This document shows, one piece after another, positions 1 to 64,000 of a stretch of DNA of 64,000 nucleotides (positions are counted from its first letter, which is position 1; the number at the start of each line of letters is the position of its first letter). Under the pieces are notes generated by a model. It was given only the letters and a program-made list of their open reading frames with translations, ran no database searches and was not told where the DNA came from. Origin of the DNA: Rhynchobatus australiae (taxonomy: Eukaryota). The stretch spans positions 22,746,764 to 22,810,763 of the forward strand of contig JAUZTB010000066.1 of the NCBI GenBank assembly GCA_034780895.1, in the 5' to 3' direction. The position numbers and the translations under genes are program-made.

Positions 1-2524
1 AAAAGTTTCTATCATTTGACTGAAAGAAATTATAGCCACAGATCATCTGCACAATCTTGGGTTCTTGTGCAAATTCAGAGAAAGAAAACATGGCTTTCCG
101 AATTGATTGGTTGTTGTCTGGCAGCTTCAATAGAGTGATAGTTGTGCTGTTGTCATTGACTGCTGATCTTTGATGGGAATGCAGCAACATTTCTAGATCA
201 TATCCTCCAAAACACATGATTTGCTTGTGATGATGTTCTGCCGGGTTCAGCTTATTGTACCTGGTCCAGTATGAATGAAGTATTGTAGAAATGAAAGAAA
301 AATCACGTTTTGAAAATAAATAAATCAATGATTTGTGGCATTGCAGCCTGGAGTGGTGCTTCAGAAAGTAATCACAATTAATACTTGAAACCAAGCAAGT
401 TGAAAATTGGTTATACTTATCACTTCGCTCGCAATCAATTTGAATTGGAAATGTTTGGGGATTGTAAGATTCTGTTCATTTAATAGTGATAATTGCATCT
501 TGTACAGAGCTCTAAATGAGTTTGGGGACTATATGCTGATTTGATGTCATTTTTGTTGTGGATGGCTGTAGGCCGAGATACTTTGAGATTACCCCACCTT
601 GTCTCCTTCATTAGTGGCTGTGGGGAAAGCAGTGATGACCAGCATGAGTTTGCTTAATGAGAATATCCAATTAAATGAATTCATTCTGTTCTACTGTCAC
701 ACTGTGGATTTTTTTTTTATGAAATCCACTTAACTTTTCTCAGCCTCTTGTTTCTGTCTGAATACAGTTAATCTCTATTTTGGATATAACAAAATTGCAA
801 TATTATGGGTAGCTGTCTTTCTTTTTTAATAATTAATCACTTTACTGAACAGTGTGTACTTAAAGACCTGGATCTGAATTGGACTTATTTGGAGGCAAGC
901 TTGAATCCCCAGTGCTTAAGAAAACTTGTTTGCATCTAATTACAAGAGATGTTCTCTGAAATAAGGGCTCAGCAATGAGAATTTACAGATGTCCCCTGAA
1001 TGTTTCAATTAATCATAGTGAGTAAGAACCAGATTAGTCTGCAGGATGACAATTCAAAGCGGAGTTTGAGGTGCATGGGAAGCATCTGAACATGAAGGTG
1101 CACCCTAAATTGTTAATTCAGTTTTCATGTGACACAGCATGATCAGAAGCCCGAAAAACATGAATTAGATCGCTTCCAAGGTTCATATAACCTGGGAATT
1201 AATGAGTCCCTTAAGTACCAGGTCAGAGTCTCACTGGTAAAATTTTGATCTGAAGTTAAAGCTAATTGCCTTGAGCACTGAAGCATTAATTTTAAGCTTT
1301 ACCTTATTGTAGAATCGTTCCCCCTTTCTGAGAATGAATTATGTATAATACCATTTTGTGCCTTAGAACTGTAACAGGTGACTAAAATTAATATTTGATC
1401 CCTCCCCCAATGGCTCAATTAGTAGATACTGCTGTGTGTGAAGCCAAACTATATGCGCCACGAACTCTTGGGCATGCTTCATCATTAGTGCTAAGTTCCG
1501 TTCCTTATGGGCCTGGCCATTGAGGAGCTACAGGCAAACTCGAGCCCCAGAGATGACAGAAAAGAATAATCGGTCTGCATTCCCATTTCTAATTATCTTC
1601 TGGTTATACCTGCTGGAAAGTGAAGATTTTGGCCTGAATCTTCCTGCCTGTTGTCCAACATTATCATCCATGTTCTCGCCAGGTCCTGATGTAGAAGGCC
1701 TATCTCAAACTCCCAGTGGTGTATTTGAATGGTGGTCGGATCAGTGGACTTAGGAAGCCCCACCCCTCAAATGCCACTGAAAATTTCTGCAGCTGGCAAA
1801 GCCACACTCCATCTTTGTTGGCTTTGAGAGCATTAAATAATTTTTATATGTCATTAACATTCAGAAAAAATTAACTATTAAAAATAATATTCAAACATTT
1901 AAAATTATTTCAACAAAAATTATAAATAAAATAACAAAATTGCCAAAAAAAAACATAAATAGTTACAAGCACCAAAATTACATGGCATAAAGGGGGAACT
2001 TGGTTTCTCCTTCGCTTTATAAGCTCTCCAACCCCAGTTGAAATCATTGTGGTCTCATATCGGATGCCAAGTAGAACCTGGCACAAAATCCATTGGTGAT
2101 TTTCCAGCAGAGAAGTTGGCACAAAATCCAACTCCAACATGTGGAGTTCAGGATGTGAGCTAACTGACAGAGTTGTGTTATGAATTTATCAGTAAATTTT
2201 GGATTTCAGCATTTGACAATGCGTGCAGTGGACACCTGGGACCCGATTCTGCTTAAAGGACCAAATGCCCATGGTTTGCTTCTGAACCAATGGCATTTAT
2301 CTGTAATTCTACCAGGCCATTGACGATTCTCATTCTGATGATGCCAATAGCCGACTAGCTTACTGCAGGCACCCTCTCAGTTTACACATAAGTAGTCACA
2401 AGATGAGATATCAAGCATGCACAGAGTCTGTGGGACGATGCTCAAGCCTCACTTGGGGTTTTAGCAGGGAAAAGAACTACATCATCAAGCAGAATCAAGG
2501 GCTTAACGTTTATCNNNNNNNNNN

Positions 2525-2650
2525 GGCATCGTAGAGTCAGAGGATACAGAATAGACTATTTGGCCCATCACATCCATGTCAACTGTTACACCCATCTATA
2601 TTAGTCCCATTTACCTGCATTGGTTCTCTACCATTCTCTCTTGAACTGCA
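2525..2650 (-). mobile_element. CR1-type LINE/SINE 3' tail fragment
   Basis: TTTGGCCCATC...ATCCATG...CCCATTTACCTGCATT resembles the reversed CR1/HER1-like 3' UTR seen in other copies in this window. Confidence 0.5.
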
Positions 2651-3584
2651 GTTGATCACATCTATCCTTGTTAGTGTCCAGACCCTTTGTTAAAAGGTCC
2701 AAACAATGCATTAATTCTCATTCCATCAGATAGCATCCTCTTACCTATAGCACATCCACAAGTGAGGAATAGATTGAAAGGATTTTTAGTGTTGTGCTTT
2801 TGTGAGTTGGTTTAATATGTTGACACAAATGTTCATTCAGTAATAACTTTGATTGGAATCTTTCACATGAAATTTGACAAGATAAGGAATGTCTGGGACG
2901 TTGTGTCAGGGAATCTCTGGAAGGCAAAACTTGCTGTGGAAACTCTGTGGGAGGCAACGTTACTGATCAGCAATCGATGAAATGTGGCTTGGAGTATTCA
3001 GGGTAGGAGGTGGGCTTACAGTAGGGTGCAATATACTGAACATGAATGTTTCAGCATGTTCTGACCAAGAATGTTTGATAGATGGAATGGACTGACCATG
3101 TACTGGATACCATGTAGGTGATCCAGGGATTTTTGGGATGCAGCATTGTCTCCCAGCTGTGTAAAGGATACAATGTGCAGTCAGTAGGAATGTGCAGAAC
3201 ACACCAAGGACTGCCAGGAATCTGCTCTTAAAGGGTGAGCTGGTGANNNNNNNNNNNNNNNNNNNNNNNNNNNNNNNNNNNNNNNNNNNNNNNNNNNNNN
3301 NNNNNNNNNNNNNNNNNNNNNNNNNNNNNNNNNNNNNNNNNNNNNNNNNNNNNNNNNNNNNNNNNNNNNNNNNNNNNNNNNNNNNNNNNNNNNNNNNNNN
3401 NNNNNNNNNNNNNNNNNNNNNNNNNNNNNNNNNNNNNNNNNNNNNNNNNNNNNNNNNNNNNNNNNNNNNNNNNNNNNNNNNNNNNNNNNNNNNNNNNNNN
3501 NNNNNNNNNNNNNNNNNNNNNNNNNNNNNNNNNNNNNNNNNNNNNNNNNNNNNNNNNNNNNNNNNNNNNNNNNNNNNNNNNNNN

Positions 3585-3712
3585 GACACTCACCACCCAT
3601 CCCACACCCTGCCCTCAGATCCCAACCACACTCCCGACACTCACCACCCACCCCACACCCTGCCCTCAGACCCCAACCACACTCCCGACACTCACTACCC
3701 CCCCCACACCCC
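3585..3712. repeat. 51-bp C/A-rich minisatellite, about 2.5 copies, starting at the gap edge
   Basis: Unit GACACTCACCACCCATCCCACACCCTGCCCTCAGATCCCAACCACACTCCC repeats; the ORF track shows a 17-aa period (DTHHPSHTLPSDPNHTP). Confidence 0.9.
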
Positions 3713-4184
3713 CTATGGGGCAGTTTCAGACGGGTGCAGTTGCCTGCAGGAGGGTGGGTGGGGAGAGGAGGAGTTTTAAGTGATTAAAGTCCGCAGCCGT
3801 TCATCCATTCAGAGTTGGCAACCCTGCATCAACTTTACTTTAATAGGTGGAAATTCCAGCATGGCCCACCAACACCGACAGTGTGAATTTATAAAATCTC
3901 TCCTCTAGGATCAGCTGACAGCTGGTTTTATAGTCTAACAAATGAGAAACTAAATCCCGTCAAACTATGGCTGGAGATCTGCCAACCATCCACATTTCAT
4001 GTGGACAGTCAGTCAGCACCCGTCAATGCTTGTTGACAACATGCAGCACAATGATCTACAGGACCCAACATCTACTGTTGCCTTGAGGTGCAACTTAAAA
4101 GTGCCAGACTGCTCTGTTGTGGACATACACAACCATATAAATTAATTCCTACATGAGTTGCAGCCTTTTGTCCTCCCTCCCCGT

Positions 4185-4245
<61 letters not shown>

Positions 4246-4294
4246 NNNNNNNNNNNNNNNNNNNNNNNNNNNNNNNNNNNNNNNNNNNNNNNNN

Positions 4295-4366
<72 letters not shown>
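4185..4366. repeat. 61-nt poly-G, N-gap, then (TC)n microsatellite
   Basis: G run 4185-4245, N 4246-4294, (TC)n 4295-4366, read directly. Confidence 0.95.
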
Positions 4367-4368
<2 letters not shown>

Positions 4369-5214
4369 CCCTACTCACATTACCTCCCCCTTACTCTCTT
4401 GCCTTTTGGACTTTGTTCTGTTCATTAGGTCTCATTATTTTCATTTGGATTTAGATTTGGTAGCTTTTACTGAGGGATGTGGGCTTGGAATCCAAAGGGA
4501 AACCTGGAGAATGAGGATTGTGATGGAGAGACCAAAGCAAGAGGTAAATAGTGGGATCTGATCAAGTACATTTATTGTTGAACCATAAGTGATGGCCTAT
4601 TGTTCTTGAATCACTATTTTGCCCTCAAGTGTTCTCTTGGTATTTGGGAAAGTAAAGATACGTTGGTAAAAGGGAAGGAGATACATCAAGCTGAAAAGAA
4701 AACTATTTTCTTTATTTGTGAATTTTGAGAAAAGTATTAGAGAACTGTATACACCAAACATAATTATAGTCAGTATTTCAAACTCGATCCCACTTGCCTA
4801 CATCAGCAAATGAAGATCCCTGAAGAGTCAACTTACTTACATTCCAGTGAGGTTAGCTATGATCTGCTTTGATTGGTCCTGATCCTGATGCTCCCTTACC
4901 TCAATCTGCTCCACATATCACTTCTGCTCTGTACTGAGGTGGACGACTTGCGTATTTGTTCAGAATCAACACCCCTTCGGCCCCGTGTACTGCAGAAATT
5001 ACTCCCTGATGCATGGCAGCAGCAGATAGGAGTCAGTAGAGGAAATCAGTAAAAGTTAACAGTGTGAGCTGGGAGCAAAAGGAAGCAGAATCATGAGTAA
5101 TATGAATTTAGATACTGAGTAGGAAGTGTGCCAGCATGAACAGGATGGAAAAAATGTTTTCGAGAGGTGAGATGTCAGCGTCACAAAAATAAGAAAACAA
5201 CACAACAGCCATCA

Positions 5215-5447
5215 GGCTATGTCAACATAATGATCGGTGGGTCTTGTCAACAACAGCCAGGAGACCTCGTCAATACAGTGCCCAATAGACATTGCCAACA
5301 CAATGATTAGTGGGCATTGTCAATAATAACCAATGAACATTGTCAACACTAGTGACCACTGAACATTGTCAATGATGACCAACAGACATGGTCAGCACAA
5401 TACTTAGTGGGCATTGTCAATGGAGTGATTAATGGGCATTGTCAAGA
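5215..5447. repeat. Degenerate 23-26 bp tandem array with conserved CATTGTCAA core (10 units)
   Basis: GTCAA-like cores at 5221, 5246, 5269, 5294, 5319, 5342, 5368, 5391, 5416 and 5441. Confidence 0.8.
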
Positions 5448-6469
5448 AGATCAGCTTCAAAGGGTTTTTTATGATGACTGAACATGGAACATCCCAGAGC
5501 CTGAGGTAATGAATCTGACTTGAAGGCATATTGAAGGCCACCTAAATCCTTGGCAGAAGTGTGGCCTTTCTTTCACATTCATTATATAATTGGAACAGTT
5601 AAATTGATCTATTTTGCCATGTTTTTCTCTACAATTGCTCATACACAGTACACTGACAAGACTGTTGCATCGGTGCCTTAAGCTTAGAAGGACGTGTCAC
5701 TTAAATAAGGTGGTAATGATGTAAATGTTACATTTGTGGCACTTTGGAATAGTAAACCAAACATTACTCTAAATTTAAAACTCTAAGCACAGATTGTCGG
5801 AATCAGGGAGTAATTTCTACTGTGAGCACAGAACCCTAGGGAATTGTGTTTCTAAATGCTTTGCAGCAATTTCAATTTACAAAGTTCTTTACCTCACCCA
5901 TAGCTTTGCTGAAAAATAATAAATTTGGACAGAAGCAAGAATACCTTAAATGCAAGACTGTTTCCTGGCCACACTTCTTGATCTAGAAGGCAGTTGGAGG
6001 GACCAGGGAGATGGTTAAAAGAAAAGGGATGGCCACTGAGTGATGATGACGTTGTGGAGGTAATGGAATGATGGTGGTAGGTATCATTGGAACATATTCC
6101 ATAATGGGACGGTGGTGATAATGGAACAACGGTATTGTAGTGGAAAGGTGAAGTTGTCGTGGGAATGGAGCAATGAAGAGGTAATGTGTTAAGTGTTGAT
6201 ATGGTTGTAAAGAACAATGCTGTTGTGGTGACATTGTGAGTTGTGATGTGGAGTGGTTATGAAGCCCTGGCGGAAGTGGATGTTCATGGAACTAGGGTAG
6301 TGGTACTGGAACAATTACTGTGTCAGTGAAGTGGGAAGACTCTGGTGGTTACAATCTGTTATTTGAATGGTGTTGGTGCTCTGACGGTACAAAACAACAT
6401 TGCAACTGAATATTTCTCCTGTTACTTTTTTATTCCATTCAACAACCTCAATCCTCATTCTTTGCACAC

Positions 6470-6860
6470 AATCATAGAAATCTCATTTACAAAGGGACCG
6501 TTCAGCCTCCTGTTTCTGTGGTAGCAGTAGCTCTCCAACTGGAGCAATCCACTTTAACCCTCTTTCCCAGCACTCTCCCACATGTTGTATTTCCTTTTTG
6601 AATATATTATCTGATTCCTCCTGAAATGTTCCAGTGGCCACCTCCAGTAAAGCATTTATGTGCAATATGTGAAAACAATATCTCTATATGTGAAAACATT
6701 GCTTATGCCCAGTGAAATCTCCTTTCCCCTTGCAGCCAGTTCACTGGACAATAGAAACAATCTGTCAACATTTATGTTCTCAGAACAGTTGAAAGTTTTG
6801 AAAATCTTGAGTAGATTCCCCCTGAACTTTCTTTTTCCCAACAACCTATGCAAGGCCACT
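6470..6860 (-). mobile_element. Decayed CR1 LINE 3' fragment
   Basis: Minus ORF 6656-6859 (RKFRGNLLKIFKTFN...VDRLF) matches the CR1 ORF2 C-terminal RGDL-x-x-FK motif, followed by 3' UTR-like sequence. Confidence 0.7.
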
Positions 6861-6864
6861 GTTC

Positions 6865-7241
6865 AGCAGGGACTGCCATGGTCTCCACTGCTGCTACAAT
6901 GTCATGTTGGTGGGTATTATGATCTGTTCCTGTTCACATTGGATGCTTCTTGTTAGGCTCATCACAGCATGACATAATGGGTCGGTTCAAAGTCATGTCT
7001 TCATTGAAGTGGGACAGTAGGGAAACTGGGAGATGATGAGATGACGATTACAAAGATTTTCCACATCTGCTGCTGCATGTTTTTGGTCACAGATGGCAGA
7101 TATAATACTAAGAGTATACAAAGAAGATTTTTGTTGTCACGATGCAGAGTGTCAGTAGGACCCACAGTGATGGGCCTTTTTGCAGCGAGGTGGGTGAGTT
7201 ATCCAAGTGGTCCTTTCTTACTGAGCTTAAAGAAGGACTAG
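6865..7241 (-). mobile_element. Decayed L1/Tx1-like ORF2 remnant, downstream part
   Basis: Manual minus-strand translation gives SFFKLSKK...ITVGPTDTLH and, with frameshifts, LNRPI...DELTRSI...NRNRS. These resemble the EN-RT linker of L1/Tx1 ORF2. Confidence 0.5.
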
Positions 7242-7445
7242 TGTGAATAAAAACTAAAAATGCTGGAAAAACTCAGCAGGTCAGGCAGCATCTGTGGAGA
7301 GAGAAGCAGAGTTAACATTTCAGGTCAATGACCTTTCATCATGTGTCCTGATAAATGGAGTGCTGATGGCCTGAAATACAAACCCTATTTCTTCCTCCAT
7401 AGATGCTGCTTGACCTGCTGAATATTTCCCACATTTATGGTTTAA
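7242..7445. mobile_element. Palindromic Penelope-derived short element with decayed hammerhead-like centre
   Basis: Arms ACTCAGCAGGTCAGGCAGCATCTGTGGAG and CTCCATAGATGCTGCTTGACCTGCTGA are inverted. Minus strand 7310-7343 reads ATGATGA-AAGGTC-ATT-GACCT-GAAATGTTAACT. Confidence 0.75.
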
Positions 7446-7664
7446 TATATCTCTCCTTCTCATAGCATAGTTCTGCCCCAATGATAGAACTAAACAGGTC
7501 ACCTTGCCAGGCACAGTGGAGGGGCAAGACATTTGAGTCACCCACTACCACGTACATCTACCACAAATGGGGCTAGTTCAGGGTTCTGGTGTGACCACAG
7601 AAGGTGTCCTAATGGGCAGTGAGTCCAGAGGAGTGAGGACATTCAGTCACCATCGGGCACACTA

Positions 7665-8290
7665 CTTGATGACTGATGTCAGCATCTCAGAGGATCTATC
7701 TTTGGACCAACATATTGATGCAATCACAAAGAAGGCACGCCAGCAGCTCTACTTCATTAGGAGTTTGAGGAGATTAGGTATGTCACCAAAGACTTTTGCA
7801 AATTTCTACAAATGTACAGTGGAGAGCATTCTGACTGGTTGCATCACCGCCTGGTATGGAGGCTGCAATGTGCAGGATCGCAAGAGGCTGCAGAGGGTTG
7901 TAGACTCAGCCAGCTCCATCACTCTAACCCTCCCTGCCATTCTGGACATCTTCAAGAGGCAGTGCCTCAAGAAGGCAGCATCCATCATTAAGGATCCTCA
8001 CCATCCGGGAAATACCCTCTTCATATTACTACCATTGGGGAGGAGGTACAGGAGCCCGAAGACCCACACTCAATATTTCAGTAACAGCTTCTTCTCCTCC
8101 ACCGTCAGATTTCTGAAGGGTCCATGAACTTGTGAGCACTACCTCATTATTCCTATTTTGCAATATTCATTTATATTTGTGACTTATAGTAACATTTATG
8201 TCTTTATATTTTGCACTGTACTACTGCTGCAAAAACAACAAATTTCACAACATATGTCAGCGATAATAAACCTTATTCGGATTCTGAGTT
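7665..8290 (+). mobile_element. Rex1/Babar-type LINE 3' end (ORF C-terminus plus tail)
   Basis: ORF 7567-8127 has ISEDLS...KKARQQLYFIRSLRR...FYKCTVESILTGCITAWYG...IIKDPHHP...GRRYRS...NSFF, typical of the Rex1 post-RT region. It ends in AATAAA and ATTCTG-like tail repeats near 8265-8288. Confidence 0.85.
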
Positions 8291-8690
8291 GGTAACTGTC
8301 ACAGGCTTTACTGCTCCAAGGTGTCCTCTGTCCTGCAGAGACACTGTAATTCACCATGTTCCTCTGGCACAGGGTGGGACGATGTACACAGTGAATTTTG
8401 TCTGTGTAATGTTGGAATGCCAGATATGTCTGTGTGACCACTTCATGCACTTGCTGACAATGTCTGCTTTGCAGCTTCCTGTACATTGTAGCTGAGACGA
8501 GTGAATGACTCAATACCTAGAACGGCCTGCTTGCTCCAAACTTCTCCCTGTGTGCTTCACCAACATTCACCTGCGGTAGGTCAGAANNNNNNNNNNNNNN
8601 NNNNNNNNNNNNNNNNNNNNNNNNNNNNNNNNNNNNNNNNNNNNNNNNNNNNNNNNNNNNNNNNNNNNNNNNNNNNNNNNNNNNNNCTAG

Positions 8691-8926
8691 TGTGAATAAA
8701 AACTAAAAATGCTGTAAAAACTCAGCAGGTCAGGCAGCATCTGTAGAAAGAGAAATAGCTGATGTTTCAAGTTGAAGACTCCCCATCAGAATTGTCTAGA
8801 TGAAGGTTCTTTGACCTGAAATATTAATTGTTTCTCTTTCCACAAATGTTGACAGACCCGCTGAGTTTTCCCAGCATTTTCTGCTTTTACTTCAGATCTC
8901 CAACTTATATAGTTTTTTTTATCTTC
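8691..8926. mobile_element. Palindromic Penelope-derived short element with decayed hammerhead-like cores on both strands
   Basis: Inverted arms. Plus strand: TAGATGA-AGGTtctttGACCT-GAAA (8797-8821). Minus strand: CTGATGG...GAAAC (8764-8789). Confidence 0.75.
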
Positions 8927-9400
8927 AAGGACTAGGGCTTCTCACTACTGCTGCTTTCTCAGTATCTTTCTTTGGCTCTCTACAGAGCTGTGTCTGGAGC
9001 TCCTGATATCAGCGAAAAGGCATTGAAAACATACAAATATTTATTTGACAAATTGAGTGTTGGCAGAGAGAGAAAGTCTTTAAAACAAACCACATAACTC
9101 TGAGTTCTGCAGCAGAAGAAAACTGCTTTGTATGGTTCCATGAAAAGCTTTGTGGTATATATCTGAGAGAATGCTGTGTCTCCTTCAATGGCTGACACTT
9201 CATTGTAACACTTGAAGTCTCCTGTAGGGCCCAGTTACCCACTGTCAATCATGCTGCCAGGATAGAACAGGCTGTTGGTGCTCATCCCAACCGGGTGACC
9301 TAGGTGGGAGCGTCAACAGTACTCAAGGGCAAATCTGTCATTGTATTCAATCCTTCAGAATGGGTGCAATCTGAGATTCAAGTAAATTTTCAAAAGAGGC
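8927..9400 (-). mobile_element. Decayed L1/Tx1-like ORF2 remnant, upstream part (APE endonuclease end and linker)
   Basis: Minus translations: FT*...RIEY...PVGMS (like FTW...SRID...SDH), WNHTKQFSSAAELRVMWFVLKTFSLCQHS, and AL*RAKERY*ESSSSEKP, which continues in frame into 7241 once the insert is removed. Confidence 0.5.
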
Positions 9401-12400
9401 CTGTGATTTATTTTAAATAAATAACAAGTGGCAGGAAAAAATAAGTTAATCCAATGTAAGATTTTCTGAGTTGTGAACACAGTGATATATTAAAGCAGAA
9501 AGCATTTTCCTCGTGCTGTTCATGTTGCATTAAATTGACTGAGGTCCTCAACTGAAGCAGCAGATTGACCCCAGAAGGTCAGAGGAGAAACTGTCAACAC
9601 AAGTACGGTTTGCTGAGGGGTATTGCTGCCGTTTCTGTGTCTTGTGAGATACCTATTACATTTGTAATTTCANNNNNNNNNNNNNNNNNNNNNNNNNNNN
9701 NNNNNNNNNNNNNNNNNNNNNNNNNNNNNNNNNNNNNNNNNNNNNNNNNNNNNNNNNNNNNNNNNNNNNNNNTCTTACATTTGTAATTTCACAACAGAGC
9801 AACTGACTTTCTCTCTTCCAATTTTCTTTCTGCCTTCTCTATTGCTTCTCCTCAAAATAGGGAGTGGTTCCAAAGGATTCACCACCCACCCCTCATGCCT
9901 CACCCATGTAGTCGCTTGTGATTTGAACAATTGGTGTTAACTGACAATGGCACTGCTGGAGGCTTCAACAATTGTCTAGCTTACTGGTTCTGGTCTCATC
10001 TGATGTACATATGTGAGGATGTTCACACAAGCACACACTTTCCAGCTATAGTCTGATGTAATTGCTTCAACTGGGAAACCCAGACTATTTTACTTTTCAT
10101 TTCCCATAATTNNNNNNNNNNNNNNNNNNNNNNNNAGAGCTGAATTTAACAATGCCGATTGTGGATCAACCCCAGTTTCCCCTTGATATTTCATACATCA
10201 GGAATTTTCTAAACTGACTATTTATAGAACTGAAAAAACAATGCCTGAATAGTCTGTCCTCTATTTGATTACCATCTGCCCTTTTAAAATTTCTCTGTAA
10301 ATAGTAATTGTCCCTTGCAAAACAAGTCAAAGAGGTGGGAATGTGGAGTTTACTGGCACATGGAGTGGTTGAAGAAGATTAATACATATAAGATGCTCAC
10401 TTGTGAGATTTTGGAGAATTTGGGAGCATGGTGAGGTAACATTTAAACTGTGGCTCAGTCTGTTTCGGAAGAATGGCTTTATCTCCATGTTCTACATTGC
10501 AGATGCTTATGCTCAAAATAAGGATAATCTGGCAGGAGATCCAGTAGTACTTATGGTTAAGTGTAGTGCACATACCTTTAAAAAGTGAGTGTGCTACTTG
10601 GTATGACTTTGGAACATTGTTGTGTTCAACAGTGCTGGCAGTTCAAAATGGCTGCCTTCAATAAAGGACTATCTGTTGTTAGCTGCTGTCTGGTATGAGT
10701 GATAGTTCTTGTAGCAACACCCAAGAAACCCACAGCCAACACTCCAAGGAACTTGATTTGTACAAGTAAAAGTTAAGGCGCAGTACTGGAAAAGTTGGTT
10801 GAGTTTCTGAAGGTCTGAGAGTAAGTGAACCAAAGTATCAAGGAAAGCGATGATTAAACTGGTTAAACCGAACTGCAGCCACTTTACCTCGGAAAAGCGT
10901 CCAACAAAAATACATTTTGGTAAAAGCTTGGATGTCAGCCTCAAAAAAAAATTGCCTTTAATAAATTGCCCAGATTTACTGCTGCCATGTGTGTTCTCAA
11001 CATTTAGCAATGGGATTTAATGGGATGGAGCTTTACTGTTGCACAAAGATTTCTAAATTAAACTTGACAATCACAGGAATTGACTGTGCTGCTGCGTCTG
11101 AGGGATGCAGATTTAATGGTCCATTATCGAAGTGCTGTTCATATTTAAAGTGTAAAGGGACTCCAAGGCCCATAAACGCAGTCAAATGCAGAATTTTAGA
11201 CTGTCAACAGGACCATATATTGTGTGGATCTACCACAGGGGACACACAGGCAATCTTTATGATGGGAACATTTTGTACTTCAAGGCACATTTTTTGTAAC
11301 TTAAGGAGTCTGAACAGCTGTGCACCATAAATAAAGATGAATAATTAGAATTAATAATCAGTTACACATTTTGTGTTGGTTGTAGGGGTGGTTGGGGGCT
11401 TGGGCTAGTGTTAACCAGATTGTTTGTTCAGCTGTCATTTTAGGCTGTAATCTGCAAATATATGTGACATCAAGTACTTTGCAAATCCCAAATGATTCCT
11501 ACTTTATCTTCAGAGAGTAATGGGAATTTCAAATGTATGAAAATATACACCAAGATTGGCATTGAGCACATTTCTGACCCAATTCATTATTCTCATCTGA
11601 CCATGTAAGTCTAATGCAATTAGGGCAATAGACCAGAGCAAAATCCCGCCAATTCCTGTCAAAATAATTCCAGGAATGTTCTCCAAAATTCTACTTGTGA
11701 AATAATGGCCTCCACTATTGAAAATTGTTACTTTTACATTGTTAGAATGAATCTCTCCTTGGTTAATACTAGCCACCATCAGTTGACTTCAGGGTGTGGA
11801 GAGAAGTATTGTCCAGGGTTTTGGCTCCTGAGCACCAACTATTTCCATTCACCTGAATGTGCGGACAGCACAGGTTTTGCACTCAGTTCCGTTATTGTCA
11901 AGTGATCCATTCAAAGCCACTGCATGAAGTATTTTGCATGCAGAATGGCCTCTTGAGTAAAACTCTGGAAGGTTATTTTACTCAGAAGAAATGTGTTACT
12001 GGAATACCTGTAACACAAAGGCAGAACATTGAGCTAGAAAGGGAGAAATGATGCTTATTCCCAGAGTATACCTACTCATCACTCTGTTTCATATTACAGG
12101 ATTAGGCTGTCAAAAACCTGATAATAAGTCCTGGAAAACAAGTCGATAATTTTCAAAAGTCATAACTCTGCTTCAATTGGCTCTCTACTCTATTAGACAA
12201 TGAGCATACTTGCCCTGTTCTCAGTAGGCCACTGGACAATTGATGCTTCTTCCCTGTGAGGTCAGTTGCCATCTAAGATCTCACAATTACTTCTCACTAC
12301 AGACTCGAAGGACACACACGTGCTTAGAAAAACTTTGTAATCGCCATCAGACTTCCAAAGTACAAAGCAATCTAGCCAACACAAGATGGTGAGGGAATTT

Positions 12401-12489
12401 TACAATCTCCTCCTCAACAGCACTGGGGAAGAGTTCAGAATCAGCCACAATGAGAGAGTTCTAATCTTTCTCAGGAACAGCAAGCATCT

Positions 12490-13090
12490 AGGAAGGCAAA
12501 TTGAATGTTGGTCTTTATTATGAAAGAAAATAAATACAGGAATAAAGCTTTTTTACTACAATTATTCAGAGCCTTGATGACTCTCATTACCTAAAAAATA
12601 TACGTGCCATTGAGGGAGTGCAATGAAGATTAAGCAGACAAGCTCAGGCAATGGTGGGAGTGTGTAGAAGGACAGGTTGAGCAGATCAGGTCTATAATGT
12701 CTACAGTTCAGAAGAATGAGAAGTCATCATAACGAAACTGGCAAATTTTTTGCAAGGTTTAACAGAGCGGATGTAGAGAAGATGTTTCACCAACTGAGCA
12801 GTTTCGAACCACCTATGACAGATGCGGAATAAGGGATCTTTTAGGACTGAGATGAGTAGTTATTTCTTCAAGCAGAAAGTGGTGAAACTTTGGAATTCAT
12901 TACTGGTGGACTGTGGAGGCTCAATCAATGAATTCATTTAAAGCAAAGATTGATAAGTTTAGGATATTAAGAGAATCTGGGAACATGGGATTAATGCAGG
13001 AAAATGGTGTTGAGGTAGAAGTTCAGCTATGATCTTGATGAATGCAAAGCAGGCTTGAAAGGCTTATGTGTGCTCTGTTTGCCTTATGAC
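12490..13090 (+). mobile_element. Decayed CR1 LINE 3' portion
   Basis: AGAAGAATGAGAAGTCATC, GAGAAGATGTTTC, AGGACTGAGATGAG, GTGGTGAAACTTTGGAATTC and a 3' UTR GTTGAGGTAGAAG...TCAGC. Confidence 0.8.
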
Positions 13091-14033
13091 CTTGGGGTAA
13101 TTATGTAAAGCACAGCATCCACTACAAACAACATAACTGAACTTTTGTGTTTAACCATGCCCCCCTCCACTGCATTGATTGACCAGACATCAGATACATT
13201 AAGTGCATTCAAAATTGACAGTACCATAGGTGATCACTTCCCTCCTTCGCATGCACACTGGCGCTGTTTTGGATTGTACATTATAAACTGAGTTGGATCA
13301 AAGCTTTTATTGGTGGATTTATCCTTGTTTAAGGTGGATGACAATAGCTAGTCCCTGAAGGGGAAAAATATTTTCCCTACCTAGTCATATATTTTTTGAC
13401 TCTGTGAACCTGTCGTGAAGAATACTTAGTGCTCTGACTACATACCAGAGTGAAATCTAAGATGAAATGTGGTTATGTGGGTCTGCAGTGCTTCCTTTGG
13501 ACTTTATCAGCATTTCAAAAGTTTCCCTTAATTATTCAAGCATACGTGGCTTGATATGAAGACAAATGGTGCTTGTTTGATATTCTTGAAGTCAGGAAAT
13601 GNNNNNNNNNNNNNNNNNNNNNNNNNNNNNNNNNNNNNNNNNNNNNNNNNNNNNNNNNNNNNNNNNNNNNNNNNNNNNNNNNNNNNNNNNNNNNNNNNNN
13701 NNNNNNNNNNNNNNNNNNNNNNNNNNNNNNNNNNNNNNNNNNNNNNNNNNNNNNNNNNNNNNNNNNNNNNNNNATGTTTCCCAGATAAGAACAGTTGCTT
13801 GGCTCTCATTTTCATCCTTAAAGAACAGTCATGTCTGTCGGCTTGTTGACATGTGCATTATCCTTGTCATTTTGAACAAAGTGACCTGTGGGAATGGGTA
13901 CTCAGGTGAGACATGTTAATGGGCTGTTGGATGACAGGTAAAGTACATGCTATTAAACCAGGATGTTTATTAGTTTTCTTTTGGCTTACATGAAGGAGCT
14001 ACTGCCATTACAGAGTCCTTTGTGCTTGTCATT

Positions 14034-14034
<1 letters not shown>

Positions 14035-14073
<39 letters not shown>

Positions 14074-14095
14074 TATGAGAGAGAGAGAGAGAGAT
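14035..14095. repeat. Compound (GT)n-(GA)n microsatellite
   Basis: Read directly. Confidence 0.95.
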
Positions 14096-14309
14096 TTCAT
14101 TCTCTCTGTATTGTTGCTGTGCAGTACTGTCTGTTTTTGATTTCTGAATGTTCATAGAACAAAACTTTGAGTTACTAAAGATGATGTCTCTCCTCTCTGT
14201 TGGCATGAGATTTGGGATCTTTAATTCCATTTAATCTTCAAAACTCCCCATGGAATTTACAGCTGGCATTCCCAAGGAAGTATGCACAGTTCTCATCTTG
14301 ATTTTGATT

Positions 14310-14960
14310 AAAATAAGGTCCTGAGGACACAGAATTAAAGTGAAGGGCAAAAGATACTGGTGGGGGAGGGAAGATGGGGGGCTGTGGGGGCTGAAAGGAA
14401 AGCTGTTTTATTCAGAGAATGGTGATGGTCTGGAAGTCACTACCTGTTAAGAGTTAATCGAGGCTTTTAGAAAGAAATTGAATAGACACAGGGGAAAATA
14501 ATTCAGAAGGCTCAAAGGAAAGAGTAAGGGAATGAAACAAAAGAAATAAGGAGCAGGAATAGACCATTTCGCCCGACGAGATTGCTCCACTGAATAAGAT
14601 CATGCCTGATCTGATCTTGAACTCTACTCCATTTGCCTGCCTGTTCTCTCTAATTCTCAGTTCCCTTATAATCCAAGATTGGGTCAATCACTGTCTTGAA
14701 TATATTCAATGATTCAGCCTCTGCTGCTCTCTGGAGTGAAAAATGCCAAAGATTTACAACTCTCCGAGCGAAAAAATTCCTCCTCAACTCTATGAAATGG
14801 ATGAACCCTTGTCCCTTGTTCTGAAACTCAACATGTCCTAATTAATGTTCTAGTTAATTCTCCCTACTTCTAAATTCACCCACAAGAGAAAACACCCTCT
14901 CAGCATTTGTCAAGCCCTCTCAGAATCTCATCAGTTTTAATGAGGTCACTCTCTATTGCT
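14310..14960. mobile_element. Two adjacent CR1 3' fragments: plus (about 14310-14530), then minus (about 14535-14960)
   Basis: Plus: GGACACAGAATTAAAGTGAAGGG...CAGAGAATGGTG. Minus: ATAAGGAGCAGGAATAGACCATT...AATAAGATCATGCCTGATCTG...AAATTCCTCCTCA. Confidence 0.75.
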
Positions 14961-15154
14961 CCACAAGCAGCTGACATGGACCCAATGTGTCAAATGGCCT
15001 CCTGCACTGCAGTGATTCTGTAGGCATGCTGGTTGTGCATGATAAATCCTTCAGATATGATAGCCATATCCTCAGTCTTGTGCAAGGTCAAAACAAAACC
15101 TGAATCACATTGGGGAAGGAACAGTGCAAGCAGTTGCTCTTGCTTGATCTTCAG

Positions 15155-16130
15155 GTGAACATACAAGCACCTGAAGTAGGAGCACAAGTAGCCCCTTGGA
15201 CCTGCTCCACTTTGAATAAGATCATGGCTAATCTGATTGTAACTCCAACCCTGTAACAACATCTACCCAAGGGATCTTCATTCCTTTGCTTATCAAATAC
15301 CTAATCATCCTGCCTTAAAAATATTCAAAGACTTTGTTTTTACTGCTTTTTGAGGAAGATAGTTCCAAGGACTAGCAACTTTTAGAGAAAAAGTTTCATC
15401 TCATCTCTGTCTTAACTGGATGATTATTTGGTGTTAAACAGTGATCCCTAGTTCTTTATTCTCCTGCAAGAAGATACATCCTCTCCACTCTGTCAAGAGC
15501 CCAGGATCTTGTATGTTTCAGTCAAGTCCTTTGTCACTCTTCTAATCTCCATTAGATACAAGCCCAGCCTGTCCAAACAGTTTTCTGAGGACGATTCACC
15601 TATTCCAGGTGTTAATCAAGTAAACCTTCTCTGGACTGGTTACAAAGCATTACCATTCTTCCTGAAAGGAATAAATGATATCGTTCTCTTAGCTTTCCTA
15701 ATCACTTGCCGTACCTGCTTACTAGCTCTGTGTAATTCATTAACTAGGACGTCTAGATTCCTCTGCATCTCATAGGTCTACAGACTTTCACCATTTAGAT
15801 AATTGGCTTCATTTTTTTGTTACTTTTCCTTCCAAAACAGTCAATTGCACATTTTCCCATGTCGTGCAACACTTGGCAACTCACTTAACCTATCTATATT
15901 CCTTTACCAACCTCCTTATGGCCTCTTTACCTCTATCTTGGGTGTTTCATGGTCAGTGTGGCCTTGCCATATGACTATGAAATCAATCCTCCCACTCTTT
16001 GTATCATCAGCAAATTTTGCAACCATTCCTTCATGCAAGTCCTCGACATAAATTACAAAAAGTTGAAGCTCCACCATTAATCCCAGTGGCACACCACTCA
16101 TTACTTCCTGCCAACCAGAAAAAGATCAAT
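15155..16130 (-). mobile_element. Decayed CR1 LINE (RT core to 3' tail, internally deleted)
   Basis: Minus ORF 15916-16101 (SGVPLGLMVELQLFVIYVEDL...KFADDTK) carries CR1 RT motifs; the tail lies near 15160-15250. Confidence 0.85.
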
Positions 16131-17169
16131 TTATTATGAACAAAATTAGTTTTTTTTCACTTTCTTTTGGCAGGAGTGGATTCTACTGACCCAGTGAGCT
16201 ATGTGTCATGTTTGTTTGCATCTGTGTCCCTAGTTAGTTGAGATGAGGTAAGGTACTTAATCGACTCTCTGAGCCAACCCCCACACTCATTCCCACTCTA
16301 ATCCCACCACAACACGAACCATTTGGAGCCACTCAGTTCCCAACATTCTTGAAATCTTGTTTTTGTTGTCATTCTGTGAGCATTTGGGCTGTGAATGGCA
16401 CCCCAGCTCTGCTCTGATGGACTTTGACAGCTCAAGTTCACTGCTTTTAAATGTCTCTTATTTTTTTAAAAAAGTGGAGATTGATTTAAGTGATTTGAAT
16501 TTTAAAAAATTGAATATTAGAAGGAATACTTATTAGAAATATGTAAAACTACTGCTAATTAATTAAGAAAAGGTAAATATGTAATGAAACTTTTAAAGAA
16601 TAGACAAAATCCTTGGATAAACTTACCTGCTTAATGAGACTCAGTGACCCTTTTCGCAAGAACAGGGCCCATGGAGCCAGCTGGGGTAAAGCTGAGAGAC
16701 TTGGTAAACTCCACACGATTTATAGAGCTACTTCATTAGCTTTTCCATACTCAGGCAATGAAAATCATACACAGTGCCCTCCTCCAAAGGTTTCAATTTA
16801 TTCATGAAATGAAACCTGATCTCCTGAATTTTGTGCCCTTTAACCAGAAAAGTAACCTTAAGGTGGTGCAAGCAGATCGAGAAATTTCATAACATCAGGT
16901 GCAGGTCCAGGTTTCTGTGGGTTGGCAGGAAACCACAAGTACTTCTCAGATGCTTCCAGCTCTCCATGCATGAAAGGAGGCTCAGCCTTCATAGTGTCTG
17001 CCAGCCAACTCGGAGGAACTCCATTTCTTCTCTGAACACAAAGGCTAAGATCTTTGAAGTAGTCTTGCCTCACAGGTTGTCGTAGAAAAGACTGATGGTA
17101 AAGCCTCAGAAAGATGAAGATGAAAGGTAAGATGAGAAGCAGGTTCACTTCATAGTTCAGTGAGATCTT

Positions 17170-17700
17170 AGTTGAATTACCTTCCTTGATTCACTTAGTA
17201 TCTGAAAATCAATCAATCAGAGTCTTGGATATAGATGAAGATTACTCACTGGGATTGAGAATTCCAAAGATTTACAATCCTTTGAATGAACTGCGCTGGG
17301 TATAAATAGCCAACCTTTTATAGTAAGACTGTGTCAATTTGTTCTACATTTCTCAGCCAAGGGAAATCCCTTGCAAGTATTTACGATACCAGCTCCATTG
17401 ATAATTTTCGAGTGGGATCACCTCTCAGTCTTCAAATCTCTAGGGATTATATATGTACTCCCTTCTCAATTTCTCCTCAGANNNNNNNNNNNNNNNNNNN
17501 NNNNNNNNNNNNNNNNNNNNNNNNNNNNNNNNNNNNNNNNNNNNNNNNNNNNNNNNNNNNNNNNNNNNNNNNNNNNNNNNNCCCTTCTCAATTTCTCCTC
17601 AGAAGACAATACCTTCATCCAAGAGATTGCTCAGAGTAAACCTTGTTGCACTTTCTCTGACATGCGTATTCTTCCTTAGGAAGGAAGACCAAAAAGTTAT
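17170..17700 (-). mobile_element. Decayed CR1 LINE 3' fragment spanning a 100-N gap
   Basis: GAGAATTCCAAAGATTTACAATCC and other motifs shared with neighbouring CR1 copies. Confidence 0.6.
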
Positions 17701-17974
17701 AAGACTTCACCACTTCTTTGGAAAATAAGATCTGATTGTCACCTTCCTAATCTGACAAAATAGGGAACTTTCAGGCACTTTATCACCACTAGTTTCCCAG
17801 TGACTTGACAAAGATATCACCAGGTTCGATCAATTTCATGAACATAACCAGAACCTGCTTTACTAATGGTTGACCTGACCAATTCTGTCAAACAAGGCGC
17901 TCAGACATACTTCGAAATCTCTAATGATATGATCCACCCCACCACTTGCACCACCACACCCTCCCAGTACTGTA

Positions 17975-18970
17975 TATACAATCATAAGAGTAGAAATAAA
18001 CCATGAAGTCCCTTGAGCCAGCTCCACCATTCATTAAGATTCTGGTTGATCTGAACTTGGCCTCAGCTCCACTTTCCTTCTTATTTTTCATAATGCTTGA
18101 CTCCATTATAGATCAAAAGTCTGTCTACCTTGGTCTTGAATGACTCTGCCTTTACAGTTTCTGGGTAGAGAATTCCCAAGATGCATGGCCCTCCAAGGGA
18201 GGGAATTCCTCCTCATTTCCATATTTAATAGGCAATCCTTACTCTAAAATGATAGCCCCTAAATTTAATTCGACAGCATGGGGAAACATCCTCTCAGCAT
18301 CTGCCCTTCAAGCACCTCAGAATTTCTGCATGTTTCAAGTAGACCATCTCTCATTGTTCAAAACCTCAGTGAGTACAGGCTCAGCCTGCTCAGCCTTTCC
18401 ACATGTCAGCCTTCATCCCAGTATTCAACCCAGTGAACCTCTGCAGTGAACCTTGAACAAGGAGACCGAAACTGTATGCGGTAAACCAGGTTCCAGTCCA
18501 CAAGTTCCAGTCCAGTTGTAGTAAGATGCCAACTTTTATACTGCAGCCCCTTTGCAATAAAGTACAACTTTCCATTCATTTTTGTAATGAATTGTGATGC
18601 TGGCATGTTATCTTCTTGTGTTTCATCTAAGATGATGTCCAAAATCCCTCTTCACAGCAGCATTTGGAATTGTCCCTCTATTCAAAGCACATTCTACTTT
18701 AACACAGGGGAGAATCTTATGTATCCCTGCATAACACTCCAACTGCCAAATTTTTGCCTGCTTGCTTGGCCTATCTGTATTTCATTGTAGGTTATATGTG
18801 TCCACTTCACAACTTGCTTTTGGACCTCAGTTTGCGTCATTGGCAAATTTGGTTCCTTAATCCAAGTCATTAATATCGACTGTAAGTAGTGAAAACTCAG
18901 CATTGATCCCTGTGGTACCCCACTAAAAAGAGAAACCCAACTTGAAAATGGCCCAGTTCTTCCCAACTCT
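17975..18970 (-). mobile_element. Decayed CR1 LINE (RT to 3' tail)
   Basis: Minus ORF 18694-18966 (FSSWVSLFSGVPQGSML), ORF 18406-18642 (LYFIAKGLQYKS), and tail CATAAGAGTAGAAATAAACCAT. Confidence 0.85.
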
Positions 18971-21900
18971 TATGTATTCCTTTCAAATCTTTGCTAAGCC
19001 AGTTGCACTGTCACGCTTGTTTCTGGAGAAAAGACCTTAGAGGATGCTACAAGGTTTGAGATTGAGAGCTGAGCCACAGATAACATGAAGCAAATTGCAG
19101 AATAAATCCTTGGAAACCATTGTTGGTGACAATGTTAAAGTGGGCTGCTCTCTGCAAAATGCCACCCTATCCTTTTGATAGACATAAGTAAAGCATTCAT
19201 GGGCTCCATTGCAAGTCAAGGATTTTGGTTTCTTTTCTGGAACACAGGTGCATTGAAACAGCATTGTGACAGTGGATTCAGAGAAGAATGTGTCTCAGGC
19301 AGATGTCAACCAAAGCTCGACCGCTTCCCAATAAAAGCCAAGTAAAGCTATTAACTAATTGCCCACAAAAACAATAGCCAAATCTTACTTGGTGATTGCT
19401 AAACTTGGAAGATCCTTGATACCCCCTGATCCTGCTAAATGTCAGGGTTTTGGTCAAATTATTCTGATCAAACAAAAAAATATTAACAGTTTGAACTTCA
19501 AAGGACCAATTCATTCATTTGTTAGTGCAACGTGACAAAGTACAAATGATTACACAGAATAAATGCATGTAAAAAAGTATATTCCAGGTACGTCAGAAGT
19601 AATTATTTAGCAGAAGGATAATATTCAAAAATTGTTTGCCAAGCTTAATACAATCACAAAAAAAAGTAAAAGATAGGTCAGATGAGGAAAAGTCTATTCA
19701 GAGTGCAGTGAAAATGTGGAGTTCTTAGCCACAAGATATGCTAAAAGAAGAATAATAAAGGTGATGGGACTGAGCAGGAGAATGGGACTAAACATTAGGA
19801 TTTGGGAAAAAGACATTGACCTGATACGTTGATGTGTCTCTCCTGTTGCTTAATCTTTCTTTGATTCTGTGGCCTACATGGACAGGAAGGGAGTTTGATG
19901 GATAGAGTTTCATAGTGGAGCTCTGCATGCTGTGCTGTTAATGCCATGGTGTGCTTCTTTGGTCCTCAGATGGATTTTCTTTCAGATGTCAGCCTAATAG
20001 AAAGGCTGGTCTCTGATCAGGCAGGGATAACTCCGGACAGTATGACTTAGGTCTGCTTCCAATTCAGTTTTAACACATCATAACTGACAATGGGGGACAA
20101 ACTGAATGCATTCTTATCCCCAAGATGTTTTTGTGGGGCGAAGTGTTTGACCAGGACTAGGAGAGGGACTTCTGCCAATTTAAATTGCCATTTTGCCTCC
20201 TGCAAGTGAACTCCCCTTGTCCCACCTCCCCCCAACCTATAAGGAGGGAAAATTAGAGGTAGGTTGGTGTTCTGATTCAGCAGTTTAAAATCTGACTCCT
20301 CCCAATGCCTCTTTAGGTGTTAAAAATTTATCCTGAAGATTCTAGGTTACATACACAAATGGCAGGCATTGATTTAAATCAAATCACATTCATATTCTAC
20401 TCTGGGGAAAGTTGGGCNNNNNNNNNNNNNNNNNNNNNNNNNNNNNNNNNNNNNNNNNNNNNNNNNNNNNNNNNNNNNNNNNNNNNNNNNNNNNNNNNNN
20501 NNNNNNNNNNNNNNNNNNNNNNNNNNNNNNNNNNNNNNNNNNNNNNNNNNNNNNNNNNNNNNNNNNNNNNNNNNNNNNNNNNNNNNNNNNNNNNNNNNNN
20601 NNNNNNNNNNNNNNNNNNNNNNNNNNNNNNNNNNNNNNNNNNNNNNNNNNNNNNNNNNNNNNNNNNNNNNNNNNNNNNNNNNNNNNNNNNNNNNNNNNNN
20701 NNNNNNNNNNNNNNNNNNNNNNNNNNNNNNNNNNNNNNNNNNNNNNNNNNNNNNNNNNNNNNNNNNNNNNNNNNNNNNNNNNNNNNNNNNNNNNNNNNNN
20801 NNNNNNNNNNNNNNNNNNNNNNNNNNNNNNNNNNNNNNNNNNNNNNNNNNNNNNNNNNNNNNNNNNNNNNNNNNNNNNNNNNNNNNNNNNNNNNNNNNNN
20901 NNNNNNNNNNNNNNNNNNNNNNNNNNNNNNNNNNNNNNNNNNNNNNNNNNNNNNNNNNNNNNNNNNNNNNNNNNNNNNNNNNNNNNNNNNNNNNNNNNNN
21001 NNNAAGAACTTGTCAACAGATACCAGTGGCCACAAATAGTTTGATGCATTTGTCATTTTTATTCTGCGGATCTGCACCACAGTGTAATTATTCACCTGAC
21101 TGCAGCATACTTAGTTGTAAAGTGGAGGTGAATTTCCTTCTTTTCAGATTCAGATAGAAAGTCTCCAAGGGGTGAAAATTAATTCATCCCGGGCACTTGT
21201 GCTAAAAGCATTTATGTATAGTCGTGACTGTGTGTTGTGCTCTGCTTGGCAACTGGCTTTGCACTGACGTCAGTGGAACCAAACTTCGACATACATGGCT
21301 CAGGCGTACTCATTCTCGATTCCCCTCTGTCATTCCAGATGTGTGGTGTTAAAGGTCCCTGCACCAAGTTCCTCTTGGTCTCAGTTTCTTGCTTTGTGGG
21401 ATAGAACACATGGCAGTGTGTTGTGGCTTGATATTATTTCTCTTGAAATGAGTGCAACTCGCAGTAGAGTCAAAATCATGCAGTTGGAAAGAGTGATCAC
21501 CTCATAGCATTAATGTAGATGGTACAAATCAGGGGAGGAGCCACTTTTGCACAGCTTTCAATTAATGGTATAATTCTGAGTCCATTTGGAATGGATGCCA
21601 AAAAGAATTGCAAGAGAATTTTTTGAACTTGATATGAAATCTTATTAATTTCAGCAGAGACTTGAACAGGCAGCTGGTTTATGGCTAACTGTAACATGTA
21701 ATTGAAATTCAGATGTCAATGGGGTAGAAATTGGTGGGCTGGTGCCCCAGTCTCAACGCTGAGTGATCAGTGTCCACCCAAATCAAAACAGCCAAGGATG
21801 GGTGGAACTCCTTGCTGAGGCAAACTCACCCAATGAAGGGCGAGAGTGATGAGCTACCTGTCTCAGTGGAGGCAGAACTTGGGTAAATAAAGTGATAGGG

Positions 21901-22124
21901 GAATTGGGGCGAACTACTGGTAAAAGATGATCACTGCTCTTCTTATGCCATATTTATAACCCTCATATTCCAAGAGCACTCTCCCTCCTGTTTGTACAAG
22001 ATGTACTTTGTAAAAAAAGACAAACATTTAAAACTTCCCAACAAGCCTCTAAAGACTCCAAAACTGGCCAGGCCCACTTCCTGGCTCACCAGTCACTGAC
22101 GATTTTTTGATGAATTCCTTCAAC

Positions 22125-22527
22125 AGGCATCAGAGGGGAGGATCTCATTGAAACCTACCGAATATTGAAAGGCCTGGATAGAGAGGACGCAGAGAGGATG
22201 TTTCCAGTAGTGGGAGAGTCTAGGACCAGTGGGCACAGCCTCAGAGTAGAAGGATGTCCCTTCAGAACAGAGATAAGGAGGAATTTCATTAGCCAAGGGG
22301 GTGGTGAATCTGTGGAATTCATTGCCACAGACGGCTGTGGAGGCCAAGTCATTGGGTATATTTAAACTGGAGGTTGATAGGTTCTTGATTAATAGGGGCA
22401 TCAAAGGTTACGGGGAGGAGAATGGAGTTGAGAGGGAAAAATAAATTAGCATGATTGAATGGCAGAGCAGACTCGAAGGGCCGAATAGCCTAATTCTGCT
22501 CCTATGTCTTAAGATCTTATGGTCTTA
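22125..22527 (+). mobile_element. Well-preserved CR1 LINE 3' end
   Basis: ORF KGLDREDAERMFPVVGESRTSGHSLRVEGCPFRTEIRRNF, terminal GGGCCGAATAGCCTAATTCTGCTCCTATG and a TCTTA-type tail. Confidence 0.9.
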
Positions 22528-22846
22528 AATCTCAAAGTTTTGGGCCATTATCTAAATAAAAGACCCCATTAAAGTTGCAGTGGCAGTGACGTCAACCCAA
22601 ATTGGCTACTTCATTTTGGTGTGACTTGTTACTGTTTTGTGCCTAAAAGAATATACACAAATCAGTTTTGATCTCAGTGACTGTAGCATAGTGATTTGGT
22701 GATTCTGTAACTTCAGTAAGGACCCACACCCACTGCAGGCATGAATCAATGATTCAGGGTAACAGTTTGGAAAGTCTACCTCTGTTCTTGCAGCTGCCTG
22801 CTCAGAATGCAACCATCTCAAAGTTACTGACAGCATAGATGATTCA

Positions 22847-23517
22847 TACCACAAAAAGTCCTTCTGCGCACTTGCCCTGACACTGCCCTGCTGCCATTTT
22901 AATTCAATTAACATGTAGCTCCCTTACAATGCAGATATTGAACTGATAATGTAACTCTGGTATATCAACTCCTTTTTTGCAAGACTTCATGCCTCAACTT
23001 TACTCTTGTATAGATCCATGGCAGTTTTATTGATGCTTGTAATGAACAATACTATTTATGAGTGTAGAATATTTTTCAGGAAATGCAGATAAAAATCTAA
23101 AGAACTCAATACATGGTTAAAGTGGCATTAAAGGTTTACAAAGTCATGCATTTATTTACAATAATATACCTGAGGCTCCAGAAGGTACATTTGGTTACCA
23201 TGGAATTCCGTTGTCTTTGGAGATGCCTGTAATTGATCAATTACAGTAGTGATTGATGCATACATTCTACTTCCCATTACGTTCATCACTGAGGCCTGAA
23301 AGATGTCATTGTGCTGCCATGCTTGCCATGTATGCTTGCAATTTAATTGAACACTTCCATGTTCTGAGACCAGGGCTGAGCTTTATATGGATTTCTTTTC
23401 TGCATATTTTTGGGGTATCATTGTAAAGAAGAGATGACCTTGAGCAAAGATGTTAATTGAATTAAAATGGCAGCAGGACAGTGTCAGGGCAAGTGCGCAG
23501 AAGGACTTTTTGTGGTA
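22847..23517. repeat. 68-bp near-perfect inverted duplication (22847-22914 vs 23450-23517) ending at a gap
   Basis: The arms are reverse complements with one mismatch; the ORF track shows MLIELKWQQ[G/D]SVRASAQKDFLW on both strands. Confidence 0.9.
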
Positions 23518-25929
23518 NNNNNNNNNNNNNNNNNNNNNNNNNNNNNNNNNNNNNNNNNNNNNNNNNNNNNNNNNNNNNNNNNNNNNNNNNNNNNNNNNNN
23601 NNNNNNNNNNNNNNNNNNNNNNNNNNNNNNNNNNNNNNNNNNNNNNNNNNNNNNNNNNNNNNNNNNNNNNNNNNNNNNNNNNNNNNNNNNNNNNNNNNNN
23701 NNNNNNNNNNNNNNNNNNNNNNNNNNNNNNNNNNNNNNNNNNNNNNNNNNNNNNNNNNNNNNNNNNNNNNNNNNNNNNNNNNNNNNNNNNNNNNNNNNNN
23801 NNNNNNNNNNNNNNNNNNNNNNNNNNNNNNNNNNNNNNNNNNNNNNNNNNNNNNNNNNNNNNNNNNNNNNNNNNNNNNNNNNNNNNNNNNNNNNNNNNNN
23901 NNNNNNNNNNNNNNNNNNNNNNNNNNNNNNNNNNNNNNNNNNNNNNNNNNNNNNNNNNNNNNNNNNNNNNNNNNNNNNNNNNNNNNNNNNNNNNNNNNNN
24001 NNNNNNNNNNNNNNNNNNNNNNNNNNNNNNNNNNNNNNNNNNNNNNNNNNNNNNNNNNNNNNNNNNTGACACTACAGTTGTTTTGGTGCCATTAGTTGAG
24101 AAGGAATATAGTTTGAAAAGCAGACCTCTGTTTATTATCACATCTGAAATGTAACTCCCCTGCAATGCAGAAATTCTGCATTCTTTCATACTTTGCGCTC
24201 AGGAAGACCCACTTCCTGGGCTTATCAAGAGGTACATAAATTGTCTCTAGGGTGTGATCAGTGGCACCACAGCTGGACAGTTGTTTATCAAAGTGAGTGG
24301 AACCCTGGGTCCAAAGCAGAATAATACCTTCACCCATATATGTTTACCCACTCCCTCGACAGGTGCTGCCACTGCTATCAACTGGATAGGATTGAATGAC
24401 CTCAATGTCCAGCTCATTTTAACCATACCATACTCACTTGTTATCAGTTGTTGACTTCAAAATTACATCAATGCACTCTTTTATCCAACATAATAAATGT
24501 GTGGGTGGCTCCTGGGAAGATCAAGGATAACACATGCAGCTGTTGATGATATTTGTACCTTCCCAGGGTACCAGCTTAGCATCACTATTACAGGGTCCAA
24601 TCTACTAAACAGAGTCAGCGTAGACCACACAGTTGGGATTTTAAATGCTCTCCTGGATCTCTCTTGAGAAGATATGCTGGAAAATAGTCTAATTCTTTTC
24701 TCAAGGGTTATGTTTGTGCATTCTGTTTTGCAATGAAATCTCATCCTGGAGGTCCCAAAGGAGGAAAGCACTCAAGGCAGAAGTTCGGGGATTTGTCAGA
24801 CACATGGCAGCAGCAGTCAAAAGGGTCCCTCAGGTGTCCTGTTGCTGACTGGAAGAGGCATTCACACTAATTTAATACGGCAGACCTCTCAAGTGCTACA
24901 CTGGCCAACACACAGATACTCCTAGTAATAACCTTACTTGTACCCAACATGGGTCCCACCATCTCACATCCATTCTTTCCACAGTTTAGTTGCACATCTT
25001 TCAGTTGGCTACCTTGTCAGTCATTTTCCCATCCTTGGCAAGCATGGTATTTTCATGGAACAATTTAAAGAGTCATGTGCTGCCTCATGGGTATTGTTGG
25101 TGAGTCATTAAAGCACTTAACTCAGGGGAATGGTTGATTGTAAACTATTCCACCTTCCAGACCTGAAACAAGCTTCACAATGTTTTTGAATTGTTGTGTA
25201 ATTGACACTGAGTACTTAGATCATTCATGGGACACTGATGTCACTGACAAAGCTGGAATTTTCACTCATCCCAAACTGTCCTCGAACTGAGGGAACTTAA
25301 GGGTGTACCAGATTATTATTGGTCTGTGGCCATATACAGGCTCCAAACAGGGACAGTAGATTTCCTTCTCCAAAAGAAATTAGTGAACTGATGGGTTTTT
25401 ACACATGTCTATTAGTTTCATGGTCACCGTTTCATGCACCAGCTTTGTGTTCCAGAGTTATTCAACTGATTATAAATTTGCCAAGTGTCCCATTGGGATT
25501 TGAACGGGTGCCAGTCTAGACCTCTGGATTATAAATCCAGTAACAAAAGCACTTTGCTACCATAACTACTGTTGCTATGCTGTTCTGCTGCTGTACAATA
25601 GTGTACACCTTTCAACAATACTTCCTTCCNNNNNNNNNNNNNNNNNNNNNNNNNNNNNNNNNNNNNNNNNNNNNNNNNNNNNNNNNNNNNNNNNNNNNNN
25701 NNNNNNNNNNNNNNNNNNNNNNNNNNNNNNNNNNNNNNNNNNNNNNNNNNNNNNNNNNNNNNNNNNNNNNNNNNNNNNNNNNNNNNNNNNNNNNNNNNNN
25801 NNNNNNNNNNNNNNNNNNNNNNNNNNNNNNNNNNNNNNNNNNNNNNNNNNNNNNNNNNNNNNNNNNNNNNNNNNNNNNNNNNNNNNNNNNNNNNNNNNNN
25901 NNNNNNNNNNNNNNNNNNNNNNNNNNNNN

Positions 25930-26205
25930 TTATTAGTCACATGTACATCGAAACACACAGTGAAATGCATCTTTTGCGCAGAGTGTTCTGGGGGCAGCCC
26001 GCAAGTATCACCACAGTTCTGGCGGCAACATAGCATGCCCACACCTTCCTAACCTGTACATCTTTGGAATGTGGGAGGAAACCGGAGAACTCGGAGGAAA
26101 CCCATGCAGACAAGGGAAGAACGTACAAGCTCCTTACAGACAACACTGGGAATTGAACTGGGGTCTCTGGCACTGTAATAGCATTACGCTAACCACTACA
26201 CTACC
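25930..26205 (-). mobile_element. tRNA-derived V-domain SINE
   Basis: Minus strand: A-box-like TAGTGTAGTGG, B-box-like AGTTCAATTCC, V-core GTCTGCATGGGTTTCCTCCGAGTTCTCCGGTTTCCTCCCACA, LINE-like tail. Confidence 0.85.
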
Positions 26206-26894
26206 ATTGAAAGTTATTGAAAATCACATTACCGTTGATGACAAATTCCAGAAACCAAAAGTAACCTGAAGAGTCAGTGCTGGCAGATTAGGATGAAAGC
26301 ATGTGGTTATAGAGTCTTTTAAGCAAACAACATCCCTGCACCATTTGCTTATCCAGAGACCGATGTGACATTTTCATCTGAATATTGCCCAAGCCATCAA
26401 ACAGGGATGGTGGAATGGTTGCTTGAATTGGTGGCCAGGGGAAAGCCATTGCATTTTCCCAATGATCCACCCCACCATTTGAGTTGCTGGGATTGAGCAC
26501 CATGGCAAAGGGGGCCAAAGTAAAACATGAACTCCAACCTGCCTAATGTCATGAATATCATTGTAACTTAAAATTGTGGAGACCTGGAAAAATCTGCCAG
26601 CCACATTTGGTAGGCAGGCAGCAACAGNNNNNNNNNNNNNNNNNNNNNNNNNNNNNNNNNNNNNNNNNNNNNNNNNNNNNNNNNNNNNNNNNNNNNNNNN
26701 NNNNNNNNNNNNNNNNNNNNNNNNNNNNNNNNNNNNNNNNNNNNNNNNNNNNNNNNNNNNNNNNNNNNNNNNNNNNNNNNNNNNNNNNNNNNNNNNNNNN
26801 NNNNNNNNNNNNNNNNNNNNNNNNNNNNNNNNNNNNNNNNNNNNNNNNNNNNNNNNNNNNNNNNNNNNNNNNNNNNNNNNNNNNNNNNNNNCCA

Positions 26895-27055
26895 TTAATA
26901 ATAAAGACAGAGAATGCTGGAAACACTCAGCAGGTCAGGCAGCATCTGTGGAAAAAGAAACAGTTAATGTTCAGGCCCGTTAATGTTCAGGCCCTCTGTC
27001 AGAACTGGGAAAGAATTTTGTTTCAGATTTCCAACATCTGCAGTTTTTTTTTGAC
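26895..27055. mobile_element. Partial Penelope-derived palindromic element
   Basis: AATGCTGGAAACACTCAGCAGGTCAGGCAGCATCTGTGG arm, internal 16-bp tandem duplication GTTAATGTTCAGGCCC, and TTCAGATTTCCAACATCTGCAG. Confidence 0.7.
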
Positions 27056-30000
27056 ATTTTGTTGTCATTTTCATTACTGGGAGGATCATTACAAGTGAGG
27101 AGTAGCAGCTATGTGGGACTGGGCTTCCTGCAGTATTCCTGGCCACCTCCCAGTTAATACAACAGACTAGATCTCATAAGGAGAACCTGTACATCTTACC
27201 AATCCTAAGAATCAGCAGGATTCCTTGGAATACTACAGCATTCCTCCTATCCTACCCCTCTTGCCTCCCTTTTCTCAAGGACTAATCTCACACAGGAACA
27301 GTCCCTCAGGTCCACTGCTGTCAGACTGGCATCTGATATTCCACTCTTGTTCACAGGCTTTGACCTCATTCCCATTGGCATAAAAGTTAAAATTGGAGAC
27401 CCAGACACGTCTCAGGTTAAAATCCAGATTATTTTAGATGTAGGGATTTGGTCTTTGACCTGATAAAATTAAAAGGACTCTGGAGGTGTGCATGTACGTC
27501 ACTTTTTATTGTTCAAAGACGATCATTACAGTGAGCTTTATCCCATATTTCTGTCAGATTGTTTCACCTAAATATATATGTTCCAAAGTTCAGCTTTCAC
27601 TGGGACTTCCAGATACAGGATGTCTGTATAACTGGAGTTCAGGTACAGGTTAAGGGGTTAAATGCTTCTGCTCCTCTGTTCCTTTATAATTGGAGCGTTC
27701 AAGTGCAGGAAATTACATTGGCAGCTGCCTTTAAATCAAAATGCCTGGTCTTGAAAAGGCCTATTCTCTTTTCTCTCATCTCTCCCACCCTCCCGTAGAC
27801 TTGGAGCCTCTGCGATCACATGGAGGGTTAATTTCTTTGGGGATTCTCCAAGGTCCATTGCATAATTTACAGGGAAGATCTAGTGGAAAGTGGCACTGAT
27901 GCTGATTTTCCTGGGGTATCTGCAGGTAATTAGTTTATTCCTGCATGGATTTACCCCACCCTCCCCCCCATATCATTGTGCCACCCTGTCTCGGCTATAA
28001 ATAACATGTATATAAGAGGTTGGTTTCCTATCAATGCTCAATTAGAGAGCACAGCTTGTCCTAACATGGTTATGGCACATCATCGAGATTTATAAAGGCC
28101 GTTTGCATATTAAACTGATCTAGGGTACAAGAAATGCCAGAACTGTACAAACACATGCCATCAACACCATACTTCGTCTCTTTGTTCAGCCTAAGGCAAT
28201 CATATAGCAAGTCTCTTAAGAAATAAAGGTAATTTAGAGCAAATGTGTATGATCTGATTCATTTTATGCCTTATGTTTAATACACAGCTTCTCTCCCCAG
28301 AGAACAGTAAACGCAATAAAATAAGAACAGTGCGCATGGATGTTAAAGGATTATGTGTCTTTTTTCACTGCTGAGGGGAGAAGATTGTGTTTACAGGCTT
28401 GAATGCACACTTGCTAGGCCAAGGCAGCAGTTGATTGTGCTAGAACGCTCTGTCAGGCAATGATTTGTCAAGTAGTTTATCACTAATGTCACTTTTCAGC
28501 GTGTTGTCAGAGGTAACATATCGCCCCTTTCCCTGCTTTATACCCATTTCATGTAGAAAATTTGTATTTACTTTGGGAGTGTAATTTGTTCCTCCTGGAT
28601 AATATGACCCTTAGCGGAGCCGGATCATGGGTTAGTTGAAGTGATATTTTCCTGGTAATGGTAGTCGTACATCATCCTTGTCAGCCTGGGTTAGAAGGGA
28701 AGAACATTACAGCTCCATTTTAGTGCTTGCAGACATCTGGGATTATTTGCCATAACAAAGTATGACATGACCAGTCTACAGAGTGCATTAAATTTTTACC
28801 AGCTCCTCCAGTGAGCTGCACTACACAAGCCCACACCCTTGGCAAGCTTTAATGATGAAAGCCTCAGTGCTCCTGCCATCCTTCAGCAAGGTGATTGGAT
28901 GATGTCATTTGTCAAGGCAGCCACTGCTTTCCCTGTGCTGTGGACTGCTCCCTTTCTGCAGATTCCCAGCGTTACACTCTGCAGCAAAGGGCAGCTTTGG
29001 AGTGACATACTGGCATTAGCAAGGCCCAGAGACATGCTCGAGTTTGTGCAGAAATGACTTCTTCTGCTGAACACGGTTTAACCCACCCTTACGACAAACC
29101 TTTCTCCTGCTCTCAATCGGCAGAGTCAAAGGGAACGTGAAGCCTCTCCTAGTTGAAGCTTCAATGCACGAGCTGAAATCTGACTGTGACTACTGTTGAC
29201 ACTGTATAGCTTGTTTTTTGACATGATGCTTACAACCACAATCTGGACTGTGTGATGTGCACTGAGGCCTACCTCTGAAGGCTTCATTTCATACGCACTC
29301 ACTCCCTTCTTTCCTCTTCCCTCTTAACAGACATCTGTCCCATACATCTTATCACAGTTTACTGCAGTTATACCAACATCGCCATTAATTTGATCCCAAT
29401 TTACATTTGCAGATCCACTTCCAATGGAAATGATGGGGTGTTGTGCATTATGCTTTGAATCTCTCTCAACTGGAGTAGATCCCTGCACATGTAACACCTG
29501 GAGATGGGAGATGGGCAGTGCTTCTGGTCACAGATGTGAGAGAAAGGTCCTTTTTGCCCAACAAAGCAAAAAAGCAAATTACAGTCCTGCAGCAAGAACA
29601 AAATGGCAGTCACAGATGCATGCACCACTGCTGGCAGCCATTTTACTTTTGGAACTCGTACACTTTGATTTCCAAGGTAGAAAATAGACTCTGTTTGGCA
29701 GCATTTCCAATGCAAGTAGTGCATCTGTTTTAGTCTCTTAAAACATTGAAGCAACAACTGCTGAAAAATGTTTTATAATTATGGTTTAAACTTTGAAATG
29801 TAGTCACAGGTTTTCTAAAATGTATACAGGATTTAAAATTTGTGTGTTTAACATCACCATAAAAGGTCTGATGACTCTGGACTGTTTTATAATCTGGAAA
29901 TGAGCTAATTCTGCACCAGTTTCTGCACCAGTCCCAGAACTCCTGTTTCATTTGCCTCGTTCTCAACACAAGAGGCTAACTGTAAAGCCTCTTTACAGTG

Positions 30001-31364
30001 ACATGAGCCTAGTCACCTTGTCACTTCATACAGCTCTGTGTCAGAGAATCTCCCTATTGTTGAAGGCTGTGACCCATTTCCTTCCTCTCTAGAATTACCT
30101 CCAGCTCACTGCCTGTTATCGGTATATGGGATGGCTCTTCATCTGGTCTTCATGACACAAGTGAAACAACAAGACCCATTGTTAGCCCACATAACTCGAG
30201 TCTTAACTGCTTGATGTTCTGAATTCCACTGAAATACTTCTTGGGCTGAGACCTGGGTTTGTCATGATTGCTGTGGCACAAAGTGGAACTTTTGCAGAAT
30301 CCCCAAAATATGTTGAAGTAAGAGAGCCCTGTTATATTTTAAAATCAGTCTACATTCTGTCCAGAGATGTTCCGAAATTACCTTATGCCCTCTCCCCTTT
30401 CTGACTCGTTCTTTCCCACACCTCTAAAATGATGGAGCCCCCTAAACCTCTCCAATCTTATCTCTCCATCATTCATGCTTGAAAAGTCTGAGGTTTGCAC
30501 CATATAATTGCTGCTTCCTGAACCTACCTCATCATTCTTTGCTCAGTTCAGCAGTAGTGCCAATACATTATGGGCCTTGGCCTTTTGCCTTGCTTTCTCA
30601 AGTGGAATAAAATGAAGGTTCCACTGGGAGTCCTGCCAAAACTCAGAGAGTAAATAATGGTCATTTCCTTATAATATTGCCCGGTTTGTTTCTTTATCTC
30701 ATGAAGCTACCTCCTGCAGGAAGAAAATGGTTTTCACTTAGTGGACCAGTTGGTCTAGCTGGTGGGTGGTTCTTAGTTATTGTCTTTCACTTCTGGAAGC
30801 CAAGGGAAAGTGATGAAGGTCTCATTTTAGTGATGGCCATTGAGAGTCACAAGTATTACCATGTTGACTGAAGGCTCTTTCTGCCTGGTCTCCAGTGGAC
30901 AAAGTCTGGTCAGCAGCCAAGCATTCATGAACAGAGAGCTGAAAAATAAAGTTCGACCATACAGAGAGTTGTCTGCTGGGTAACGGTGGATAAACTCTTC
31001 TTATCTTCTGACATTTGATTCCGATGAGTTTCAGTGGAATTTCAATGGGTGCTGAGTAGTGCAATGTTTAGATTACTGGAGTATCGTCCAAAGGACGAGA
31101 CCAATTATCTGAATACATGAGATTGAAAGGCAGCATAACAGTTGCGAAATATAAATTCAAGGTATTAATTGAACCCTTCTTTCTAAAAACATCTGGTTCA
31201 CTGACATGCGTCAGGGAGGGGAAATTTACCAGCGTTAAATGTGGACAATGTGACCTTGCCCCATCAAATGTAGTTGACCCTTAACTGCACCCTCAGTATC
31301 AGAACCAATACAGGGTGGACAATAAATGCTGACATTGCCATCAATATTTTGCAGACAGACAGTA

Positions 31365-31937
31365 CCCAGATCTGGAACACGAGATGTGGGTCCAGATAGG
31401 GAACACTCGGTGTGGGTCCAGATTGGGAGCATGCGATGTGGCCACAGAACACATGGTGTGGATCCAGACACTGAACACACGGTGTGGGTCCAGACATAGA
31501 ACATGTGGTGTGGACACGGACATGGAACACGCGATGTGGATCCAGGCACGGAACACGTGGTGTGGATCCAGGCACAAAACACGTGGTGTGGGTCCAGACA
31601 CAGAACACACAGTGTGGACACGGACATGGAACACGTGTGGATCCAGGTATGGAACACGCAGTGTGGGTCCAGACACGGAACACGCGGTGTGGACATGGAC
31701 ATGAAACACACAGTGTGGGTCCAGACATGGAACATGCGGTGTGGACACGGACATGGAACACGCGATATGGATCCAGGCAAGGAACACGCGGTGTGGACAT
31801 GGACACGGAACATGCAGTGTGGGTCCAGACACAGAACACGCGGTGTGGATCCAAATAGGGAACATGTGGTATGGATGCAGACACAGAGTACAAGGTGTAG
31901 ACCAAGATATGTACAGGGTGTGGATTCAGACATGGAG
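31365..31937. repeat. 26-bp minisatellite, about 22 units, three interspersed variants
   Basis: Consensus near GCGGTGTGGGTCCAGACACGGAACAC; variants have GGTCCAGA, GACACGGA/GACATGGA or GATCCAGG in the middle. Confidence 0.95.
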
Positions 31938-32149
31938 GTCTTAGCAGCTGAATTTCTAACCCACCAGCATCTCCTCACTGTTCCAGCTGGCAGTGATCAT
32001 TCTCAGTGACTTGTGCTTTGGTGCCTCAGTTCAGCTTCTTCAGACAAGTAGTCCACAGTAATTGCCAGGTGCATGCTCCTTGATTTAAGGCATTTGGCTA
32101 TTCTGTTAGTCAACTTTTATCAGCTGCATCCACAGTATATTAATGAATA

Positions 32150-32270
32150 CTACAGAAAAATACCTCAGATGCTGGAAATCTGAAGTAAAATCAGAAAATG
32201 CTTGAAACGCTCAGCAACTCAGGCGACAACTGTGGAAAGAGAAACAATGACTTAGGTCATAAATCCTTCA
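32150..32270. mobile_element. Half copy of the Penelope-derived element
   Basis: CAGATGCTGGAAATCTGAAGTAAAATCAGAAAATGCTTGAAACGCTCAGCAACTCAGGC...CTGTGGAAAGAGAAAC. Confidence 0.7.
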
Positions 32271-33589
32271 GCAGCCTCCTTGCTCATGTTCTGCTTCAAT
32301 CTAAATTCTGATTTTGTGATCCAGGTCTTTGTGTTTGGCCTACCACACCTTGTCTCTGCACCCCTATAGTTGTTGGTGGTCTAAGTGACCACAGCCACTT
32401 CACAAATGCACCCAGGATCAGTATTAGAACAGCAACTAGAATACAGTGAAATTCCTTAGGAAAGAATGGTTTGTTCAGAGAACTACTTACTGATTGGTGA
32501 AGGCAGAAATGTGTTATGGAGGAATTCTAGTCAGCTTCTGCTGACTAATGATTGTCTGTTTTGTAATTTGCCCATGTATTTAGAAGGAGGCTTTTCACCA
32601 TTTTGACATTTTTCCAGAATTTGTAAAAAGGTCACATTTGAGCTACATAACACTTAAATGGCTTTAAGTTGAGTCTTTATTTTCATATTTTAACCTACAA
32701 ACACAGAGGATCTGTAGTTAATTTCTTTGATGTGTAAAGAGGAAAAGAATCTCATTATAGCCTGGAGGCACATTGCATGAAACAAAAGCATATGACCTTG
32801 TAGGCTGAACTGTCGCAATTTAATCAAGGTTCTTCGTTGAGCTACAAGAGGCAACTTAATTCTCACAACCTTGACTGATGATGATCGCTAAAGTGGTTGT
32901 TAATTGGTGAGAATAGCTCTCGTCAATCCTGAAAAGGTCTCCTTGGAGGGATCTGCGTTTCATGTAGTGAACGTGACAGATTGTCTGCATTTCCATACTG
33001 GAACCAGCCCTCACTGTTCTCCACATAATGCGCGTTCAGTCTCTGTGGTGGGATTCGAATTTACCCAATAAAAAATTAATTATGGGAATGTCAACAAAAT
33101 ATATTGCCTGTCAAAGAGTAATGGGAGGGCAGTGGTTACTGCTGGTGAAATTGAGGAAGGCCACATGGGACAGTGCAGAAAGGTGTACAGCCTCTGGCAG
33201 CATTCCTCTGGTTCACAGGGAGTTTAACCTTGGCAAGAACTTGGGAAATTGGTTCCTTTTGAGTAATTGATAGTATTTGAATTGCAGTGCAAAGCAGGAG
33301 GAGGCAGCAAGGAATGTGAGCTTNNNNNNNNNNNNNNNNNNNNNNNNNNNNNNNNNNNNNNNNNNNNNNNNNNNNNNNNNNNNNNNNNNNNNNNNNNNNN
33401 NNNNNNNNNNNNNNNNNNNNNNNNNAACTACAGTCCATTCTGCTATGTTGGAGGCTGGAGGTTGAAGTGCCTCCTAAAGAAAACGGCTTTCTATATTCTG
33501 TTGATTTTAATGTTGTGCCTGGTCTGTCAGGAATCATTTACCATCAGAAATGCACCGAGCAGTAATAATGTCAGAGGCATTACAGCCTA

Positions 33590-33870
33590 GTAGCAGACAG
33601 CCAGGTCCTACAAACAGTGATGACATAAATGACTGAAGCATCTGTTTTAAGAGTTAGTCAAGGGGTAGATGCCGGCCAGAACACGAGGGAGAACCTCCCT
33701 GCTGCTCTCTGGGGTCTTTGAGGTCCATTTGAGAGAGCAGACGTGGTTGTGATTTAGCATCTCTTCTGAAAGGCAAGAGTGCATTTCCTCAGCCCTATAT
33801 TGAACTGTTTATGTCCATGTAGGGCTTAAACCTGTACGTTTTGATTCAAAGAGTGCAGCCGCAGGGCCAA
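33590..33870 (-). mobile_element. Decayed Deu-domain SINE (SacSINE1/AmnSINE-like)
   Basis: GGCCAGAACACGAGGGAGAAC-CTCCCTGCT...GAGAGAGCAGACG...TTTAGCATCTC resembles the reversed Deu core. Confidence 0.6.
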
Positions 33871-36800
33871 GGGTAAACTAAATGTACATGGTNNNNNNNN
33901 NNNNNNNNNNNNNNNNNNNNNNNNCATGTATAATATTTTTCTTGTGCATAACATGGAATATAGCCAAGGCATAGTGTTCCTATGTTTTTGTGGGCTCAAA
34001 GCTTTTATAAAGAGAGTCACAGATCCAGCAAATATTTTATTGTCATTCTACTATAAAGCCCTAAAGGATATTTGAAAGAGATTTCTCTTCTTGGTGTTGC
34101 TCACTTTTTTTGATCACTCCCTGAGTTTCCAGTTAAAAGTGTAGGATCCCAGAATTACTTATTTAAGTCTAGGTTTTTGTCCAGATCATTTTTTCTTACA
34201 CTTAAGTAAAATGATTACCTCAAGGAGTGGATATGGGTGGAGTGTTTTTCTTTCCTTCAGTTTGCAAGGCTCTGCCATGTGACCAGGTGAGGGATTTGGC
34301 TGCGACTGAACTCAGCAGTCCTTTCTCCACCACTGGAATTTGGCTTACCATTCCTCAACCATCAACCAGCAGCCTCCTCTGGGAGGAACAACTGAAAATC
34401 CCCCGCCATTTCAATGACGTGGGTGCAGCCTGGGATTACAGATCTGTGCTAAGAAGAAACAGACTTGACTCCCACTCAAGTCTCTTCAAGTCATTGTTCA
34501 CCATGGTCAGCTCATTAGTTCAGTGCTTTCTTCCAGCTATGAATCTACTTTTGCTCAGAACTGTGAAAGACACAAAATAAAGACAATTGTTCAGAACCTT
34601 TTCTTTAAACAAAGACTTTTTTTTCACCCAGTGGTGGTCTGGAGTTTGTTGCCTGAATGGGTGGTAGATGCAGAAATCTTCAACAGATTTGTAAAGGAGC
34701 TGGATGAGTATTTGAAGTTGAGATGTAGGAATTAGGATTAGCTAAAACTGCTCTCCTTTTGGTTGAGCTGGGCATGAGGAACAAAATACCTACATTCTGT
34801 GCCATACATTTCTGCAGTTTGATGATTGTGTAATGTGATATCATGCACGTTTCCAGAAATGCAGTAAATCTCATTCACTAATCATAGTTGAACTTATACA
34901 ATTATACCTGTCACAATTAAGCTGCACAAGACATTTTACCACACTATAATGGCATCATAAAAATACAAGTTGTCATCAATGTTGTTCAATCTCTGACCTT
35001 TTGGAACCCCTTTACTGGTATTCACAGTATTTCCTTTGCTAATCAAGATAGTGAAGTATGTCTGTCCTGAACTCCAGTATGCAATAAGGTCTGAGAAGAG
35101 CTTGATTTTTTTGTGCTGATGTTCACAGCATCACTCCTTTGACAGACTGCACTTGCAAAGTGTGAGGACTGTGAACACCAGTCAAAGTGGTTTTCACACA
35201 TATTCTCATGACAAAAACTTTTATTAAAATCTCCAAGAGGCATGTAGAGTTGTGAGTCAATATGAACTGTGAAGGTAAAAGCCTAAATTGTGCAAATTCT
35301 GTTGGCCCACATTTTCCTCAATTTGAATGTATTCAAATTGAATTTAACCAACATAAGGATCTGTTTTTTTAATTAACTCGTGAATGGGAGAATATTGTTC
35401 TTTTGGTAACGCAAAGGCCAACGATTATTCATTGTTCTAGATGTTGCCGTTGCAGAGATTATCCTGCTGTGCGCTGCTAATCATATAAGCATAATGGAAA
35501 AAACACATCATTTTGATAATATCAGAAGCCAGGAACCTCATATGCATGACATTCTTTAAAAATAATCAAGAAAGCTGAAAAAATGTAGCAACAATGTAAT
35601 AGAAGGAGGAGGTCTGGTAGACTTGACATGAAAAGATTGAAATGAAAAGGTGTTCCCCACAACCAACAGAAAATACATTCTTTAATCCCATATATAGTTC
35701 TTAAGCATTATAGCTGGAAGAAGCAAGTGGAATTCGAATCAAGATCCAAGTAGGGATCTCAGTAGATCATTACTGTTAGGTATAAATCTCAACTTGCTTG
35801 GTATCAACAATAGGAATCAGAATTGTACGATTAGTGGGCAATAGTTGAGTCACAACTATTACTGCAGTGCAGGATTCTGGAACCATTGAGAGTTTTACAA
35901 TGATTCTTATCCAATCAGGCAAAATGCAGTGGAAATCTCTAGCTTTTAACAAAATTGGACATGACGAGGCAATGAGCTACTCCTGACTCTGTTATCATTA
36001 AATGTACTGATATTTGCTGTTGTTTTCCGTTGAATTGGAGGGGGATTGATGGATGTACAAGAGAGAATAGACTACAAGGGAGTAAGTGGGGCAGTGGGAC
36101 TGATGGGAAGCCCTGAGTGCCTGCATTAACTCGAAGGGCTAAATTGTCATGTTGTGAGAAAAAATAAAATAAAATGAGATGCATATGGAATATACAACAA
36201 GAAATGGTGATTTTCCTTGTAATATACCGGAGTCACATTGGTAACAAGGAGAACATGATCTGTAGCTTCCTCCACAATAATCAGAAGTTGTTTCACAAGA
36301 ACGCTAACATGCACCATACTCGTGCATGGAAGGCAGCTGAGTACACTCTGATTGACCAGTCATGTGAAAGAGACAGAGGAAACACAGGAAGGGCCTGGAA
36401 ACCTACCTGACCCCAGGGAGCAGTGGTTGCCAGTCTACCCTGAGGCTGCAGTGGTCCTCTTAAAGAGAGAGAGGCAGTAATGAGCACCTCATTCACTCCC
36501 TAGATTCCAAACTGTCCATTTTGTTTACATCATGAATCAGAACAATACCTTCATGCTCTTCTGTCCTCTTCAATGTCAGCCTCTTGCCTCTTCTTCCCAC
36601 ACTGTGGTGGTTTCCACAAGAGACCATGTATCATTGTACCTGGCAATAGCGAGCTTCTTAATGGTGGGAATCCACCAGGGGGCCCATATTACAAAACATG
36701 AGATTCCTTATTCAAGAGAATGGTTTGTATTTTTGGCAGAACCAGCACGCAGTGGTCCAGTGCCAACTCCCATCCAACAGTAAAGCCATCCTAGAGGGAG

Positions 36801-37934
36801 ATGGAAGCCTATTCAAAATTTAGAAAATATGTCCATTGGCCTGAATCTGGTATTTTTCATTGATAACCTGATTGGGAATAAGTGCAAAGATAGAATGAAC
36901 TTTTACATTGCTTTAGCTGACAACTGTCATCAATAATTACAAATTTAGTCGAGCAGTCACAGATGACACTTTGCGTGTGGGATTGGGAGCAGGAATTCTA
37001 TCCCTGTTACCATTACAGGTGGTGAAGAGAGTTGCTTATTTCAGTCTTGGTGGGAATTGTCCTCAAGCATCTGATGGAAGATTGAGATTATGCATGGTTC
37101 CTTTCAAGAGGATGTAACTGCCAAAAAACCATTAATGTTTAATAAAAAAGAAATTTTCAAATGACTGGAAATAAATCAATGGTGATAATTCAGCATTTCT
37201 GGTTTATTTCTTAATTACAATCTAGTTAAATCAACATAATAGAAAGCTGTCATTTTTTAAATGCTAGTGCTAGTTGCAGCTTTACCCCAGAGCAAACTTG
37301 ATATTTTATTCTGTTTTTAGTATTACACAAAAACCTCAAGGGAAATTAGATCATATTTATAATACTCTTTTCATTTACTGGGTTGCCATTGATCCCATTA
37401 ACTTTTTGTCTAGACCTTAACAACTGGGAATACAAAAGAGGTCCTAGCCTGCCTGCTATTTATTTTAAACCTTTAAGTGGTAGGGTGCAGCTTGCCCTTC
37501 CAGGACAAGTGTTTAGCTATTAATCTGACACTGGTCTATCTAAAATGTGAATACTTCACACACTGGGAGTTTGTTGCTGGGGGAGAGACATCCATTGCCA
37601 CATCTGTCCCTCATTGCTGGTAAAGTTGAGGCTGGAAGTCATCTGTTAACCTTTCACTTATGGCCTCTCACCTTCAGTTTCTTGGGTCATCTACTGCATA
37701 AGCNNNNNNNNNNNNNNNNNNNNNNNNNNNNNNNNNNNNNNNNNNNNNNNNNNNNNNNNNNNNNNNNNNNNNNNNNNNNNNNNNNNNNNNNNNNNNNNNN
37801 NNNAAGCAGACTAAATACATGAAATATAAAAACTGGGTGATAAATTAGTCTTGAATTCCTTTTTGGAATTCTATTGATGCCGCCATTACAATTCTTTGAT
37901 TCCCATCCAGTGAATTATTTTTGTATAAATTAGA

Positions 37935-38310
37935 TGCAACACCTTGAGCTGGTTCCAGCATTCAATGGCTGATCCTGTGCTTCAGAACCACATTCCAACC
38001 TGATCCCAGAATCGTTTGATTTTCTTAGTGTCCAAAAATCTACCAATTTCACGTGATTAAATATCCACAACTCCTTGGGTAGGAATATCCCAACAATACT
38101 CCGAATAAAGAGATTTCTCCTCATTTCAGTTTTAAGAGGCCAACTCCTTATTCCAAGATGATGCCCTGATTTCTGAATTCTCCAGACTGAGGACACAGCC
38201 TCTCAACATCTGTCCTGTCAATCACTTTCACAATCTTGTATGTATCATTCTTCTAACCTTTTGTGAGAATAAGCCAGTCTTATTATATCTCTCTGTAGGA
38301 CAAAACAGTT
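37935..38310 (-). mobile_element. Decayed CR1 LINE 3' fragment
   Basis: Minus ORF KSGHHLGIRSWPLKTEMRRNLF. Confidence 0.8.
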
Positions 38311-38489
38311 CTTCCAAGCAAGTTGCTTTATCTCATAGATTCTCACATCATGCTCATCCTACATCTTCATGCTCATTTCTCAATTTGTTACTATCCATTT
38401 GTACACCACTTTCAATTCCCTCACAGCTCCCTGTCACACTTAGCCTTGTATCATCAAAAGTGAATGTGCAACACACTGCCTTTTCAAAG

Positions 38490-38873
38490 TCAAAGGTGAG
38501 TTTATTGTCACATGCACAAGTGCGTGTATGCACAGGTGCAATGAAAAACTTACTAGCACAGCATCACAGGCACATAGCATCAGAGACACAACATTTACAA
38601 GAAAAACAAATTAAACATTTTTACACAATATTTACAAGAAAGAGCACAATTAGAATTTTAAAAATTGTCTAAGATATTAATGTAGATTGTGAATGGCCAC
38701 AGCTGAATAACTTCCCAAGACCTGCAATTGTACAGTGGGGCTGTGAGTAAGTGCAGCTGATAACCAGGGGACTTGCCTCCTTCACACTGTGCCTATGATG
38801 CTGCTGCAAGTAAGTTTTTCCTTACACCTGTGCACGCATGTATTTGTGCATAAAACAATAAACTCAACTTTGA
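38490..38873. mobile_element. Two LINE/SINE 3' tails in opposite orientation forming about 85-bp inverted arms
   Basis: 38490-38574 is the reverse complement of 38788-38873 at roughly 80-85% identity by eye; each carries AATAAA plus a CTTTGA-like tail pointing outward. Confidence 0.75.
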
Positions 38874-38989
38874 ACACCCTCAGAAAGGAACTTTGAAAAC
38901 TTTTTTTTAAAAAAACATTTTTTTTAACACAATGTCTTTAGAAATTTCCATTTTCACATTTTGTTTCTTTAGTATTATCCTTGAATGTG

Positions 38990-39200
38990 ACTGTGTAGTA
39001 TAAGTGGGTTAGACATTGGACTTAATCCTCCAGTTTAAATCAAGCCTTCACTGAAGGGTTAAAAATGTCCCTAATCTGTTGGGTACAATGTGTGAGTTGC
39101 GTCTGTGCAAACCCATTCCAGTTCCTCAAGGGCACAGGCCGATGGAACAAAACCTTCACAAACTCAGTGCCAATTTCCAATGTCTCCCAATTGAGCATCA
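38990..39200 (+). mobile_element. Possible ancient LF-SINE-like remnant
   Basis: Ordered motifs TTTAAATCAAGCC, CCAGTTCCT, GGGCAC, ACAAAACC and GTGCCAATT recall the LF-SINE core (from memory; highly decayed). Confidence 0.4.
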
Positions 39201-40009
39201 AGTTGAATTACTGTGGAAGAAGGTGGAGACAAATAACATTCTCCTTCATTCAGGGGATGAATTAATAATTTCTGCACTGCACAAAATTGCAGCAAAAAAT
39301 AGACAGTTTTTATTACCACGCATAGCTTTGCTGTGTCACTGAGGAGATAGAGGGAGATGAACCGATAATGTTTCAGGTGGGTAAAGTTTCATTAGAAATG
39401 CACTTTAAGCTTTCCAGCATTACTGCATTTTGCTTATGCATTTACATTTGTTTTTTGACTCTGCTCACTTTTCCCTTGGCTTGCTGAACTGTGCAGCCCA
39501 ACAGAGTCCCACTTTTGATTTCTGATCTGCATTGAGTTCACTGCTGGTTGCCTGAAACCAAGTTCCATTTTCCATCCTTCACTTTGAAGAACAGAATACT
39601 GCGAAACAAAATTTGAAATGAATGGATTGCCTGACATTCCTTGGGCCAGTGTCTCTTCCACGTGTTGGAAAGGTGGCTTTCATTTTTAAATGCTTCTTGT
39701 TCCCTCAAATCATGGAAGAGAGTCAATGCAGGTTTTGAAAGTGACAAACAAGGTGGACAGCAGAAGGTAGTAAAAGGTTTACTCGATATCTCACAGATCA
39801 TTATCAGTTACCCTTGCTGGAATTACTGTGCGAAGTGCCTGAAACCTTCCATATACTGTTTTCTCATTTCCATGACAAAGCTGGAATTTGGGAATGCAGG
39901 AGAGTCAGAGCTTTCTTGCTGGACAAAAGGTGAACATACTTAAATACTGGACTTTGATTCTCTCCTCTTGTTGACGTAATAACTCATTGCTGAATACATG
40001 TCCAAAGAA

Positions 40010-40435
40010 AGAAAGGGACGTATTCCTGTAGCCTCAATCAGGACATCCCAAAGTACTTGTGCAGTTTAGTTACTGCTGTAATCTGGGAAATGCAGCAGTC
40101 AGTTTAGGCAAGGAAAGCTCCTACAGCAGCAATGTAGTAATGAGAAGGTAGTCTTTTTTTAATGATGTTTGCTGAACAATAAACATTAGCCAGGATTCTG
40201 GAGATAGTTCCTCTGCTTTTCATAGAAGTAATGCTACAACACTAGTTACATACGCTTAAGTGGGCACGTGGGCCTTGGTTTAATGCAGTTCTTCTGTCGG
40301 TGCAGAAGCCCTTCAGTACTACAGNNNNNNNNNCAGCCTAGAATCTTATGCTTGGGTTTCCAGACTGGGATTGGAACCTACAAACTTCTGACATGGAGGT
40401 AAAAGTATTAACATCTGAACCACAAAGATACCTAA
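40010..40435 (-). mobile_element. Decayed Deu-domain SINE
   Basis: AGGACATCCCAAAG, ATAAACATTAGCCAGGA, GGGCCTTGGTTTAATG and GTGCAGAAGCCCTTCAGTACT. Confidence 0.65.
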
Positions 40436-40699
40436 TGCTCCTTAGTTGTTCATCTAGTTGCATCAATTATAGCGATTATCAGCATGCTGGGGATAAAACA
40501 AAAGGACACAACATAGTGAACACTGGTGCTGCACTTAATCTGCAGGCATCAATTTACACAAGGAGCTCTAGCTAATTTTTGCATCAGATGATTCATAACG
40601 GATCAGAAATCAGAACTGGGAGCTTGTTGGACTGCATAGTTCAACGAACCACTAGAAAAGTGATTGGAGTCAGAAATAAATACAAAATCAAATCCTGCT

Positions 40700-40818
40700 G
40701 AAATAAACACAGACAATGCCTTTGAAATGAAAGGTCAATGCCCTAAATGTCAATATTGTTTCTGTCCTCATAGATGTTGCCTGACATGCTGAGTATTTAC
40801 AGCATTTTCTGTTTTTCT
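40700..40818. mobile_element. Partial Penelope-derived element
   Basis: ATGAAAGGTCAATGCCCTAAATGTC...CATAGATGTTGCCTGACATGCTGAGTATTTACAGCATTTTCTG. Confidence 0.65.
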
Positions 40819-41539
40819 TTGAGACAGATGCATGCTATATGTAAATGCATGATGTCATTGCATAGAATATTTGATCATGTGTATCGCTTTGTGCATGTGC
40901 ACGTCTGAGATGAACCTTGAATAAACCACAAACACCTTTCTGAGCTCTCTGTGTTTCCCACAGATTACTCGGCACACTGCATGTTACTCTGCTGGAGACC
41001 GGCGACCCACAGGGATCTATACATTACAAAATGTGCAGATGTTTTGTGATAAATTTGTGTCTGCGACTCCTGCGCAAGTTAATGCTCAGGGCTGTAATAC
41101 TCTCAAAACATTGGTGATCTAAATTACATGCACATTTCAAATACTATGAAAAGAAATCACATGGAGCTGTTACATCAAACTGGTATCAAATAGCTTGATA
41201 CTATTGTATTGGAAGCAGGCCAAACCCTTTCACTAATGGCAGAACAGGACCCAGCTGTTTGATGCATCAGCTTTGGTCTTATGATAAAGCTGAATTTCTT
41301 TGTCATATTAAACCTAGACTTTAGGAATGAATGTCCATTAATCTGGGTATGACTGTTGTTTTCCCTCAACATACTTCCACTACAAATTAGATATTGTGCA
41401 GCATTTTTCCTTAGATGGCAGGACTTGCTATAAAGTACTTGAGAGCATCAACATCTGAAAGGCAAAATGATTATCTAGAAAATTATCAACATATTCAATG
41501 ACTTTTTTTGCCATCGATCACCAGCGTGTAATGTTTTGG

Positions 41540-42560
41540 ACTTTTAAGGTTGTAAACGTCAGGGAAATAGTTTAACAATGAGGTGGGAGATCTGAATGTA
41601 TATTTCTATTTAGAGTGGAGAAAACGTAGCTTCTGCATGTAAACGTTACAGGACGAAAATGGCGGTGAATAATGGCACACAGTGACAGCTGTTAGACCAG
41701 GCAATGGTGAGGCCTGCTGCTTTCTCAGTGATAATTTAGCGCTGCTGTGTAATTCCATCTTTCCTCCCCTGGATGGAGATCCACAGGCAGATGGTAAGAG
41801 CTGAAAGCTCTCTGTAGAATAATCTCAGCAGCATGCAGAATGCACTTCCGAGAAGTTGGGCCTCCATGGGCATTTTATGACAGCTTAATGTGCATCGTTC
41901 ACATTTGCTCATTTCAATTTCGCATTATATAAAAGCAGTTTAAAATGCCAGTTGTGGTGCTGTAAAATGTTCGCTTTAGTGTTTATCTTTCTTGTTATCA
42001 AAAACCAATGCTGAATAATGAAGCTGAAGCTTTGCCCTTTGGTAGCACGATAGCTCATTACCCAAGAGCTGCCTCCATCTGCACTCATGGGTGCTTTGGG
42101 AGCCATTATGATTATGGTGGAAATCTCAGAAGCCATTATCAAGAGGAGACAGAGGGCTTACTGTAGACTGCCTAATGGGCTAATTTGTAATTGGGAGAGG
42201 GAAATAAGTTACTAGCTATAGCTTTATTTGATGGAGTGTGGCAGAGTGCATGCTAAATGTGATAAATGAGCAGGAAGGCTTGTTTGCACAATGGGTTTTA
42301 CAAAGCCTCTTTTCTCCCGAGCATTGGCAACATGCTGACTGGTTTTGCGATTCGAGGGAAAGGAAACTCTGGGGAGTAGGTGAAGGTGCAAGAAGTGTTG
42401 TTAAATGGCAATATCATGAAGGAAGCTAATGGCAAGGAAAAGCCCTCCAGACTGCCTACTTTTGCACGCAATTATGGAGCTGATTTTTGAGATAAAAATA
42501 TATCAATGTGAATTTGAAATAATAATCTAATTTTGTGTTTTTACCATTAGAGGAGGTTTA
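41540..42560. promoter_or_regulatory. Candidate conserved non-coding element / developmental enhancer
   Basis: No recognisable TE. Motifs: AAAATGGCGG (41656), TGACAGCTG (41683), TTCCGAGAA (41846), TTTTATGACAG (41873) and many TAAT/ATTA. Conservation is inferred, not tested. Confidence 0.4.
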
Positions 42561-44419
42561 TGCTCATTAAAACTTGGGTTGAACACACAAATATGTTTCC
42601 ATGTAATCATGTGACTGCCTGAAAGGTAAATTGAGGGCATTTTGAGTAACCAGGAATGTATCATTATAACTGTGTGATATTAGAGTTTGTTAGTGGACTA
42701 TAGACTCATATATTTATGTTCTGGGAGAGGGATGTTTCTCCTGGCTATGTTTTAATGCAAGTCATTGCAACATATAATATTTTTCAGGTATAAAATGTGT
42801 GAAGATCCAAGATAAAATAAAAAGGGCAAAGAAGCAACTCGGTACATGAAGTTGTAAGACAGTGAAATTCTTTTCTACCCATTTGCAGAATCAACATCAG
42901 TACTCGTGATTAGATTGGCAAGCTACATTCAAGAAAAAAAGGATATAGAAAAGATTGGTAAATGTGATACAGCTATTGCCATACATGAAAAGTTGAATGT
43001 CCAGTTACTACGATGAAACACATGTAATATTAGGTTGGGATTCATCTGATGAATAAAAGGGAAGCTTCATTTGCTTGGGAATGATTAAGAATAAGGTCAT
43101 AAGCTGAAATAAGACATTTAAGAATGTTCAGATGAGGGAGAAATAATCATTTGTAACATGAATAATACCCCTTGATTTTTAGTTGCATGTTGGGCTTATT
43201 AAGCATGAAAACATCAATCAGCATTGCTGACAAAAATAATTATCTGCTCATAATCATTTTGCTGTTTGAGAGCTTAGAGCTTGGAGATTAGTTGTGTTCT
43301 CTGCAAATGCAACAGTGAAATTACAAAATACTTTCCTGAGGTTGTGAAAGTTCAAGTCCATCTTTATTTCTCATTCTTTTCTGCCCTAAAATAGGATTCA
43401 CCATTAGATTAATTTAGTTAGAAAATTGTGATAAGACAATAGTGCTTTCCTTTATCTAATAAATTTAATATAGTAACAGTCAATGTATTTTCTTTCTCAG
43501 GAAAGCACTTACAGCAGGTCACTGTAGAGGTTACTGAAAGTTTATTCCCCCCTCCCCCCAAGTTTAAGAATAAGTTTAAAGAGGCAGGGTTTTAAAAAAA
43601 CAGGTAACACACATTAGGGGAGAAGTTCCACACAGTGGAGCTATGTTGAGAGGTGGGTGATATTATTAACTGTAAGCTGAAGGGTGATCAGAAGGGAGAC
43701 TGCAAGCGGTTGCAGAAGCAGGTGTGGTTAAGGCTGTGGAGGGGTTGGAATATGAGGGATTTTAAGTTCAAGGTTGCAATGCAGTACAACTGGGCTGGAA
43801 TTAAAAGCTGATCAAAAATTAGCAAACAACAGAATATAATTGCCTGAATCATTGATAAGTTAAAATGGAATGAGCAACTTGCATTTCTTAGTATTGAATT
43901 TGTGTGTTCTCTTTAAAACTATGACAAAATAAAATATGATAGCAATAATGTAAATTTTGAAAGGCAGAGTGATGAGCTGTGGCAGGTTGTGATGTGTGGT
44001 AGATATTTTACTTGGTGATTTATCTTAAGAATCCAAGATGGACAGCAAAATGTGTCAGCTGATAACATTGTCAATTTGTAGCAACAGCTGATGGTTTTTC
44101 AGATTGACATAGCCTGACAAGAAGTGTCTAAAACCATTGCATTGCTGAATAGATATTCTTTTAAACAATGAGTTTATGAAAACATGCATGGCCATTAAAA
44201 AGCTATGATGAATGATAATCCACTCAATGTTCATTAGTTCTTTTTTTTCAGTGTGCTAAAACAAGAGCAAAAATTAAAACCAAGCAGGCTAATTTCCATT
44301 TCTGTCAGTGGCTACAAAAATATATAGATTTAATGAGCTTTGGATTTTCCTTTATTGTGGAAATACTGCAAACTCTTGCCATTCATGTATGTAGATTTTA
44401 AAGCTTTCAAGAATATCAA

Positions 44420-45075
44420 TTCAGGTAAAGGATTGGGTCATCCAACCCCTAAAAGCCAGTCCACTTTCAATGATATCATGGCTGATCAATGCACTAACTC
44501 TTACCTTTGGTGCATATCCTACTTATTCTGACATTCTCAAAATCTGCACATCCAGCCTCTTTTGGGAGAGAGACTTCCACTACCCTTTAAATGAAATCAA
44601 AGTACTTCCTAGCTTCACTTCAATTGTTTGGCCCTAACTTTATGAATGGTTATAGGATGGAGATGGTTATTCAGTCCATTAAAGCCTGTTTTGTTTCAGA
44701 GCAATGTTTTAATTTCATTCCCCCACCATTTCTATATAGTCTGCAAATTCTTCCCCTTCAGATACTTATCCAACTTCCCTTTAAATTGAATCTGCTGCCC
44801 CTACTATGCTTGATAGTGCATTCCAGACCCAAAACTGGCTGCTTTAAAAGGCTTGTATCATGTCACTGGGTTATTTTGCTAATCATCTTCATTCCACATC
44901 CTCTGGTCTCTGACAATGGAAATGGTGTTTAGAACATGGAACATTACAGCACAATACAGGCCCTTCAGCCCACGATGCTGTGCTGACATTTTATTCCTGT
45001 TTTAAGATCTATCTAACCCTTCCCTCCCACATAGCCCTCCATTTCTCCATCATTCATGTAGCTGTCTCTTAAATG
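44420..45075 (-). mobile_element. Cluster of CR1 3' fragments
   Basis: Several reversed tails, the clearest AGAACATGGAACATTACAGCACAATACAGGCCCTTCAGCCCAC (44931 onward). Confidence 0.7.
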
Positions 45076-45304
45076 NNNNNNNNNNNNNNNNNNNNNNNNN
45101 NNNNNNNNNNNNNNNNNNNNNNNNNNNNNNNNNNNNNNNNNNNNNNNNNNNNNNNNNNNNNNNNNNNNNNNNNNNATGAAAAAGCAAAAGGCCAAGAAGT
45201 TTTTGTGCACATGCAGATGCTTGCTAAAATGGCATCAGTTTTGTGTAGAGAAGCAATTTTCTTTTGTAGTTAATGTGTCTGGTGTCAAACACATAAGCAT
45301 TCGG

Positions 45305-45410
45305 AAGTGCAACACTCAAAACATTGGAGGAACTCAGCAGGTCAGGCAGCATCTATGGAGGGAAATGGACAGTCAACGTTTCAGGTCAAGACCCTTCACC
45401 TGGACCGAAA
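45305..45410. mobile_element. Half Penelope-derived element with well-preserved hammerhead-like 3' half on the minus strand
   Basis: GGAGGAACTCAGCAGGTCAGGCAGCATCTATGGAG arm; minus strand reads CAGGTGA-AGGGTC-TT-GACCT-GAAACGTT-GACT. Confidence 0.7.
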
Positions 45411-45464
45411 CCCTCCCTCCTCTGGCATTTGAAGTAGTTGTACGCAGTGACCAGGCGTTATTAC

Positions 45465-45915
45465 ACATGAACATAAGAAATAGAAGCAAGAGTAGGCCAA
45501 TGGAACCTCTCGTGCTGCACTGGTATTCGATACAATCACGACTGATCTTCAGCATCAGTACCATTTCCCTGCACCAGCCCCACACCCTTTATTTTCCTTA
45601 ATATCTAAAAATCTGCTGATCTTAGTCTTGATTATCCTCAACTTCATTATCCTCAAATTATCCCCAGCTTGCTTAATCATTAAGGTATTTTCAAAAAACA
45701 TGAATGTAAAACCATCATCCCATATCACAGTCAGAGCTGTTATAGCAATGAGAACTACTTTATGAGTCATTGGGGTGAATTTGGGCCATCCTTTGCCTGC
45801 AGCTGGCAGTAGTCGCAGACTTCCAATCAGGAAAGCAACCTTCCACCACTACCCTCTGCCTCCTATCACCATGCCAATTTTGGATCCATTTAGCCAACTT
45901 GCCTTTTATTGGGTG
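45465..45915 (-). mobile_element. CR1 fragments (3' tail at 45465-45640, RT piece at 45800-45915)
   Basis: Tail CATGAACATAAGAAATAGAAGCAAGAGTAGGCCA; minus ORF LAKWIQNWHGDRRQRVVVEGCFPDWK. Confidence 0.8.
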
Positions 45916-46164
45916 AAATGCAGATTTCAGTGGTGGCCTTCCCAAAGAAGGCTCAGATAACTTGTGTTGCAGCAGGCTTTCTTCCTTCTACTTAATTCTG
46001 CTCCCGCAATTAATGACTGCATCATTTCTGAAGCTTGTAAGCATGCTTAAATGTTCCAACAGCACTGTCTAACATGTTGCATGCTGATTGATGTCACATG
46101 CATCGAAGATCATGATACAGTTTCCCTTGTGCTCTATCTGCTCATGTAAGTGCCAATGACATTC

Positions 46165-46365
46165 ACAGAATCAGAAAACACTAGGCAGGTAAGGCAGCAT
46201 CAATGCAAAGAAAAACATAGTTAATGTCTCAGATCTGAGACCCTACATCAGATTTGAAACAATAATTCTGTTTCTCTTTCCACAGATGCTGCCTTTCCAG
46301 CTGATCATCTCTAGCATTTCCTGTTTTTATTTCAGGTTTCCAACATCTGTAATTTTTTGATTTTT
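46165..46365. mobile_element. Palindromic Penelope-derived element
   Basis: GCAGGTAAGGCAGCATC ... CCACAGATGCTGCC arms; centre partly deleted. Confidence 0.7.
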
Positions 46366-49300
46366 CAATCACATTTAGCAGCCATTTTGCAGCTACAAAT
46401 CTGTTGCATTGTGATTAACGTGTGCTGGACAACAGAATTTCCAGTCTGTAATCTTTAGAAACAGGCATGGGCTATTCCTTTTTCATGGCCATTGCATTCT
46501 ACCCACCTTATTCCTCAACTGTTCTCCAGAGATTCAACTAGTTGCCTTGTGAACCAATTTATTGTCAGCTTCAATAGGAAAGCTAAAGAGAGCTTTCAAG
46601 AATGCAGCTGAAGATCATAGTTCTCTTGAATTGTATTGCATCGGTACCTCTGGTTGCTCTGGGAATTGGCATCAGAGTATGCAACAAAAATAAGAGAGTT
46701 GTGCCTATAACATAATGTGCCGATTTTACTTTTGGCCATATGGATGACTCATATGGGGATAATAGTCAGGTTTACTCTCCGAAAATGATCCAATTTATTT
46801 TGAGCCACATGACTCCAGAATAAAGATGTTTTGTCTGGTCAGATATCCAAGGGAGGGCAAAACTACTTGATTCAAATACAAGTATCTTTTGGATTTTATT
46901 TGTATTTATATTTGATCTAAAGCTCTTTTTGAGTCTAAATTTCCTTTGTCCCAGACTAATTTTGAGGTAATTTTCCAGCCTGTCTGCTGAGTTGTCCATC
47001 TAAAGTCACTGGAGAAAGAAAAGCCTGAGAGACTCAATAGACTGTTAGCAACATCACATAAAGGTTAATAGTCAAGGGCTTTGAGTCTGGGCCAGTTTAT
47101 GTTGCTTATTAGCACAGCATATGTGACCATTTATTATTTTTTATCTTCTGTGGAGGGATAGTTAGACATATAACTACTGTAAATCTACGGTATGGTGTTG
47201 CTTCTGCTCAATTATCCATTTACTATTTAATAAATCTGCTTGGCAGTTTATTGCTGAGATACAGTTCAGTGAGGAGATATTCTATCGAGTAAGAACTTTC
47301 TTTCCTGGGATTGCTCTATAATTCCCATGATATTGGGTAGATAAAGGGCAGGTCATAGCTGAAGAACTCACCCATGAGAGTGGCTTGGAGGACTAAAATC
47401 AGAAATTTTTGGGGGGTGACAATCATAAAATACCCGTGACAAGCCGGCCACTGCACACGCACAATCTTCCTGCACCATTGTGTCAGCACTTTTTGTCTGA
47501 ATAACATTGCAGGATTTAATCAGAGAAAATATGCCATTTGTTTGCAGGATTTATGTTTACAATGCTGCTGCCAGGAATTGATTAGAGCAAAAAATGTCTT
47601 TAAAATCCACAAAGTTGGGCAGGTACAAGCACAGTGTACTGATTAGCCAGTGTTGGACTATAGCANNNNNNNNNNNNNNNNNNNNNNNNNNNNNNNNNNN
47701 NNNNNNNNNNNNNNNNNNNNNNNNNNNNNNNNNNNNNNNNNNNNNNNNNNNNNNNNNNNNNNNNNTAGCCAGTGTTGGACTATAGCAGATCAACAGAGTA
47801 AGGGTAATATTGAGCTTTCCAGGCCACGACTGATGTGGTGAGATGCATCGAGGAGTGCAAGGTAATCAGATGGGTGAAGATCAATATAAAAGCAGCTCTG
47901 ACCTTTCCTGGTAACTTACTGCACAATTCTGTTGACCTTTGGTGACGAAGCTTATTTTTCACTTTGAGTTCTTCTAATTTAATTTTTAAGTTGTATACCT
48001 ACTGTTAAAAACTTCATTGCTTGGGGAAAAAAATTGACAACATCAATTTTGTCATTTCTCCCTTCCTCTTCAAAGCTTCAATTGAGTTGCTACAAAACAA
48101 ACTAAATTTCCTTAACCTCCCTTTACAACTCAGCCTTCTTATTCTGACAGTATCTTTGTTGCTCATCATTATCCTTTGAAGGGCAATAATATCTATTCAG
48201 TGTTTCATTAATATAAATTATACAATATAAATGAGTTAAATTAGACATGTTATATTATACTCTCGATTGACTCTGTCAGGATATGACCCCTTCTCATTAC
48301 CAGATTGACATGGAGTTAAGTAAGAATAAGATTGGTTGAGGCTCAGGAACAAGTTAACATGTAACACAGCTCCGCTATATAAATTGGAAGGACTAAGTTG
48401 CTTTTATGAAACACACCACACAGAAAGCACTTCATATAGAATCAATTACTTTAAAGCACAGTCGCCGTTGTTATGTAGACAAAAACATCAAGAGCAAAGG
48501 AAGGTTCAAGTTAAACAAACGCCATACTATATTTCAAATATGCTAACATTGTTTTTGAAAGTAAGAAGCAAGCAAAATTTGAGTCACTTTGCGAGCAGCT
48601 TCTCAGCAGGTCAGGTAATTTATTCTTTTTGAGTATCAAAACAATGTCTTTGCCAACCTTTTTGAATTGCTTTGTTATGTGCACAGTTAGTAAAGGAGAA
48701 CAGACAAAGAGGGAGAAGGAAAGGCTGAAGGCAGGATCTGAGGAATTGTAGTAATGTATTTATACCTTAGGCTGTGCAATCTGTTGTCAATCACAATCCA
48801 CCAGGGCTAGCAACCAGGACCTCCCTTCATCACAGCTCCTGACCTTAGAGTCCAGCCAGACATTTGGAGTCACAGTAATGGCTCAGTAATTGCTGGAGTG
48901 GGATATTGCCAGTAGAAGATGCCTTATCAGCACTTACTTCACTAGCTTTCTTATATAATTGATTGGGATAATGAACCCTAATTTCAGTGATTAATGGTGG
49001 GTAATCTTTTTTCAAAGATTATATTTGAACTGCCTTTCTGGCACTGAAGGTATGTTTGTACTGGGATATGTTCAGTGTGATTTCTGGAAGAATCAACTTG
49101 GGGAAGCTCGGTTCATCAGCTGAGGTGTGGGGAGTCGGTCCTCCAAATATGAGCAAAACATGTCAAAGCTCCCCTCCACTTTAGTAACCTTCATCTTCCA
49201 TTTCATGTATTCTGGTAGAATCCCACATCCCATAAATTTCAACTCCTTGCATCTAAACTGCTACATCTATAGTTTATGCTCCTGATATTTGAGAGTGACT

Positions 49301-50124
49301 TTTTGCAGTCCCTGCCTGCTGCCTGCATGTGTTAATGTGGGGTCTGAGTTACTCGACCATTTTCCTCCCTTCCACCTGTTACTTCCAACCTGCAAGATCT
49401 GAGGAAACACTTATGAATGGCCTCAATTATCCCAATACAGAGACAAGGCTGAGCAGATTCCCCTTATTCCTCCAATTTTCTCCAATGCCCTATCTCCTGA
49501 ATGCTTCAGGCTTAATGTCACAAGATAGTACTGCTTCTTTATGAACTCTGAAAAGTGTTCTGGTTTTGTTCTTAGCTCCAGAGTTTGACCTGTTGATTCA
49601 TCACTGCCTGAATGAGCACAAATATCCCCAGTCAAAACTCATTCACTGGCTGCAGTGAGCCTTTTGTCTGATACACTCAGATAATTTCCAAGTTCTATCA
49701 ATGGGTTTAAATGTCTTCCACTTACATTCACTGGAAATGATGGAGCTGAATATTGCGCGTCTGCTTGGGACATAATTTAGAGGATCGATTCATCTGTCTT
49801 AATTTCTGTTGCATTGAATTCAGTGGGAAGTGAAGAATACTAGATTACCAGCTATCAGGTAAAGATAAAGGTTGTGCTTTGCCTACTATGGTTTGTTTGT
49901 GGTGAATGTCTTCATATGCTATTGAATTGAAATATTATGTAGTTTAGTTGGAAAATGCACAGGGAAAATGATCGCTGGTCAGTGCAAGAGTTTGAATATA
50001 AAATCTATTCCCATCCCATTCCTGCACTGACTTCTCTGCCTTTGGTGTCCTCCGCTGTCCCAACAAAGCTCAACATAAACTTGAGAAAGAAAAACTTGGA
50101 ACTTATTTTATTTCTAACCTTTCC

Positions 50125-50240
50125 TAGTTCTAATGTAAGGTCATCAACCTGTAGCATTAACTGTGGTTCTCACTCCACAAGTGCTGCCTGACCTAGTGCT
50201 ATTATTTCAGATTTCCAGCATGTCCATTATTTTGCTTTCA
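50125..50240. mobile_element. Half Penelope-derived element
   Basis: AGTTCTAATGTAAGGTCATCAACCTGTAGCATTAACT...CCACAAGTGCTGCCTGACCT. Confidence 0.65.
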
Positions 50241-50804
50241 GATTGGTGGTTTTTAATATGCCAGCCTTGTGGAGGGACAAACAAAATGAGTCAAGAGTTC
50301 CCATATCCATCGATAACTTACTTAGAAGTGTCCAGATAAAGTAAATTGGATCGGCGTGCACACATTATATGGTCAGATCAAAATGCCAAACATTAGCATA
50401 ACATTTACATTAAACCAGAACTTCTAGTGGCTGGAAAAATTGATCCAATGGTTTNNNNNNNNNNNNNNNNNNNNNNNNNNNNNNNNNNNNNNNNNNNNNN
50501 NNNNNNNNNNNNNNNNNNNNNNNNNNNNNNNNNNNNNNNNNNNNNNNNNNNNNNCACATTCAACTTTACCTGCAGAGTTCTTTGGAGTTCAAGTTGAACC
50601 CTCCAAGATTCTGGACCAAAAACAATATCATATTGTGGTTGTCTGCTGTTGAATCAGTCAGCTTTCTCATATTTAAAATCTGTCCTGACATAACATGTGG
50701 TCAGACTGGTGGGCATCCTGATAAGGATAATATCACCATATATTCATCATTACTAGGTGAAAATGCTGGAACAATTCCCAACAGCATTGTTTTCAGTCAC
50801 AGTA

Positions 50805-51129
50805 ACAGCACAGAGTGGTGTAGCTATTAGAGTAGCTGCCTCACAGCTCCAGCAACCTGGATTCAATCTTGACTTCCAGTTCTGTGTGGAGTTTGCATGT
50901 TTTTCCTGTGTTTGGACAGTCCAGTTTCCTTCCACATCCCAACAGCATACAGGTTGGTAGGTATTTTGTCCTAATATCCAGGAGAGTGATAGAATCTGGG
51001 GGAGATGATGGGAATGCTGGAAGAATAAAATTGGACTTTGTATAGACTTGGTGTAAATGGATGCTTGATGGTCAGAGCAGACTCAGTAGGCTGAAGGGCC
51101 CATTTCCATGCAGTACGTCTCTGTGACTA
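50805..51129 (+). mobile_element. HE1-like V-SINE with CR1-derived tail
   Basis: tRNA-like head TGGTGTAGC...GCTGCCTCACAGCTCCAG...GGATTCAATC, V-core TGTGTGGAGTTTGCATGTT, tail GGCTGAAGGGCC...TCCATGCAGT. Confidence 0.8.
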
Positions 51130-52559
51130 ACTGCAATGATTTAAAAAGAAGGCCCACCACTGCATTCTCAAGAGAAACTAAATCCCAGCTTTGTCAGCGA
51201 AGCCCATATTCCAAGGATTAACTTTAAAAATTGAGGACAATGAATGCCAGATGTGATTCATAGCAAAGTACCCAATTCCTGCAGAACAAAACGTGTACAA
51301 TGAAATCCTCATTGTCTCTGTGCTGTTTATACTGCATTAGCCTCAGGATCAGGCCTGTAAAATCACTTACACACATGTACACAAAAAGTCTATTGCTTGT
51401 CTGTCTAGGGTTTCATGGGTATTGCCTCTAAAGCCAATGTCACAAATGACCTGGAACTAGTTCAAACACATTTGGAAGGGAATTTAATTTTAAAGCCTTT
51501 TTGGATTCCATTTCATTTAATATAAGTGATCCACTGGGATTTGGAAGCTTGGTGGGGATAACCATACAGTGTGCCAAAATGTGTGAATAATTATAGCAGT
51601 TACGATGTCTGCCAGAAAGCGTGGAATGTTCACGTTCTTGATTAAATTCAGTTAAACACGGCTGTAAATCATGGCTGCCACAGCTTGGCAGTCCAGGCCA
51701 GCAGTTGGCTTCAGCAGCTGGAGCAAACCCCACCTCTCCTTAAAAAGGGCAATCAGTCCCTTATTGGAGGAGCTCTGTCTTTAGAGCTTCATAATTAGTG
51801 GGAAAACAATAACTAGTTGCCAATTCTTCATCGTTTGGTTGGTTAGTTAACCAGTGATGAACCAGACATTTATGTATTTTATAGATTTAGACCATTTTGC
51901 CAGAGGGACTGCATTACAGGAATTAATATAGGATTGTGAGAGACTCATAAATCAACGTTGCTCCAGGCGTAAAGGAGTTATGACTCTTTCTCGTGAGTCA
52001 GTCAATGACACAAGTGTAATAGGCTATTTATTCTATGGGTTTGATTTAAATGCATGATGGAGTGCGATGCGCAGTGCAGGTGCAGGCTGCTGAATAATCA
52101 CTAAATGCGGATAATCCCGCAGACCAGAGGTGTGATACTTATCGCAAGAACCACAAAATAAACACCAAATAATAGAGCAGGAGGACTTGTGAAGGGAGTT
52201 GTGAGGAAGGTTTGGATCATTTTAGCCGCTTCCACTGACAGGTATTCTACAGTACTGTACAGTCGAGAATGGAACTCGATGGATTGATAAGAATATGAGA
52301 ATAATGACATTGGAATAAAGTTACCACTGGGGCATGGTTGACAGAACTGAGGAACACAGTCTACACTCGTTTAAGAAGTTTCAACACATGGAGTCAGACA
52401 GCTTGGAAACAGACCCTTCATCCCAACTGGTTGCTGCCCATAGACAGATGTTATTGCATTGACCATCTTGCATACTTACTTGGCTGCATTAGAAGTTGTT
52501 GGGCAGTCTGTTTTAGTATGTTGATCGATGAATTAAGAGGGCACCATGAATAAGTCTCC

Positions 52560-53235
52560 TGTTATTCTTTGAACTGGTTCTTTGGAAATTGAGAGCCTTG
52601 GTTTAAGACACCACCACTGATAGTGCAGCACGCCCTCTGTAAAGCAGTGAACCGCTCCCTCCGTACTGCAGTGCACCGCTCCCTCCGTACTGCAGTGCAC
52701 CTCTCCCTCCGTACTGCAGTGCACCACTCCNNNNNNNNNNNNNNNNNNNNNNNNNNNNNNNNNNNNNNNNNNNNNNNNNNNNNNNNNNNNNNNNNNNNNN
52801 NNNNNNNNNNNNNNNNNNNNNNNNNNNNNNGCTCCCTCCGTACTGCAGTGCACCGCTCCCTCCGTACTGCAGTGCACCACTCCCTCCGTACTGCAGTGCA
52901 GCACTCCCTCACTACTGCAGTGCAGCACTCCCTCACTACTGCAGTGCACTGCTCCCTCCGTACTGCAGTGCAGCACTCCCTCTGTACTGCAGTGCAGCAC
53001 TCCCTCACTACTGCAGTGCACCGCTCCCTCCGTACTGCAGTGCAGCACTCCCTCTGTACTGCGGTGCAGCACTCCCTCACTACTGCAGTGCACCGCTCCC
53101 TCCGTACTGCAGTGCACTGCTCCCTCACTAGTCTACTGCAGAATCAGCCTTGATGATTGTGCTTAACTTCGTAGAGTGGGACTTGAGGCCACAATCTCCT
53201 CACTCGATGCTTCCCGCTAAGCCCCAGCTGGCATT
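52560..53235 (-). mobile_element. Deu-domain SINE hosting an internal minisatellite
   Basis: Flanks GCCTTGGTTTAA...AGTGCAGCAC and TGTGCTTAA...GAGTGGGACTTGA resemble SINE sequence on either side of the array. Confidence 0.6.
52622..53129. repeat. 24-bp minisatellite, about 17 visible units, interrupted by a 100-N gap
   Basis: Unit GTGCAGCACTCCCTCCGTACTGCA; the ORF track shows an 8-aa period (CSTEGVLH). Confidence 0.95.
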
Positions 53236-54744
53236 TGAAGATTGTGCAGAAGAAAGATGAATGATTTAAGGCTATTATCAGGCCTCAAGAGCACTCTTGG
53301 TTCACAGTTGAATGAGAAGTAAGACGAGGAGCTGGGTTTCGGTGTCCCACGTTTAAACAATAGCTGAAGAACCACACAGCTCTGACCTCGGGCAGTAATT
53401 CATGACTTACCTTGCTGTTATGTCTGGTACAAATACACAGAGGAAAAGAGTCAAGTTTACATAAATGGCAGATGTGGCTCTCTGTCAGTTTGTAATTTGA
53501 AAGTCACATGCATTCAGAGACCAAATAGTATCATCAGGAAGAAAATTGTTGTTTCATTTTTGGGAACTTAAAGGTTGAAATTGAGACTCTACTTGATAAT
53601 AGCTTCCCCTTCCTCAGAAAGGGTCCAAAATGAACAGAATTAAAACAACCTCAATTGAATTTCAGGTGGTGCAAATCAACAGCAGTTTGGGATCTGACCA
53701 GAATGGCTGATCTGTGAAGGTGGGGTTCTCACAGAAGATTAAGACAGATCCAAAGGGCAACAAAGAGGAATGTTTACTGCCTGCACAGAGTGCATGGTGC
53801 TCAGATGAACATCGAGGGTGGGAGGTAGAAATTTGTCTTCCACAGTGGTGCAAAATGGCCTTCTCAAATCAGCTGCTGCTGTGCACACCACCTGATACAG
53901 TCATACCTACATTGAGGAATCTTCAATTTTTGCTAAATTTCAATGTAAGCCAAAATCACGACTTTTAGGCTTGGGACCATCGTTGCTGAGTGCTGCCTCA
54001 CTCATTCGCTCACACACTGACTCTTTCTGTCTTTTACTCCTTCACACACAATGTCTCTCTAATCAGGTACCCAATCCAGAAAGAAGAGAGGGTGACAGCA
54101 GAGGGTCAGTACCAACAGTGCAAAGGAAAGAGGGAGTACAAAGCGATTGGCACATGGATATTCTGGTCAGGGTTTGGGGACCATGAAGAGGTTTTTGGGA
54201 GTCAGCTCCTCTTGCCAGTAAGGGGCAGTTGGCAGGTTAGTGGGACTGGCTCCTGGGGACGGATCAAATCATGAATTAGGGCTGTGCCTCCACCACCCTG
54301 GGTATGAGAGAGAGCAAAGCATCCCTTCTCCTACCCCAAACCCAAGGTCATTACTGTTGAATGCTGCCCCCATTTGTACTGAAGAATGGTAAGTAATGGT
54401 AAGTAATGGCAACTGGTTATCAACAGGAGCAACAACTTCAAAATTAGCAGATATAAAATATTTTTAGGGAGTGTTGATGTTGTTTATGCTCAATATTTTC
54501 CACTACTTTGCCTGTTGAAACTCAGCCGCAATTTTCAAAGTTCATCTTGGAAATTAGGCAGGCCTTACGGAAGTATAATTCCACATCAGTCAGTGGAATT
54601 AAATATCAAGTGCCACATTTGTGAAGCAAAATAGTCAGCAAATGTATGTTAATTTAGAAGCTTACCTGTTCTTTTTCTCACCTGGAGATAGCCTCATCAA
54701 CAATTCAGCTTTCATCATCTCCACATGAAGTAGATTGAAAATCA

Positions 54745-54918
54745 AAAACTGCTCATTCTGGAAACCCGAAAGAAAAACACAAAGTGCTAGAAATAATCAG
54801 TGGGTCAGGCAACATGATAAAGGATCAATGGCCTGAAATATTATCTCTGTTTCTCTCTCCACACATGCTGCCTGAATTGCTGAGTGTTTCCATCATTTTC
54901 TGTTTTTTTTATTTCAGT
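54745..54918. mobile_element. Palindromic Penelope-derived element
   Basis: TCAGTGGGTCAGGCAACAT ... CCACACATGCTGCCTGAATTGCTGAGT arms. Confidence 0.65.
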
Positions 54919-55559
54919 GTGAACTAGGTTTAATTTGTATGATGGAGAACTACAAATTGTATAGTCATCAGCTTTGCTCAATGATTAAAGTAAAAATTAT
55001 GTCTTCTAAAATCAGATTGTTGAAAGCTTATTTCATTAATTTGTAACATAGTTTAATCTTACAGATATATTTTGGTTTGCAAGTTCTCTTTAGCAGAAGT
55101 GAAATAGTTTTCTTGGGAATATCCAGTTTCCTATGCATTCTAAAATCTCACTGTCAGACAGTATCATTGGCATTATCAAAGAATCTTCTCCTAAGTTGTC
55201 TAAATCCAGTGCCAGTATAAGTGTAAAAGTTCCTGTATAAATATCGACTCATTGAGTTAATATTCAGCTAAATATAATATAACTTCTGAGTAGTCCATTT
55301 GAATAATGAAGTATAGCATCAACAGAGCACAACCAGCAGAATCTAAGACAAGTTAACCATTCTCCCTCCCCCTGCAACCATTGTAACCAATGCCTGATTT
55401 TTAATTCCATTGCCATTAGTGCAGTTAAATATCAGGCAATGTGAATTAAGGGTGGATGATACACTACAGAATTACGTAGGATGAATCTTTCTCAGAGATT
55501 CATTGTGATCTCAACAATTAACCATAAAGTGATTTTTTTTCCCAATTTCTGTGCCTCAC

Positions 55560-56170
55560 TATGTTTGCTGTGGTTCACTTCTGTATCAGAAGCTTTTGGG
55601 TTCAAGTCCCAATCCAGATACTTAAGCACAAATATCCAGAATGATACTCCATTTCAATATAGAAGAAATATTGCACTGGTTAAGATGCCGTCATTCAGAT
55701 TAGCCATTAAATACGGGCTCTGTCTGTTCTCTGAGGTGGATGTAAAAAATCCCAAGGAATTATATGGAAGGGTGGTGGAATTCTCTCCACTGTCCTGGCC
55801 GGTATATAACCTTCACCCAGCATTTCTGTTTGTGAATCTTGTTAAGTACAACAAACAATCTGCTGGAGGAACTCAGCAGGTCAAGTAGCATCTATGGGGG
55901 AAAAGGAATTGTCAACATTTCGGGTCAAAACCCTGCATCAAACATTGACAATCCTCCCACAGATGCTGCTCGACCCGCTGAGTTCCTCCAGCAGATGGTC
56001 TATTGCTCCAGATTCCAGCATCTGCAGTCTCTTGTGTCTCCATTCCTAAGTGCAGTTTTGGCCACCATTTTTTCTACATTGCAAGAAGGAGGTGCCTCAG
56101 AAGTCTTGCATTTGCTGTAAATGCTTTGGGATATCTGGAAAGAAAGGTGCTATGCAAATGCAATTCTCAG
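55560..56170 (+). mobile_element. Deu-domain SINE interrupted by a Penelope-derived palindrome
   Basis: GGGTTCAAGTCCC B-box-like motif, Deu core AGGTGGATGTAAAAAATCCC...TGTCCTGGCC; resumes after 56045 with GCTTTGGGATATC...AAAGGTGCTATGCAAATGCAA. Confidence 0.75.
55848..56041. mobile_element. Younger-looking palindromic Penelope-derived element (second subfamily)
   Basis: ATCTGCTGGAGGAACTCAGCAGGTC...TAGCATCT pairs with AGATGCTGCTCGACCCGCTGAGTTCCTCCAGCAGAT. Minus strand: TGATGC-AGGGT-TTT-GACCC-GAAATGTTGAC. Confidence 0.8.
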
Positions 56171-56579
56171 TTTAATAAATCATTCCTGACTTTGGATGAG
56201 GATGGAAATGGACAACTGGGAAAACTTGAGAATGGAAGCTAGGAAGAGAGGGGAGCGATAGGGTAGCTTCACTCACAAAGAATAATTTCAACAGAGTAAC
56301 TGCACTACAGAACAGTGGAAGACCACTTTCTAAATAGTGTTCCGGATTTTGAATTTCAAACCAGCAAAATAAAAATGAAAGGAAGCCTTTTCTCCCCTCC
56401 TCATTCTAATATGCAGGAAGCGGAATGGCAATGTCTAACAAAGTTTTTATTTTATCTTGGGCCTCTAGCCGCAAGCTCCATTTTCATTGCATCCCCTTTC
56501 ACCTTCTTTTTATTGCCTTTGCCTATTCATTCCTTTCATTTTTTTTGGTTAGACCAGCTATTTGTTTCGGACCCCAGAG

Positions 56580-57020
56580 GCGTTCACAAGCACTAGGTTG
56601 TTAATGGCAATCAAACGCTTTCACACTTAAGGCAGAATGTTTGATTTAATCGCAGAGCTGTCTATTATTCTGCTGCACTATTCCATGGAGGCAGCCTTCT
56701 GATCAAATGCTCACTCCCAGGAGCATAGGTTTTTTTTGTTATGTCTAAATCCTCAGTACAAATTGCAGTATTCCTGTGCTCCCAGTGGGATTCATTACTG
56801 CCTGTGGGGCATTAAAGATCATTAATAGTGCTGTCAGAGAAGCTAGCCAGTTGCTTAGCTTCTCATAAATGGGAAATTAATACATCTGGTTCATTAATAA
56901 TGCCTTGTGTTTGATGTTTGTTGGCTGGCAGCTTTAATGATGTAGGTCTGGGGCGACAGGGCGCTTCACCAAGTTAGATTTTCCAATTAGCCAGCCCTTT
57001 TTTTTCTCCTCTCTTCCAAA
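56580..57020. promoter_or_regulatory. Candidate conserved non-coding element
   Basis: TE-free; TTAATGG (56601), TGATTTAAT (56642), CTGTCA, and repeated ATTAAT/CAATTA. Inference only. Confidence 0.35.
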
Positions 57021-58584
57021 GAATCAGTCCTCAATTATCACTTCTGTGTAAAAAAAATTGGGGTGTGGTAGAAGCGGGAATGTGATGACAACAATTTACA
57101 CTCTTACCATTTGTCCATTAATCTTAGTTCTTCCCGGAACCTTCCTTGCAAAATGTTCCAGGGAAACAGTTTCATCAAAGAAAATATTTCATTTGTTTGC
57201 AGCTCAAAGGAAACACGTTTCATTTGTACAATACCTCTACTGTGATAAAATGTTTCAAGCATCTTTTGTGAATCAAGAGGTGATTGAAGAAATAGGGTTG
57301 CTATACCAACTGAGCCTTTGTTATATCCAGCCTTGCCCTGGTCTCCTGGCCAAAGTCCCTGGGAGATCCTTCATGTATATCGGAGTGTCATAGCTTGCTG
57401 CTGTAGAGGCAGCTACGATGAGAATGGGCCATCATTCATCTACTGCTAGGATGTGCATTTGCCAAGGACGTCTGGAAAGAGGTGCAATGGTCTTTATCAA
57501 GGTTCATCCTTTTCAGCTGCTTTACACATGACAGTGTTCAATGAGCTGTTCCTTGGGACACATACTGAGGTAAACATCAACTGCTTCTGGAAGACCATCC
57601 ACTTGGTGAAAGATTTTGGTCTGCCCAAAACTGGTGTTCCAGTGCAAGTGACTGCTACAGGCTGGCACTCTAAGATCTAGGACTACATGCTGAAGTGTCT
57701 GTTGAAGTTTGGTGCATTGGTCAGAAAGGGTCTAAAGGGAAAGGCCACATTTTATGGTCCCCCCTTGCATTATACACTGATAGTCTGGGCTTGTGTGAAA
57801 ACCCTGTGGACTGTCACACTCATGCAATGTAAATGGGAAGGCATGGGTTGCACTAAAAACAGTGACATGAATGGCTGTGATTATATACACATCCAAACTC
57901 TATGAATAAACAAACACATTAGAGACCTGTAAAAAGAAGCTTGAGCTTATCCAAAACTCTGTTGGCCATATGCAAATCCATATCCATTCTCCAGTTCCAC
58001 TTGCCTACTTTGGCTACCAGTTTAATAGTGCCTCAACTAAAATACTAATTTTTACATCTAATTTCTTTGAAAGCCTATTCTTTTCTTCCTCAGTAACCAC
58101 CTCCATCCCTTTATGAGCTCTGTGCTTCTCTGCTTTTGTTATTTTGCATGTCTCTGATTTTCTAATCTGCACCATTGGTACCTTCAGCTTCCTCAGCCCT
58201 AACTTTTGCAAATCCCTCCTGTGGGAATGACGGATTCATTGTTCTGCCAGGCTCTTTTTAGGATACAACTCATGAATCTCACGTTAGCAATACAGACTTT
58301 TACAGTGGGTTCCCCTTCACATTACCAGTGTAATCCATTAGGTTCTTCTTGTAATTTATTGTGGAATATAAAAAAATCTCACTTGGAATATCAAGAGAAT
58401 ATACCCGTTTTTGTGGCAATCAGATCTCCATCTATCTGATGGGATACTACATACAATGCTGCAATGGTTAAGCATGTAACACAGCATGTGAGGATAGTAG
58501 TGATCCCACCAACTTTAAACATAATAGTTCATACACATGAGCCAGAATTCAATGTGAATGCATAACACCTCGCTAGACCCCAAA

Positions 58585-59085
58585 AAGCAAAGAAAAACTA
58601 CAGAATAAAAGCAGTTAATGCTGGAACTGCTCAGTAGATCAGGCAGGATCCATGGAGGGAGAAACAGAACCAATGTTTCAGGTTGATGTCTTTCATAAGA
58701 AAGAGGATAAGTTGGAAAGTGAACACATTTTTCAGTTGCAGGGATAGGGTAGAGGGGTGGAGAGGACACGGGATATCTGTGGCAGGGTGGAGATCAGGAG
58801 AGATTGAAAGAGATTGAAGTGATGGTGGTTCCGACTGAGGGAGGGTTGTGAAGGCTTGTTAATCACAGCTGATCTGTCTAGAGGCGAGGTAAGCAGAAGG
58901 AGATGATGAAGAACAGAAAATGGAGAAAAAACATTGGTGGATTTGTGAAATGAAAAACACTGCAGTTACTGGAAATCTGGAAACAAAAGACAATGCTAGA
59001 AATGCCCAGCAGAAGAGGAAAAAAACAGACTTAACAACATTTTGCTGACTTTTCATCAGAACTGACAAGTTCTGAAGGCTGGACT
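58585..59085 (-). mobile_element. Penelope pseudo-LTR, inverted relative to the element body
   Basis: Two repeat arms with a purine-rich spacer that mirrors 60680-61105; an intact AGTTCTGATGA lies on the minus strand at 59053-59063. Confidence 0.65.
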
Positions 59086-59149
59086 ACCCCATTAGACCAT
59101 TGCCTCAGCCTGTTCTTGACCCAGGAAACTTATTCCTTCCTACCTTGCA

Positions 59150-59822
59150 TACAAACATATGAATTAGGAGCAGGAGGAGCCACTTGAACCCCTGAGCCTG
59201 CTCCACCATTCAATAACATAGCTGAAATGATCATCTCAACTCCGCCATTCCACCTACTCCCTGTAACTATTCCCACCTTGTTTATCTATCTATCCTTGTC
59301 TTAAAGATATTCAAAGACTGTGCTTCCACCGTTCTTTGAGGAAAAGACTCCCAAAAACTCACAACCCCCCCCCAAGAGAAAATAATTTACTTCATCCCTT
59401 ATATTTATACAGTGACCCCTTGTTCTATATTTTCTGAATCTCATTCGCCCATATCCACCTAAGCAAGACTCCTCCAGATCTTAAATGTTTCAATCAAGTC
59501 ATCTCTCACTCTTCTAAACTACAGTGGAAACAAGTCTAGCTGATCCAACCTTTCCTCATAAGACATTTGAGATATCAGGCTAATAACAGCACTCAATCTG
59601 CACTCATACCAGTGTATATAGATCCTTCCCAAAATAAAGAGATCTATGTAGCACACATTACTACAGAGGTGGTCTTATCAAGCCCTATGTAGCTGAAGCA
59701 TGACCTTCCAATTTTTGTATTCAATTCCTCCAACAATAAACAATAACATTCTGTTAGCTTTCCTAATTTGTGGTTGCATGCAACCATTTTGAGAATCATG
59801 CATTAGGAAACTCAGATCCGTT
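59150..59822 (-). mobile_element. CR1 LINE 3' portion lying inside the Penelope structure
   Basis: Tail CATACAAACATATGAATTAGGAGCAGGAG...CCTGCTCCACCATTCAATA; body similar to the 15155-16130 copy. Confidence 0.8.
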
Positions 59823-59824
59823 TC

Positions 59825-60630
59825 CACCTCCATCCCATTTCAAGGAGATCTGAGGGCCTTTACTTCATGAGCAGAGTCCCTCTCCATCACCAATCTCCTT
59901 CACTTGGATGAACTCACTCACACCCTGACCAAGTTCTCATTCACTTCCCCAAGGTGCAGCCATGGGAACCCACAAGGATCCAACTTTTCTGAGATTTGTG
60001 GAAGAGTTTTTGTTTCAGTTCAACTCATCACCCCACCTGCCACTGACCTCTTCTGTTTTTGATACAGTGGAGCTATTTTCTGCACTCAAACAGAATTCAA
60101 ATGTTCCATCTTCTTTGCTGCTGGTTTTCGCACTGCTCTCACATTCATATGGTCCATCTCTGACTGTTGCCATCCCTGTCAGGACTTCTCTATTACCAAG
60201 GGTTAGTGATCATTATCCATTACAAACCACAGACTTCCACGGCAATCTTGACTGCAACACCCAGGCATGTTACTGTAAGGACTGCGTTCCATTCTCCCAG
60301 TGTCGAGGACTCCATTGTACCTGTTCTGACGGCACTTTTCCCTTCCCACCACCCAGGAACCCTAACATTCCTTCCAGGTGAAGCAGCAACTCTTTTGCAT
60401 GTCTTCTAATTTGGTGTACAACATTCAGCATTGAATATGTGGTCTCTTCTATATTATGAAATCCAAGCACAGATTGAGTGACCACTTCACAGAACACAAA
60501 GGTGACCTTTAGTTCCCCATCACTTCAGATGTCTATTTCACTTCCAATCTAAGCTCCCTTTCTTTGGTCTCTTATGCTATTCCAACAAAGCCCAATGAAA
60601 GCTCAAGGAACAGCATCCAATTTACAGCCC
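59825..60630 (+). mobile_element. Decayed Penelope-like retroelement ORF (RT remnant plus GIY-YIG endonuclease)
   Basis: TSIP..., GAAMGT (GxAMG), HYKP/TDFHGNLD...CKDCVPFSQ...CSD. Manual translation of 60372-60497 gives FQVKQQLFCMSSNLVYNIQH*ICGLFYIMKSKHRLSDHFTEH (GIY-YIG pattern). Stops and frameshifts are present and no intact catalytic DD motif is visible. Confidence 0.85.
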
Positions 60631-60679
60631 TAAGAGCTCAATATTGTCATCTAACCAGCCTTTTCAGTTTGTGTTGGAA

Positions 60680-61105
60680 CTGGCCAGTTCTAATGAAAGA
60701 TCATCAACCTGTAACACTAACAGTTGTGCTCTCTCCACAGATGCACCCTGACCAATTGTCTATTTCCAGCATTCTCTATTATTTTGGTTTTCCAACAATG
60801 GCAGTGTTCTGTATTTCACACTTCTGGCATTGATTTCATTTCTCTTTTATCTGTCTTCATTCAAATTCTTGTATTCATATCTCTTCCAGGCAGATCAGCT
60901 GCTATCAGCAAGAATTCATCACACTCTCTCAAGTAGTTTTGCCGCCTTTTCCATCATACAGATATTCTTCATTTCCACTCCACCACAGTTATTTGCTCCA
61001 CCTCTGTAATTTAAAGCATATTCCATTTCTAATTTTTGCAAATTTCGATGAATGATCATTGAGCTGAAACATTAACTCTGTTTCTCCCTCCACAGATGCT
61101 GTCTC
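60680..61105 (+). mobile_element. Penelope 3' pseudo-LTR with two decayed hammerhead-like motifs
   Basis: AGTTCTAATGAAAGATCATCAACCTGTAAC (about 60686) and TTCGATGAATGATCATTGAGCTGAAACATTAACT (about 61044), each followed by CTCCACAGATGC. Confidence 0.7.
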
Positions 61106-63340
61106 TGTTTACACCTCCTTAATTCTCGCCACCCTACTTTAAGTTACTCTTTCAACTTTTCACTTCTTTGATCAAGGTTTTTGACATCTGTCCTGAAGTC
61201 ACTTTGTGTGATTCAGTCAGCTCTTCTTTCTCATAATACTTTTGCAAAGCACATATTTTACTCTGTTAAAAATACTATACAGATGCCAAATTAACTGAGA
61301 GCAGAATCAAGAAGCAACTTTTAACAGGAGGAGAGGCTTCAACAATGGGACAGGATTTAAGAAGAGAGGTCCAAGTATTGATGGTTGAAAAATCTATCAC
61401 CAAAGAAACCATACTTGGAAAGAAGTGCAGGAGGTTCAGCTTAAAGGATCATGGACATTGGCTGTGATGGAGGGCTAGAGAAGGTTGTAGAGGAAGAATG
61501 CACATAGACCAAAGGTAGATTTGTGAAACTATATTTAAGAAACCCGATGAACAAGGCAGATTAGAACTGTAAATTATTCATTTTAATACATCAAAATGGT
61601 TTCATTTTCATTGATTTTCAATAATTCACGTTCCTAAGCCACATATTAAATACTTAGACATGAATGTGAGCATCAGTTCATTACTGTGACTGTTGATATT
61701 GGGAGTGTAAATTCCCCCTTTTGTTTTATTATCTCATTTTTTCGAGATGTAGACATGGTAGGCAAGGTCATCATTTATTGCCCAACTCTAATTGTCCTTT
61801 CAAAGTTTGTCATGAGCCACCTGTGGAATCCTGGTGAAGGCACATCCATGGTGGATCAAGAGTTACAGAATTTAGATCCATCCATAATAAGGAATAGTGC
61901 TAGAATTCCTGGTGCAGATGGATAACTTGGACAGAAACTGCAGTTGGTGATGTTTCCGTGTGCCTGATGCCATTACCCTTCTGCTGAGCAGGTCATGGGT
62001 TTGGGAGCTCCTGATATTGTTGCAGGATAATTCTGAGAAGGTTCCTTTCCAGATGATAATTTTTAAAAAGAAACTTTAAATATTAGTGATTTGTTTCAAG
62101 GAGGCTTTCACAGGATTTTTTCATCATTTCAATTTGAAAGATTGACCTTGAATACATTTGTAATAACCACAATCTGGGCCCTGCCATTTGAAGCAAAATG
62201 GTGGTCTTGTGGTAGTTAAATACCAGGACCTACAGCCGCCTTAAATTATGGTCGAGGTTGGCAGTGGAAATGTTTTCAGACCTGAATGTGGAACTTTATT
62301 CATCTCTTCTGTCTGCTGGGCTGGAGAGTGTAAATTGATAAACTTGTCCAGACAGCTAACTACCACAGGAATCCATCAGACATACTCAATGTTTCAAAGC
62401 CACAATGAGTCCAATTTAAAAATTGGCTTTTGTGGATGCCAGCAATTAAAAAAGACGTACTCTGAACTTAACCACTGGCTGGGTTGATAGAAAAGGGAAC
62501 CAGCTGAACATGTCACCATAATGGCAAACAGGTGTTCAAATATGGATTTAAAAAGGCCAGTCAGAATAAAAGGCTTGTTTTTAGGTTTTAAACTTTTAAC
62601 TCAAGCTTTTCTTTCACTGGGCTATGCAGTAATTTTTCAAATGGTAGCTGGTTCTTTGGAAGAAGTCAGATAGAATTTCTCAGCACTTTGCCCAGCTATT
62701 GACAATTGGGTTGAAAACGTGTAAATGAAATGCCAATGGCAAGTCCTGGAAGAGAGCAGAACTGAAAGGCAATTCATATTTTTTTTATGGTCATGGATTG
62801 AAATATATATTAATAATGGACTTTAAACAGAATTATAAATCAGTTCAGTTAGATGGCTCCTAAACAGAATTATTCATCTTACAAAAGAGTACTTCATGCC
62901 TGCTAGCAATAAACCATGTTTCACCTTCAAATTCACCTGTTGAAAGGGCAGGTCTCTCCTGGCAGAATTCCCTTGATTCATTATTGTGTGTTGCTTTATG
63001 AATTTTTTATTTTTTTATATATCAGGGTATGTGAATTGCTGTTTCAACTGCAAAGGCTAAGCCCTGACTCATAACATATCCCAGACCTCAGGAAGAATCA
63101 TTAAAACATGTCTCTGTAGGACTCGAGCTGCATTCAATAAAAGATATTAAAGCCTACCATTATAATGGAAGATTCACACTAATAGTACACTGAGAAACTA
63201 CAGATGTGTTCAATTACTTTTTTATCTAGTTAATAAGGAAATAATTTCTTTCTAAAGGGTTTAATGCATGTAGGTTTTAACTGGTGGTATTTTCAGTCTC
63301 TTGTGATATTTTACACCTGTTCAGACTGTAACCTTTATCG

Positions 63341-63515
63341 ACCATAAGATATAGGAGCAGAATCGGGCCATTTGGCCCATCGAGTCTACTCCTCCATTCG
63401 ATCATGGCGAATCTGTTTTTCCCTCTCAACCTCATTCTCCTGCCTTCTCCCTGTAACCTTTGACACCCTTATTCATCAAGAACCCATCAACCTCCGCTTT
63501 AAATATACCCAATGA
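63341..63515 (-). mobile_element. CR1 LINE 3' end, same subfamily as 22125-22527
   Basis: ACCATAAGATATAGGAGCAGAATCGGGCCATT...AAATATACCCAATGA closely matches the reverse complement of 22350-22525. Confidence 0.9.
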
Positions 63516-64000
63516 GACATCAGGCACATACATTGTGTACCTAGAATTTTGCTGTCACTATTTCAGAGGAAAAGAAATGCCTCATTTGAAGTGTGAAGCT
63601 CCTGCTGTCGACCCCTGCAGTATCTAAGCTCCTCGTTTCTCAGACAGTGGCGTGTTCAATAACAGCAAAGGTGCCACAAGATTGAATCTGCTATGATTTT
63701 ACAGAAAAACCATCTGAGGGCTCAACAGCGCGATCTTGATAAGATGTTTAGATGTAGAGCTTCAATTGAGCCAGTCCAAACAACATATACTGCTTTTTCA
63801 AAAAAAATAGTAAATCAAAGTCTATCTATTTCTTTCACATCTCTTCTGCAACGGTTTTACCAAATGTTTTGCTGTATGAGCAGTCAAGAACTGTACACAC
63901 TTATTTACTTGCACGTACCTTGTTGTTTGTAATAAATTAGTATAATCATCTCAGCTGCTTCTCAGCTAAATATTTTAGGAGCTTGCTTTACTTTCAGAGA

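Follow-up and report, generated by a model that had tools for sequence, protein, structure and literature searches.

Minimal hammerhead ribozymes of PLEs, the Penelope-like elements, have been published as a CUGANGA box, one extra base, stem II, GAAA, palindromic positions 15.2-16.2, NUH and a short stem I, with several subfamilies per genome, most copies being single and derived from truncated elements; opposite-strand pairs 100-700 bp apart are already noted there. Insertions of EN+ PLEs, as described in the available portions of the Adineta Pen2a report (PMC3846280) and of a published scheme (PMC8557442), carry an inverted 5' pLTR, a one-sided tail of 30-40 bp and a TSD. According to the accessible text of Frangieh et al. 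2024 (PMC11167929), both strands are cut and extended during PLE integration, two RT start sites bound the tail and uncleaved RNA is the main template. The same text places the start of the ORF of Poseidon of Anolis (PAc) inside the hammerhead. Non-LTR retrozymes, which share a pLTR-related type I hammerhead and are reported in one chondrichthyan genome, are direct tandem repeats in the available part of their description (bioRxiv 10.64898/2026.07.22.740005).

We have analysed a short hammerhead-bearing repeat in a 64-kb stretch of Rhynchobatus australiae DNA (the window) and in random stretches of the same genome. The repeat is very probably the 3' end of an RT- and GIY-YIG-bearing Penelope-like retrotransposon, likely Neptune, present as decayed, 5'-truncated solo or head-to-head insertions that are predicted not to cleave. 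It shares the layout of the published PLE hammerheads, their multiple subfamilies and the predominance of single, truncated copies, but its opposite-strand pairs lie 0-30 bp apart, and among the 56 rows of the published alignment none comes from a shark or ray and none has C at A9 in its box. As far as the available descriptions go, head-to-head polarity, a tail at one end, duplications of 8-15 bp and strong 5' truncation are common to this repeat and EN+ PLE insertions, whereas, unlike the Adineta Pen2a type, the product here is often minimal, two pLTR ends without an ORF, and its copy number is very high. In the accessible account of PAc (PMC11167929), the hammerhead is likewise followed by ∼100-140 nt ending at two tail-bounding points and insertions too appear derived from uncleaved RNA; PAc, however, belongs to the Penelope/Poseidon clade, in contrast to the element described here with its CX2-5CxxC linker. 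As a ribozyme finding the repeat is ordinary, since hammerheads in pLTRs, pairs on opposite strands and insertions with inverted pLTRs are already in print. Its value lies in the large sample, many thousands of minimal insertions providing statistics on how PLEs integrate. A search of mostly openly accessible papers turned up no account of this family from sharks or rays; it may well be catalogued in Repbase, Dfam or the subscription literature.

Abundance and positions of the arms

Each unit consists of a minimal hammerhead, an arm of ∼65 nt and an optional tail of ∼35 nt. A profile search placed 20 arms in the window; in 60 random 10-kb genome stretches (497,479 non-N bases) it found 108, a density of ∼1 arm per 4.6 kb that extrapolates to roughly 400,000 arms genome-wide. 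The first-round profile gave 93 matches in the random stretches and 0 in the same stretches read backwards. The central hammerhead consensus, previously assembled by eye, was right, with 40 exact genome matches versus 0 in the control and 6,527 versus 0 for a relaxed pattern. The short repeat and its hammerhead consensus are real. Even at E values up to 1, Rfam yielded no match to a hammerhead family in the window; miRNA and plastid matches were below cut-off, reflecting the hairpin, and were rejected. With a strict hammerhead descriptor, neither the window nor the initial 167 kb of random sequence yielded any hit, and 10 shuffles likewise gave 0.

Fourteen places in the window had been listed in the original prediction as holding copies. 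Thirteen contain clear arms, but that at ∼39340 is only a weak hammerhead-region fragment (39350..39399, minus strand, E 0.009-0.03); another weak fragment, at 19806..19842 (plus, E 0.003), was absent from that list. The arms form six head-to-head pairs, one having only a tail fragment as partner, plus eight unpaired arms. In the first palindrome, subfamily A arms without tails occupy 7245..7341 (minus, left half, C3 missing) and 7345..7442 (plus, right half, G8 and U16.1 changed). The second comprises subfamily A arms at 8694..8794 (minus, left half, A9 changed) and 8799..8935 (plus, with a decayed tail and a start inside the CUGAUGA box); in the outer 58 nt of its left arm, 57 places are identical to the 7242 copy. 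A 9-bp word at 7233..7241 (plus) recurs at 8927-8935, and the 7242 and 8691 copies together may be enclosed by it as a target duplication; around individual window elements, a search for such duplications gave none. The subfamily A arm at 26899..27009 (minus; G8, A9 and A14 changed) has a tail-only remnant at 27016..27049 (plus) as its inverted partner. Further palindromes pair a tailless subfamily A arm at 46174..46254 (minus) with a tailed arm lacking the CUGAUGA box at 46250..46362 (plus), and a tailed arm lacking the hammerhead part at 54736..54815 (minus) with a tailless one at 54815..54917 (plus) from which C3 and G8 are lost. The last joins a tailless left arm at 55844..55940 (minus), whose box has C at the A9 position as in subfamily D although the classifier assigned it to subfamily B by a small margin, to a tailed right arm at 55935..56046 (plus) beginning at GAAA.

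Solo arms of subfamily A are located at 32156..32274 (minus, extending into the tail, four core changes), 40727..40824 (plus, box truncated) and 50124..50246 (plus, four core changes), and one of subfamily B at 45299..45406 (minus, U4 and A6 changed). The subfamily A arm at 58603..58701 (minus) retains ∼250 bp of the element 3' UTR upstream (58700-58950), and a second, internally deleted arm lies in the same orientation at 58942..59064 (minus). Two arms on the plus strand complete the set, the 3' terminal arm of an ORF remnant at 60684..60819, with G5, A13 and U16.1 changed, and a short solo arm at 61047..61104, with C3 and U4 changed.

The hammerhead core and four subfamilies

As originally read, the motif is a Penelope-type minimal hammerhead of type I. 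Besides stems I and II, it has ACGU as a palindrome in place of helix III, and its triplet is GUU or GUC. The arms fall into four subfamilies, A, B, C and D, and the CUGANGAH and GAAAN-palindrome-NUH boxes are present in A, B and C. Stems I and II show compensatory change between subfamilies: A (40) has U-A at pair 2.1-1.1 where B, C and D (45) have C-G, while pair 10.1-11.1 alternates between G-U or A-U and G-C, subfamily A having G-U or A-U where published PLE hammerheads have G-C. In 60 of 131 arms, 82.7% of stem cells are paired, compared with 16-43% in slid controls, and the score of this sample was reached by 1 of 500 shuffles; the number of covarying pairs in the same 60 arms did not exceed that in shuffles (331/500). 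The compensatory changes are few events, inherited by many copies.

It had also been noted that no copy possesses an intact core, and this is so for all 20 window arms (0/20); in random stretches, all core bases are kept in 8 of 108 arms. The core is no better preserved than the adjoining arm, conservation being 85% versus 83% in subfamily A and 85% versus 89% in subfamily B, and thus decays like the arm. In subfamily D, C replaces A at core position A9 in all six copies sampled. When the same pattern was applied, this type had 2,278 genome matches and the canonical B type 1,795. The available part of a viroid review (PMC3376415) contains nothing on C at A9. With subfamily D, the need for hammerhead cleavage can be tested in a natural setting.

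Of 85 subfamily B copies, 64 extend past the whole core and 25 have their 5' end at the 5' boundary of the core. There is no clear excess of ends at the cleavage site, with 6 of 85 within 2 nt compared with 9 over the next 23 nt in B and 1 of 19 in C, counts from which 5 B and 11 C copies were dropped for N at the boundary. By eye, three of those six B ends are internal deletions or overlaps with the inverted arm.

Linkage to a Penelope-like ORF and the structure of insertions

A decayed Penelope-like ORF remnant lies at 59929..60512 (plus), with an RT motif and thumb at 59932-60327 and the start of a GIY-YIG region at 60348-60512, on the same strand as the terminal arm described above. It was recognised by tblastn (E 0.001), by profile (iE 3.5e-8) and by DNA matches to 28 places in the fetched loci; Pfam had no match for it or for the frameshifted ORF pieces. 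Across 38 ORF loci, a same-strand arm follows within 1.1 kb downstream in 23 and an opposite-strand arm in 1, against a background expectation of 0.12 arms per strand per 1.1 kb; 15 loci lack any arm within that distance. The hammerhead-bearing pLTR is thus found at the ORF 3' end. At one locus (L102), the box lies 64 nt past the stop of a GIY-YIG domain that is 51% identical to P0014 and matches Pfam at E 0.021, below cut-off. Homologues of the element carry RVT_1 and GIY-YIG domains, and the order RT then C-terminal GIY-YIG endonuclease on one strand occurs here in broken copies only. None of the 38 loci, all broken, holds a full-length or intact element or a direct 5' pLTR before the ORF, and the element is therefore seen only in pieces. 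Of the 38 broken loci, 12 show a CX2-5CxxC linker between RT and EN, one of these probably a chance occurrence, and so do 58 of 60 long homologues. In the available text of PMC8557442 this linker marks Neptune and is common to Nematis too; the element likely belongs to the Neptune clade.

Short ORF-less copies far outnumber ORF-bearing ones and 36 of the 108 random arms, a third, sit in head-to-head pairs, as would be expected if Penelope proteins copied whole palindromes as units of a non-autonomous, MITE-like or retrozyme-like element; non-autonomous PLE derivatives exist according to the available text of bioRxiv 10.64898/2026.07.22.740005. The original prediction of a Penelope-mobilised family of this kind is nevertheless highly improbable and already largely refuted, because the arms are the 3' ends of an ORF-bearing element, as the 23 same-strand loci indicate, and palindromes differ in both junction and target duplication. 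Copy lengths grade into the 3' UTR and ORF. The pairs among the 108 random arms are 18 head-to-head, 2 tail-to-tail and only 1 direct, direct tandems being the hallmark of non-LTR retrozymes, whereas copies here are solo or inverted. Nor is there one fixed unit with a shared centre: of 158 palindromes with a double box, the 50 listed are separated by spacers of 2-30 nt, almost every one distinct. Two apparent tandem palindromes (L218 and L219) were rejected as repeats around ∼100-N runs; a third locus (L220) contains one 76-bp duplication carrying two intact cores.

The insertion structure points instead to a 3' end of the retrotransposon inserted anew each time. Of 89 palindromes, 25 were unscorable for tails; of the remaining 64, 52 carry exactly one tail, compared with 49% expected (p 1e-7), and 12 carry none or two. 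Direct repeats of at least 8 bp flank 25 of 63 palindromes versus 13 of 160 shifted controls; most adjoin an arm or tail end, and about five of the 25 look like chance. The target duplications are 8-15 bp and differ between palindromes. Head-to-head arms with their own target duplications and one tail match the EN+ PLE insertion signature in the available published accounts. Twin priming from both target strands would be the likely mechanism. The element endonuclease would cut the two target strands at points 8-15 bp apart. Each nick would prime reverse transcription of uncleaved element RNA, from an outer start site that includes the tail in one case and from an inner site that does not in the other. 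Both cDNAs would terminate prematurely, in many cases at the 5' boundary of the hammerhead, before being joined, such that the palindrome is built anew at each landing and every mirror-image copy is a separate insertion.

The inverted arm of the same element may alternatively arise by fold-back self-priming, of either the first cDNA or an antisense template, as proposed for rotifer Penelope elements in the available part of PMC3846280. Some junctions overlap or have spacers of 2-9 nt, consistent with this proposal, and arm identity in subfamily B is slightly higher within than between palindromes (0.844 versus 0.807, p 0.004), a likeness that fold-back copying or gene conversion would equally produce. 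We consider it rather unlikely, as identity is not raised in A (0.749 versus 0.746) or C (0.831 versus 0.835), the two arms have distinct fixed end points, one including the tail and the other not, each adjoining the target duplication, and they often carry unequal upstream lengths with unrelated filler between. Both arms belong to the same subfamily in 84 of 89 palindromes. A T preceding GTCC at junctions was noticed by eye and put down to CpG decay.

The hammerhead would have been kept by selection in master elements, acting as a dimer or with an element protein, and would be a passenger in decayed copies. Tentatively, and with rather more doubt than confidence, the copies could be read as a genome-wide fossil record of both-strand priming on uncleaved RNA. 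In that case subfamily D, whose master would have had C at A9 and yet spread no less widely than the canonical B type, would show either that PLEs can transpose in vivo without hammerhead cleavage or that a new natural active core exists, with C between G8 and A9.

Predicted folding and element RNA

The copies had been thought to be palindromes with a motif on each strand. Eight of the 20 window arms are unpaired, however, and both arms reach the CUGANGA box in only 17 of 57 palindromes not selected for a double box, the window figure being 2 of 6. A long hairpin is predicted, as had been claimed, at -45 to -95 kcal/mol for the five full window palindromes. Adopting the ribozyme fold would cost a predicted 45-51 kcal/mol in palindromes versus 2-8 in solo copies, and the antisense arm of a palindrome is always transcribed first. 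The idea of a usable ribozyme in either direction is not supported: one box is missing from most palindromes, the antisense arm comes first and the hairpin is favoured, so that in palindromes it is predicted to sequester the ribozyme.

Retention of copies for a host function, either cleavage of host transcripts or provision of dsRNA for editing or small RNAs, would fit the strength of these hairpins and the few random arms with all core bases kept. In three RNA runs of one study, from another or an unknown species, 0.09-0.2% of reads also fall on the element, in both orientations, some joining opposite strands. Such a function is very improbable, as the core decays like the arm, no window arm is intact, the ribozyme fold is predicted to be sequestered in palindromes and no read-end pile-up occurs in the three runs, the latter being weak as most copies are decayed. 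Incidental dsRNA is likely, but not a function.

Repeat unit and origin of the palindromes

The repeat unit is a one-way sequence, not a palindrome, in which the hammerhead is followed by an arm of ~65 nt and an optional tail. A profile search detected 20 arms in the window, arranged as six head-to-head pairs and eight unpaired copies, and thirteen of the fourteen places named in the original prediction are clear, that near 39340 being a weak fragment. In a random genome sample (60 10-kb stretches, 497,479 non-N bases), 108 arms were observed, their pairs being head-to-head in 18 cases, tail-to-tail in 2 and direct in 1; the first-round profile gave 93 matches on the random stretches and 0 on reversed sequence. 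The hammerhead consensus initially assembled by eye is confirmed by 40 exact genome matches versus 0 in the control, a relaxed pattern giving 6,527 versus 0, and matches the min-HHR consensus shown in PMC4209133 (supplementary figure S3). The absence of an intact core from the window is likewise upheld, as all core bases are kept in 0 of 20 arms; the core bases are complete in 8 of the 108 random-sample arms. In 57 palindromes picked without regard to the CUGANGA box, this box is reached by both arms in 17, by one arm in 26 and by neither in 14. The predicted family is real and carries the minimal hammerhead of Penelope-like elements (PLEs), but it is not a propagating two-way ribozyme element.

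Palindromes in which both boxes are exact number 158 in the genome and, among the 50 listed, spacers range from 2 to 30 nt and are nearly all different. All DNA retrieved contains 89 head-to-head pairs; both arms belong to one subfamily in 84, and tails could be scored in 64, being present on exactly one arm in 52 (49% expected), on neither in 9 and on both in 3. Direct repeats of 8–15 bp flank 25 of 63 palindromes versus 13 of 160 controls, although approximately five of the 25 look like chance. Most of the repeats are located ~12–24 nt beyond the anchor on the side lacking a tail, and 40–57 nt beyond it on the side with one. One-sided tails, direct repeats and head-to-head arms correspond to the signature of endonuclease-bearing PLEs described in PMC3846280 and PMC8557442, and every palindrome is therefore its own separate insertion. 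The Anolis PLE protein is described as cutting and extending both target strands and as starting at two sites which bound the tail (PMC11167929), so that priming from both target strands would explain the single tail per palindrome. Fold-back priming remains a rival origin of the palindromes.

The copies at 7242 and 8691 have 57 of 58 bases in common, including flank (window 7233-7295 and 8687-8744), and are bracketed by a 9-bp word (window 7233-7241 and 8927-8935) with an N run between. They may represent one insertion, rearranged or mis-joined.

Subfamilies and conservation of the hammerhead

Arms fall into four subfamilies, A to D, random arms being 81%, 84%, 93% and 86% identical to their own consensus. 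Most differences between A, B and C either affect free positions (N7, H17, loop II) or preserve pairing: subfamily A has U-A at pair 2.1-1.1 and G-U or A-U at pair 10.1-11.1, where B–D have C-G and G-C, respectively. Pair 2.4-1.4, the outer one of stem I, is absent from the C and D consensus. The stem covariation anticipated originally was partly observed when 60 of 131 arms, picked independently of the pattern, were analysed: the score was above that of 499 shuffles in 500, whereas the count of covarying pairs did not exceed the shuffled values. In these 60 arms, 82.7% of stem cells are paired, versus 16–43% when slid. Stem pairing and covariation are compatible with selection having acted on a small number of masters; within the copies, conservation of the core does not exceed that of the arm.

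When position 9 alone was varied within one pattern, genome matches numbered 1,795 for A, 2,278 for C and 211 for G or T. These counts imply that copies with C descend from a master that already carried it. Subfamily D, with C at A9, is represented at window 55844-55940 and at loci L238-L245. In a set of 13 D-type boxes, 2 have reverse transcriptase (RT) fragments within 1.5 kb, in one case with matching strands. No box with C at A9 occurs in the alignment of 56 rows given in PMC4209133.

A pyrimidine tract ending in YAG was also observed in each of the four subfamilies, directly 5' of stem I (for example on the minus strand of L102, 704-725), resembling the Drosophila virilis Penelope intron end at helix I described in PMC4209133. 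YAG is present in 84 of the 111 copies having AG, and at least 80% pyrimidines in 52; among 29 A copies, 10 have a branch-like CTRAY. These counts are without a control.

The parent element

A Penelope ORF remnant is located at window 59929-60512, followed by an arm at 60684; its frame (59929-60378) has 56 genome matches, itself included. L106, a better-kept relative, matches proteins with RVT_1 and often GIY-YIG, the best two being from the bamboo shark Chiloscyllium punctatum (53–54%), which makes a cartilaginous host probable. A same-strand arm occurs within 1.1 kb downstream in 23 of 38 ORF loci and an opposite-strand arm in 1, against an expectation of 0.12 per strand, and the endonuclease stop of L102 is followed by an intact box after 64 nt. 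The CX2-5CxxC linker, described as a Neptune/Nematis feature in PMC8557442 and present in 12 of the 38 loci (one probably by chance), points to Neptune or Nematis as the probable clade. No intact or full-length parent copy was detected among 133 scored of 16,448 candidates.

Minus-strand arms at 58603-59064 may be the inverted partner of the window remnant; no duplication was detected around the two. Between them lies one copy of another dispersed repeat (window 14692-15603 and 59297-59575).

Folding, cleavage and transcripts

The predicted cost of the ribozyme fold is 2–8 kcal/mol in six solo copies versus 45–51 kcal/mol in the five palindrome strands whose core could be scored. In palindrome transcripts the antisense arm is always first, and the same-sense partner required by the dimer model cannot be provided by inverted copies. 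Among 85 subfamily B copies selected by the downstream arm alone (loci L246-L335), 64 include the whole core; 5' ends cluster at the hammerhead 5' edge (25 in 15 nt) relative to the core interior (9 in 23 nt), and the cleavage site shows no clear excess. Insertion templates were thus mostly uncleaved RNA, as is also reported in vitro for PAc, the Anolis Poseidon PLE (PMC11167929). At L220 (G000:C1:2828233-2828339), two intact subfamily C cores occur in a direct duplication of 76 bp adjoining an inverted RT fragment, a naturally occurring candidate for dimer assays.

In three raw-read RNA runs of one study, whose source organism may not be the host, the reads matching a B copy at 85% likeness numbered 9,880 among 11.1 million, 12,858 among 12.9 million and 26,014 among 12.9 million. 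They occur in both orientations, some joining opposite strands, with no pile-up of read ends on this copy in the three runs; they come from many other copies.

Elsewhere in the window, a 196-codon frame (7537-8127) matches Pfam ALKBH8_N (E 1.3e-7), as is typical of a LINE ORF end. Tandem arrays occupy 31366-31946 (26-nt units) and 52583-53191 (24-nt units), and inverted repeat pairs unrelated to the hammerhead family are located at 22349-22516 with 63340-63515, at 39452-39546 with 40582-40676 and at 38490-38873.
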